Shown: positions 1-64,000, numbered from the stretch's first letter. The stretch: 64,000 nt of DNA from Epiperipatus broadwayi (GCA_028023455.1 JAQFVV010000003.1:14136001-14200000); one strand, 5' to 3'. Translations and numbers: made by a program. The notes: generated from the sequence alone by a model not told the origin.

Positions 1-2050
1 TGATTAGTAGAAAATTACTGTGGCATTATTTTACAGAGAAGAAAGAAATATAGCAAATTATTAACAATTACCATATACATTTAATATTAGAAAAACAAAA
101 GAGTGATGTTTAATAATTCCATCTGAAATTCTTAGCTAACTACACTTGAGTAACAAAAGTAAAAATATTTATGATAAATACCATGGATGATGATCAAAAA
201 GAATAATATTAGATACTATAACATCAATTTTATTTTTCAGAAAAGTTAATATTTTAGTATTCTGAATATATAATTTGAGACATATGAATGTAGAATGTCC
301 TAATAGTAGGAAATTGAGTTGTCAGTCATCATAAAAAAAGTTCTGGGTTTTCTAAATTATGCTGACAGAAGATACTGACAGAAGATACTGGTTTATATTA
401 GTGAATAATATAATAATTAGAACAGGAGTTGAAGATTTTTTTTTTCTGCCAAGGTTCATTTGGATACTTGTAATGAATTATTGACTTAAAAGTTAACCTG
501 CTATATTTTGATCAAAAATTTAATTATTTTGCTCCTAATCATTAGGTGTGGACAACATTTTCACCTGAAGGCCAATTTCAACTTTCTCTTTCTATATGAG
601 GGCCATAATTTTTTTGTGAATTAAAAATAAAATAATATTATTATTATTAATAATTGTTCCATATTTAATGACAATTTTAAAATTCATCTTAACGATATTC
701 TCATTTTTTTTAATATTCCGGGTAAATTAATTTTTCAGCAACTAGTATATAGTCTTTTATAAATTCTCCTTCATAAAATGGTTTATAATTTTCTGTTTTT
801 TTTTTTAAAAATAATGTAGCTTACTTTCAAAGAAATTTCTAACTTCTTTGCACTTTTTATAAATCATGTCAGTCAATTGATGCTCTTTTTCAAATTTTCT
901 ATTTTAATATTTCTTTCCCAATTTGTTGTAATCAGAATGTTTTGATAAATACTGCCTCTTAATATTGTGTTCTTTATTAACTGAAATATTTCCCACACCT
1001 ATCAGGCATATCAATTTACTTTGTTCTATAAAAAATATGCATTGGTCCATTTCTTTTGAAATGCATGGTTTTCTGTGTCAATTTTTTTTATTGTACTCAA
1101 TGTAAACATTTTAATAATAAAAAAAAACTAATGCAAAATAATAAAAATAAAATAAAATTTGAGTTCTATTTTTGCTAGTATATGTTTGGTTCCAAAAATC
1201 ATTATAAAAGCAAACAAAATGCCCTCATATTAAACTGTAGTCAGATAGATCTCACAATATAAATAATTTTTGGGAATATTGCACCTCTGATAGAATGAAC
1301 TAAAACTATTATAAAGGTTGGAGAAAATAAATATTTAATTTTACTTAACTCTTCTTAATTCAATATTTGCTCTATATGTGTTCAAATAGTTTTATACAAG
1401 ACCATTTTATATACATTTTAAAAAATGTCTGAAGGACAGATTGAGAGCTTTTGAGAATCAGATGTTGGCTACAGACCTGAGGTTCTCCACCTGTGATTTA
1501 GAAGATAATGAAATATCGTAAATTATAATGATCCCCATTTCAAATAACATAACAAACAGTTTTATTATAATATTGTAACTAATAAAGTAAGCTTGTGCAG
1601 TCATGTTTTAATCAGAAAATTATTAAATTTTATAGAATTTTAAAATTGTTTTAAGGGTTATATATATATATTTGTATTGAGAGTGATTGTTAAAAGTTAT
1701 TTGTTAACAAAATTATTGTCAACTTCAGTGATATGAAGATAATGACATCTATTTTTAATAAGAATTTAAAAGGTATTATTAACCACTTTTTTAAAAAGAA
1801 AGGAACTAAACGAGGTTTTCATTATTATGAATTTAAAAATATATATGTATTCTTCATTAATAGATTAACTGATCTATCATAAAAAAATTGTGAATCATTA
1901 AATTTGTTGATAATTTCTATACCTTTATGGCTTGTATCTCATTTCAAGTTCTCATTAGTTAATTAAGAGCTTCAAGCTATAATATTTAATATCTAATGTG
2001 TCTATGATATAGGATTTGAATCAAAATTAAATGAAAGTTTTCAAGTTATT

Positions 2051-2178
2051 TTCCCACAGCATGAAATATTTATATTGGTAATTATTTATCTTTTCTACAT
2101 GTGTATAGTCATGTGTATCAGTAGTATGAGATAGTGTGGATAGTTGAAGGTTGCTTGAAAGTCTGAGTTCAAATCCCC
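2051..2178 (+). repeat. Dispersed ~125-bp repeat, second copy at 3273-3396, ending in a Pol III B-box-like motif (possible old SINE fragment)
   Basis: Both copies read ...atttatcttt...catg..tg..atgtgtat...ggatag.tg.ag..gcttgaaagtctgag(t/c)tc(a/g)aatccc; GTTCRAATC resembles a B box; no clear A box. Confidence 0.4.
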
Positions 2179-3512
2179 TATATTTACTACTGATCAGTAA
2201 ATGTGTATCTAACCATTATTAGCTAAATGTTAAAAGTACCAGATTAATCTGGATGGACTAAATGAATATAATAAATATGATGACTATATAAACAAAAAAT
2301 ATAAGATCATTCAATTATCACCAATGGTGGAAGAGGTCTCACGCACCTATGGGCTAGTTGGCCTTTATTTATTTTTAACGATTGTTTGTAGAAATTTGCT
2401 AAGCATATTTTATGAGATCATTTGATATTCCCTTCCATAAAATGAATATTTGTTATGCCTTTGCTTATTCAAAAATGGTATTAAATATATATATAATTGA
2501 AGTGGCTTGTGGTTATATAGAACATTCAAGTTCAATGTTCATGGTCTGGGGTTTGAATCAGGAAGTGGAAAAGTTTGAAAATGCATTCATATTCTAAACA
2601 AGTTTAGGATTCTTATTTCAGGAAAACAGCCAACTCAGCAAACAATTATTTAATTATTCTAACAATCAAAATCTCACCATTTGCTAATTGGTAAACTTGT
2701 TTAGTTACATCTTTTTCACTGTCCCTCTATGATGGGATATTAGAGCAGTTTCAGACTTGCAATGGACTATTTAAAGGATATTTTACCTTTCTTATACATG
2801 CATGCAGATATATATGGTGTATAATTTAGTTTCATATATTGCTAAGGGTTGTTTCCCAGATTGAGCAAACTGGATACATTTGATGCTTATTAATTTTTCA
2901 ATTTTAATTCATTTTGATAACATTTAAAAGTCATAATTCTTATAATATAGATTAGTGAGTAATTACAACTATCTACTCCATCTACAACCAATACACATGA
3001 TCACATACGTGTGAAAAAGATAAATGATCCCCAATATACATATTTTGTGCTGAATCAGTGCTCATCAGTTGTTTCAGATTATCTCCTACACACATATATA
3101 TATATCAACCAGGGCCTTGAGCGTTTCATTAGGTTTTCAGTGATATGGATGGCTGAAAAGTTGGAAGGTGGAGAAGATGGAAGTCTGTTCATTAAAGTTT
3201 GAAGTTTTGCTATCTTAATATAAACTGAGTACTGATTATATGTGTGTGTGTGTGGGGGGGGGTAAGTTCTGATTCACCAGAAATACGTATATTGGAGATC
3301 ATTTATCTTTTTTTCACATGCATGTGATTATGTGTATTGATTTTATAAGATGGAATGGATAGCTGTAGGAAGCTTGAAAGTCTGAGCTCGAATCCCTTTA
3401 AATGACATTAAGTTCAGTATAGACAATATACTTGTTTAAATATTATAAATGTGTATATTTAAAACAAATAAATGTTTATCTATATATAAATCATTCATTT
3501 TTTATCCCGCAG

Positions 3513-3518
3513 GCTCAG
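3513..3518 (+). CDS. Candidate 6-nt microexon (GCTCAG) of an unidentified + strand gene
   Basis: Pyrimidine-rich acceptor ttttttatcccgcAG immediately followed by GCTCAG and a strong donor GTatgt; frame-preserving length; no flanking exons identified. Confidence 0.3.
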
Positions 3519-4780
3519 GTATGTAAACGACATGACTGGTAACATCATTTGATCATCGTAGGTGGTACTTTATCTATGCTTATCTTTTTACATTATTTAT
3601 TTTAGTATTTTTGATGTAAAACTTTAATAAAGAGATCTAATACAACTAAAAATAACAAAGCTTTTACGTCATTAAAATAGTGTTACTAAGAGGAAGAATT
3701 GGCAGTAATTATATATTTTTATTATTGATTTGGAAAATGATTAATTAATTAATAGCAAAATTGAAAAAGGAAGCTAAAGAGCAAAGTTCATTAATCGTAT
3801 TGTAAACTACAGAGCCTGAGGATTTTATTTATAAAGAACACTTAAAGAGGAATAGCTGACTGCTGACAAATAGATTTTACAGGTGAACAAAAAAATTTGA
3901 TTACTAATTAAACAACTTTTGAAATATCGATTTCGGTTCTTCTATTTTTAGAAAAAAACTATTGCAATTTTAAAGACTTGTTTGCTTTTTCCATTTGAGA
4001 GCATTATTTCAAATAAATTACAAGATTAACTTTCTAATGGATATTTATGGGCATATAAAAGGTTATGGGGCCTGTAGTCTCATTTACTGATGCTATCTGT
4101 TGGATCATGTAATCCCAGCTTCTTTTCCAAAAGTCTTTAAAGTCAACAAACCTATCTTTTTAGCAGATTATTTACAATATATATATATGCATACGTATAT
4201 TAAGAAAGACCTTGCGATGTAGAGGTTTGGAATTTTTCTTTCAGATAGCTAACCCACAACCCCAACTAGTCATCCAACATTGCTTGTAGATGGAAAGCCA
4301 GCTATTTTTAATTAAAAAAGCTAAACAAGGATTAAAAAAACCACATACCCCTCACAACTTAACAAGTGAACCATTGGCAAGTCCGTTGAGTACCCTCTTC
4401 TCTTCATAGTTCTCCTAGAGATGCTGTTAAAAAAAAACCCTTTTTTTAAATATAAAACTATATATATATAATGGCTGTTTTATCATTTACTGATATACAT
4501 CCAAATATTAAATCACCCCACATGGTTAAGAAATTTAGCATCTCCCTCTGTGAAATAAATATGTAAATACATTAGAGTGCGTATTTCAAAATAGCCAGCC
4601 TCAAAATGATATTTGGATATTTATTTCAGTTTAGCGTTAAGCATTGAGATTATATTATATATACATGTATATTAAGTGTAACAATTCTCAAGGCTAAATG
4701 GGTTTATAAGTAATCATTAAAATAAGTCAGTGTTGAATGATTTTAATGATTATATATATTTGGTGATTAATATATATATA

Positions 4781-5372
4781 TTAAAACAGGCAAAACTCTT
4801 TATACATAAGCCAGAGTAATCAATGGATGCCAGAAGGCTTGTGCATAAAATCCCCATCTAATGCCTACTCATCCAATATTCCCAGACTAGTTTCTGGCTT
4901 GTGGCCTTTGTCAGTGAGGAGCTTTGGATCTGAGAGCACTGCATCTATATCTTAGGATCAGATTTAGGTGCAGTCCTCTCAGATCAAGGAGCCTTGGATC
5001 TGAGAGCACTGCATCTATATCTTAGGATCAGATTTAGGTGCAGTCCTCTCAGATCAAAGGCTCCTAACTAATGAAAGCCAGAAACTAGTCTGGGAATATG
5101 ATCTGAGAGGACTGCACATAAATCTGATCCTAAGATCTAGGTGCAGTGCTCTCAGATCCAAGGCTCATCACTGACAAAGGCCACAAGTTAGAAACTAGTC
5201 TGGGAATATTTGATAAGTAGGCACTAGATGAGGATTTTATGCACAAGCCTTCTGGCATCCATTGATTACTCTGGCTTGCATTGAGTGGAAATACATATAG
5301 AGAGTTTTGCCTGTTTTAATAAATTAAGAGCAAGCATAAAAAATGGTGATCATGTGATGTTTATTGGCTTAA
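4781..5372. mobile_element. Family A hammerhead-bearing fold-back element (Penelope pLTR/retrozyme-like) with several internal strand switches
   Basis: Left arm (antisense, starts ttaaaacaggcaaaactc) is the reverse complement of the right arm; decayed hammerhead cores at 4885-4914 (-), 5068-5090 (+, helix II deleted) and 5171-5200 (+); tail on right arm only; flanked by (TA)n on both sides. Confidence 0.85.
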
Positions 5373-6255
5373 TATATATATATATATGATTGTGATAATT
5401 TTAACCTGTGTCTCAAATTTAAGCTGTTTAAAAACTTGGATTTTTTTTTCCAAAATTTAATTTTAGGATATTAATTAGTAAATGGATATCTAGTTATCAT
5501 TAGCTAGGAAGCAAAATAAGAATTGAAAAATGCTAAAATCATCACCAGCTGCAGTTAATAGTAACTTACCCATTACAATTCTTCTAAATCTGTTGGTGAG
5601 ATTTTTACCTTGGGTTTTGTGCACAGAGTCTAGCATAATGCTTAAGCAATATAAGCTTGAATTATAGATACTATTTTAAATTGATAATTTTGTTTTTCAA
5701 ATAAATTATATATTGCATATCTCATAAAGTTCATTTTAGAAGTATGATATTTTTCTCATCAGTGACAATATGTTAATACTTACTCATCTGTTTAATTCAA
5801 ACTAATTTGCAATTTTTACTCTTCAGCTACAAATAGTTAGATACCCATTTACCAATTGGATGAGTACATGAGTTGTCCATGAACCAGCCATCTAACAAAA
5901 AACAGGATTGTTTGAAATTTTTCAAAGAACTGAAAAAGATTTGGAACCAGTTCAGGCAGGCAGCTCTAGGTTCAAATCTGACTGAAATGTAATGATTTTT
6001 TCAAATAGATCATATAGTCAACCAACATTAAATGGAAAATAGGAACCTTTTTTAGATGGAGAATAAAAAGATCTTCTGATAAACTAAACCATTTGGATGA
6101 GTGTTGACATAGTAAACATTTAGAAAAAAAAACCCATGTTCTATTATATTCAACTTCATTACTAGTGCAAAGAGAGTTTAAAATGTCTTTGGACAATGTA
6201 AGGAATTTAATATTACATGTAAAGTTTAAATTATTATGATTATTTCATTATATAT

Positions 6256-8857
6256 TGTAACCAGTTGGGTTACATAGCACACAATAATATAGTATGTGTG
6301 CATTTATATATATGTATAAAGTGAAGGAAAAGTAGAAATAAACACAGACAAAAATTGTAGTAAATATTTTTTATATTCACTGAAATAAAAATAATAAAGG
6401 GTTAAATAACTCTGGGTTTAAAATAAAATTTTATTATAAAATTAAATATTTAAAAAGGTCTGATAAATAAAAATTAATATTTTTATTCTGATTTTGAAAA
6501 TTTAAAAATAAGCATGTTTTCTGATAATTATAAAAATGTCTCTTTTTGAAATCTTTTAATTAATTGATATCAGAGTAAAAACATGTATGTAGATCACACC
6601 TTTGGTTAAATTCCAAAGGTTTAAAGTTAATTGAAATCAAATTTTTCCAAACACACTTTGATAAAAATTTCAAGCTTGTTTTCAAAATGATCAGAAAGAT
6701 TGAAAACAGACACTATGTTTTTATCATCTGAACCAACCAAGATTATAAAAAGACTGATAAAAAAATAGCAATTAGTTTTGACTTGTAGCTTTCCTAAGAG
6801 CTGACCTAATGTGTGGTTTTAATATTTTAAGCAGGTGGCCAAATTGACCAGCTGCAAAGTTTGTCATAATAAATTTTTTAAGACAGTTCTTGTCATAATT
6901 TTTTTTTGTGAAGCAATTAGTTAAGAGTTAGCTGCAAATTTTGATTTAAATTTTTGAAGAGCAGTTGGCTAGAAGTTTTGCTGTAGTTTGCAGTACTGCT
7001 GAAAGTGATTTTACAGAGTTAAAAGAATGAACATGAAATAATTGAAGGCAGGACAGTAGATCCAGGAGCTGCTATTTTCCTTCACAGGAGTTTTGATTTA
7101 CTTGAAGCTGGATCACTTCTGAATCAATAGCCTGAACAAATGAAGACAAAATAGCTTTCTGGCTTGCATTTTATCAAATCCTAGTTTAAGTGGAACCAAC
7201 TTCAGAAGGGAGAAAGCCAACAAACCCGATTCTTTGATTGATAATGGCAAACCAGTCTACCAGTTTGCCCAAGAGAACCCCAACAGTTGATGTAGTTATA
7301 CGAATGCTGCTGTGTCTATATCCAGAAACACAGATAAATGGATACACAACGAGTTGTATTTTTTTGTATATTCCTTTAAGAAGACATTTTAACTTAGTAA
7401 CTTAAAGTAAAAACAAACAAGCAACTTTTGCTTGAGTTGAAATCTAACAGCGTTATATATAATAATGAAATTTAAATGATTTCTTTGGTCTGAAATGATA
7501 GATATATAAAACAATTTTATTTTTCGTTTATTAAAGGGGGGAAAAAATGACATTTTATATTTAGAGACCTTGATAATTAATTAATCAGCAAGTACGTGTC
7601 AAAAAAAATTGACTTTATTTAGTTTGAACAGAAAAAAAAAAAAAAAAGAGAACTTATAAAGCGATAACTAATTTTAAATTATATCTATGTTTTGTTTATA
7701 TACAGGTATACACGTGAAATTTATATATGTTTTCCAAATGGAATTAATTAGGAAAATATAATATTATTATTATAATAAATTAAAATAAGACATTTATGTA
7801 AAATTTAATCATTTTTTGTCATTATTGAATATCAATAGAAATATATTAATTGTATATTGGAAATCGCGCATCTGTATGCACATGTATGTAAATCAATATA
7901 ACAATTTGAATTTTGAATAGTAATTATGTAAATCGCAATGTGATCATTTGAAATTTTGTATAGTAATCAAAATCAGAAAACTTATGATTTTATTTTTATA
8001 GACATTAATTTCAATTTTTTGTTATTGTTGTAAATAAACTTGTATTCAATTGTTAAAAATTGTATTAAATCATCACTTCTTGGTCACATACAGTAATAGA
8101 GCTTATAGCTAGATTCGAGCATGAGGTAAATATATAAATAGGGATGTGTATTAGTGCATTTGGGTATCTAGAGATGATCAATCATCATCCTGGTTGGCGC
8201 AAAAGAGAATACTTTTTAAAGCCCATGCACTACCTTTTATTTTAGTTTAGTCTTATTAGAAGTTAAGTTTATAGTTGGCCAGTACATCAATGGTACCAAG
8301 TGTCCAGAGCATTGATGATGATCATTATTTTAATATCCCAGCATTATTGTTTAGATTTTTCTGGTTATGTATTCTGATGGATTCACTCTTAGTTTGTGCC
8401 TTCAAATTAATGGTTAAACAATTGCCCCAAGCTGGCAAAGGCTCAATAGTTAGCCTGATCTACAGAAGACCCATTTCCGATCCAGTCACAAGGTTGACTG
8501 TTGATTTATATTTTTTATTGTTCAAATCCAGCCACAAGATGGACTGTTAATTTTTTTCTGATGTAGTTCGATTTTGATCATTCATGATGAGGACTGGTTT
8601 ATTTTGAGTATTACTCATAATTACTTCTACTTTGTTGGTTGATGGTTAAGTATGCTTTTAGTTGCTCTTCTGATCTCTCAGAGATTTTATTGATCTCATG
8701 CTCCCCTTAAATATATCTTACTTATATATATTTATGTAAATTATTGATATTTCATTTTAAATTGGCTGTGAGTGATGATGATTTTCCATCATCCCAGGTA
8801 TGACAATGATCAACTTTCTTTTTTTCCTTCTACTTCCCACTATCCCATCCCATTACA
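6256..8857 (+). mobile_element. 2.6-kb solo-LTR-like element, copy 1
   Basis: Begins TGTAAC and ends TTACA; colinear along its length with the reverse complement of 57562-60266, and homology stops at these termini; flanks ATAT / ATGT (near 4-bp TSD); AATAAA near 8034; no RT or gag ORF. Strand is assigned by convention. Confidence 0.7.
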
Positions 8858-9257
8858 ATGTATATATAATTTTGACAACTATACTTACCTGGAAAATCAA
8901 TTATAATATCTAAATTCATTTTAATTAAACAAACGTCATCAGTTGAGCACTTCAAATGTCACATTCTACTGTTTTAAATTTGTTGAGGTACTAAACCATT
9001 ATATTGTTATTTATATAGGAAATTTTACATAAGTTTATGTATAGTTTATAATATATGATACAGAAATATCTATATACATATTTTTTTTCCACCCTACAGC
9101 TTTTCTATAAATGAAACTTTTGTTCTGTCATGAGATGAAGGTATATATTAGAGACAAATGAGAAAAATAATGCAAATAAGTCAATATCTTTAAGATTTAC
9201 TATTGCAATTGTTAAATGTCATAGAACTGTATATCTTGGTAGAAATCTAAAATTATG

Positions 9258-9408
9258 GCACCATACAGTAGTGCCACCCCATGCAAGCTTTAGTAATGAA
9301 TGGATATAAGAAGTTTTGTACATAAAATCTCTGTCTAGTGCCTGCTCATTCAATATCCTCAGATGGCTTTTATCAGTGAAGAGCCTTAGATGTGAGAGGA
9401 TTGCATCT
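9258..9408 (-). mobile_element. Older, decayed family A fragment with the ribozyme core partly deleted
   Basis: catacagtagtgcc...aatggat...cataaaatc...ctagtgcc..ctca..caatatc...atcagtga.gagcctt.gat aligns to the family A antisense strand. Confidence 0.7.
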
Positions 9409-9556
9409 TTTTGCATTCATTGATTACTAAGACTGGTAAAACTTAGTTTGATATCAAATTTTTTATTTTTTCTTAAACAAAAAAATTGAAGCGATAACAC
9501 ATATTTATAAATTAACAGATGTGATTATAGGTCAATTCAACATGATCCATTTTTAA

Positions 9557-10766
9557 GCCACTAAACATCACATGACCACCACTTCTTATGCTTGTGTGTA
9601 ACTGTTTAAAAAAAGGCAAAACTCACTATATGTATTGCCACACACGGCAAGCTAGAGTAATCAATGGATGCCAGAAGGCTTGTGCATAAAATCCCCATCC
9701 AGTGCCTACTGATCCAATATTCCCATACTAGTTTCTGGCTTGTGGCATTCATCAGTGAGGAGCCTTAGATCTGAGAGCACTGCACCTAGATCTTAGGATC
9801 TAATGCAACCCTCCAGCAGCCACCTTTTATCTCTACTTAACTACAAAACTATGAGACAAACTAAATCACCTTAATGTCTTCAATCTAAGCCCATTAGCTT
9901 ATATAGTCATATATATATAATCCTGCCTAATAGAATAGTGGTGGCTATGGTTATTAAAAAAACCAAAGACACCAAAATGTATGGGTACTGAATTGAGTTC
10001 AGACCCATATGACTATATAAGCTAATGGGATTAGATTTAGGACAATAAGGTAATTTCAGTTTAAGTCTCATAGTTTTGTAGTTAAGTAGAGATAAAAGGT
10101 GGCTGCTGGAGGGTTGCACTAGATCTTAAGATCTAGGTGCAGTGCTCTCAGATCCAAGGCTTCTCACTGACAAAGGCAACAAGCCAGAAACTAGTCTGGG
10201 GATATTGGATGAGTAGGCAATAGATGGGGATTTTATGCGCAAGCCTTCTGGCATTTCATTGATTACTCTAGCTTGCTGCGTGTGGCAATACGTATAGTGA
10301 GTTTTCCTTGTTTTAAAACAGTTATACACAAGCATAAGAAGTGGTGGTAATGTGATGTTTGTTGGCTTAAAACCCTGCCTAATAGGATAGTGGTGGCTAT
10401 GGTTATTAAAGAACGAAAGACACCAAAATGTATGGGTACTGAACTGAGTTCAGACCCATATGACTATATAAGCTAATGGGCTTAGATTAAAGACATTAAG
10501 GTGTTTTCAGTTTAAGTCTTATAGTTTTGTAGTTAAGTAGAGATAAAAGGTGGCTGCTTGAGGGTTGCATTAGATTCTAAGATCTAGGTGCAGTGCTCTC
10601 AGATCCAAGGCTTCTCACTGACGAAGGCCACAAGCCAGAAATTAGTCTGGGGATATTGGATGAGTAGGCACTAGATGGGGATTATATGCACAAGTTTTCT
10701 GACATCTATTGATTACTCCAGCTTGCTGTGTGTGGCAATACGTATAGTAAGTTTTACCTGTTTTAA
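9557..10766. mobile_element. Family A element: inverted partial unit plus head-to-tail dimer of the ~452-bp unit
   Basis: Antisense arm 9557-9910 (with tail), (TA)n spacer, sense units starting cctgcctaatag at 9922 and 10374; hammerheads at 9726-9755 (-), 10167-10196 (+) and 10618-10647 (+). Confidence 0.9.
10612..10653 (+). ncRNA. Minimal type I hammerhead ribozyme motif (family A), near-intact
   Basis: TTCTCA CTGACGA AGGC-CACAA-GCCA GAAAT TA GTC TGGGGA: helix I TTCTCA/TGGGGA (with G.U pairs), core CUGANGA and GAAA, helix II GGC/GCC, GUC cleavage triplet. Confidence 0.75.
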
Positions 10767-11009
10767 AAAAAATATCCATTTTTCTTGGAAATTTTTTAAT
10801 TCTCCAAAAATATTAGATATACCTAGCCATAAACTGAAATTAAAAATTGCAATATAATTTCATTTAAAAATCTCAACCTTTCTCAATTATGTAAAAGAGT
10901 ATGTTTTCAGATTAATAGCTTACTAGATGAGCTACAGGAGAAAAATGTATTAATTTTTCAAATTCCCATTGTTATCTCATATCTATAATTGGTACAATTT
11001 TAAAAACTA

Positions 11010-12876
11010 TAACAAAGGTAGCTGGTAGAAAAAAGCAGCAATTCGCCAGTAAAATTTCTACTGAGACTAAAGAATTTATGAAGAAAATAAAGAGTATAAA
11101 GATATATAAAAATTATGCATTAAGAAGGATTGAATATCTCAAATTTTGTAAAATGATACCAAAAATAGTTGACAAGGATACAAAAAAGTATAATTGCAAA
11201 TAGCAAAGCCATAGAAGAGAATAAAAGTCTCAAGAGTGTAAAACAATATTTTAATATTGGTAGGAGACTCATTTCTGCAATAATACAAAAAGATGGAACT
11301 ATTACTAAAAAGAGAAATGACATCATGAAATGTATAGAGTTCTATCAAGAATTATATAGTAATAAAGAACAAGAAAAAGTACATCCTACAATATCTAAAT
11401 TGCCCAGGATTTTTAATGAAGTGAGACATGCAATTAAATTTATGAAGAAGGGAAAAGATCCAGGTAATGATGGAATTTATAATCGATATCTTAAAAGAAG
11501 CAGTTGAAGAAATAGAACTTTTTTTGGCAAAGTTATATACCAAATATTTAAATGATAAAGATGTACAAGATGATTGGAAGAATGTAGTATTAATAATAAT
11601 ATTTAAAAAAGATGATAAAAAAACATTAGAAATTACAGCCATATCAGTCTTTTATCAGTTTTATATACATTTTTTGCCAAGATAATTACAACTTGTCTGC
11701 AGCAAACTTTGAATTTTAATCAACCAAAAGAACAAACTGAATTTAAAAGTGGTTTTAGTACATTGGATCATATCCAAATATTAAGAGAATTTATAGAAAT
11801 AATCAATGAATATGAGTTGCCATTATGCTTTGGATTTCTAGATTATGAAAAGGCAGTTGATTCTATATGTATTTCTTCAGTGATTAAAGTATTGGATCAT
11901 CAAGATATAGACCCAGGATATTGGCATATTCTGAAGAATATTATAAAAATGCAACAGCAACAATTAGATTATATAATAACACTAGGAAGATGAACATTGA
12001 GAAGGGTGTATGAGAGGGTGACTCCATATCTCCAAAACATTTTGCAGCAGTGATGCAAAAAGTATTTTGTGGATTAAAATGAGAAGCTAAAGAAATAAAA
12101 GTAAATGGAGATTATCTAAAGTCATCTAGATTTTGTCAATGATGTAGTTGTTTTTGCAAATAACGATTTAGAGCTTCAGGAATCTTCAACAGATTTTCTT
12201 AAAAAAAAAAGATTGATAATGAGTTAAAAGAAATTAACTATAAATACTTTAGTCAAATTATTACTCCATATGGAAATATAATGGATAAAATTAATCATAG
12301 AATTAAATTTTGTTGGAGTTCTTTTGGTAGAAATAAGTTAATTTTTTAAAAAAAATGCCAATGTGTTTGAAAAGAAAGGTCTTTAAAAAATGTGTTTTAC
12401 TAATACTTACTTATGGATCTGAGACTTGGACACTTAATAAAATGATTTATATTAGGAATAACAAGAAAAGATCATAAATGAAATACATAGATGAGAAAAC
12501 AAAATGTGTTTTACTAATTCTTACTTATGGATCTGAGACTTGGACACTTAATAGAATGATGTATATTAGGAATAACAAGAAAAGATCATAAATGAAATAC
12601 ATAGATGAGAAAACAAAACTGATATCATTAAAAGAATTAAAAGACTGAAAAGAAGTTGGGCTGGATGCATTGTTAAAAAAAGATGATAATAGATGGACAG
12701 TTGAAATCTTAAACTGGATTCCAAGATTGTAAAAGACCTAGAAAAATATGATATGAGAGATAGATGAATGGCATAAAGAAGTTTTATGGAAATGTAGAGA
12801 AGAGAGGTTAGAGAGTAGAGAAAATGAATTTGGAGAGACCATCACCCTGTAGTGGATAGTGTTTGAAATGATGATT
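11010..12876 (+). mobile_element. RTE-clade non-LTR retrotransposon, 5'-truncated and degenerate (RT domain to 3' end)
   Basis: Frameshifted ORF pieces KGKDPGNDGI, QPKEQTEFKSGFSTLDHIQILREF and GFLDYEKAVDSI; downstream matches to the GV..GDSISPK, F.NDVVVFA and LTYGSETWTL motifs; ends in an (ATG)n tail typical of RTE. Confidence 0.9.
12387..12618 (+). repeat. 114-bp direct tandem duplication inside the RTE fossil
   Basis: tgtgttttactaat...gatgagaaaacaaaa repeated at 12391 and 12505 with few mismatches. Confidence 0.9.
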
Positions 12877-15800
12877 GTTTTGGGGAGATTAAGTAGCTCA
12901 TCCCCAAAACAGCAAAGATGTTTTTCTAAAAACTAATCATGCTGGAATTTAAACTCAAGCAATTCATTTATATATTTTATGGTAACATAAAATTGGTATA
13001 ATTTAGTAAAATTTTATCTCACTCTGATAGATCTCCATTATTAAATTTTAAAAAAGTATTCATAATTAAAGTTAAATTATTATTTTGGCATAATCACGCT
13101 TGAAAAATTTTTGAGAGGTATAGTTTCATAATATTCGGCCATATATAAGAACTTATATAATATTATACTTTGATAGTTATTTTAGAAATGATCAATAAAT
13201 GTTTGAAATCTGCTGTAATAAAAATGGTAATACAATTTACATTAACACAATATTATTTCTCAGATCTCTCAACACTTTCCTTTATTAAAAGCTTCTAGAG
13301 AGATTTTTAAATTGACTGTGATCTTAACTTACAGAAAAATCATACATTGTGATAGCATTTTTGATGGTGAATCCTGCTTAGAACAGTGATTTAATTATAA
13401 CAGATCTTTAAAAATAATTTGAATATAGTATATGATCTTTCAGATGCCTTCTAATAAAGTAGAATGTTATGTAGATATAATTTGACACTTTGGTTAAATT
13501 TTTTTAAAAAAAAAAAATCTCTTTTTTTTCCCCTTCATCTACTAAAAAAAAAATTCCCAACTAACCATCCCAACAATTCATAAAAAATTGATATTTTTAA
13601 AAAATAATTTGAATTTATTTTAAGTCTTGCTTCTGTTTGATGATTTTATTTGGGTTGATTTATCACATTATATATATCTCGAGCATTATTTATGAAATGT
13701 AGATCTGTCTGAATTATGTGGAAAGACCAAATCCTTTTGCATTGTGTTCCTGATATTGGCATAATAATTTGTTAAACTCCCACATTAAAAATTATGCTAT
13801 ACCCCCCTCCCCCACAGAATTATTCTTTTTAAAAGATATGTAAAAACATCTGACCTTGTTTATCTGTAAGAGATCTATAGGGAAAGAATATAAAACATGG
13901 CAAAATGACAATAAAATAGAAACAAATATCTTAAGAAAGAAGCAATGCTGTATGTACCACATGGCATTTGCTAACGTATCATTTTATTAATAATTTTAAG
14001 GTTTCATGCACCAACTGAAATGATTTGTATATTAATCAATCTATTGTATAAATTTTAAAAAATACTAATACTTCATCATAAAAAAATATTGATAATATTA
14101 AACACTATCTTAATGCATTTTTGATGCTAAGCATTCTTGTCAAAGGTAAGCTTTTTTTAAAAAAAATTAATGATTGCTTATGATAAAGATTCTCAACCAT
14201 GAAAAGGTGTTAAAGTTCTATTTAAGATTATCAATGCGATATTAGTTTTTAATTTATTATATTTCAGTGAGTTTTTCTAATCAGTCTATTGTATGTAAGT
14301 TTTCAAATGATGTTGGAACAAAATTTTATTACACGGAATAATATTTTAATGGAGCAATACTTCTCTTTATATTGGATGATATTCATTTCCCCAATTTTAA
14401 TTTGTAATTAAAATAATATAGAATAGAATGTTTAATACTGTCTCCATATGTTCAGTGGATTTTTATGCAAAAACACATACACATTATATATTATAACCTT
14501 TTAATTTAATAGCTATTTCAGAGAATAATTTAAATTTCACATAATAGTCAAAATTTTAAATTTATGAAATACATAGTCATATTAATATTAATTCGTATAG
14601 TTTATTAAAAGTCTAATTTATAAAATATAATCATAGGATTCTGTCAATATAACCAATACACCTTTTATAATAGTCACAAATACTTTCAATGTCAAATTTA
14701 TTTCATTTGTAATTTTATTTAATAATAATAAACATATTTATATTATATTATATTTATCAACATTTATAATATTCTTTAAATCTTATAATAGGAACATTTA
14801 TTTAATTTCATTTATAGCGACTCTTGAAAAATGTGTGTGTGGGAATGTGTTCAAAATCTTATTTAACAATTATAAATGAATTGCACATCCTTGTTTAAAT
14901 GATATTTTTATACCAACTAGAATATTGAATTATTTAATATTATGATTTTTAAATAGTAATAATTTTATTTTTTAATATAATTTTTAATTATATATTTAAA
15001 TTTAAAGTATTCTTTAAATGTTTAAATATTTTGTTAATTTAATATTTTGTCATTATTATTAAAAATTGTAGACAAAATTAATTTAAGCAAAAGCTTTTCA
15101 GTTGATTAAAATTAGATGACCAATGAAACTGATTTAATCAGTAGTCTGACATCATAGTGTCTACAAGATAAAAGATGATGAGCAGATGAAATTTGAGTGA
15201 TATTGGAAAATTGAATAAATAGTAGGAATTAATAAACCTATTTTTGTTAGTTCCATAAAATTTATATTTTATTTTAAAATAATTTAAAAGTTATCTTAAG
15301 TTGAATAATTATATTCAATATGTTTTAAAAGGATTACAAAGTGATTATGGAATAAGTAAATTATTATTATTAGCTGTGAAGCTAATCCTATCTTAATATT
15401 GAATTGTAGTCAAACCATTGTTATTACTTAAAGTACAAAGAAACAGTAGCATTATTATTCTCAAGAAAAAAATGAAAGTGATTATCAAATTCAAAGAGTT
15501 TACAAATTTGTTTGCATAAGAATGTATTTTATCTCTGTATTTTTAATGATTATAAAAATTAGTTTACTCAGGAATCTTTATTTATTTAAAAGGAACAGTT
15601 ATTATAGACTTATTAAAATACTTCATAGAATTTTAAGTTAGATATCTAATAGTAATTATGAACTTGTTTTTTTTTTAAAAAAAAAATAATTATATTAGAT
15701 ATAATGACTAGCATGCTGAAAGGAAATTAAAACTAAATAGTTGAATAAATAATATGTACTTTTAACAGTTATTACTAAATTTACCAGAGTAATTGATATT

Positions 15801-16020
15801 TTTCTATAATGTTAAAATGGAAAATGAATAACTCTTGCTTATATTTAAGAATATGTATATTTTAAGATGAAATGAAATATTATGATAATTTAAAAGGAAT
15901 TATTTATTTCAATAAATAATATCAAAGAAGAATATAAATTATATTTTTAATAAACAAGAACTTGATATTGTACTGAAACGTCAGCTTTTAGCTTTTTCAC
16001 TACACGGAATATCCCGCAAA

Positions 16021-16101
16021 TAGTAGTAGTAGTAGCAGGAGTAGGAGAAGGAGTAGTAGTAGTAGTAGTAGTAGCAGTAGCAGTAGTAGTAGTTGTAGTA
16101 G
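16021..16101. repeat. Imperfect (TAG)n/(GTA)n microsatellite
   Basis: Directly visible tagtagtagtagtagcagg...agtagtag. Confidence 0.95.
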
Positions 16102-19100
16102 ATGTGTGTATATGACTTATAAAAATAGAAAGATGAGCAGATAAAAAATAGATTTATGAATGATTACAGGAGAAACTACTTATGTGATATATGCCTCTAA
16201 TGGATAACTAATACTATAAAATATTTAATATTTCAAGAAGTACTTTAAAATAATTATATGTTCAAGATATGTAGTGCACTAAATTCTAATTAAGGATTCT
16301 ATATTAATCATTGAAGAGCACTAAAGAGTTTTAGAAAACATTTATTAGTTGTGATATACCCTTCTCTCTCTTTAAAATGCTGTACTTTTAAACAATGATT
16401 TTACAAGTTGGAGGAGAGAAAAAACGACAAGAGAAGTTACAACCACTGACTATCATCATAGTGATAATTGTTTAGAGATTGAGAAATTAAAAAAAAAAAG
16501 ATTGACGAAGTTTATATATGTGCTTATGATATATATATATTTTAAGTACATTAAGGAAAATAGTTAAGTATTTTATATATTTATTCAGGATTCTAATATT
16601 GTTATAATTTTAAAAATAGCATTAGATTTTAAGACATTGAAGTTAAAGATATACTCTGATTATATTTGTATGTTTTATATGAGTTGTCTCATGGACATGG
16701 TAATTTTATTGTACACTATTTTAATACGCAAAACGATAATTGTTTATTTAAGAAAGGTGTATAGATTAGATTATCATTTTATTGTACTAGGATATATTTC
16801 TGTGATACAGAATAACTAAGTATGAATCAAGAAAATGGTATATTTTTCAGATAAAAAATATAAATGCTTAAGAAATGTATATTATAAATAATGAGTGGTA
16901 TAATGTATATGTAGTATTTAATGATATTCAATATTGATCTCAAATATTGCAGAGTAGTATGTGTATCATATGATGTTTGTCATATTGATAAATATTATTT
17001 GTTTTAGCAAATGATCTATTATAATCAAAGATTTATAAAGGTTAGGAAGATAAAAGTTATATACTAGAATGAAAATATAATCTACGAAGAGGAAAGCTAA
17101 GATTTTAATGGTAAGATCAGTGACATAATAATGTCTACTCAGGTTATAATTGTTGATAAATAAATGTTAGTTTCCTCCATTTCTACAATGTAATTTTTTA
17201 AAACTAGTTTTTTTTTTTATCCTAAATAGTATCTTTGACAGTGAATCATAGCTAAGCAATGTATGTGATATATAGAAGAGTTTATAGTTTTACTTCCTAT
17301 AGTTGATAATGATAGCTTAAAGAAGAGGAAATACACCTAGATATTTGTAAGAAAATAATAAGATGGTATGAAATCATTGATAATGAAGATGATAAAAGAA
17401 GTATATTTGATAACTGTGAGAGATGAATGTATAAGATTTAAAAGTGAATATTCTTGGTTCAAGTGGTTATTTAAAGTATCTTATTTATTTGCATAAACAA
17501 TATAAAAGAATAAAAGGTGATTCAGTAAATAATATTATTAATATGGTAATAATAAATCTGTATTGCATTGTATTTGAATAAATTTAAGAAAGGTAAATGT
17601 TAAATTACCTACCACCCATGAACTATGGGAATAAAATAATTGCTAAACTCAATTGGAATATGAATGAGAATTAAAATAATTTTTAATATGAACCAGAATG
17701 CTAATAATATAAAACAATTGTCTATTTATTTATTTATTTCTCAAATGATATTGATATGAAGAGACCAATGAAAGGAGGATTGTATTTATTTATTTTTTAT
17801 TTTGATGTATAAATGTAAATGTTATTATAATAATATAAGTTATACATATAGTTTAATTGTAATGCATAATTGAAAATGTTATAAATACTTCACTGTTGTG
17901 AATAAATGTATGTTTTTAATTTAAACTAGATGACTCGTGTCATTTCTTCATGGAATCATAAATATTATGTCATATTTAAGTACATAGCACAATAAAGTTT
18001 TCATATAAATTTATGTATTGGACTTTTATTGGAGTTCAAATAAAGAATTAAAACTTAATAAATTAAATATCTATCACTATTGTTTTCTAATTTAATCAAA
18101 GTAATATCCCAATTGCTTATTAATTTATTTAAAATTTCTATACATGAATAAATATCTGAAATTTAAATCTAAGAAATTATTCTATGTCTAGAGCATTATA
18201 GAAATTCATATTATTTAAAAATCACATATGTATTTTTAAAGTTAGTTTAAATCTTATAAAATTATAAGATCATAGCAGTAAAATAAAATTTTTAATATGA
18301 TTAAGCCTTAATTATTGCATTATTTTAACTAGCTAAAATTTAAGCAGACAATTTTTCATGTTGAAAATAAATATCATGGATTAATGCCAAAAATAATTAA
18401 TATGTCTAAAGATTGATTAATATAAGATTATATTTTAATCAACAATGATTTGAATACCAGTAAATGATTACTCTGATTAATGGTTATTTGTAAGTACATG
18501 GTTTAGTAATAAGTAGTTTTATGAATTATTAGTTTAATGTTAATTTAATAATTTATTTATTGTTATGGCTGTAGTATTAAAGTTATAGAAATTACTAAAT
18601 AATTGTTTTTCATTAGTATGTTTAAGTAAAAGTGTAATTGTTATTTGGATTTCAATAAAATCTATCCAATTATCTAATTGTTAATCATTATTATGTTCAT
18701 AAAAGAAATAATCATTATCCTTGAGTGGTAATAAAATCTCAATAATTACTTAGATCAAATTAATCTGTGTCCTTTGAGATTTATTATATGATAGTTTTTT
18801 ATAAGTACCAGAGAATAAATAGTAATGTAAATAGTTTTAATCATTATTCATTATGAAATTCTTATGATAGTCATTGTTTATTATGGAGTTAATATGATAA
18901 TATCTGGAGAGTTTCTATAATAGCAATGCCATTGTGAAATATATTTTAAATACTTTGCAATGTTAAAACCTATGTTTGTGACTTTTCCTATAACATATCT
19001 TATGTTGATCATAATAGTAGTATTAGTCAAATAGAATCTCAATAAGGATATATATATAGTAGTCAATTAGAGTCTCGGTCAGGGTATTATTTGTCATTCA

Positions 19101-20126
19101 TTCTCATTTGTGTAGTGTGGAAAGATTATAATATATATACACTCAGCGCTTGTAATTCACATTTATCAAGGATTGGTAAATAAGCCAGAAATTTTATTTA
19201 GGAAATAACTTCTTTTTTAAAATAATAATAATGATAATAATAAAAAAATACCGATTTATCATATTATTTAATTGGAGTTTTTAAAGTCACCATTTTTAAA
19301 AAATTTAGAATTTAACAGAATAAAATACTTCTTTTTTAATTTGCTGATGAATATTTAAACATAATATTAAAAATTTGCTATTTAATATGCATCAATATAT
19401 TTTTTACTTCATCCTACTTTCAATCATGTAATCATTATTGTTATAAATGCAAACTTTTTATAATATGTATAAAAACATAAAGTATATACAAGTCTGTATA
19501 TAAAATAGATGATTCATTCTAATAGGAAATAAAACAAAATATAATATTAAATATAAATCCTTAATTTTAAAATTATTTCATAAACATATTCATCTAACAA
19601 ATTATAAGATATATATATATATCATTTCAATTCAGTTATGCATATAAATTTATTAGATTAAACAAATATTCCATATCCATGTACACAAATCACATCTCTT
19701 TACCATTTAATTCAACCTGTAACATCTCTTAAAACCCACACACACATATCATAAAAAATTGTTAAACAATATAATAATTTATTAAGTTACCTTTTTATTC
19801 TACATTTTTAGCTTACAAATAACTCATTCTTTAATATCACCACCAGAACCATCTTCTCTCATTATGCATGCATTTCATGAATAACCTCCATTGCTCAGAT
19901 GAGCCAGAGGTATCAGACACAGCTCCATGCTCATATTTACAACCCAATATCTTTTAACCCAGTGAACAATCTACTAATGCAACCAAAATGTTAAATTTGA
20001 TTGTGTCAATCAAACGGTGTATGAAAAAATATTGAGCTGTTGATGCAGGTATGGAGATTCAAATCCTTGATATTCTGAGATTACGTAATGAGTAAATGTT
20101 ATATATCATATCATTTACAACTTTCT

Positions 20127-20915
20127 TAAACACTTTAACAATACTGTTTTTTATATCAAAACTTTATTCTAACAGTTTCGACTATCCTGCAGTTATTATC
20201 AGAGCTACAATATCCAAATATATAATTATACAATTACTACATTTTATACACATATTCATATACATAATTAAATACACAAATAAAATATACATTTTAAACC
20301 TGATCTTTATAAATAATCATTTCTCTTTTTTATTACTTTACTCTTAATTAATTCTATCCACATTTATTTTTATTACTTTATTTTTAAAAATTATTTATTA
20401 TAATTTTAATTCTAAAAAACTTTAACTTTTTATTCTACTATTCAATACATATTATTGTCTTTCTATTTATATTTTTAATCAACTTCTAACCTTTTCTTAT
20501 TTTTATTAAATATTTTATAATTAACTATTAACTTTATTCACATTACTTTTTTATATTATAAAATTACTTACTTCTTTACAATCCCAAATAAAGATAATAA
20601 TATGTATAGAATAAAAAGTTAAAATTTTTTAGAATTAAAATTATAATAAATAATTTTTAAAAATAAAATAATATAAAATAAATGTGGATAGAATTAATTA
20701 AGAGTAAAGTAATAAAAAGGAAAATGCTTATTGATAATGGTCAGGTTAAAATGTATATATTTTATTTGTGTATTTAATTATGTATATGAATATGTGTATA
20801 AAATGTATTAATTGTACAATTATATACTTGGATATTGTAGCTCTGGTGATGACTGAAGGACAGTTGAAACTGTTAGGATAAAGTTTTGATATTAAAAACA
20901 GTATTGTTAATATTG
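20127..20915. mobile_element. Family C fold-back: two ~335-bp inverted arms, each with a hammerhead-like motif (inverted Penelope-type pseudo-LTR pair)
   Basis: 20127-20462 is the reverse complement of 20588-20915, with a ~125-bp spacer; motifs CTGATAA T AACTG-CAGGA-TAGTC GAAAC TGTT (-, 20171-20202) and CTGGTGA T GACTG-AAGGA-CAGTT GAAAC TGTT (+, 20843-20874); helix I weak. Confidence 0.75.
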
Positions 20916-21849
20916 TTCAATGGTTTAAGAAAGTTGTAAGTGGTATGATATATAAAAGTAGAAAACAATACATAAGAAAAGGAAGAACAAAATTATATTA
21001 CTTCCATATGAATAAAGATTGTTACAAAATACATGCATGATACAAGAAACTGGATTGATGCATATATTTTTAAGAAATCTTTTGATTTTTTTACATATTT
21101 GTATGAATGAATATATCAAATTTAAAAAAAAAAAAGTTTATAACTGAGGATTATAAAACTTTTAAATTAATATATTCAACGTGTTATACAATTGAAGTAA
21201 ATTTATCAGTAATTAACTGATTAGTTGAGAAATGAATGTTAATTAAAAGACTAATGGAAATAAATCAGTAATTTGTGCTCCAGAAATTTGCTTTTTAATT
21301 GTTTAGCTTGCTGAACAACTAATTAAATTCTTGATGAATAATTAATTCCTTTCAACATCCAACTGATGATTAATCTGTACATTACCTTCATGTTTGCAGC
21401 CATTTATTTCTATAACATGTAGACATTTCATAAAAAAGCCTTAAATACATATCTACAAATATACAGTCTTAATGTTAACTTATAAGCTTATTCAGGTATT
21501 GTTGTCTTGCAAATATTTTATCACATAGCTTGTTTATAAGTTAGTATTATGCTATGTTTGATTCCAACTCTTGTGTTAAGAATTTTGCTCAGCATTCATT
21601 ATATAAATATCTTCAAACTCTTTCATGCCTCAATTGAGAATTTTGTCTGAATTACACTAACACATAATTTTTGGTACTTGTCAGTTAGCCGGATTGTGCC
21701 ACTAGGCTATGCTGCAGTACTCATCAAGAACCATACAAGTGATAAATTTCTAGTGAAGAAATCGCTGTAAAATTAAAATGCCTAAGGCAACATGAAGAAA
21801 TGAACAGCATGGTCCAGCTAACCGACAAGTACCTAATTTTTATTCCTAA

Positions 21850-22017
21850 GACGTAGTCATATGGTATTAAAAAATTCTGACTTGAACAAAACTTCTTCAC
21901 ATGTGCAGCATTTCTATCTCCAAAGTGTGCCTTTTTTTTTTGAGCTTTTAAAATGTTTTTTAATAAACTCATTTTATAGATGGTACATTTGAAGGGTTTT
22001 CCACCAGTATATTTCAT
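21850..22017 (-). pseudogene. Possible decayed C2H2 zinc-finger linker/finger remnant
   Basis: YTGGKPFKCTI resembles the HTGEKPFxC linker and AHFGDR resembles a second linker, but zinc-ligand spacing is broken. Confidence 0.3.
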
Positions 22018-22317
22018 GCCTTTGAGGATTTCCTTTTTATTAAAAAAAATACCTTGTCATTTCTCTTCTTAGAGGGCTCTTATCAGCTCAGCATGTCCTC
22101 ACTTTAGTTAGGTAAATGATTTTTTGGGTCAGAAGCCTCTGGGAGGCATGGACTCTATCTTGTGATAATTTTTTTTATTGGTTTTCTCAAGATGTTCTAA
22201 TGCAGATTTTCTTTTACATATATTGATGCTTCAGCACTAATATATTACTCTGAAAACTATGACTTTTTAATATAAAAAATTTCAGAAAATTATTTATTTA
22301 AAATCAATGCTATAAAA

Positions 22318-22780
22318 CAGAGGTGGCCAATTTTTGTGTTCATAAGATCTACTTTTTATTTTTAAAATGTGTTTCAATCGACTGGTTGTCACAGGCGTAG
22401 ACTAAGTGGAGGGAGGTGTGAAATACATACTATTTTTATATATCTACTTACTAAAAAATAACAATTATTTAACCGGCCAAAAACTCATGTCTGGGAGAAT
22501 TAAAGCAGCATGAGTAAATTATTAACAATATTTATTAATTCAAACTAGCTACATTAAATCAAGATTAAAAATATTATTTTCAATAATGATACGGCTTAAT
22601 GGACTTTACCTATCTAGAATTGAACAAAACAAAAATAACAATAAAAAAAAAAAATTGAAAATCTTGACTTAATTTGTTTCACTCGTTACCCGACAGCTCT
22701 TGCCAGATTGGCCTCGCGATCGACCAAAAATGGCTTTGCGATCAACCGGTGGATCACGATCGACTTGTTGGACACCCCTG
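22318..22780. mobile_element. hAT-superfamily MITE (463 bp)
   Basis: TIRs CAGAGGTGGCCAA / TTGGACACCCCTG; 8-bp TSD ctataaaa / ctataaca (1 mismatch); subterminal CGATCGAC repeats. Confidence 0.85.
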
Positions 22781-23474
22781 CTATAACAAATAAGTCTTAA
22801 TTAGAAGATTGTTAAAAAGTTAAAGAACTTGAAAAGTGATTGATGTTTGAATAATGTATGAAGACTTTTAAAAAACAATAAACAAACTAAATATTAATTT
22901 TTTTTATTTATAAAAGATAATTTAACATGGATAATTTAATCAAATTGTATTTTTTTTTAATATTAAAAAATTATCTCTATGTCTGTTCTAATTGAGATGC
23001 ATTATAAATCAATAAAATCTGAAAGAATGAAATCATGTTGTTTGTGGTGGTAAAAACAATCGCAACAAAGTCTCTCACCAATTTTAAGATTATTATTGCA
23101 TTGGATATCAAAAAACCGGGTATATTGGAGAAATAATGAATTAATACATTATTTGATCATAATTATATTTATAAAATGCATACTCGTTACTTAACGTAAT
23201 ATTAAAGCTAATTAGACAGTAGGTTAAGATAAGAGTGGCCGTTCTTGTCTTTTAAATAAATCGTGTTAAAGATTTGCAAAAGTCCCTACTGTCGTTTTTT
23301 CAGGCGCATATTCTTAAGGTTTTAGCCTTAATAAATGTTATTTGATCATGTAAAAAAAATTCAAAAATTTGATTCCTAGGAGCATCTCTGCTGAATAAAG
23401 TGAGAAATTGAAATAGCCTAAAGCCTTTTATAAGAATTTGGGAATTTCTTAAATCAAACAAATATCAAAACTTT

Positions 23475-23640
23475 GGCAGGATGGCTCAGTTGGTTAGAGC
23501 GTTACCTTAAAATTCAATACTCAAGAATCTAAGGATCCAGGTTCGAATCCCATGCTAGTACTATCCCTGGTCAGGCCAGCAACACCTGAAGAAGAGGGGA
23601 GAATAATACCTCTTGAAATGTATATACTAACCTGTTTGAA
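23475..23640 (+). mobile_element. tRNA-derived SINE head followed by a hammerhead-like segment
   Basis: A box TGGCTCAGTTGG, D-arm GCTC/GAGC and B box GGTTCGAATCC (23540-23550), but no acceptor or anticodon stem pairing; then CTGAAGA AGAGG-loop-CCTCT T GAAA at 23586-23618. Confidence 0.7.
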
Positions 23641-24510
23641 GTGTTATTACTAACGGTTGAATGTTTTTGGAATATTTAAATAAAAGTTAAATTTTTCTAG
23701 ACATTCAATACACATATTAGATAATGGAAATAGTCCAATATAAAAATATAACTAGAATACTATCATCATAAACTTTCAAGAAAACACTGATATATTATCA
23801 TTTCTTTAATATTACATTATCAGTACATATTCTTTAACAGTAACTTATTTCTAACAATTATTTTTAATAAATATTAAAATGATTACTAATTATTTTTATT
23901 AATGTAGACTTTTTCTCGTAATTACACTCTAGAAATATAAGAATGGTAGTAGTTGAAAGAAGAAAAAAAGTTAAAACGATATTAATCAGTGTTTATGTAA
24001 AAAATATCGTGAATAAACACTGAAATTTATAGTGGAAATTTTCCGTGCGTTAAACTAGAATATTTTCTGCTATGATATAACTAGGAAATTCATAAATTAA
24101 AATCAATGGTCCAAATTTTTTGACTTTAAATTTTTCAATGTTTACATTTTAAGTCCATGAAAGTATTTAATTTAATAAATATCACTGACTCATTTGTACA
24201 TTATTAAATTTAAATTTCATATCAATAAAATGTGATTGATAATTTATTTATTTAAAAATCCATGGATAACTTTTTTTTTTTTTGCTTGGAGCAATGATCA
24301 TCATTGAAGTGTGTGAACACTATATAATTTCAATAATGTATTTGTAAGTAACTTAAAAAAATCAAATAAGTTATAGATAATTCTAGAGCAATGCTAATTA
24401 TATGATCATTAGAGATTAGCGTTGTCTTGATGACACCTAGTAATAATAATTTATTGAAAAGTAGTTATAAAAAGATGCTGTTAAAAATTTATATTGACAA
24501 TTAAATTTAT

Positions 24511-24815
24511 ATCATCATCATCATTTTTAATCTTGATCTCACTGCATGATAGTCTTTCCAAATTTAATCTAGTTTCTTCAATACATAGCTTCTCTTCTCC
24601 ATACTACACCAATAAACTTCTATATTTTATCAATATATCTCACACATAGTCTCTTTTCGGATTTTTTATAATCTCCTGGGATCCTGTTTAAGGCTTCAGT
24701 TGTCCTACTATCATCTCTTCCAGAAACCTTGATTTTTTCAATATGATTGTCTCTCATCCATGTATATGTATATACACTCAGTTTCTCTCTCTCAAACACA
24801 CACATATTAAAAATT
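24511..24815 (-). mobile_element. RTE LINE 3'-end fragment
   Basis: (CAT)n tail at 24511-24524 on + strand; minus-strand ORF DDSRTTEALNRIPGDYKK resembles the RTE C-terminal DxRWTxxxxxWxPR motif and the 3' end of the 11-12.9 kb copy. Confidence 0.8.
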
Positions 24816-24984
24816 CTCATATAAGATTAAAAAAAACAACCCCAAAATTTAAGCTTTAACTAAATTAATTAGCTAATAGTCAAAAATCTATTTACACCAA
24901 AAGTTTAAAGCCATAAAAATTAATAATTTCTGCTGGATGTTTTTTCTATTTTATAAAGGATGTTTTGTTACATATATGAGTAGA

Positions 24985-25171
24985 ACAAATTATAAAAAAT
25001 ACTCATCCTTTCCCTACAAGTACCATTAAACAGTGGTGTTCAATCTGCAAGGATACTCTTGCTCCAGTCACAAGATAGAAACTTGTGGATGGGGTGAGAA
25101 TATCCTTGGAGATTGAACATCATTATTTTATGGCACTTGTGTGCAAAGGATGATTACTTTCTATAATTTGT
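24985..25171. repeat. ~75-bp inverted-arm fold-back with a hammerhead remnant in the loop (A/B-related)
   Basis: 24985-25060 pairs with 25097-25171; the loop gtcacaagatagaaacttgtggatggggtgagaatat resembles the family A gccacaagccagaaactagtctgggg and family B ggggttggggatattc. Confidence 0.65.
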
Positions 25172-25769
25172 TACAATCTAAAATACAGGCTTTGTAAAAG
25201 TTATTAAATATTATATATAAGTAGAGTAACTATTGATTTGATTTTCATTAGCGAGCTTTTTGAATTATTGCAATTTTTAAAGTACAAATTTTTAGCAAAT
25301 AGTATTTTTTTTCAAAATATATACTTCCAGGAATAATTTTCTTTACACTTTATTAAAATCATTTATTGTAGCATCTGATTTATTAGGAAAATATTACTTG
25401 AAACTATTAAAAGGATAGTTAGTTTACATTGATTTGTAGTTAGATGTTGAATTATTTCTATCATTTAGCTGAAGTGCCAAAATATTTTTTAAAAAAAAAT
25501 AATTTGTATTTATGTTTTTCTAAATGCAATCAACTGTATAATAACACACAGATTAGAATGAATACCAACCTATTCTGCTCTAACCTAAATAAAGTTTGAG
25601 CTTTCTAAAAAATATCATTTTAACTAGATGATTGAAATAGCCAAACATATTAATTACAAGTAAAATTCTATCACCAATAACCTTCAGTTAATCACTACAC
25701 TCTAATGGCCAAATATTTTTTACTAGAGTAAAATGGAGGATAGAGAAAGTTAAAAGAAGAGAATAAGAT

Positions 25770-25805
25770 CTGATGAAGACTGCATGGTACAGTCAGAACT
25801 GTAAT
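25770..25805 (+). other. Isolated decayed hammerhead-like motif (family C-like helix II)
   Basis: CTGATGA A GACTG-CATGGTA-CAGTC A GAAC TGTA: perfect 5-bp helix II, one A missing from GAAA. Confidence 0.5.
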
Positions 25806-27204
25806 CAATAATAAAAGTTTTTTTGCTGAAAAGTTTAAGATTTTTGAAATTCAATATTATACTTAAAAAAATATTGCTATTTATTAAAAAATGTAATTAT
25901 ATCTCTGTCTTTCAGCGTGAGGATAACATATTGTCTGTAATAAAGATTTATTAGTTATCAGTTAATTTTTACATTTTTGTAAAAATTGCATAAATAATAA
26001 TTTTATATTTATTTATAAATATATACTCAGTTTATTACATTTTTTAAATGCTGTGTAAACAATTACTTGCAAGATCAAGTGATCTTAGAGCACTAAAATG
26101 ATAGATTCACCATGAATGTTTCATTCAACAGACCAAAGTGAGATTTTTTTATTTTCATTGATTAACAGCTATTTTTAAACAAGCATGACTAGTTTAACTA
26201 AAGTGAAAAAAAATTTAAAAAAACAATAACACACGTGTCCACCCAAAGACATTGGATTAAATATTAATGAATTTATTGAGCGTGTAGATTCATGGAAGAT
26301 TACAATTAAAGACCCCCAATTTGCTACCAAGAATTGCAATGTGTCTAATAGAAGCCTGAAAGTGCAGTTGCATAAATTCACAATACCATTGCTACAATCG
26401 ATATAGAGAAATGGCTGGTGATATGAAAGGTTCATGATAACTGGACCATATACTAATTTAAATGACTGAAAACACTAAAATAAAAGCAAAAAAGAAATGA
26501 AGGGGAAATAAGAGAAAGAACAAAATCAGAAAAAAACTGTTCATGTCAGAAGCAATAAATAATCTTTAACAATCATCCTCTTTTGCACTGATGGATGGCA
26601 GCAATATAATAAAGTTCAGATGATGGACACATTGACAAAAAAATAAACTTGAATATATATATTAGTCAAATATGAAAATATGAGATATGGGATTTTAAAA
26701 AATCACAAATTTACAATTATACAATAGTGCCTTAATAAAATGGCAAACTTTGGAATAAACTCCTGAGCATTACGCCATTTGAATTATTATTTTTTAATGT
26801 TTTGGCTACAATAAATATCTTATTTAAACAACTATACAAAACAATTATGGTCTTTGATATTTGAAACATGATCTCTTAGATTTTTTTTAAATTTATGGTG
26901 TGTTAAATGTGCAGAAAAAAGTCATATATTAAAGTCACAACAACCTGAGAAAATATATTAATAAAAGTTCTATTTTGATTATCATCATATTCTAATGAAT
27001 GGTTTTTGTTAAATTTAGCTATATACATGTATTAAACAATTTAATCCCTTTTAAACTCAAACTTTTCTTCTGAAAAGCTTATGCAACTATAACCAACTTG
27101 TTAGATAATCCTATTTGAAAAAATAAAAAATGTTGAGTTTGTGCATTTAGCACAGTAGTAAATCTACAGATTCGAGAACTAAAAATTTTTGGATCGAAAC
27201 TCCT

Positions 27205-27598
27205 GTTATTTTGGTTTACAAACTTCACATATATGGTATGGCTGAAGATCTCTCAGCCCCATATTGCTATTTGAGTTGGATAGCTGGGTTTGAAGACATG
27301 TAGATGTCTAAAAATTTCAGATTTTCCACTCAATAGATAACTTTTAGATAAATGCTGGCTTTGGATTGGTATTTTTATATCTAGTGTCTGAAGCTACCCT
27401 AGCATCTCTCTGAGGAGTGCCAAAGCCCAAAACCATGGCCAGAAGTTATGGGGGTGGGGTTCCTGAGATATTTTAAATGCTTTCTCTGGATAAGCATTTA
27501 TCACAAAGCTTGCTGAGCAATTGACAAATGCTCATTGTTTATATCTCACAAGCTTAAGAGAATTGGGTCATGTGATCTATGACTCTTATTTTGACCAT
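27205..27598 (+). mobile_element. Old, diverged family B unit in ribozyme-sense orientation
   Basis: gatagctgg...gacat...aaaatttcagattttc.act.aatag...cctagca.ctc.ctgagga...aaaacc...gggtcatgtgatctatgac aligns to 52965-53224 and 34584-34782. Confidence 0.75.
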
Positions 27599-28170
27599 TT
27601 ATATTTAACGTCTGTACCATACAGGAATAACGTATAGTGCGCATACGGCAGATGATTCAGATATTTTGTTCAATCGTAATGGAATTTGACACTCGTTATT
27701 CTAAATATTACTTTATTTGCAAATAGATATAATAAATATTTATAGATTTATTACATATTATGAACTTCTATAAACGAATAATCATCCAAATAGAAAAAAA
27801 TATTCAATATTGAAAATATTGGAAAGATGCCAAATGCTCATCTTTTTTTTTTTTTTTAATTAAAGCATTATTTTCATAACGCACAACTTTTATTAATTAA
27901 GCCAATCTAAACAATAAAATATAGAAGATAGATGGGGAATGCAAAATAATAAATATAATATTTATAGCATAAGTCAGATACAGCGTTTTCGCGCCTTTTA
28001 AAGAAATGCTACAGCAATAAAATACAGGTAACTAGGAGACTAAGAAAGAATGAATAAGCTTCAAACCATGAGGTCATAACCTTTACTGAACTGAGAGAAG
28101 TTACACTAGTCAAGATGTAAACAGCCGCCGTCATAAGTTATTAAAGAATTCGCCGTTTAGATTTTATTAC

Positions 28171-28292
28171 CTTATTTGAAATGGCAGTTTTCTTGCGTTC
28201 TCTTGACTGGTTGATTAACATATTAATTTGTAGGCAGATTAGAAAGACTCAGGAAAAATAACCAGTGTAGATCATTTTTCAGATTCAAATAT
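28171..28292 (-). other. Candidate minus-strand exon, possibly 5'UTR plus start (MLINQSRERKKTAISNK from ATG at 28221)
   Basis: Acceptor ttatttccAG and donor AAG|GTaata; lies ~0.6 kb from the CpG island, consistent with a divergent transcript; no downstream exon found. Confidence 0.3.
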
Positions 28293-28689
28293 CTGGAAAT
28301 AAGGATAATTAACATTTTTAAAATTAGGGCCCATTAATTATATATATTACGTGAGGGTAGAGGAAATGCATAATTTCAATATCCACACACAAATGTAGAA
28401 TATAATAATGATTATCCTTAATATTCCATTGTTTTTTTTAAATATTGATTTACATATCTATTCCAGTTTTTTAATACCTTCTTTAATTTAAAATATTTGG
28501 TAGCCGGAAACTGTCGCTTAAAATTAAGATAACACGCTAAAATTGACTGGCATCTGTAATATATTTAACGGGGTTATAATTCTTAGCAATATAATGTAGC
28601 ACTATACTAAAAGAATGATGGGCTTTTATAACGATTCGAAAGTGAATACTACTTATATAGTCCATTACTAAATGCATTACCATCAACGA

Positions 28690-29195
28690 TTAAATATGCT
28701 GCCATGGAGGTAAGAAAGTAATGCCACCATGGGAGATGCGACTAGAGCCATTAGATTAAGAGCATCTGAAACGCATAGCCTTTTCTTTTCTCCCTTTTAT
28801 TATTATTTTTTACATACACCACGCCCATTTGCAACACTGCCCGACAAAAACACATTAATAGTCCGAGGTGCTGTCACGGCGCCCTCTATTGAGGTCATCG
28901 AGCAAACTCTGATTGGCAGCGCCGCGGGACAATCGTTCCTCGTCGCCATTCTCTCTGAACTTAAATTCCTGAAATTTTTGCTTTAGATTATAAAAATCTA
29001 TAGAGATCCTAGAAAAATTCCTATTTGATAAAAGAAATATCTGAAAAACGTGGGAACCGCGCAGGTCATTCACAGAGTGAGTGCACTGACTTGTAAATAG
29101 TGCGCAAGCGTCCATTTGTTTGCTCCCCGCCATTTTTCGCAAGTGACTGGCTAACGGAGGCGCTCAAAGACCATCGTTTAGGACCGTTGTACGCC
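28690..29195. promoter_or_regulatory. CpG-retaining promoter island, possibly bidirectional
   Basis: Sharp rise in GC and CpG in an otherwise CpG-poor window; CCAAT box (gattggcagc, ~28911); YY1/Pho-type CGCCATT motifs (~28944 and ~29128); directly upstream of the AT-hook exon. Confidence 0.7.
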
Positions 29196-29288
29196 ATGGC
29201 TGATAAGGAACCAGCAGCTAGTCGCAGAAAGCCGGAAACCGAAAAAGTAAAGAAATCGCGGGGAAGACCCAGGAAATCCCCGTCAAAG
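29196..29288 (+). CDS. First coding exon of an AT-hook (HMGA-like) protein: MADKEPAASRRKPETEKVKKSRGRPRKSPSK
   Basis: Good start context gccATGG; canonical AT-hook RGRPRK followed by SPSK; perfect phase-0 donor AAG|GTGAGT; located in a CpG island. Confidence 0.75.
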
Positions 29289-30037
29289 GTGAGTCAATAT
29301 TTTTAACTTGACTAGTTAAAATTCCCCTTGTAATTTTTTTTTAAAAGCAAAAAAAAAAATAAAAATAAACTAGGCCTTTAAATAAAAAAAAAATTACAAA
29401 ATGGAGGAATTTGGGGTTAGGTATTTTAATTGAGCTAATATATTTCATGTATTTTTTATATATATAAGCCTAGAAGGTTTGTAACAGAAAACCAGATAAG
29501 CTGTAAAGTTTACACCTCTTCGCTTACGGAGTCATTGAAAGGTGAACGAGTTAAACTATTTTTGAATGAGTCTTATCCCCTTTAAGATGCTAACTCCTGT
29601 CTTAACTATTATTTTCGGACTAATTGAAATCTCCACAACTTATTTTTTAATAATTTTCCAATTAGATAGTAATTTACAAAATAAGAACAATACGGTATTT
29701 TTAAAAGTTTTAATTTAATTCCTTGAAAATTTTGATATTTCATCTTTTTAAAAAAATCTTAAAACAACTTAACTCTTAATTTACTTGAGTTCAATCTACC
29801 TGGAGAGAAGGGAAGTTATTTATTAAAAAAGTGAATTATAAAAAAAAGGATTAATCTTTTATTCACTCAATAAGCAATTATTTATATTAAATGCACAAGT
29901 CGGATATACACGCGAATACTTAAGTGATGAAAAGCACGCTTCATTCTCGTGGTATTACTACTACAACTCATAGATTAGATTCATTCGGGCAATACGCAGC
30001 AATTAATTCTGGCTGCTTCAGCTAATGATTGTTGGGA

Positions 30038-30048
30038 TTGGCGGGAAA
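30038..30048 (+). promoter_or_regulatory. Consensus E2F site in a CpG-retaining intronic patch
   Basis: TTGGCGGGAAA (reverse complement TTTCCCGCCAA); surrounding 29.9-30.4 kb keeps CpGs. Confidence 0.45.
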
Positions 30049-31660
30049 CTTATCTTTTGTTGTGCTAGCTATAGAATTAGATGGGATTTGATATTTTTTT
30101 TAAAAAAAAAATATCTAAAGTTATAATAACTTTAATTCGTAACATTGCGCAACATCTATGTATTTTTCTATACACAAATAAAACCATTTTAAATGCGCGC
30201 GCGTATATAATGTGTAGAAAAAGATACATATAATTTTGAGAATTGCATTACTATTTTTTAAAGAGTATTTTTGCCAATTTTTTCATGGTATAATCAAAGA
30301 ATAATTTACACGGCCGCACAGCTCCATGACTATCTGAATAAATGGGCACTCTCGTGTGAAAAGAGAATTTAGTGAAAATTGTAATTATTAATGTAGTAAT
30401 TTTTTTCAAAAACTATATACATTCAAATGTTTGTTCCTTTAATAGTAATATTTTTTTTCATTTTAAATATGATATTTAGAAATTAATAATTCATTCCTAC
30501 TTTTTCTTGGAGAAGAGGTATGGTTAAAATTTATAAAGCTGGTCAGCCATTCTTTTTTCTCTTTATAAGAAACAAAAACAACCTTGGTGTAGGCCAGCTG
30601 TTGTCCAGTAGGCTTTGTCCTGGCTTTTGCTTTTTGATTGGTCTAAAATGAGAACCAAAAGTAATTAGTAAAATGTCATATTCTTTATGCTTTATATATA
30701 TACACTAATAAGTATGGCCCAAAATTAATAAATTACAGCATTTGAAGTACACATTTTAAAAAGTGTAAAATGAATTGTATGAAAAAATATTTCAAGGAAA
30801 TTCGTTTTAAAATGTTTTTGCTTTTTCTATGATAATGGGTATGTGTTCGCGTGTCTAAGATATATATATGGTGTTTAAGCCAGTCATCACATCTGAATGA
30901 AAGCACTTAATCTTACCTACTATTAGTTTTTTTTAATCACTTGGAAGAATATACATTTGAGAGTTTTTTTAAAATTTAAAATTTTTTTATATTTAAATTA
31001 ATTTCACTGATAGATAAATGAAAATAAAATAATTTGCTCTTTGTAAGCATTACCTATTTATCTATACCAATCTGTCATTAATTAAACTTACAAAATAATG
31101 TGATTAATTACACACTACTTATAATAAATTTCGAGTTTATATATATATACTTTGTTTGATTTATGATTGGTGCTTTGCAATTTTCAATACAATGATATAG
31201 ATTGAAGAGTGAGAATAAAGGATCATGGATCACAGCTCAGCTCTCTGCCACTTCAGCTGCTCAAAAGCTATACCACCTACTGAGTCATAAACTATTCCAT
31301 TATTCATTTGTGATAGTTTTGAAATTGAAACCACAAATGAGAAAATAGTGAAATCGTAACACTGCCTACTTCACCTTTCATAGTTATTTTTAAATAAATT
31401 TATATATTTACTTTTATTGTGCCTTGTAGAGGGAGTTTGGAAGTATTACATGTTGTAATACCAACACTATTAATTCATTCTTTTGGTTTACTGCAATATT
31501 ATAAACAAGAGTTCTTTTCTAACTTGATAATCATTGGCTTTTTTACATAAGCGTTTATAAGAAGTTTGAACACTGGAAGTGATGGTCCTGGCCTGAAAAT
31601 CATAGATTTTGACTCAGCATCTGCCATCCCATCTTTCACTAAAGTATGCAGATGATACTG

Positions 31661-32160
31661 ATCATCATCATCAACCATTATCAGTCCATTGCAGAATGGT
31701 CTCTCCAATTTTAATCCATCTTCTCCGATCTGTAGCTTCTCCACATCATCCATGCACACTTATTTCATCCATCCATCTCACATGATCTCTTTCTGGGTCT
31801 TTTACAATCGCTTGGAATCCAGTTTAAGATTTCAATTGTCCATCTATTATCATCTCTTCTAGCAATATATTCAGCCCAATTCCACTTCAATCTTTTAATT
31901 TTTTCAATGAGGTCAGTAACACCTGTTTGTTCTCTTACCCATATATTGCATTTTCAATCTCTTCTTGTTACTTCCAACATGCATCTCTCCATACTTCTTT
32001 GAGTGGTCTGAAGTCTGTATTGCTCTTCTATTAAGTATCCAAATCTCAGATCCATAAGTAAGGACTGGTAAAACACCTTTATTAAAAACCTTCCTTTTCA
32101 AACAGATAGGCATATTTCCTTTTAGTATCAAGTTATTTCTACCAAAAGCACTCCAATCGG
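31661..32160 (-). mobile_element. RTE LINE 3' fragment
   Basis: Minus ORF MPICLKRKVFNKGVLPVLTYGSEIWIL; homologous to 12350-12876; (CAT)n tail at 31661-31673. Confidence 0.9.
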
Positions 32161-34448
32161 TGATAGTGTAATTTAATTCACAGACCAGTTTCTGACTTTA
32201 TGAATGAGAACTTGGGATTCAGTGCTGGAATTAATTCAATTGTGCATCTGGCTTTAATTCTTTTTTTTTTTTTTTTACTGTTGAACTAATAGCCAATATG
32301 CTTGTTTAGTTATATAAATTTGGCTCTTTAGCAATTAGCAATCTCAATTTTATTCCAACTATTGACTTCTTTATTTTATTGGAATATTATCAACATATCA
32401 TTTGATTTTTTCAAATTATTATGCATAAACAAGAGCAGTTCTCCTTTTTACTGTAATGCCATCTATTGTAAGCTTGAGAAATCGGTCATTGGCTATCAGA
32501 TGACTACAGTTAAATCCTCAGAAATCAGTCTGAGAATATGATTAAATTGCACTATTACTCAAACATATAATAGGTAACCCTGGAAAAAAGAGAACTTTTG
32601 TTTGATATAGAGTTTATTTTCATTTGTTAAAAAAATATTTCTTTCTTTCATGTCTAATGATTAACATGCATCTAAATGAGAATTTCACTTAAGCAAGAAA
32701 TCACAATATTTCATTTATGTGAGCAGAGCACTGTCTCTGGTGTAATACAAAATAAACAAAACTGTATTAAATATTGTTAAGTGAAAGATTTAAATTAAAG
32801 TTCCTAAATCTAATAATTACATTTTAAACAATACCCTATCATTTGATGTTTTTTTTATAAAACTAGAAATATGTATTTATAGAATAAGTGATCAACTTTA
32901 AATTAATGTTTGTGTATGCATATGTGGTTTTCAGTCTTATAGTCTGTGTTATTTATTTTTAAATTTAAATCTGCAAGATATTATTTAACTTTATTCCAGA
33001 AAATCAGCATCATCACCTCCTATTCTTAATAATATTTTCTCCTTCCACATAGTTTTAATCTTTAAGTTTCTAGAAACTTGTTACATTTTAACACAAAATA
33101 ATATTTTTTTCCTCTATTTCCTTTTAAAGATATATAAAATAAGCACATGAGTTTAACATGATGTTTGAGCACTACAAATGAGATTGCACTTCAGTCCAGG
33201 AACATACCACTCTAATCTCAACTGCAGTAAGGATGGATACCGTCCAATAGTTTTGAGTTTTATGATCAACCCAAATTGCCTGGGATTTACTTTGCTCTAC
33301 AGCTAAGAATGAGTTTATACATATTGTCTTGTGTTGAATGATTGGTTGGATTAGCAATATGCTAGTTGTAAAGAAAAATCTAAAATTGCTTATGAAATTC
33401 TTAGCTACCTGAAAATTTTTTTTATTCACATTTTGGATTTTTTTGTTTTTGTTAACCAATTTAACATTTTACTTCAGTGATTGGCACATAGTAATCCTTT
33501 TTACTGGCAACATCTTGCTATAAAAGTTTTGTGTTCAAGAATATCTTATATTTTTAGCAATCTATCACTATATGAATCCATCCATAAATATATAAGCTCT
33601 AAATAGTATTCACTTCTATATTTCATAAAGAGTAGTTACTTGAATAAATCACCAGAGATTTATTTCCTTCTCTGTATTGAATAAATTAAATAAAGTACAT
33701 TTAAAGATGACTTATGTCCATGCCAAAAGACTTGATCATCAGAAAGCATGTATAAGCTAAACATGATACTGTTAATGTTAAGTTCTCTGTCAAAGGCAAC
33801 AATACTATGACATATGATAACGCTTTATCATTATTAGTAGTAGTTTGCCCATTGCTTGCCATCCTTTTAGTATTATTTATTTTAGCTTCTCAACTTTATA
33901 GCTACATTGCAAATTTTAATGAGCTTTATTCATATCATTATAAGTGTTTATTTTGATCAAATTTTAAAACTGAATGTTAAGAAGTTATTATTTTTATAAT
34001 GTAATGATTTATGTTTATTGATTGCTTTAACTAAACATTGGTCTTTTTATGCTTATGAAAATGTGAGATAATAAAATATGAAGAGTATTGCAAGAAATGG
34101 CAAACTTCTGTTGATCATTTTGTCTAATTGTTCAATTTGTCTTCCTGAAGAGACATTTTGTAAACTCTAGTATTAAATTTTTCTTAATGGATCATTTTTA
34201 TTAATTTTTTTTTTTTCATATATAGTCTGTGTCATAGAAAATTTATTGGTAAACTGCCATTTTTGTAACTACTACTTGTATTACAATTCTTAATAGAGTA
34301 CAAGTTATCTTATTGATTTCAGCTATGTTTGAACAATCTTCAAAATCTGTTAATATTTAAGTGATTTCTGAATTAATATGAAATGAAATATTGGAAAATT
34401 ATAATTGAAGTAAATTTAACACATAAGCACTTCAATATTATGATAAAA

Positions 34449-34782
34449 AATCAAGCCAGATGTCAAATGACTTAATTTAATAAAGCTTGTATTTACAAAT
34501 GATATATGTAGAGCTTGCAAAATAAGTTTTTAACAAGCTTTGAGAATATCATCAACCCCACACCGGTTTCTGCTTCTGGTGTTGACATATGGATGTCTGA
34601 CAATTTCAGATTTTTTACTCAATAGTTATATATTAGATAAAGTGCTGGGCTTCTAGTATTTTTAATCTAATGCTGAATATCCTGGCACCTCACTGGCGGC
34701 TGATGCCAGAAGCAGAAACTGGTCTGGGGTTGAGGATATTCTCAAAGCTTGTTAAGAACTTATTTTGCAAGCTCTATATATA
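34449..34782. mobile_element. Family B hammerhead-bearing fold-back
   Basis: Antisense arm 34449-34580 (with tail; intact ACCGGT helix III), sense arm 34584-34782; motif CCTCA CTGgcggcTGA TGC-CAGAA-GCA GAAAC TG GTC TGGGG at 34688-34729 (core interrupted). Confidence 0.85.
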
Positions 34783-35051
34783 GCACTTCAATATTAGAAA
34801 AGATTATTGATTCACATAACATTGCAAAAGTAAATATTCTTTTACATATTCCTAATCTTGTATACACCCATTTTTCCAACTGCTGTTCTAGGATTCTGAA
34901 CTTTAAAAAAGAAAAAAAACTTCAATTTTCCAAAAAGAATTTCATTGTTAATTATAAACTTTTTAGCCAATATAATGTTCATTTTATTGTTTTCCAAAAT
35001 AGTATTTTTATCTTTATTATTTTTATATTTGTCATTTCATTAAAATTAATT

Positions 35052-35950
35052 TATCCTCCATGCTATGCTGATGATTGTGAAATCTTTAGAAAAATCACAT
35101 CAGTGAATGATTGCACTCTTCTTCAGAAAAATATTGATAATTTTAGTATTCGGTGTGATCTAAATAATATCAGTTAATTTTAGTAAATGTTCTCTTGTTC
35201 ATATTCTAAGAAATCTAAAGTTTAAATTTTATTTTATTTTATTAATTCTCACAAAATTAATCCTAATGGATCCTTTTTTCCTCCTGTAGAAATGATTGTT
35301 AGCAAAGCTTTTAAAATCATGCATGCCATCTTTAGTCATAATTATCATTTCAGTGATGGTATAAAATTCAAATTATTTTTGGTATTGGTTCTTCCCATCA
35401 CTGAATATTGTTCAGACATTTGGAATTTTAATTCTCATCAAGGATGCAGTTAATTACAATTGTTGCTTAATAAATTTTCCATATACATAGTTCTGGAAAA
35501 TATAGTCTTCATCTTTCTTCTAGATGGAAATACAGAGATCTAAATTTCTTTACAAAATCATAAATCATCAAGTTATTTTATTTGATATAATTTCAACTAT
35601 TATTATTAGATTTTATGAGCATGACCTTCTGCTTCTGTCTGTTACATTCAAGCTTGTCTTTCTAATATCCTTAAATATTCTGCTTCATTCAGGCTATCTA
35701 TCCTCTTTATACAATCAGATTTTTACTAATATAAATCATTTTAATTTAGATCATAAGCAGTTTTTCAATTTTCTTAAATTTGAATGTCATTGTTGATTGA
35801 TTTAAATTTATTTTTATTTATTTACTTCTTTGTTTATTATTTTTATTATTATATTATATGCAATATGTTTATTTCCTTTACTATTTTAATGCACAATCTG
35901 TAATTGACTATGCTGTTGTTTAGCACTTAAATAAATGAATTGAATTGAAT
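35052..35950 (+). mobile_element. CR1/L2-type LINE 3' fragment (RT C-terminus to tail)
   Basis: YADDCEIFRKITSVNDCTLLQKNID matches the RT YADD motif and the following helix; later FLYKIIN; ends AATAAA plus (ATTGA)n tail. Confidence 0.75.
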
Positions 35951-37667
35951 CATCTTCAAGTATTATCTAATCAAACAGCCCCAATCTCTAAATATTAGAC
36001 AAAACTGGAATAAATAATTCTGATTTATTTATCTTTTCTATATTAATTATTGATATATCTTTAGTCAGATTGCTTATTCTGTATTTATGTTTTTATAGTT
36101 TCAGCTTCTCAAAATATCCAAAAGAACAATTCATTTTATTTTGTCAAATACTTTTTAAAGAATAGTAAAACAATTTTTAACTTTTTTTTTTTTTTTTGAG
36201 AATCTATCAATATGTTTTTTAAATCAGAGAAATCATATTAATCTAAAATGAAAGTCAGAATTGTTCAGCTAAATTTTATGTTGCAAATATCAACTGTGAA
36301 AAAAAAAGGTAAAGTAATAATGCTTTTGAAATATGGTATCATGGTCACTATAGATTCTTGATTAGATTGGACCCAAGAACTCTTAACTTGAAGCCCAAAT
36401 AGCCAGGTTGAAATTATCCTATTTAGTAATATCTTAAAATGTTCTAATTCATTAGAAAAGGATATAATCCTCACAGATGTTGGTGAAATAAAGAAGGTTG
36501 ACCAATGTGGTAAATGGACTATATTATTACAATAATAAATGTATCTTTGAACATCTTCAAAAACCAAATTGGAAGTAGATCATTCTGGTGAATTCCTGTT
36601 TATATTATCACTAGAACCCAGTGACTTGATACATATTTAATAATTATATTTAATTACTTTTCAAACAATGTGAACAACTGTTAAATTCAGAAAAATTGTT
36701 ATTCCAAGCCTTCAACTAATAAAAAAAAAAAAAAAAGTGCTGAATTAATATCCAAAACAATTATTTGATATTAAATTATTATTAAATAAATTCAAGTTTG
36801 GTTGCAACATCAGTTTTAAAATTAAAAATTCATAAGTATATATTATTAATCAAACTAGTAAGTTAATTACTCAGAATAGCAAATATAAATAAATAAGACG
36901 TAATTGCATTTTAATCTCAATATTATATAAAAGGTACAAGTTAATGGTAATCATGGGTTTGGCACCTGTATGAGTAGGATATCTGCCCCCCCCCCCCATC
37001 ACTAACTGATGAAAGCTGCATTTTTTTTTATTGACACATATAACCAACCCAAATTATAACTGGAGCCTAATTAAAAGTAGAAATGAGTTTAATCTCCATA
37101 TTGTGTCGCTAGGTAAATTAAAGAAACTGAATCTGCCAAGAAAATACCACATTTTCAAGTTATTTTAATTTTAAAAATTAATATATATTTTTTGTAATAA
37201 AATTCACTGATATCTAAAACAATATTTATTACTAAAATTTATATTATGGGCATCCATAAAGATAATTCTAGATTTAACAAATTAATTAAACAAGTTGAAT
37301 ATACATTTATTATATTTAATAGTTTAAATAAGCATCTTTATACAAGCAAATCAAGTATGGATGCAAGATAACAAAAAAATACTGCTTATCGCAAGACTGC
37401 ACAAAATGAAATCTTTTATTCAAAAACAATAAAATAAACATTATTGTAATAAAAAAAGTTCATACTGTCACAATTAATTCTAACACTTGAAAAAAATGTA
37501 ACTAGAGTTTAAAATATTATGCTGATGTGTGGATTATAGATTCGAATGGAATAAGGATTGCTTTTTCATTAAATTCATGAAATCTATTTATCATAAAAAT
37601 AGTCACTCAGTTAATTGAGTACTAAAATTGCAGACTGAACTTAAATGTTTCTTGACCTTTTTTTCAG

Positions 37668-37691
37668 GTGGGAGTTGATCAGAAGTCTTAG
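37668..37691 (+). CDS. Candidate terminal coding exon (VGVDQKS*) for the AT-hook gene
   Basis: Strong acceptor cttgacctttttttcAG; phase 0 is compatible with the 29288 donor and gives a 38-aa peptide; the linkage is unproven. Confidence 0.35.
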   Translation: MGVDQKS

Positions 37692-38183
37692 CTTGTCTTC
37701 CCTACTCTGGCTCATGGGCTAAACTATTCAGACTATTTTACACAGTTAAAAGTACTTTTATAAATAATCTTTCAAAAAAATACACAATTGAAATTACCAT
37801 ATTCGAGAAAAAAGTCAGGAGGTTAAAATCATACAAGGCTTATATAGAAACTATTATCAGTTTTTCACTTATGTTCATTAATACTACAAAGACATAGTTA
37901 AATGTACTTAAAATAAAAGGCATAATATAGCTCAATTTTTTTGCACATTTCATGTGAGACCTAAAAATCTAATCTTTTTGTATTTTTTTTTATATGAATT
38001 CAAAATCTTAAAAAATTCAATTTTTACACTTCTCACTCACTTGAATTAACATTATAATATAAATATTAAAATGAAATATTAATTTTATTTTGTATACAAT
38101 ATTTGAATTTAAAATAATTTTAATAAAAAATAAATTTCACAGTAATACATTTTAATACTTACACTAAATTTATATTTCTAGCT

Positions 38184-38212
38184 CTGATGAAAACTATAGA
38201 TCAGTCAAAATT
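38184..38212 (+). other. Decayed family C-like hammerhead motif
   Basis: tagctCTGATGA A AACT-ATAGATC-AGTC AAAA, preceded by atatttctagct as in family C (atattgtagct); compatible with CpG decay of GTCGAAA. Confidence 0.45.
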
Positions 38213-38889
38213 AAAGGATAATAAAAGCCTTGAATTTAAATATGTAATGATCAGATTTTTTTTTAAGATTTTGAAAAGAAAAAAAAAATACAATTTTAAT
38301 TCGCACCCAAGACCACATGCCAATTTAAACATTTAAGTCTGAAAAAAATAATAGGAGAAACATAACCTTAGAACAGTAAACAGATTTTGCATATTAAATC
38401 AGATATTACTTACATTAAATTGAGAAAAAATAATTTAATTATATTTGAGTTGCTTGAAAATCTAAATTTTTAGAAATGAATAGATATAATAGAACAGTTT
38501 GAAGTAATTTGGATAAACATGGAGAGAATAATGTTTTCTCTCCACAAAGTACTATTCTATGCTCCAAAATAGGGAATTAGAAAGTTTTCAATAAAAATTT
38601 TGTAAATGATAGTTATTAAAGAATAAATTGACAATATTTAAATGTTAACATTTGTCAATTGGAGTTTGCTGTTGCTTGTCGTACTTAACACAATTTATTT
38701 TGGCATTTCAATTTTAGAGTTTAATCACAAAACAGAAAACGACATAAAAACAATAATTGGCCATGAAATGCTGTGATAAGTAAGGATTATATATGCATAA
38801 ATGAAACGTCTTAGGGTTATAGGTTTTGGCAATAGTATATTGTTTTTTGTTTTTTTTTTAAAAAAAAAGCAAAGTCAATCAGGAATAAG

Positions 38890-39200
38890 AAGTCCATTGA
38901 CAAATTAAAAAAAGTTATAAAATGTTGGGTACAAGTATTGACAAAGTGATTAAGTTGGAAACAGATTAAGAAAGGAAAAGTTGATTGAAAAGCAGTGTAG
39001 ATATCTAGGAAATATTGCATAGATATAATGTTCTAATAACTGAATTATATAGTTTGAGAAAAATACATCTACATCTACTAGATGTTGTTGAAAGCAAAGA
39101 ATGAAAAAGTTATTAGTTAGGAAGATGAATCCATTAAAATAATAAGAAAAACAAATATCAATAATAACTGAAGGAATCATTAGTGGGTAAGAAAATATGA
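38890..39200 (+). mobile_element. Highly decayed RTE-like LINE fragment
   Basis: LIEKQCRYLGNI resembles the xEQVxxFKYLGSxI motif, and RMKKLLVRKMNPLK resembles the following RTE segment. Confidence 0.4.
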
Positions 39201-40399
39201 ATACCTTTAAATTTGTAATTCTGATTATAATTGATTTAGACAATACATTTTCTGTTAAGAAATCATAACTGCAATAGAGGCTTAAGTGAAATATGAGAAT
39301 TTTAGAATAATTCTCAAGTAGCTAAGATTCTGTTACGAGTTTAAGATCTATCTAATAGATATATTAATCTGAAAAAATTTCCATTTATAAAAGATAAGGA
39401 TAGAAGAGATGAATGAAATTGTAACTACTAAAAGTCAACATGGACTCAATGTCTGTTGACGTATGATATCTTCTACATCAATAATAAAAACACATCATAT
39501 TTATCTTTTTTAGTTTGCATTTTGACAGTCATTTGACCAATACAATTAACTTTGGAACTTTTAACCTTCAGGTAAATATAATTTATCACCTAATATGGTG
39601 TAACTATGATCCAATATAAAATCCTCAATTTATTATTGCGTAATTAGAATAGTTAAATATATCTCTGGCAGTGTTATTTATTTATATTATATATTTTTCA
39701 TAATTTTATTTTACTGATAAACATTTTAATTTCATGTGTATATTGGATGTTTTTATTTTTAATTATATATTTCAGTAGTAATATGTAATATGTATACTTA
39801 TTCACATTAATAGAAGTTTACTCTTTATTTCAGTAGTAAGTATATAGTATCAGAAAAGTAGCTTCCATATCAATAAAAGATTGAAACATCTGATTTGTGA
39901 TGTATATAGATTTAAACAATGAATTGTTATAACAAGCATGATATCTTATTGCCATTATAAATTAATAATTTCTATGGATCACAATAATAATAGAATGATG
40001 ACTAGAACAATTACTATTAAGTGAAATTTACCATTAAATGAATTAAGCTATTTTTACATTCATAAATGTCTATAGTAATAACTCATTTTATTACTATTAT
40101 TTGGAATGGACCAAAGACACTTCAATATAATATATATATATTTTTAACACAGTCTGGTTCATTATTCATATTTCATTAATTATTACATTCAACTTGTAAA
40201 CAATGTCAAAAAAGAATTTAAAAATTCTTATTACAATAAAACAACTTTTAGTATTAGCAGATTCACTTTGGGTTACAATATTATGAAAATTGCTTTATTC
40301 TTTTTTTTAAAGAAAATTTATTCAATTTATTTGTACATGAAATACATTTTTTAACACAGTTTGAAATTATTTACTCTGTGTCGCTGCAAAGTGGAGGCT

Positions 40400-40870
40400 T
40401 GAAGTGACTGAGTAAGCGGAGTCATTCTATGGTTCGTGCTCTTCTGTTAGGATGGCTTTGGACCATGTTTCTTTATGCAGCCAGTCTGGTGCTAGCATTC
40501 TGTCTCTGATGCTGATGCTCTTACTTAATGTTTTGAAGGTTTCCAAGATATTAAATGTAGTATTATTAATTATGTGTTTGCATCTGGTTAGCCAGATTGC
40601 AAAGGAGAGGAAAATTGAGAGTGATGTTTAAATAATTTCTGTTCTTGATTGCATGTTGAAATGAAAACAAGTCTGCATTTTGATTTTTGGCTGTATCATT
40701 GATAAATGTTTTTAGCGAGCTGAGTATTGGACAGTTGTGAAAAGTTCTTGCTAGCAGCTTTATATAAACTTGTGGAATTAAACATATTTGAAACCTTGCT
40801 CTGGGTAATGACTTGGCTTAAAGAAATGTGTTATGGCTGGTTTGAGTTTCAGTCTGTGCCATTAAATGTT
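40400..40870 (-). pseudogene. Possible Penelope-like GIY-YIG endonuclease fossil
   Basis: Across frames on the - strand: VYIKLLARTF, HAIKN, KHIINNTTFNIL and SIRDR, in the order expected for YIGxTxRxL / EHxxAIK / HxIxWxxxKIL / RxxRE; needs several frameshifts. Confidence 0.35.
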
Positions 40871-43810
40871 TTCCATTTTTGCAATAAGGCTGTTATTCTT
40901 CCCAATTGTTTTAATATTCACAACTTTAATTTATTTTTAGAAATATCTCTATAGTATTTACTATCTTAACAATTTGTTGATCCCAATGGAGCCTATATCA
41001 GTAATAGATTTTATAACTCAATTTAATCATTTCCAATTTATTTTTTAAAATGTGTTTACACCATCAAGGGAAATATTGCTTCCAAGATGACCAAAGATAA
41101 AAAGTACTGGTTGTATCAATTATTTTTCTTATGTGCATTTAGAAATAACTGCTCCAGTAATAATTTAAATTTAATAAGATGTGTTTATAATGAATAGTTC
41201 TTAAAATTGCTTGTAAACATTGCATCGATAGCAATTGAAAATGATATATGTAATTATTTCTAATTTTATAAAAATGAAATTAAGAAAAATGAATATTTTT
41301 TAAATCAACTTTTATCAAATGATATTTTATGCTTATTTTATACTAAGGCTGTATTCATGTTAATGAACTTTATATATTTTTCTTTTGTAAATCAGTGTTC
41401 ATACCATTTTTACAATACTGTTGAATAGTCTGATATTGTGTCTGCTTATTTATGATTGTTCTTTGTATTATAACTGTCATATTTAGATGTCATTTAGTTA
41501 ACAAAAATATTAAAAAATATTAAGCATGATATTTAATAATTTTATAGTTTGGAAAATTGCCAAAGATATATATGAATGCTATAAGCAGATTGATAGTATA
41601 TCTTGCTGAAAAGTGCTTGTGTGCATGAACTAAAAATAATTATAGTGAAAAGCTATTAGTGTGAGGTATTACTATGCTGAATCCCCAAATTTATGACTAC
41701 TGTGATCAAAAGTTACAAGTTTGCATGTATTAGTAAACAAAATTGTTTCAAGTAGATAGAGGATTTTGGATATATTTCATGCAACTGTCTTTTAGAACCT
41801 CTTATCAGCTGGATGAGAATTTCAGAAGAATCTTCAGTAGTTTATTAAAGAAATAAGAATCAGAAATTATACATAGTATCGAAAAAAGCATCAAGTCTAA
41901 AAAGATAGAAGAAAATTGAAATATGTGTATATATGTACAAGATCCTTGTCAATTTTTTTTTTTATAAATGTCACCAATAGATTGACTGTTGTATATTTTG
42001 TAAGTTTCAAAATTTTTGTATAAAAGTTGATCAGGCATCAGAATAAATAAATATGCCTCAATAGTATGTATACTCTGCTTTAAGCAGGATATTAGTTCAT
42101 TCCTGAAGCAGGAAGAAATTATATTTAGATTGAAGATTTTTTTATCACTTTAGTCAATGCTTATCTTTTAAGATGCTATTTTATTTTTTATTATGAAAAG
42201 TTATTGAGTTGTAAAGTTGGTAAAGGTTGCAACTGTTTTTTTAAAAAAAGGGCTGGGAAATTTATTAATAGAATAATTGTATTTGGTTTCTTGAGAGATT
42301 TTGTGATATTAAACAGCACTCCAATAGGTTGAACACAATTGCATCATTTAAATAATTGACTGGACATTTTTCTCTTTAATTCAAGACAATTGATCTTTAG
42401 CTCTTCTACTATTTTAGAAAATAGCACAGGGCATTAAATAATTTAATATAATATATCATCACTTGGAAAATGCAACAGTTTGCCAGACTACTATATCTTT
42501 TGGAAAAGAGAACAAGAAACAAGTGCTATAGTTTTCCATATTGGTGCACGAACATCATTTGATCTTGCAAATAATTGAAATAATCATCAGCTTTCTTTTC
42601 ATGATGAACAAAAAATTAATAACCTATAATAAAGACAGCTCTTCAAAAATCAAAGTGCACTCTATAATCTGTGTCAGTTAATTAGTCAAGATTACAGCAT
42701 ATTAGAGTGAAGAAAACTACTTTTGGAAACATAAGAAGGTCATGATATTATTGTTGGTATTAACCCTTTCTAGCCAAAGGATAGAAGAACCTGTAATTGG
42801 TACAAAACAACTGGCATAACCAGATTTATATAACTATGCTAGTTGAATTGTGTTCAAACCTTTGCTTTTTTAAAAAAAATTTCAAACTATTTACTTGAAT
42901 AGTATAACAGAATAAAAGGTGATTGCTTGTTGTAATCCTTAGTTCCACCTTTGAATTCTAGTTCTCATTAAAAAAGACAAAAGTGAGAAATCAGTCTGGG
43001 GATCGGGACATTATAACATTATACTGTTTGGTATCCATTGATTACTCATTTATAGCAGATAGCTATAGAATAGCATGATGATAATTGTTCTTGGAAGCAT
43101 GAGAAATGATATTGTTATTTGTATTAACTTTTCTAGTCAAAGAGTAGACTGGGTCTAAAGTTGGTATAAAACAGGTTTTTTTTTAAAAATAGAAATTGAT
43201 TTGATTTCATGTTTGTATAATTATGCAAATGAGTTTGCTTGGGTTCAAGATCTTAGTTTTTTTTTTTTTCATTTCAAGGATAGCTCTTTGATGCATAAGT
43301 GCATTTGTTCCAGTTTTGGATTGTAATTTTCACTGAATAAGGCAAAATTTAGAAACAAGTTTGAGAATGGGAATATTATAACCCTTTGCTATTTGTTATC
43401 CATTAATTCCTTAAAATACAGTAGATATCTGTAGACTACAGTGAAAATATAGTAGATAACTGTAGATTACGGTGAAAATATTTGCTTTTGGAAACTTCAA
43501 CCATAGTGGACAAAAAATGAACACATATTCAGAAATGATTATCTTTTGGTGAATAAAAAAAAAATACAAATTTTAATCAGGATACCGTAAATGAATTTGA
43601 ATAATGCTGAAGTAGTCTATTTTTCATATTCATGACCTTTCAGTGATCAAATTCCATGGTCTACATGCATAGTTATTTTTAACCCATTTTTTGTCATATG
43701 AAAGGATTTGAATTACCTGATATTTCATTCTCAGAAATTTATGAAACATTTTCAATTGTGAGTACTAATTAAAATAAAAAATCTAATAAAATAAATCAAT
43801 AAATATCACA

Positions 43811-43984
43811 GTTAATGTTTGGTGGTGTCTTGATTGGCTAATAATAAATTATTTGTTTCTATAATTATTTTTGACCAAGCACATTAAATTTTATTAGGTT
43901 AATGTTTGGTGGTGTCTTGATTGGCTAATAATAAATTATTTGTTTCTAGAATTATTTTTGACCAAGCACATTAAATTTTATTAG
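43811..43984 (+). repeat. 2 x 87-bp direct tandem duplication
   Basis: gttaatgtttggtggtgtcttgattggc...ttttattag repeated at 43811 and 43898, nearly identical. Confidence 0.95.
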
Positions 43985-46386
43985 AATAACTTTTCCACAA
44001 TAATTTTATCAGAAAGAAATTTTTAAATTGAAAACTAAATTTTGGAAAAGGGGTTAATCATATTTTATTAAATTAAAATGTTATCACCATATATATCAGT
44101 GCAATAATTGTTTGGCCAAAATAATAAATTATTGGAGAAGATTGCTCTATAACAGGGCAAATAATTCTAATAAAAATGATAGTGTATTTTTTCCAACATT
44201 TTTTAATTTTAAAATTTCTTTTTGATAAATTTATTTCTAATTAGAATATGGTAAATAACAGCCATTGAAAATATTAACTTTTGACTGGATATTTTTTGAA
44301 TTACTATTCATTTTTAAGAATGTTGCACAATTCTGAACAACATAATTTTGTGTGATAATGTGTTATCGAACATGGCAAAAGCCTATATATGAAACTAGAT
44401 GTTTTTGTTTTATCATTTACAAATTCATTTTTTCTGTATTTAAAATTCTAATATAAAAAAAAAAAGTGCTTAAATAAGAATTTGAAAAAGATGTCTGCTG
44501 CATACATATAAAAACCATAAAGTAATAATATTTATGTAGTATAATTTTTATTACACTACTCTTTGGTCATATGTTTATAATTACTCCCTCCACAAGGTGT
44601 TAAAAGCAGATAGAAATCAGTCCCGACCTTGTATGAAAGTGGTGTAGGAAAATTATACCACAGAAATATTCATTATTGGATAATATCTATTCTAATGAAT
44701 GACTAATAAGAATTATTCATGAACTAAATAATCTGCTTTTTCATATTAATTAAAAAAAAAAGTTATGATTATTGGATTAATATAATTTATTCACACCTTA
44801 AAAATTTTATGGCTAATTTAATTATTAAAGGGATGATAAAAATATTCATGTTCTGTTATTAATTTGTTAATTTTATAATGTTTGCATTTTAACTTAAATT
44901 TCATTTATTCTTGTTTCCAGCAAACTTCCTGTAGGCAATCTAATAATAAACTATAATTTAGTCATTTGAGTGATTTCAATATTATCTTGCTTGATAGAAG
45001 AAAGCATATAGACCAGAGGCAATGTTTTGATTATTTAATACCAAGCATGGTTGAGTGCATACTTTATAAACAGTTTTACAGAATAAGATCTTTTAGTTTA
45101 GTTTTTTTTTTTTCATGTGTTGAAATGTATGTGATTTATAGAAGCTTAAATTATATTAACATGGAAAACAAGAGGGATGAGATTAAAGAAAATAAAGGTA
45201 TTAATCTTTAATTATGCTTATATTTTTTATATCTGAGTTCTCTCCTAACAAATAATTAATAATAGTCAATATCATTTATTTATGAAAAAGTTTATTTCAT
45301 TATAATATAATATACTAGTAATAATAAATTGAGAGGTTGCCAATCTCTCGCTTGTGCCTACTGTTGCTTCTCAGACAGCCAATCAGATCAGCAGCCTGAA
45401 GAGCGATCAAGCCACAACACATGACAGAATTTTTGATAAGAAAAGGATGGTCCCACTCTCTTCTCGACTTAACTTTTTATATATATAAGCCAGTCTTAAG
45501 CATCTTGGCTTGAAAGTGTGAAGCTATAAATATCTTCATATATTACTCATTGAGTCTTAATTTACGAAAGTACAGCGCGAAACCTTAAGTTTACTATGCC
45601 ATAGTTTTCTAGATATTAATATAAGTTATCAGCAATGTATGTAAATAATATACTAGTTAAAACTATGATTAGTCTTTTCACTTTCTTTTAACATTGTAAC
45701 TATAAAAATAAAATGCTAGGGATTGCATATAATTATAAACCTGCATAGAACCACAACTGCATGGATACAAACAAACACTGGATGTGTTTAATGCTTTTAA
45801 TGTTTCAGAATCTTGAATACTTTCATATCTTAGAAATGTTTCTATGTCATTGTGATTTTTGGTAACAAACATAAAACTGTTCCAGTTTAATTTCAGTTAC
45901 TTTTTATATATATATAAATTATAAATTAAATGATTATTAATATTTTCTATATGAAATTGATTTTGACCATTTTTATATTTTATTCTATTAACTGGAATCT
46001 TTTTTTTTTTACATAACATATATCCAAATTTCTTTAAAAACCTTAGATAGAAAACATCAAAGCCAATAGAAAGCACTGAAATTGCAGGCTAGTACAACAA
46101 ACATTCACAGTACACATTTCGAAGCATTACAATGATCAGTTAAAATATTGATTAATTTTTAAATTAATATAATGTTTCACAAGTTTATTTATTAATGATA
46201 AATTATGAAACAAAGACATTGATGGACAATGATTAGTTGCTAATTTTTGAATTACATTAATCATCACCACTTCTAACTAGAAGACAAAAAAAAAACAAAA
46301 ACAAAGAAATAAAAAATAAAGTTAAAAAATGAATAAAGAAAAAGATTTGTGAATAACTGAAGAATGGAAATACAGTTGCATATCAT

Positions 46387-46716
46387 AATTTTCACAGAGG
46401 CAAAACTCTCCATATAGTAGCACCATTCAGTGTAAGCCAGAGTAATCAATGGATGCAGAAAGGTTGCATTAGATCCTAAGAATTAGATGCAGTGCTCTCA
46501 GATCCAATGTTACTCATTGATGACAGTCACAAGCTAGAAACTAGTCTAGTGGTATTGGATGAATAGGCACTAGGTAGGGATTTTATCCACAAACCTTCCT
46601 GCATTCATTGATTACTCTGGCTTGCACTGAGTGGCGCTACTGTATTGAGAATTTCGCTTCTGTGAAAAATGGCTTGTGTAAGCATAAAGAATGGTGATCA
46701 TGTGATGTTTGATTGT
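46387..46716. mobile_element. Family A fold-back (diverged subfamily)
   Basis: Short antisense arm 46387-46462; sense arm to the tail aatggtgatcatgtgatgttt; decayed core TTGATGA..GAAACTAGTC at 46517-46546. Confidence 0.85.
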
Positions 46717-49334
46717 TTATTATCATAATTGGTGCAGAAATATCTTAGTGGCATGAGAGACAACTAACTTAAATAACTGAAAGTAATATAAAATGCATTA
46801 ATAATCAGGAAATAATTTATGTAACTTGAATTTCCAAATTATTAATGTTTATTGTAAATATTCAGTAATAAACATTAAAATATATAGAAATTGATGTGAA
46901 ATTTCTAACAAAAAAATAAACTCTTAGATAAACAACAAAAATAATTTTGCAATTGCTTATAATCTCCAATATTGGATATATTAATTTGTTACAGTATGAG
47001 ATGTATTTGTATTTTCTAATGTTATTGTAGTAGTAACGTTAATGTAAAAAAGTTTGAGTTGCTGGATGAGGGTAAATATTTAAAAAGAAAACCAATTGTG
47101 TATTAAATCACTGGATGATAGAGCAATAATTCTAGGAATTGTTACATTGTATTTTTTTGATATGAAAATTAAGTAGATTACATTCATTATTTTTAATAAT
47201 TGCAAATACTGCTAACATTTATTATTATATAGCTAAATATTGGATGATTACATTGTGATTTAACTTCTTTTTTTTTTACAGCATTCATTGATCATATTTC
47301 CTCAATTTTTTTGCAATAATTAAAAATATCCCTGGAGGACTTATACTGTTTTAGATATGGCAAGTTTTACTACTGCTTCTCTTATGGAACTTCTGCATGG
47401 TTTAATGCAGTGATAAGAGAAACAAACTATAAAGCTAAAGGTTGACATTTGCCGCTCAAGCTGTCAGTTCTGATGCTTGCACATGACCCTCTAAGCAACA
47501 AATCATTATTATTATTTTTTATTGAAAATGACACAGAACATGTATAATTAATTTTGTTCAAATAAGACCAATGTAATACATGAGTGTAAATGTTTGCCTG
47601 ACAATAATATTTTAAAGAAAAAAATACCGTTGTATGAAAAGTTAGATAATAAAGTAAATTATGTGTCTGTACACTTTGGACAGTTTACTATTCTTAAAAG
47701 GATATTTCTCCTGTTATGATAGAAAGTTTAATTATTATTATTTTTTTTTTACAAATAATAGTGTTTCATTTATATTAGGATATATTTATAAAAGATCTCC
47801 ACAAATTACTTTTTTGTTTAAAACTTTATGTAGTTAATATTATTTGACCCTAAAGAATTGGCTAAGAAAACAGTCAATTTGCTCCATAAGTCATATCCAA
47901 TTGAAACATTTATTTAAACAATGTGGAAATTCAGAGCACTAACGAATAATATTCTTTTTTTTTCATTAATCAAGCTGATTTTTTGATTACTCTGATTTTT
48001 TCTAGAACAATCAAACAAACTAAAGTGAATTTGTGAGCTTTATTAGAGCTAATGTAAGAAGTCAGTTTAGAATGTTATCTCAATGTTTGTAAGTATTGAA
48101 GTGAATAATTCATCAAAGTTCATTGTGCAAATATGCTGATATCCTCTTTGAGTGCCATATTTTCTTTTATTGTCGCTTCCATTTACTTACATAAAAACCC
48201 TCTTAAACCCAAAATTTGAAAAACAGAATTTACTGAATTAGAATTTTTTTTTCTTGGACATTATCAGTCTGTATATCAATAAATGTAATCCTAGCTTCAA
48301 TTCCATCATTTTGATCATTTGTTCATCATTACATTTGAAGAAATTTAGTATTTTTGTTATTTTACATAGACTTTTAAATAGAATTCTATCAAATTTTTAA
48401 TAGCATTTTTTTTCTTAATTTATTTCTCAAACCTTCACTTATTTTTTTTCTCATGATACCATGTATATTCTGATATTCTATATTTTCTATTTTACTTACA
48501 TTGCATAAGAATCTAAATTTTCTTCACAATATAAGGTTTAATTTTTTCATTTGTTTTTATTTGATGTACATAACTTCTAATTGACATAATAGCTTTATTT
48601 TTGACTTCTAAAAATTGCTGACTGATGAGGATTCTTGAAAAATGAATGATCTTAACCTTAATTATCTAAAGTTTTTTCTCCTTGATAAATCATTTTTTCT
48701 GAGCGCAAATCGAATCTTACAAATCCAATAAATGCATTGCTAGGTTATAAGGGACTTATAGATATATTTTAATATTTTTTTTGATACCATATTAATGTAT
48801 TACATCAGTGGCTCATCATTTCTTTTTGTACACCCTCTTTCTCTGTTCATAAATTTATCTTGTTTTTTTTTTTTTAAATTTTGTCCAGCACTGTTGATGA
48901 TTCTGTCTTATGTATCTTTTAAACATTGGACTATGCTGTTCTTGCTCTCTCTTATTTTTCATCTCCCAACCTTTATATATATATTACTTTGCTTTTGTTA
49001 ACTTTATCCTTGGTTGCTAATTTTAGTTTCTATGTAAGTTTTTTTTTCTTTTTTGTTACTATACTTATTTTCTTTTCTGCATATATTTACAGTAAGATTC
49101 ATATCTACATTTTATTTATTAAAACAAAAAAAACAACAACAACACACTCTGCAAATATAATGCTGATAATCTACACTCACTTTTATTTTTAGATCCAAGT
49201 ATTGCATATTATAGCTTTAATTCATAAACTAGTATTAAAAAAGTTTTGTCTTATTCATTTCTCATTGTGTAGAAGTTTTCTAATATAGAGCATTATTATT
49301 ATCTTTATTATTTTATTTATGATTGCTAAAGGGA

Positions 49335-49602
49335 TTTTAAAACAGGCAAAACTCTCCATACAGTAGTGCCACTCAGTGTAAACCAGAGTAATCAATGTAT
49401 GCCAGAAGGCTTCTGCATAAAATCCCTATCTAGTGCCTACTCATCCAATATCCCCAGACTAGTTTCTAGCTTGTAGCCTTCATCAGTGAGGAGTCATCCA
49501 TTGATTATTCTGGCTTGCGCTGAGTGTCTCTACTGTATGGAGAGTTTTTCCTGTTTTAATAACAGTTATGAGCAAGCATAAGAAATGGTGATCATGTGAT
49601 GA
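49335..49602. mobile_element. Family A fold-back
   Basis: Antisense arm 49335-49493 without tail; sense arm 49494-49602 with tail. Confidence 0.9.
49451..49492 (-). ncRNA. Best-preserved family A minimal type I hammerhead ribozyme
   Basis: Minus strand reads TCCTCA CTGATGA AGGC-TACAA-GCTA GAAAC TA GTC TGGGGA: 6-bp helix I, intact core, 3-bp helix II, palindromic ACTAGT helix III, GUC triplet; predicted cut between 49457 and 49456. Confidence 0.8.
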
Positions 49603-49662
49603 TAAATGGATTTTAAATAAATTTTAAATCAGTTAAAATCTGTTATAGGAAAGATTATAAGC

Positions 49663-52492
49663 CAGGAGTGGGCATGCACAAGGCCAATGGGAGCCACATG
49701 CCTGTTTTCATATATTGTATAGAGCCACACCATATTATTTAAGTACATAAAGAGAAATACATATAGCCAAATTTTATTTAACTTAATTAACACGATGACA
49801 TATTCTACACAAGTTTTAAGTGCAATCAAGAGAAATAAATAAAATACAAAATAATTATTTCGAAATTTTAATAATAAAAATAAAATATAGTAATAAAAAT
49901 TCATAAATAAAAAGTACAACATTTAATGAATGTCTTTGGTCAAATATTTGTAATTTGGTGTATAATTTGTTAAAGCCATTTGCAGCAATTCTTTGAGATG
50001 CCAATTGGTCAACTGTGAACGATATTTTGACTTTATGAATTTCATTGTGGAATACAACAATTCACAGCAATATACTGTACCAAAAATTGAAATTAGATAG
50101 CAAGCAGCTTTTTTTAAGTGTGGACATTTTGATTCTAGCATGAGTTTCCAACATTCAGTTAGAGAACAAAATTTGTGATGCATTTGCATTTCCTGATCCT
50201 CTTTTATCCTTAATAACTCCAATTGTCCCACTGTTTTGGAAATCCATCTTCAATAATATCACAAATAAATGGGTTTACAAAATATGCAAATGCAGATTTA
50301 AAACTTTTCAAATCTTCAAACCTACATTAAGAAATTCACTTGCAATTTTTCCAATTTTATTTTATATTTGTCTAATTTCTCTTCTTTGATATATATTTTT
50401 TTTTACTCATGGAAAATGATTAAATATTCTGCACTTAAGATTGTGCATGAAAAGCCAAAGTTTAGTTTCAGAACTAAATACACTTTGTGATTTTTTTTTG
50501 TGACAAATCACTAATCATTTATTCCTTATGTTCCATAATGTCTTTAAGGAACATTAAATCAGAAAGCCAAGTTTCATTTTCTAATTCTGGGAATTTTTTT
50601 TCATTTTTTTTTAATGTTATGATAAGATTTAGGAGCTGCACAAAATGGCTCAAAACATTGCAAGTTGAAAGCAATCTTATAACTGATCATAATGAGAGAT
50701 CACTGGGCAATTAATCTGTTTTTTCATTTTTACTTCTCTAAAAAGTTATTAAATTGATGGTGTGTTTTGGCATTTGTTCTAATTAAATTTACAATCTGCA
50801 AAATAATCTTCCACACATTTTTGTATTTCACATGATATTGCGAATTATGCAATGAAGAGGTACAAAACATGGATTTTTAAGATTGTTGTTTAAAAGACCA
50901 ATAAGACCTAGGTTTTGCCCTATCATTGCAGGGACTGCTGTAGTCATAACACTTACAAGCTTATCATTAGGCAATTTGAACCTGTTCATTACTTCATCAA
51001 GTGCATTTTTGATATCATCGATACTGCGAGTTGAGTTGTTTCAGTAAGAGCTAGTAGATCTAACATAACATTTGCAGATACATAGCAGATAAAAACAGCC
51101 AATTGTAGAACACCATGAATGTCTAGAGACTTATCTTTAAGAGTGAAACTGAATGCTGTACATTTTTTTAAATCACACATCAAACTACTTTCAAATTTTT
51201 ATTAATTTTACTAAGACAGTAGTAAGGCATAAAATAAGAACTTGTGCAATCAGTTTATGCGGTTTTGTATTATCTGGATCCAAAAATTGAACCACTTCTT
51301 ACAAATTTTTTTTAATAAATTTTCCTTCTTCATATGGATGTTTGGCATAAGCAACATTTTAAGCTATCAAAAAACTAGCTTTGTTGGCTCTGGCATCTTC
51401 ATGACTAAAAGAAGACAATAGTCTGTTATAAACAATGATAGGGTCATGTGATATATGACTCTTATTTTGACTATTAATAGTCTTTGTTACTTATGAAAAC
51501 CTGATTGTAATGACTTAAGTTTCTCTGTTTGCAATTTTGAATTGTGTGGATATTGAATTGAAAAATGGGGTTGACTTATTATGTAATGTGGCAAAAATTA
51601 TTTACTTTGTAGTTTGCAAGTGTAACTTTGCAAATAAGACACAATGACATTTCATTATTGTCAATAAAAGAAAATTTGTCTACCCATTCTTGCTGAAAGC
51701 TTCTATTTTTTCATTTTTTTATATTTTCTGAGATCATGTTAATAAAAAATATAAGTAAATTTATTTTTAAAGTCTGAAATTCAAACAAAATAATTTTTGT
51801 TTAAAAAGATTCGTAAGTGATGCAACAAATTGTTGAAGAAACAGAGCTTCTTAAAATAAAATAGGAATAAAAACAATTTTTGATTGATATTTTTTCCTGC
51901 TAATTCTTAAATGTCTGTTTTATTATTTACCACCAAAATATTATTTACCACCAAAAATAGAAATAATATAACCAAAGTCAAGAAAATGCTTTCCAGTTTT
52001 AGTTTCAAGAGTTTTTCATATAATTGTTTTAAAAAAACAGGAAACTATAAATCCACTAATTATAAACAACTAAAACAAATTTTTTAACTTGTACACATGT
52101 CCTTTGAAAGCCTGTGCAGACGCCTATGAAAAATTACACATCATAAACAAGTTTAAATTGCCTAATAAAACAGTCTGTTTACCATATTTTTTGAAGAAAT
52201 ATGAAATAGGACATTTAACTAACTAATAGGAAAAACACTATAAAAGCAGGTAGCAATTTTTATAAAATTCAGTAGGTGTCATTAATTTATAGTTTGTCAA
52301 TATATTTGAAAATAATATTTACATGCTAACATAAATTTTTAATAAAATAAGTAATACAAATAAATGTTTGATAAAAATTTCATATTACAAATTTTTGTGC
52401 AATTAAATAAAAAATCTGAAATAATAAAAATAAATTTGGATTTCAATGGGAGCCACACTTAGCTCGATTAAGAGCCCATTTGTCCACCATTG
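49663..52492 (-). mobile_element. Full-length but dead hAT (Charlie/SPIN/Buster-like) DNA transposon, ~2.83 kb
   Basis: Degenerate TIRs CAGGAGTGGGCA / TGTCCACCATTG; TSD ttataagc / tcataagc; GGGAGCCACA near both ends; minus-strand transposase remnants KASFLIA..KHPY..GKFIK, KSLDIHGVLQLAVF, AVPAMIG and HCII, and the C-terminal dimerisation domain FGTVYCCELLYSTMKFIKSKYRSQLT. Confidence 0.9.
51439..51476 (+). mobile_element. Tail-only family B fragment nested in the hAT transposase
   Basis: gggtcatgtgatatatgactcttattttgactatt is nearly identical to the 3' tail of the 27.2-27.6 kb copy (gggtcatgtgatctatgactcttattttgaccatt). Confidence 0.6.
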
Positions 52493-52509
52493 TCATAAGC
52501 TATTAGTAT

Positions 52510-53224
52510 TATATATAGAGCTGCAAATAAGCTATGAACAAGCTTTGCAGAATATCCCCAACCCCAGACTGGTTTCTGCTGCTGGCTTCCTCAGTGAGGT
52601 GCTAGGATATTCAAGCATTAGATTAAAAATACTAGGACAGGCCCAACACTTTATTTAATGGATAACTATTAAGTAGAAAATCTGAAATTTTCAGACATTC
52701 ATATGTTTTCCAGTCCAGCTATCTAATTTAAATAGGCATATGGGACTGAACTAAGTTCAGATACACCATATGTTAATAACTTTAGCAATATAAAATCGCT
52801 AAAGTCTTAATAGCAAACAATAAAATTACAAAGAAATCAAGTCATAGTTCAAATGACCTAATTTAACAAGCTTGCATTACAAATGTTATATATAGAGCTT
52901 GCAAATAAGCTCTTAACAAGCTTTGCAGAATATCCCCAATCCCAGACCGGTTTCTGTTACTGCTGGTCATGTGATATATGACTTGATTTCTTTGTAATTT
53001 TATTTTTTTATATTAAGGCCTTGGTGATTTTGTATTGCTAAAGTTATTAATATATGATGTATCTGAACTTGTTTCAATTCTATATGGCTATTTAAGTTAG
53101 ATAGCTGGATTGGAAGACATATGAATGTTTGAAAATTTCAGATTTTCTACTTAATAGTTATCCATTAGATAAAATGTTGGGCTTGTCCTGGTATTTTTAA
53201 TCTAATGCTTGAATATCCTAGCAT
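52510..53224. mobile_element. Family B element: ~1.2 tandem antisense units (period 377 bp) plus an inverted sense arm
   Basis: atatatagagc recurs at 52511 and 52888; 52965-53224 is the reverse complement of ~52600-52860. Confidence 0.9.
52562..52599 (-). ncRNA. Family B minimal type I hammerhead ribozyme motif
   Basis: Minus strand reads CCTCA CTGAGGA AGC-CAGCA-GCA GAAAC CA GTC TGGGG: helix I CCUCA/UGGGG, intact core, GUC triplet; helix III is a decayed ACCGGT. Confidence 0.7.
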
Positions 53225-53459
53225 TTGGTGTGTTGAAATATGTTATTTTTCTTCAGACTTGAATAAAAAGAAAAGAACTCAAAGGTAGAATTCTTTCTGA
53301 TGAACAAAAATATTATGCTAATAATAATCCCGGTTTGTTTTCCTGCTCAATTTGGTATAGGTGTATAGTGGGAAGACTGGAGCTCAAGATCCCTGCCCAG
53401 TCAGCCATTTCCAGTGCTTAAATTTTTTATGAATTCCTGAACAATAAATCATTGATTTA

Positions 53460-54110
53460 ATTTTATTGATTCAGATATTAAATTAACTTGGAATATCTAG
53501 TAATTATTAATACCCTACGCTAATTAGATTCTCAGTTATTAACAATATTGGAATGGATTGGCAATCAGCCTATCAAGAATTGCTTAAAAAATTTTATCTG
53601 AAATTTAATTTCATGGGTACAGGTGGTAAGCATAATTAGATGGATGCTATATTCACTAAATTGTTCAAAAGTAGAATGACTAGACAATAGAATACCATAA
53701 TCTAGTGAAAATATTTTAAATTCATTGGTGATAAACAAAATTTTTATTTTGGCATCTCAATATTAAAGCCATGTTATAAGTGTTAATGAGTTTTTACATC
53801 ATGTTTAGAACTTGCTATTTCTGACAATACCTTATGGTTAACATTTATGAATAAGCACCTTCCATTATTGTCTCTTGATAGTTTAGTTTCTGATTCAGCT
53901 AAACTTTTTTCTGATAGACATAAACAAAAAAAAAAATTATGCCAGAAATACCTACCCCACATACATTGAGCATTTCTGTGTTAAAGAATTTTGACCGAGT
54001 TTTCTAATTTCTTTTTAAATTTTTTTTTTTAAAACATTTTGGTTAATAGTGCTTTTCTCAGCTGAACTCTACCACATTGCAACTATTTTAGACCAGTATC
54101 TCTTTAATGT
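53460..54110 (-). mobile_element. Very decayed CR1/L2-like RT C-terminal fragment
   Basis: Weak minus-strand matches to the W...FNAEK, YLGVxI and LEYASxxW motifs, in the expected order. Confidence 0.35.
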
Positions 54111-54301
54111 ACATACACTACACTTTAACATTTATTTTTCTAGTGAAGTAGAGATATTAACTGCCTGAATTTTTAATTACACTACTTTTTCCCAAGCTAG
54201 GGACTGATTCCTTGTGGAAGGATGAACAAAGTGAACAAACATTGTACTATAAATATATATTATTCATGAAATGCATATTTGGTGAGAAAGAGGAATCTGT
54301 T

Positions 54302-55232
54302 ATTAAAACAGGCAAAACTCTCTATACATATTACCACTCAGTGCAAGCCAGAGTAATCAATGGATGCCAGAAGGCTTGTGCATAAAATCCCCATCTAGTG
54401 CCTACTCATCCAATATTCCCAAACTAGTTTCTGGCTTATGGTCTTCATCAGTGAGAAACGTTGGATCTGTGAGCATTGCACCTGGATCTTAGAATCTAAT
54501 GCAATCCTCCAGCAGCCATCTTTGATCCATACTTAACTACAAAACTATGAGTCTTAAATTGAAAAACCATAATATTTTCAATCCAAGCTCATTAGCTTAT
54601 ATTGTCATATATGTCTGAACTCAGTTCAGTACCTATACATTTTGGTATTTTCAATTCTTTAATAACCATAGCCACCACTATCCTATTAGGCAGGATTGGT
54701 TTTCAGCCAATAAACATCACGTGATCCCCATTTTTTATGTTTGCTCATAACTGTTATTAAAACAGACCACTCAGTGCAAGCCAGAGTAATCAATCCTGCC
54801 TAATAGGATAGTGGTGGATATGGTTATTAAAGAACCAAAGACACCAAAATGTATAGGTACTGAACTGAGTTCAGATCTATATGATTATATAAGCTAACGA
54901 GCTTGGATTGAAAATATGTTGTTTTCAATTTAAAACTCGTAATTTTGGAGTCAAATAGAGATAAAAGGTGGCTGCTGGAGGGTTGCATTAGATCCTAAGA
55001 TCTAGGTGCAGTGCTCTCAGATCCAAGGCTTCTCATTGATAAAAGCCACAAGCCAGAAACTAGTCTAGGGATATTGGATGAGTAGGCATTAGATGGGGAT
55101 TTTATGCACAAGCCTTCTAGCATCCATTGATTACTCTGGCTTGCATTGAGTGGTAATATGTATAGAGAGTTTTGCCTGTTTTAATAACAGTTATGAGCAA
55201 GTGTAAGACATGGTGATCATGTGATGGTTATT
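54302..55232. mobile_element. Family A element: full antisense unit, start of the next tandem antisense unit, and a full sense unit
   Basis: Antisense 54302-54693, junction attggttttcagccaataaacatc, sense unit from cctgcctaatagg (54795) to the tail; hammerheads at 54422-54451 (-) and 55036-55065 (+). Confidence 0.9.
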
Positions 55233-55955
55233 AGTTTAAAGAGGAATCTGACTTTTTTATGATAGTGGATGGTTACTGAGTTAAGACGAGAGCAGCACTG
55301 ATAAAAACCCAAAATATTTGAAAATTCTGCCTTGTTTAATTATTTATATGGGTGTGGATAGGATTTCTATAAGATGGAGCAGATCAATAGCTTTTAATTA
55401 GAAGTTGTAATTTCAATTGTAAATTACACACATGAAATGTATATTGCCAAAGCATTGAATTAAGTTATAAAGGCACAAATCTACATCTTGTATTTCACAA
55501 CTGACACCCAGTGAGTTATTCATGTAAAGCTATGTCAATGACACTATGTGTATTCATGCTTATTAACTGATAATCACCAACATTAAAAAAAAAAAGATCA
55601 ATTAACTGATACTTGAAAGTTCACATGAATTTTGAGCATTGAAAGTGACAATTGAGCTTTGATCTGTGGATCCTAAGGTCTTGAATCTGTTACTTTGCCA
55701 CTGTGCAAAACTTCCACCATTTGCAAAAACTGTGTTGTATTATAATCATATTTTTGGTTTATATTAGATATCTAATTAATTTATAATGCCTTGGCACATT
55801 ATCCTTTAGCTGATCTAATAATTTGATATTTGTTTAGTGACCAATAATTTGATTGATTAGCTGATAACCTTACAACAATGATCCTAGGATTAGAAATTTT
55901 GAGGTATTTGAAAAATATGTCAACTTTCCCCGATTCAAAAGTGATCATAAGGGAA

Positions 55956-56155
55956 GTACTGAATTTTTTGTATTGATGTCTTCTGGACAATTATCATTCT
56001 GCCTGTTTTTATAATCATTTATAGAATCTTAAAATGTATTTCTTCTTGTGTATTTGTACTGAATTTCTGTGTTAATGTCTTCTGGACAATGATCACCCTG
56101 TCTGTTTTTATAATCATTTATAGAATCTTAAAATGTATTTTTTCTTGGGTATTTA
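55956..56155 (+). repeat. 2 x 100-bp direct tandem duplication
   Basis: gtactgaattt...tgtcttctggacaat...gaatcttaaaatgtattt repeated at 55956 and 56056. Confidence 0.9.
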
Positions 56156-56259
56156 TTTTATAATATTATTTCTTCATCAAACACTTTTAATTAGAGGGGA
56201 AAATTGTAAGAAACTACAATAATAAATGGTATCATACAATAAGAATGAATATTTAATAG

Positions 56260-56450
56260 AATATATATAGAGCTCACAAAACAAGCTCCTAACAAGCTTT
56301 GTAGAATATCCCCAACCTCAACCTGGTTTCTGCTACTGGCGTCTGAGGTTGGGGATATTCTACAAAGCTTGTTAAGAGCTCTCTATATAACAATTGTAAA
56401 TACAAGCTTATTAAATTAGGTCATGTGACATCTGACTTGATTTTTTTTTT
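56260..56450. mobile_element. Short family B fold-back
   Basis: Antisense arm 56260-56342 (no tail) and sense arm 56343-56450 (tail ggtcatgtgacatctgacttga); the switch falls at the GTC/TGAGG ribozyme cleavage position. Confidence 0.85.
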
Positions 56451-57561
56451 TTGTAATTAATAGAATATTATATAAAAAGATTTATAGTATATGAATTTTT
56501 TTTGATTACTTGGAATGTTGTATAGCAACCTGTATTCATCTCTATATAAGGGGTTTCATTGTTTATGTAAATTTGAATTTATTAAAGGAGTGATAAACTC
56601 ATCAGTATTGAAGTCTTCATGCTGTTTCTGTATTTCCTATTTTCTTCAGTCACAAAATTTTAAATTGTAAGTTTAAAAATAGTGGTCTGCAAAAAAACAT
56701 TTTTATATCATATTGGTCATGATTTTGCAGTTTTTACTTTTAAAAGTAAACAATTTATATATATTTTTCACATTAATTCGTACTATATTTTATAAATTAT
56801 TTGCTTTTTTTAAAAATCTCAATGAGTTTTTTTAAACAAACGATTGTATTAACTTCTTCCACAATAGGTACTGCATATAAAAAAAAAAATCTTAAGACAA
56901 TCTTTTGTTTAATAATGATTTATTTGTCAAATCACTAGCTCATAGCTAATTCACTTAATTAGCTAACATTGGTTAGTAAATGATTAAATAAATATTCTTA
57001 ACTACAGGAATAAATGAGGATAGAAAACTGAAAAACCTCATATCTTGCATTTGGCACATCTAGGAAGTACTAGCCGTTTCTCTATGAGAGACTGTTGGAA
57101 ATGCCTTGCCCGGCAATGGGCTTTTTCAATATTGTATTACCAGTTTTTTATTTATATATATGTGAAATTTTTTCTTCAAAGGTATATTTAAAGTTATGAA
57201 GAGATAAACATTTGTTCATCATTAATGGTAATTTGCCACTTCTTGACAGCCTCATATACAGTAATTTATTTCAGCACCTCAATTTTAGAGATAAATCATA
57301 CATTTTAATAAGCTTTGCATTATAAGATTTTGCTCAGTATTAAACCATACTTCATAGAGAAAAATGACTAAAGGAACAACATATATGTGATTGTATTTAT
57401 AAATTATGGGCTTATTTATATTGTATCACAAAATTCATATTTAATGGTTTTTTTTTTTTTGTTTATTTTTGTTTTCCAAATTCATTTATGCATAGCTGCT
57501 AATATATGTAAATGAATGGATAAGAAGGAAAAGAATATCATTAATGTTATCTTCATAATAT

Positions 57562-60266
57562 TGTAATGGGATGGAGTCATAGGAAGTGGTGGCAAAAAGG
57601 AGGTTGATCATTATTGGCCCTCAGTTAGATAACCATTTGTAATAGGATGGGGGAATCTAAAAAGGGTTGAACTGAGTGATGGAAAATCATCATCACCCCC
57701 AGTCAATTCAAAGTGAAATATCAATAATTTATAAAAGTAAATATAAATAAGATACATTTAAGAGGAGCATGAGATCGAGAGAACTCAGAGATCATTGAGA
57801 AATCAGAAGAGCAACTACAAGCATAATTAACCATCAATCAGCATTATAATTATATAAGTACTCACTCAAAAGAAATAATCACTCATCATCATGAATGATC
57901 CACAATAAAATATAATAAAATCAACAGTCCATCTTGTGGCTGGATTTGATTAATAAAAAATATAAATCAACAGTCAACCTTGTGACTGGATTGGAAATGG
58001 GTCTTCTGTAGACCAGGCTAACTATTGAGCCTTTGCCAGCTTGGGCAATAATTTAAACTTAACTTGAATGCACCAGTTAAGTACTAATCCATTAGAATAC
58101 ATAACCAGAAAATCTAAACAATAATGCTGGGATCATCATCAATGCTCTGGCCATTTAAATATTATTAATGTATTGGCCAACTATAAATTTAAATTTTTAA
58201 TAAGACTAAACTAAAATTAAAGGTAGTGCATAGGTTTTAAGAAGTATTCTCTTTTGTGCCAACCAGGATGATTATTGATTATCTCTGGATGCCTAAAAGC
58301 ACCATTATACATCCCCATTTATATATTCATCCCATGCTCAAATCTAGCTCGGAGAATATAAGCTCTATTATTGTATGTGACCAAGAAATGATGCAATACA
58401 ATTTTTAATAGTTGATACAAGTTTATTAATAATAAAAAAAATAAATTGAAATGGTCTATAAAAATAAGATTACATACATATAAGCTTTCTGATTTTGATT
58501 ACTATACAAAATTTCAAATGATCACATTGCGATTTACATAATTACTATTCAAAATTCAAATTGTTGCACTGATTTACATATAATGCTGATTTACATATAT
58601 GTGCACACAGATGCGCGATTTCTATTGATATTCAATAGACAAAAAATGATTAAATTTTACATATGTGTCCTATTTTAATTTATTACAATATTATATTTTC
58701 CTAATTAATTCCATTTGGAAAACATACATAAATTTCACACATACTTTTGTATAAACAAAACAGATATAATTTAAAATTAGTTATCAGTTTATAAGTTCTC
58801 TTTTTTTTTCTTTTCAAACTAGAGTCAATTTTTGTTTGAAGGTACTTGTTGATTAATTAATTATCAAGGTCTCTAAATATAAAATCTCTCTCTTTTTTTT
58901 CTTTTAATAAAGGAAAAAATAAAATCGTTTTATATATCTGTCACTTCAGACCCAAGAAATCATTTAAAATTTCGTTATTATATATAAAAGCTGTTATATT
59001 TCAACTCAAGCAAAAGTTACTTGTTTTACTTTAAGTCACTAAGTTAAAATGTCTTTTTTTAAGGAATATTACAAAAATACAACTCACTGTTATATACGTT
59101 TATCTCTGCTTCTCTGGATACAGGCACAGCAGCATAAGCGTAACTACTATTTCATCAACTGACGGTTTTTCTTTTGATGGGGACCAGTTCAGGAAAGTCA
59201 TAATCAGGAAGTTATAATCAGTTAAACCTTGGCATTGAATGGGTTTCTTTCTGTCTAAGATTTAATAAATTTTATGCAAGCTGTCTTGGATTGGGCTTAA
59301 GGTAAGCTAGCTGTCTCGGTTTGATAGATTTCAGGCAAGCACCTGTCCTCTCCACATTTAAGACTATGAATTTCAACCCAAAGAAGTTGGTCATTTTCCT
59401 CCATGTGAATTCAAACTCCTGTGAAGGAAAATAGTAGCAGCTCCTGGATCTACTGTCCTGCCTTCCTGGTAGCTATTCTGCCAACTCTGACTCTGGAAAA
59501 CCATCTTCAGCAGTACTGCAAACTACAGCAAAACTTCTAGCCAACTGCTCCTCAAAAATTTAAACCAAAATTTGCAGTTAGCTTTTAGTTAACTGCTTCA
59601 CACATAAAAAAGATAACTTGTCATAAAAAAATTATTATGACAAACTTTGCAGCTGGCCAATTTGGCCACCTGCTCAAAAAAAAAAAGACTTCTGGTCAGC
59701 TCTTAGAAAGGTACAAATGACATCTATTTTTTTTATCAGTCTTTTTATAATCTTGGTTGGGTCAGGTGATAAAAACATAGTGTCTGTTTTCAATCTGTCT
59801 GATCATTTTGAAAACAAGCTTGAAATTTTTATCAAAGTATGTTTAGAAAAACTTGATTTCTAACTTTAATCCTTTGGAATTTGACCAAAGGTGCTTCTAC
59901 ATACATGTTTTTACTCTTTTCAGATCACTTTGAATTAAAAGCTACATTTTGGAATTTTTATCAGTTTAATTAATGAAAAAGATTTTAAAATAGCTAATAG
60001 AAATTTTTACATAGATAATGTATGCAAGCTTGTTTTTAAATTCAAAATCAGAATTATAATATTTATTAGAGCTTTTAAAATATTTATTTCCTAATAAAAT
60101 TTATTTTAAGTTGAAAGTTATTTAACTCTTTACTTATTATTATTCCAGGAAATGTAGAAAAATATCTACAAAAATTTGTTTGTGTTTATTTCTACTTTTC
60201 TTTACTTTATATATACATATATGCATATACACTATTATTGTGTTCTATGTAATCCAACTGGTTACA
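57562..60266 (-). mobile_element. 2.7-kb solo-LTR-like element, copy 2 (inverted relative to 6256-8857)
   Basis: Same termini (TGTAAC...TTACA on - strand); flanks ATAT / ATTT; colinear with copy 1. Confidence 0.7.
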
Positions 60267-61300
60267 ATTTAAATGATATACACATATCAAAAGCAGAAAT
60301 ATAATGTGTTAAAAAGATTTTGAATTTTTAGAAAATAAATTGATTGAAGTGCATTTGATGTAGATACAAGGAAAGAAATAATAGTATTATCAGGCCTGCC
60401 TTTGAGAGAAATGGTAAGTATTGGGAATAGTATCCAGATTTAGTAACAGTATTAGTAGGATGAAAATGATCTCTAAAGAGATTAGTAGCTGTAGTGAAGA
60501 AGAATGTTTAGGAGGAGGTTAGGATTAAAATACTATTAACAAACATGGTGTTAAGAATTACAGCAATATAATTATTTATCATGCTATTGAGAAAAGAAAT
60601 TGTGCAAAGAGAGGCAGTGAAAATAGAATTTTGGATAGGTGGCTTATTTTTAAGGAAATGGAGGATTTATTGGAGTTTTATTTTAATAATAGTAGAAATA
60701 CATTCAAGAGCACAACTCATTATTTTTGGGAGGTAGAGATAATGGATATGAAATTGGTATTAAAGCATACATTCACAATGTTATTTAGTTTTATTGGGCT
60801 CAAATAATTGGATGCTTATATTGTTACAAAGATAAAGATAAATCATGAGCTTGGTGCCAAAGGATCAGTGTGCATTGTCACTTCTACTAACCCAGATTAA
60901 CTTGTAACCTTCACATTCTAATCAGCAAATTTTAAATGGTTAGCTGATTTGACTATTGTGGGCTGGCTTCTTGAAAGAAAAATCTTAATACTGTTTCTGA
61001 TGTAAAAAAAAATTAGGTTTTTCCTATCTGAATTTTAATCGAAATAGTGAGGAATGCTTTAACCATTATGTTAGGAAACTATTGGCATATTTATACATGT
61101 GAAAGTGATCAAGTTAAGAAATGGAATTAGAAAATATTTTGTTTTGAAAAAATTGTTTTAAAATTTATGAACAGTGAAATATATTGATAAAAGGAGTTTA
61201 AAATGAATATCTGTAGCTAATTGAGGACAAGGTGCTAATGAATGGTATATTACTGACGAATTTTTATAATGATATAGGATTGAAGGATAGGAAACATTAA

Positions 61301-61695
61301 GACAGTTTCACAATAATATTACATTGCCCAGAATATATATATATATGCTTTGCGCACAGATAATAAAGCTGATAACAGTAAATAAAATAAATAATATACA
61401 ATTATTAAAGCTCAGCACTTTTGGGAGGATTCATAGCTACTAGAATTTTGTTAAGAACTATACCAATGTTAATGCAGATGTATTGAAATTAATGTAAAGT
61501 GGCTACAGAGACCATTTTCGAGAAAGAGAAAAACAGACCCCTTCTATGGATTGATGTAGGATCACAAGCTATGTAGCATGCTTCCCTGACCTTGTGTTTG
61601 ATGTCATTTCTCTCAGAGCAGATAACACTGGCAGTTGTTGGTTGGAAACTATGGCCAGTGGCTCTTTTGTATTCAGCAAAGATTATGTTTTTCAT
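61301..61695 (-). mobile_element. Penelope-like element 3' remnant: GIY-YIG endonuclease C-terminus plus a decayed hammerhead
   Basis: ORF 61489-61695 AEYKRATGHSF..ASVICSERNDIKHKVREACYI...SIHRRG matches the PLE pattern AEH...GHxF...xxExN..KRKxREAxYI...xNRxxG; ~160-190 nt downstream CTGGG CAAT-loop-ATTG T GAAAC T GTC (61301-61331). Confidence 0.7.
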
Positions 61696-63710
61696 TGATA
61701 GAAAGATTGATAAGATTTAAAAGCTAAAAATTTTTAATGCTGAAGAAAGTTATGCTATAGTTAATATAACTTTGTATTGGGGGCTGAAGGTAATAAGAGA
61801 CAATATGAAAAGGTAAGAGAAATTGAAGAATAGTAGATAATTGAAAACAATTCAAAGATAAAATTTGAAAATTGGAAAGAGAATTCAGGAAGAGTGTCAT
61901 TTATATGAAAGAGGTATGAAAAATGATGACTAATAAGTTTTATTAAAAAATGTGCTAAGAAAAAAAAATTGAAGGAATTTATAATGTAAAAATATTAAAA
62001 TATGTTAGATGAGTAAATGAAGATTATTCAATGAAATAAAAACTTGCTAGAGAGAAAGTAGCTTGAGAATAGATTGAAGATAAATTATAAGTTGGGGAAG
62101 GACATGAAATGGACTGGTAGGTAGATACTTTCCAAGTTCGGAGAAAATATCAGGTTTAAAGGAGCTGAAGATAGTGTTTGGGTTATTAAGATGATTAAAA
62201 GAATCCTCATGATGTAGAATATTTATAAATGATGGTACAATTTTCAAATTTTTATTTAAGGTTGACACAAATTTCAACATTTTATTTTGTGAATCTAATA
62301 TTCTTGACAAGAGTAATTATGCACTTCACAAAGTGAACAATATTTTTTAAAAGTAATGGTTATCTTAGTTTTAGATTTAAATTCTAGAAGTGATTTGGAT
62401 TTTTAACTATATCAAGTGTTACTAACAGTAGTGATGTTTTGTTGGTTTTATATCTAATATTGTAATAGTAAATGTGATGTATGTGTGGTAGATATCAAGA
62501 TAAAATGGCAATTTAATTATTCGGTATAAGACAAAGATCTCTCATAGAAGAACAATGAACAAAGCATTAATTATTATAATTGCCTGTTAGTGAGCATTTA
62601 AACATATCTCCATCCTTGTATTATTCTCTAGCTAAGAATAGCTAAATATCCCTTTACAGACCCATATTGGATGTTTAATTGATTTGGCAGTGAACTCCTA
62701 CCTGAAAGAAAAATTCTACACTTTTATAAATTTCATGTAGCTGGAATTCAAATTCAGGTTGTGGGCGTAATAGGAAGATACCCTAAAATTTCACCAAGAG
62801 ATTTTGGTAAAGGTTCATATATTTTGGTTTTCAGTCTGAAGGCAAATATCTCAAAATCTATGTCTAAAGATGGAATTAAGCAGTTTTTAGATATTGATGG
62901 AACTATTAGTTAATAGGATAATATGACCAAATATTGCAGTTTATCAATTTTCCAGTTAATTTTAAAATTTAAATATTTAACTCTATTGCTTAATATGAAG
63001 AAACTTATTACCGAGTAAAATTATGCATAAAACTCATGTAGGCACGCAAGCCCCCACATATTGCGAATTACAAATTCATTGCTCTCATTCGCGAAATCAG
63101 TGTCAAAAATATAGATTTAATCACTTGAAATTATCTTCAGAATCTTTTTGCTATTTTTTTTTTTAATTTTATATATAAATATTTTTGCATCGATTATTTC
63201 TCCTCTTTATTACCCCCAACCCATTTTTTTCGGTACACATTTTCTTTCTATAAACAGTTATTGTTTTTAAAGTAATAAAGTAGTTATGTTTTATGAAGAA
63301 TATTTCTGTACTGATTTGAAAGTTAATGCAATAGATAAATATTTTTAAATTTTCAGATTGGTTTTATTTTGTAAAGAATGGGAATGTTTGGAAACACATC
63401 CATAATAAAAGATTTTTATATATTTCAGTGCGCACACTCTTAACTTTAATTAATTTTTTCCTAAATACATAGATGCAGTTTTTTAACAGATTTTTTTTTT
63501 TTTAAAGATGTAAGCTTGAACGGATTTGCTATTCTCATTGTTGCTAGGTGGCAATAATAGAGAAAAAGGGGGGGGGGGGATGTTTATCAGGAATTAAGAT
63601 GAATGAGCCAGAAGGCAGACAGGTTTGGCTTCGGATTAGATCCTCAGCTCTCCAACCAAATAAATTTAATCTTTTGTGTTGGAAAATTATCAAAGCTTGA
63701 ACATTTGCTT

Positions 63711-63800
63711 CTGATTGGTCATTTGACTGGGTGGGTCATCATATTATCGGGAGATGGAGATGCTATAAATAAGACGCTTGTTAGGATTCATCGTGCAGTT
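63711..63800 (+). promoter_or_regulatory. CCAAT / TATA / Inr-like core promoter
   Basis: ATTGG at 63714, TATAAAT at 63764, and Inr-like TTCATC/GCAGTT 26-33 nt downstream. Confidence 0.5.
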
Positions 63801-63822
63801 TTGTTGGGAATGTCACAGTGAA

Positions 63823-63828
63823 ATGAAG
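63823..63828 (+). CDS. Candidate two-codon first coding exon (ATG AAG = MK) of a gene continuing beyond the window
   Basis: aaATGAAG|GTAAGA is a strong donor ~60 nt after the TATA box; typical of small secreted or cuticle protein genes. Confidence 0.45.
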
Positions 63829-64000
63829 GTAAGAAGACAAATGATGGTTTTGATTAGAAAAATATATATACATTTTATATTTTCCCCAAATTCATTATAA
63901 TTGAATGTTATATATTAATGATTGAAATATATAATCGAGATACACTATACATATTTTGATTTTGCATTTAATATAATAACTGGGGTTTAATTTAGATATT

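Follow-up and report, generated by a model that had tools for sequence, protein, structure and literature searches.

A very high-copy, non-coding retroelement family with a minimal hammerhead motif and Penelope-like insertion anatomy in the genome of Epiperipatus broadwayi

In a 64,000-nucleotide stretch of the Epiperipatus broadwayi genome (JAQFVV010000003.1:14136001-14200000; hereafter the window), five composite insertions and one decayed fragment belong to a repeat that we call Family A, which accounts for 3,315 bp, or 5.2%, of the window (Table 1). Self-BLAST of the window joins the six stretches at 77-93% identity, which bears out the initial annotation in assigning them to one repeat family. 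The family has a GC content of 40%, and Composite B contains no ORF longer than 70 aa, in agreement with the lack of coding capacity first ascribed to it. Within the window the tandem repeats every 452 bp, as originally given (~452 bp); in a tandem array at another genomic location, one predicted cleavage site follows the next at ~455 bp. The unit lies at the upper size limit of the animal non-LTR retrozymes (150-450 bp), and most insertions are shorter than two full units.

Table 1. Family A stretches and hammerhead-homologous motifs in the window (unit positions refer to the Family A repeat unit).
Feature	Positions	Strand	Description
Composite A	4781-5372		Inverted arm to unit ~401; short inversions; direct arm, unit 207-452
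Hammerhead motif	4878-4921	-	Dead core CTGACAA, G8 to A
Hammerhead remnant	5061-5097	+	Helix II deletion, core CTAATGA
Hammerhead motif	5164-5207	+	Dead core CTGACAA
Decayed Family A fragment	9258-9408	-	Unit ~280-384, 77% identity, without ribozyme core
Composite B	9553-10772		Inverted 9556-9912 (unit 452 to 92); full unit 9916-10367; last unit 10368-10768
Hammerhead motif	9719-9762	-	Core intact (CTGATGA...GAAAC), triplet GTA, helices I and II weakened
Hammerhead motif	10160-10203	+	Dead core CTGACAA
Hammerhead motif	10611-10654	+	Passes strict descriptor; core CTGACGA, helix I 6 bp, helix II 3 bp
Composite C	46387-46719		Short inverted arm and direct arm (unit 185-449, 77% identity)
Hammerhead remnant	46513-46547	+	C3 to T (TTGATGA)
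Composite D	49335-49602		Inverted pair: unit 403 to 248 (-), then unit 342-442 (+)
Hammerhead motif, best preserved	49450-49493	-	Core CTGATGA, helix I 6 bp, GAAAC TAGTC
Composite E	54297-55240		Head-to-head near full-length copies: - 54297-54764, + 54792-55226
Hammerhead motif	54415-54455	-	Core intact, helix II A.C mismatch, triplet GTT
Hammerhead motif	55029-55072	+	Dead core TTGATAA

The same anatomy recurs in the five window composites and in 59 mapped genomic loci, of which 29 were picked by similarity and 30 by the core motif only. Both outer edges of an insertion are 3' ends of the element, one at unit position ~401 (...CCTGTTTTAA) and the other at ~445-452; the further edge, 45-50 bp past unit ~401, forms a one-sided "tail". 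In the interior, an inverted 5'-truncated copy is joined to a 5'-truncated copy running into a full unit, that is, a pseudo-LTR. Each insertion is a single event, with both copies inside one target duplication. These duplications measure 9-13 bp (e.g., TCTTACTAATTAT and TAGAGGATGGTT). Of the five composites in the window, four have clear ones: the direct flanking duplication of Composite B is ATCCATTTTT, and the flanking sequences of Composites C, D, and E are TATCATAATT, GGATTTTAAA, and GAGGAATCTG, respectively. The target duplication of Composite A is ambiguous because the insertion sits in a (TA)n tract; several short inversions in this composite centre on an internal palindrome (unit ~200-226). 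The last unit of Composite B stops at unit position ~403, and Composite D comes from a subfamily whose segment 3' of the ribozyme differs. The head-to-head junction of Composite E forms a long hairpin, which receives a weak Rfam score as MIR5512 on both strands.

According to PMC8557442, insertions of Penelope-like elements (PLEs) show 5' truncation and a partial tandem, have an inverted 5'-truncated copy next to them, bear a tail of 30-40 bp at one end, and contain a hammerhead close to the 3' end. The insertion anatomy of Family A is this published signature. Partial tandems, the adjacent inverted copy, and the one-sided tail are shared with the PLE pseudo-LTRs, and so is the position of a minimal hammerhead towards the 3' end, in Family A about 110 nt before it; the tail is longer, at ~45-50 bp.

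All ten hammerhead-homologous motifs that the initial annotation had reported could be located. Only two of the ten satisfy a strict descriptor, which demands an intact core, at least 4 bp in helix I, and at least 3 bp in helix II: 10611-10654(+), in which a change of C15.2 to T gives a G.U pair in helix III, and 49450-49493(-), which has a G.U pair within helix II. Two others (9719-9762 and 54415-54455) keep the core with weakened helices, and the remaining six carry core mutations, mostly CpG decay at N7-G8. A 25-mer of the core, with up to three mismatches, gave seven matches in the window and none in shuffled sequences, and the core pattern CTGANGA-N8-20-GAAACTAGTC matched the 5.6-Gb genome 101,068 times, against 13 for the reversed control. 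A chance origin of the core matches is therefore excluded. When core-pattern matches were sampled without selection, 30 of 30 lay inside Family A-like elements. A search with the unit as the query returned 6,266 first-look candidates, and the copies scored had ~90% identity with the query and ~95% with the family majority. Copies are scattered across thousands of contigs, tandem dimers to trimers are present among the mapped loci, and intact hammerhead cores occur at about 18 per Mb of genome. The abundance first claimed is thus confirmed by the core counts. Together with the Penelope-like insertion anatomy, these observations support the original view that Family A is a non-autonomous retroelement family without coding capacity, present in very many copies and bearing a minimal type I hammerhead whose helix III is palindromic.

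The majority sequence of 56 genomic copies, CTCCTCA CTGAYGA AGGCCACAAGCCA GAAAC TAGTC TGGGGA, agrees with the consensus drawn earlier from the window and contains the invariant core (C3 U4 G5 A6 N7 G8 A9, G12 A13 A14, A15.1-U16.1, and H17). Helix I is open and has 6 bp, the length given in the initial annotation, in the majority sequence as in both strict motifs. Helix II is weak, with only 3 bp standing on an A.A apposition at its base. Helix III has 2 bp and a 2-nt loop, and two motifs would jointly give 6 bp through the palindrome ACUAGU. Comparison of the majorities of two subfamilies over 293 positions shows 18 differences; the 45-nt ribozyme holds only two of these, and they are the partners of one helix II pair, changed from G-C to A-U. 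At helix II pair 10.2/11.2, the counts are 38,024 G-C, 6,550 A-U, 1,330 A.C, and 950 G.U, and the double change is 5.2 times commoner than expected under independence. In a third variant, the A.A apposition becomes a U-A pair. The compensatory change between subfamilies supports the pairing of helix II, and we report it as supporting evidence that the ribozyme structure may be under selection in the source copies.

Among the genomic copies, in contrast, the hammerhead core is conserved no better than its flanks, and the excess conservation across copies, whose absence the initial annotation would take as a refutation, did not appear; it is between the subfamilies, in the compensation within helix II, that a signal was found. 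Core conservation among copies is not a fair test, because inserted copies decay neutrally; the informative signal is the one between subfamilies. The Rfam hammerhead models, to which the earlier reading had looked for confirmation, did not detect the motif: there was no match at the gathering score in the whole window, none at E up to 10 in 10 kb, and none at E up to 10 in the 101 nt at the best motif, a search with no short-helix-III control alongside.

The genome also contains autonomous PLEs, which coexist with Family A and whose enzymes are candidate helpers for it. A search for GIY-YIG domains gave 10,241 candidates, and all 150 of those scored exceeded the Pfam cut-off. Intact PLE ORFs combine a reverse transcriptase with a C-terminal GIY-YIG domain in open frames of up to 901 aa; the YVDD motif is present, and the loci form both tandem and inverted arrays. 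Pfam hmmscan returned nothing for these ORFs, which are very K/N/I-rich, and their nearest Atlas clusters carry RVT_1 and GIY-YIG (score 0.97). Because the sampled ORFs are only 44-47% identical to one another, several PLE families must be present. Among 18 sampled PLE loci (of more than 10,000 candidates), none had sequence in common with Family A and none had a canonical hammerhead by the descriptor used; in this sample, Family A differs from the PLEs in having no autonomous partner with its 3' sequence or hammerhead.

What kind of element is Family A? The initial annotation proposed a probably uncatalogued family. An abundant hammerhead-bearing retroelement family is indeed present, but the claim of novelty was overstated, since the kind is known (PMC7229834; bioRxiv 10.64898/2026.07.22.740005). 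Family A belongs with the animal non-LTR retrozymes or non-autonomous PLE derivatives already described. It has the features by which non-LTR retrozymes are recognized: a short non-coding repeat whose copies lie head to tail, a type I hammerhead, a low GC content, and target duplications exceeding 4 bp. The metazoan non-LTR retrozymes likewise have (i) a type I hammerhead in a non-coding unit that measures a few hundred bp and has less than 50% GC; (ii) head-to-tail copies, target duplications of more than 4 bp, and coexisting PLEs; (iii) a unit RNA predicted to be highly self-paired; and (iv) ~10^5 motifs per genome, with 126,247 in the axolotl (Cervera & de la Pena 2020, PMC7229834). Non-autonomous derivatives that form pLTRs are also known, such as MRC1 in Chlamydomonas, and retrozyme families of Xenopus are sister to PLE pLTRs (bioRxiv 10.64898/2026.07.22.740005). 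The mismatch at the foot of helix II has a precedent in the motif HHR_Amex2, where it is U.U, and dimer action is likewise documented among these retrozymes; the newt and axolotl motif, with a very weak helix III and a palindromic loop, cleaves as a dimer (PMC7229834).

There are also differences. In most retrozymes the hammerhead is canonical, with contacts between loop 1 and loop 2, whereas that of Family A is the minimal PLE-type motif. Retrozymes form long tandem arrays with units of 170-400 nt; the Family A unit is slightly longer (~455 nt), and its copies are mostly dispersed inverted-plus-partial-tandem composites. The amphibian satellite 2 repeats are similarly short, high-copy, and non-coding, with type I hammerheads, but they keep the loop-loop tertiary contacts and are unrelated in sequence, whereas helix I of Family A is open, without loop 1. 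The Sm-alpha repeats of schistosomes, also short, high-copy, and non-coding with type I hammerheads, have loop-loop contacts and are unrelated to Family A in sequence. The axolotl genome is ~32 Gb in size; if this size is assumed, its 126,247 motifs amount to ~4 per Mb, compared with ~18 intact cores per Mb for Family A.

On this evidence, Family A is probably a ~450-bp non-coding, non-autonomous retroelement for whose copying PLEs supply the reverse transcriptase and the GIY-YIG endonuclease, and we infer the processing steps as follows. Retrozymes have been proposed to be non-autonomous PLEs (bioRxiv 10.64898/2026.07.22.740005). Because helix III cannot close within one motif, we propose that two motifs, in neighbouring tandem units or in separate RNAs, would pair through the ACUAGU palindrome and form a double hammerhead cutting after GUC. 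A transcript with at least two sense motifs would set free a unit of ~455 nt that ends in a 5'-OH and a 2',3'-cyclic phosphate and may fold as a highly paired, branched rod. The predicted fold of the unit RNA has an energy of -159 kcal/mol (z = -7.74; none of 100 shuffles as stable), and 69-74% of the circular form is predicted to be paired. The designed double-hammerhead pairing has -23.8 kcal/mol against a predicted minimum of -29 kcal/mol; in other words, it is not the minimum. Animal retrozymes yield circular RNAs, and hammerheads with a weak helix III cleave as dimers (PMC7229834). The unit RNA could be circularised by tRNA ligase, as shown for other animal retrozymes, and in linear or circular form it might serve the PLE enzyme as the template for target-primed reverse transcription. 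Many mapped insertions hold fewer than two sense-strand motifs, and these would therefore be unable to release the unit RNA alone.

In a rival explanation, the hammerhead would be only a passenger or recognition feature of a PLE-mobilised element, inherited from a PLE pseudo-LTR and kept for the sake of a stem-loop on which the enzyme or transcript depends rather than for cleavage, with no unit or circular RNA made. The motif is minimal, lacks loop-loop contacts, stands on an A.A apposition at the foot of helix II, has a helix III unable to close, and is missed by Rfam; many mapped insertions have one sense motif only; and the function of hammerheads in PLEs has been called unclear, and clades without them proliferate well (PMC8557442). 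A mere stem-loop signal, however, would need neither CUGANGA nor GAAA, yet the majority sequence and more than 100,000 copies retain all invariant catalytic nucleotides. The compensatory change in helix II, and the dimer cleavage of comparable amphibian motifs with a weak helix III (PMC7229834), also speak against this explanation, which we regard as rather unlikely.

An RNA polymerase III-transcribed SINE that depends on a LINE for its copying, with an incidental hammerhead-like motif, is a very improbable reading of Family A. LINE reverse transcriptases exist in the genome, and inspection by eye finds A-box-like (TAGGATAGTGG) and B-box-like (GAGTTCAGACC) words ~60 nt apart in the 5' part of the unit, as well as a T4 run preceding the 3' end at unit ~401; several T4 runs, however, are internal to the unit. 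Neither ARAGORN nor Rfam finds a tRNA-like structure, and the ends have no poly(A), A-rich, or microsatellite tail; a tRNA-derived SINE was rejected on these grounds. Moreover, LINEs do not produce inverted-plus-tandem composites that have a one-sided tail and lie within a single target duplication. It is extremely improbable that Family A is a repeat spread at the DNA level, whether as a foldback/MITE-type transposon or as a satellite through unequal crossing-over: many copies are large inverted repeats (9551-10372 and 54297-55190 are self-complementary at 85-87%) and tandem arrays exist, but the outer ends are fixed while the arms truncate at variable internal points, the two ends are not terminal inverted repeats because unit ~401 and unit ~450 differ and have the same strand sense, the target duplications vary between 9 and 13 bp, and the copies are scattered over thousands of contigs; a MITE or foldback transposon was rejected for the variable inner truncation, the two different outer ends, and the target duplications.

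Thus, copying by the PLE machinery is the preferred reading of Family A. A bolder extension, which we consider distinctly unlikely, is that Family A is the first well-defined case of a minimal PLE-type hammerhead, rather than a loop-loop one, driving the formation of unit-length circular RNA, with a hammerhead density among the highest on record. If it were true, the predominant insertions, which are inverted pairs, might also give long hairpin RNAs that enter small-RNA pathways, and a single element would unite PLE mobilisation, ribozyme processing, and the production of double-stranded RNA.

Family A, a non-coding mobile repeat of about 450 bp that carries a minimal type I hammerhead motif, works like, and by testable criteria falls among, the animal non-LTR retrozymes (PMC7229834); it is likewise placed with the non-autonomous derivatives of Penelope-like elements, or PLEs (PMC8557442; bioRxiv 10.64898/2026.07.22.740005). 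The window (G000:C3:14136001-14200000, from an assembly of 5.6 Gb in 18,588 contigs) is AT-rich, with 20-33% GC per 2-kb bin. In a self-BLAST of the window, the five composite insertions and a decayed fragment listed in the table are related to one another at 77-93% identity, so the repeat family proposed by the initial annotation is real. When the 452-bp reference unit was mapped across the window, the family covered 3,315 bp (5.2%). The claim that the element has no ORF also holds, as composite B overlaps no ORF of more than 70 aa.

Coordinates of the Family A insertions and associated features (window positions unless a locus sampled elsewhere in the genome is named)
Feature	Position (strand)	Organization or content	Flanks
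Reference unit	9916-10367		
Composite A	4781-5372	In a (TA)n tract; additional small inversions (4960-5099) around the internal palindrome	(TA)n microsatellite, 4760-4781 and 5373-5390
Decayed copy	9258-9408		
Composite B	9553-10772	Unit 452 to 92 inverted, then 1-452, then 1-403	ATCCATTTTT
Composite C	46387-46719	Short inverted pair	TATCATAATT
Composite D	49335-49602	Short inverted pair	GGATTTTAAA
Composite E	54297-55240	Two near full-length copies, head to head	GAGGAATCTG
Motif passing strict descriptor	10612-10653 (+)		
Motif passing strict descriptor	49451-49492 (-)		
Different hammerhead-like motif	52562-52599 (-)	CCTCA CTGAGGA AGCCAGCAGCA GAAAC CAGTC TGGGG; weak unit match at 52728-52770	
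Hammerhead-like remnant	42964-43003 (+)	Heavily decayed (...GAGAAATCAGTCTGGGGAT)	
Internal palindrome	10115-10141 (unit ~200-226)	TAGATCTTAAGATCTA	
Pol III A/B-box-like word	9935-9946 (unit ~20-31)	TAGGATAGTGG	
Pol III A/B-box-like word	~9998-10010 (unit ~83-93)	GAGTTCAGACC	
Sub-threshold Rfam MIR5512 matches	54653-54836 (both)	51 and 50 bits (gathering score 139)	
LINE-type RT fragment	L007:2702-3448	249-aa open frame, motif ...YEKAFDSI...	Adjoins a Family A insertion
Natural monomer	L010:1323-1777	455 nt between successive predicted cleavage sites	
PLE array	L073 (G000:C12394:20940001-20950000)	901/855-aa frames in succession, ~3.1-kb period; third copy inverted alongside	

Mapping recovered ten hammerhead-homologous motifs in the window, at the positions where they had been reported. 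A 25-nt core with up to three mismatches has seven matches there and none in shuffled sequences, and the pattern CTGATGA-N8-30-GAAAC occurs three times against 0.19 expected. Just two of the ten satisfy a strict structural descriptor; two others keep the core with weakened helices, and the remaining six are dead, mostly through CpG decay (N7 = C followed by G8) that leaves CTGACAA or CTGATGA. The majority of 56 genomic copies reads CTCCTCA / CTGAYGA / AGGCCACAAGCCA / GAAAC / TAGTC / TGGGGA, in agreement with the consensus of the initial annotation. Two further hammerhead-like sequences were seen in the window. One, at 52562-52599, has a shorter helix II (2 bp on A.A) and a non-palindromic helix III (ACCAGU), and it probably represents an older or sister family; the other is a remnant lying beyond the listed insertions.

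Family A is very abundant in Epiperipatus broadwayi, as had been claimed. The unit gave 6,266 first-look candidates genome-wide, and the scored copies share about 90% identity with the window unit; to the family majority, their identity averages 95%. Exact matches to CTGANGA-N8-20-GAAACTAGTC number 101,068 in the genome, or about 18 intact cores per Mb, whereas the reversed pattern yields 13. All of the first 30 core matches on contig C1 lie within elements 78-92% identical to the unit, so by far most of these motifs belong to Family A and its subfamilies. In the axolotl, by comparison, 126,247 type I motifs are reported, with more than 6,000 in a coral and about 5,000 in a mussel (PMC7229834). 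In 14 public runs (eight organisms, five studies; searched as contigs, with the run type guessed), 10-40% of the 31-mers of a near-majority dimer are present, and close relatives of Family A therefore occur under several related species labels. In all four organisms compared, the summed contig depth of the ribozyme-bearing part of the unit (~190-375) is 10-1000 times that of the remainder. This suggests that the ribozyme module is common to a larger number of subfamilies, the composite D variant among them; we do not take it as a sign of expression. In the sets of these four organisms, contig ends do not pile up on Family A, and the contig joints are scattered, each coming from a single contig.

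The unit was mapped on 29 loci chosen by similarity and on 30 chosen solely by the core motif, and the same anatomy recurs in both. Direct duplications of 9-13 bp flank the insertions (for example, ATCTTTTGTT, TCTTACTAATTAT, ATAGTGCATCA, GATTTGAATATT, and TAGAGGATGGTT). One outer edge lies at unit ~401 (...CCTGTTTTAA) in an inverted copy with a variable inner truncation point, and the opposite side holds a 5'-truncated copy that continues past 452 into a further unit, which stops at ~442-452 (...GATGTTTATTGGCT). Some insertions contain two or three full tandem units, as at locus L010, and a few are solo. The arms of one insertion diverge by 8-15%, about twice the 6.8% between the family majority and the window unit, as should be the case for arms that started out identical at insertion. 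The near-perfect palindrome of the unit lies immediately upstream of the ribozyme; the small inversions of composite A break at it, and it may be a hot spot for template switching. The sub-threshold MIR5512 matches were rejected as a microRNA, being the long hairpin that forms where the two copies of composite E meet head to head. A junction of this kind could be mistaken for a miRNA gene, so the family calls for masking in annotation; if transcribed, it could also yield hairpin RNA.

What kind of element inserts in this way? A MITE or foldback transposon is ruled out by the variable arms, the unequal outer ends, and the varying length of the target duplication. LINEs too populate this genome, as the RT fragment at locus L007 indicates. 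LINE-mediated insertion of a SINE does not fit an element that lacks an A-rich tail and forms inverted-plus-tandem composites inside one duplication, and ARAGORN found no tRNA-like head or fold in the unit. Two Pol III box-like words, about 60 nt apart, were observed near the 5' end of the unit, together with a T4 run at its 3' end (unit ~394-397); other T4 runs are internal. The PLEs, on the other hand, are characterized by strong 5' truncation, by partial tandems that form pseudo-LTRs (pLTRs), by an inverted 5'-truncated copy beside the 5' end, and by a "tail" of 30-40 bp at one end only (PMC8557442). The insertion features of Family A are exactly those on this list, with unit 402-~450 behaving like the one-sided tail. 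The PLE hammerhead is located near the 3' end within the pLTR (PMC8557442), and the Family A motif occupies the same position. An insertion bias for (TA)n is reported for some PLE clades (PMC8557442); composite A is flanked on both sides by such a microsatellite. The kinship between Family A and the PLEs is shown by insertion anatomy and not by sequence similarity.

The majority sequence retains all the invariant nucleotides of the hammerhead core, the six pairs of helix I, and the ACUAGU palindrome. The initial annotation had looked to an excess conservation of the core among genomic copies, and this is absent: conservation per 15 nt is 0.90-0.96 over the motif versus 0.94-0.98 elsewhere. Because inserted copies are dead and the core contains a CpG, no such excess is expected, and we do not count its absence against function in copies that are not under selection. 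Comparison of subfamilies is more informative because these reflect active source copies. Genome-wide, the helix II pair 10.2/11.2 is G-C in 38,024 cases, A-U in 6,550, A.C in 1,330, and G.U in 950, so that the double change that keeps the pairing is 5.2 times its expectation under independence and 5-7 times as frequent as either single intermediate. The majority built from 69 G-C copies and that built from nine A-U copies differ at 18 of the 293 positions compared, and within the 45-nt ribozyme at exactly two sites, which are both partners of 10.2/11.2. In a third variant, about one-tenth of the first hundred matches, A 10.1 is replaced by U, which pairs with A11.1 (U-A). As essentially one or two evolutionary events, these changes are moderate and not strong evidence that the hammerhead is not just a look-alike.

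On the contrary, the 3-bp helix II above an A.A apposition is a weak feature that speaks against a hammerhead, and the Rfam hammerhead models, to which the initial annotation had also turned, left the motif unscored, with no match at the gathering threshold or by E-value, even for a 101-nt slice. The axolotl HHR_Amex2 has a U.U mismatch at the same helix II site; it cleaves poorly on its own but does so well as a dimer (PMC7229834). For Family A, a double-hammerhead pairing is not favoured by nearest-neighbour energies (-23.8 kcal/mol versus a cofold minimum of -29), which leave out the tertiary core of the hammerhead. The natural monomer of locus L010 has a predicted fold of -159 kcal/mol (z = -7.74 against dinucleotide shuffles, none of 100 being as stable), and when three such monomers are folded as circles, 69-74% of their nucleotides pair and z runs from -6 to -7.4 against simpler shuffles. 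The predicted fold of the unit thus resembles the circular RNAs of retrozymes, which have been described as highly self-paired (PMC7229834). Family A is a real feature and was properly described; its mechanism is, biochemically, a plausible proposal.

Which enzyme might copy Family A? The Pfam GIY-YIG model gave 10,241 first-look candidates in the genome, all 150 of those scored exceeded the curated cut-off, and many lie inside open frames of 800-901 aa. At locus L073 and at five others (L074-L078), we observed apparently intact PLE ORFs of 749-901 aa, extremely rich in K, N, and I, in tandem plus inverted arrays. With mutual identities of just 44-47%, the sampled ORFs point to the presence of several PLE families. 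The neighbours of the ORF placed in the protein Atlas are all eukaryotic, most commonly from Arthropoda and Chordata, in clusters with RVT_1, HTH_animal, DUF8422, and GIY-YIG (score 0.97). A Pfam hmmscan of these lysine/asparagine/isoleucine-rich ORFs returned no family, even at E up to 1. This blank probably reflects compositional filtering and is not evidence against the PLE assignment, since the HMMER genome search gives the same GIY-YIG stretch 39 bits. By BLAST, a loose regular expression, and a general descriptor that permits an A3-U8 core, none of 18 PLE loci carries Family A sequence or a canonical hammerhead of its own; the only matches are an unrelated insertion of Family A and a probably fortuitous match inside an ORF at locus L067. 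The window contains no PLE remnant. A PLE helper is thus a candidate only, as 18 loci sampled out of 10,241 candidates gave no partner.

Compared with the best-studied retrozymes, Family A has the minimal motif of the PLE type instead of the canonical one, occurs mostly as inverted-plus-partial-tandem composites instead of long arrays, and has a high motif density. A literature search on the helix II sequence words returned no paper. The suggestion that the family is probably uncatalogued stands in part: this particular family is a putative new instance, whereas its kind has already been described, as retrozymes or PLE derivatives. Animal retrozymes have been proposed to be non-autonomous PLEs, an idea argued for vertebrates, with non-vertebrates left out (bioRxiv 10.64898/2026.07.22.740005). 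Through its insertion anatomy, Family A carries this proposal beyond the vertebrates. Its intact cores number more than 100,000, its target duplications are clean, and its clear subfamilies show a compensatory helix change; the family thereby offers a very large natural sample for the debated role of hammerheads in PLEs and their non-autonomous derivatives.
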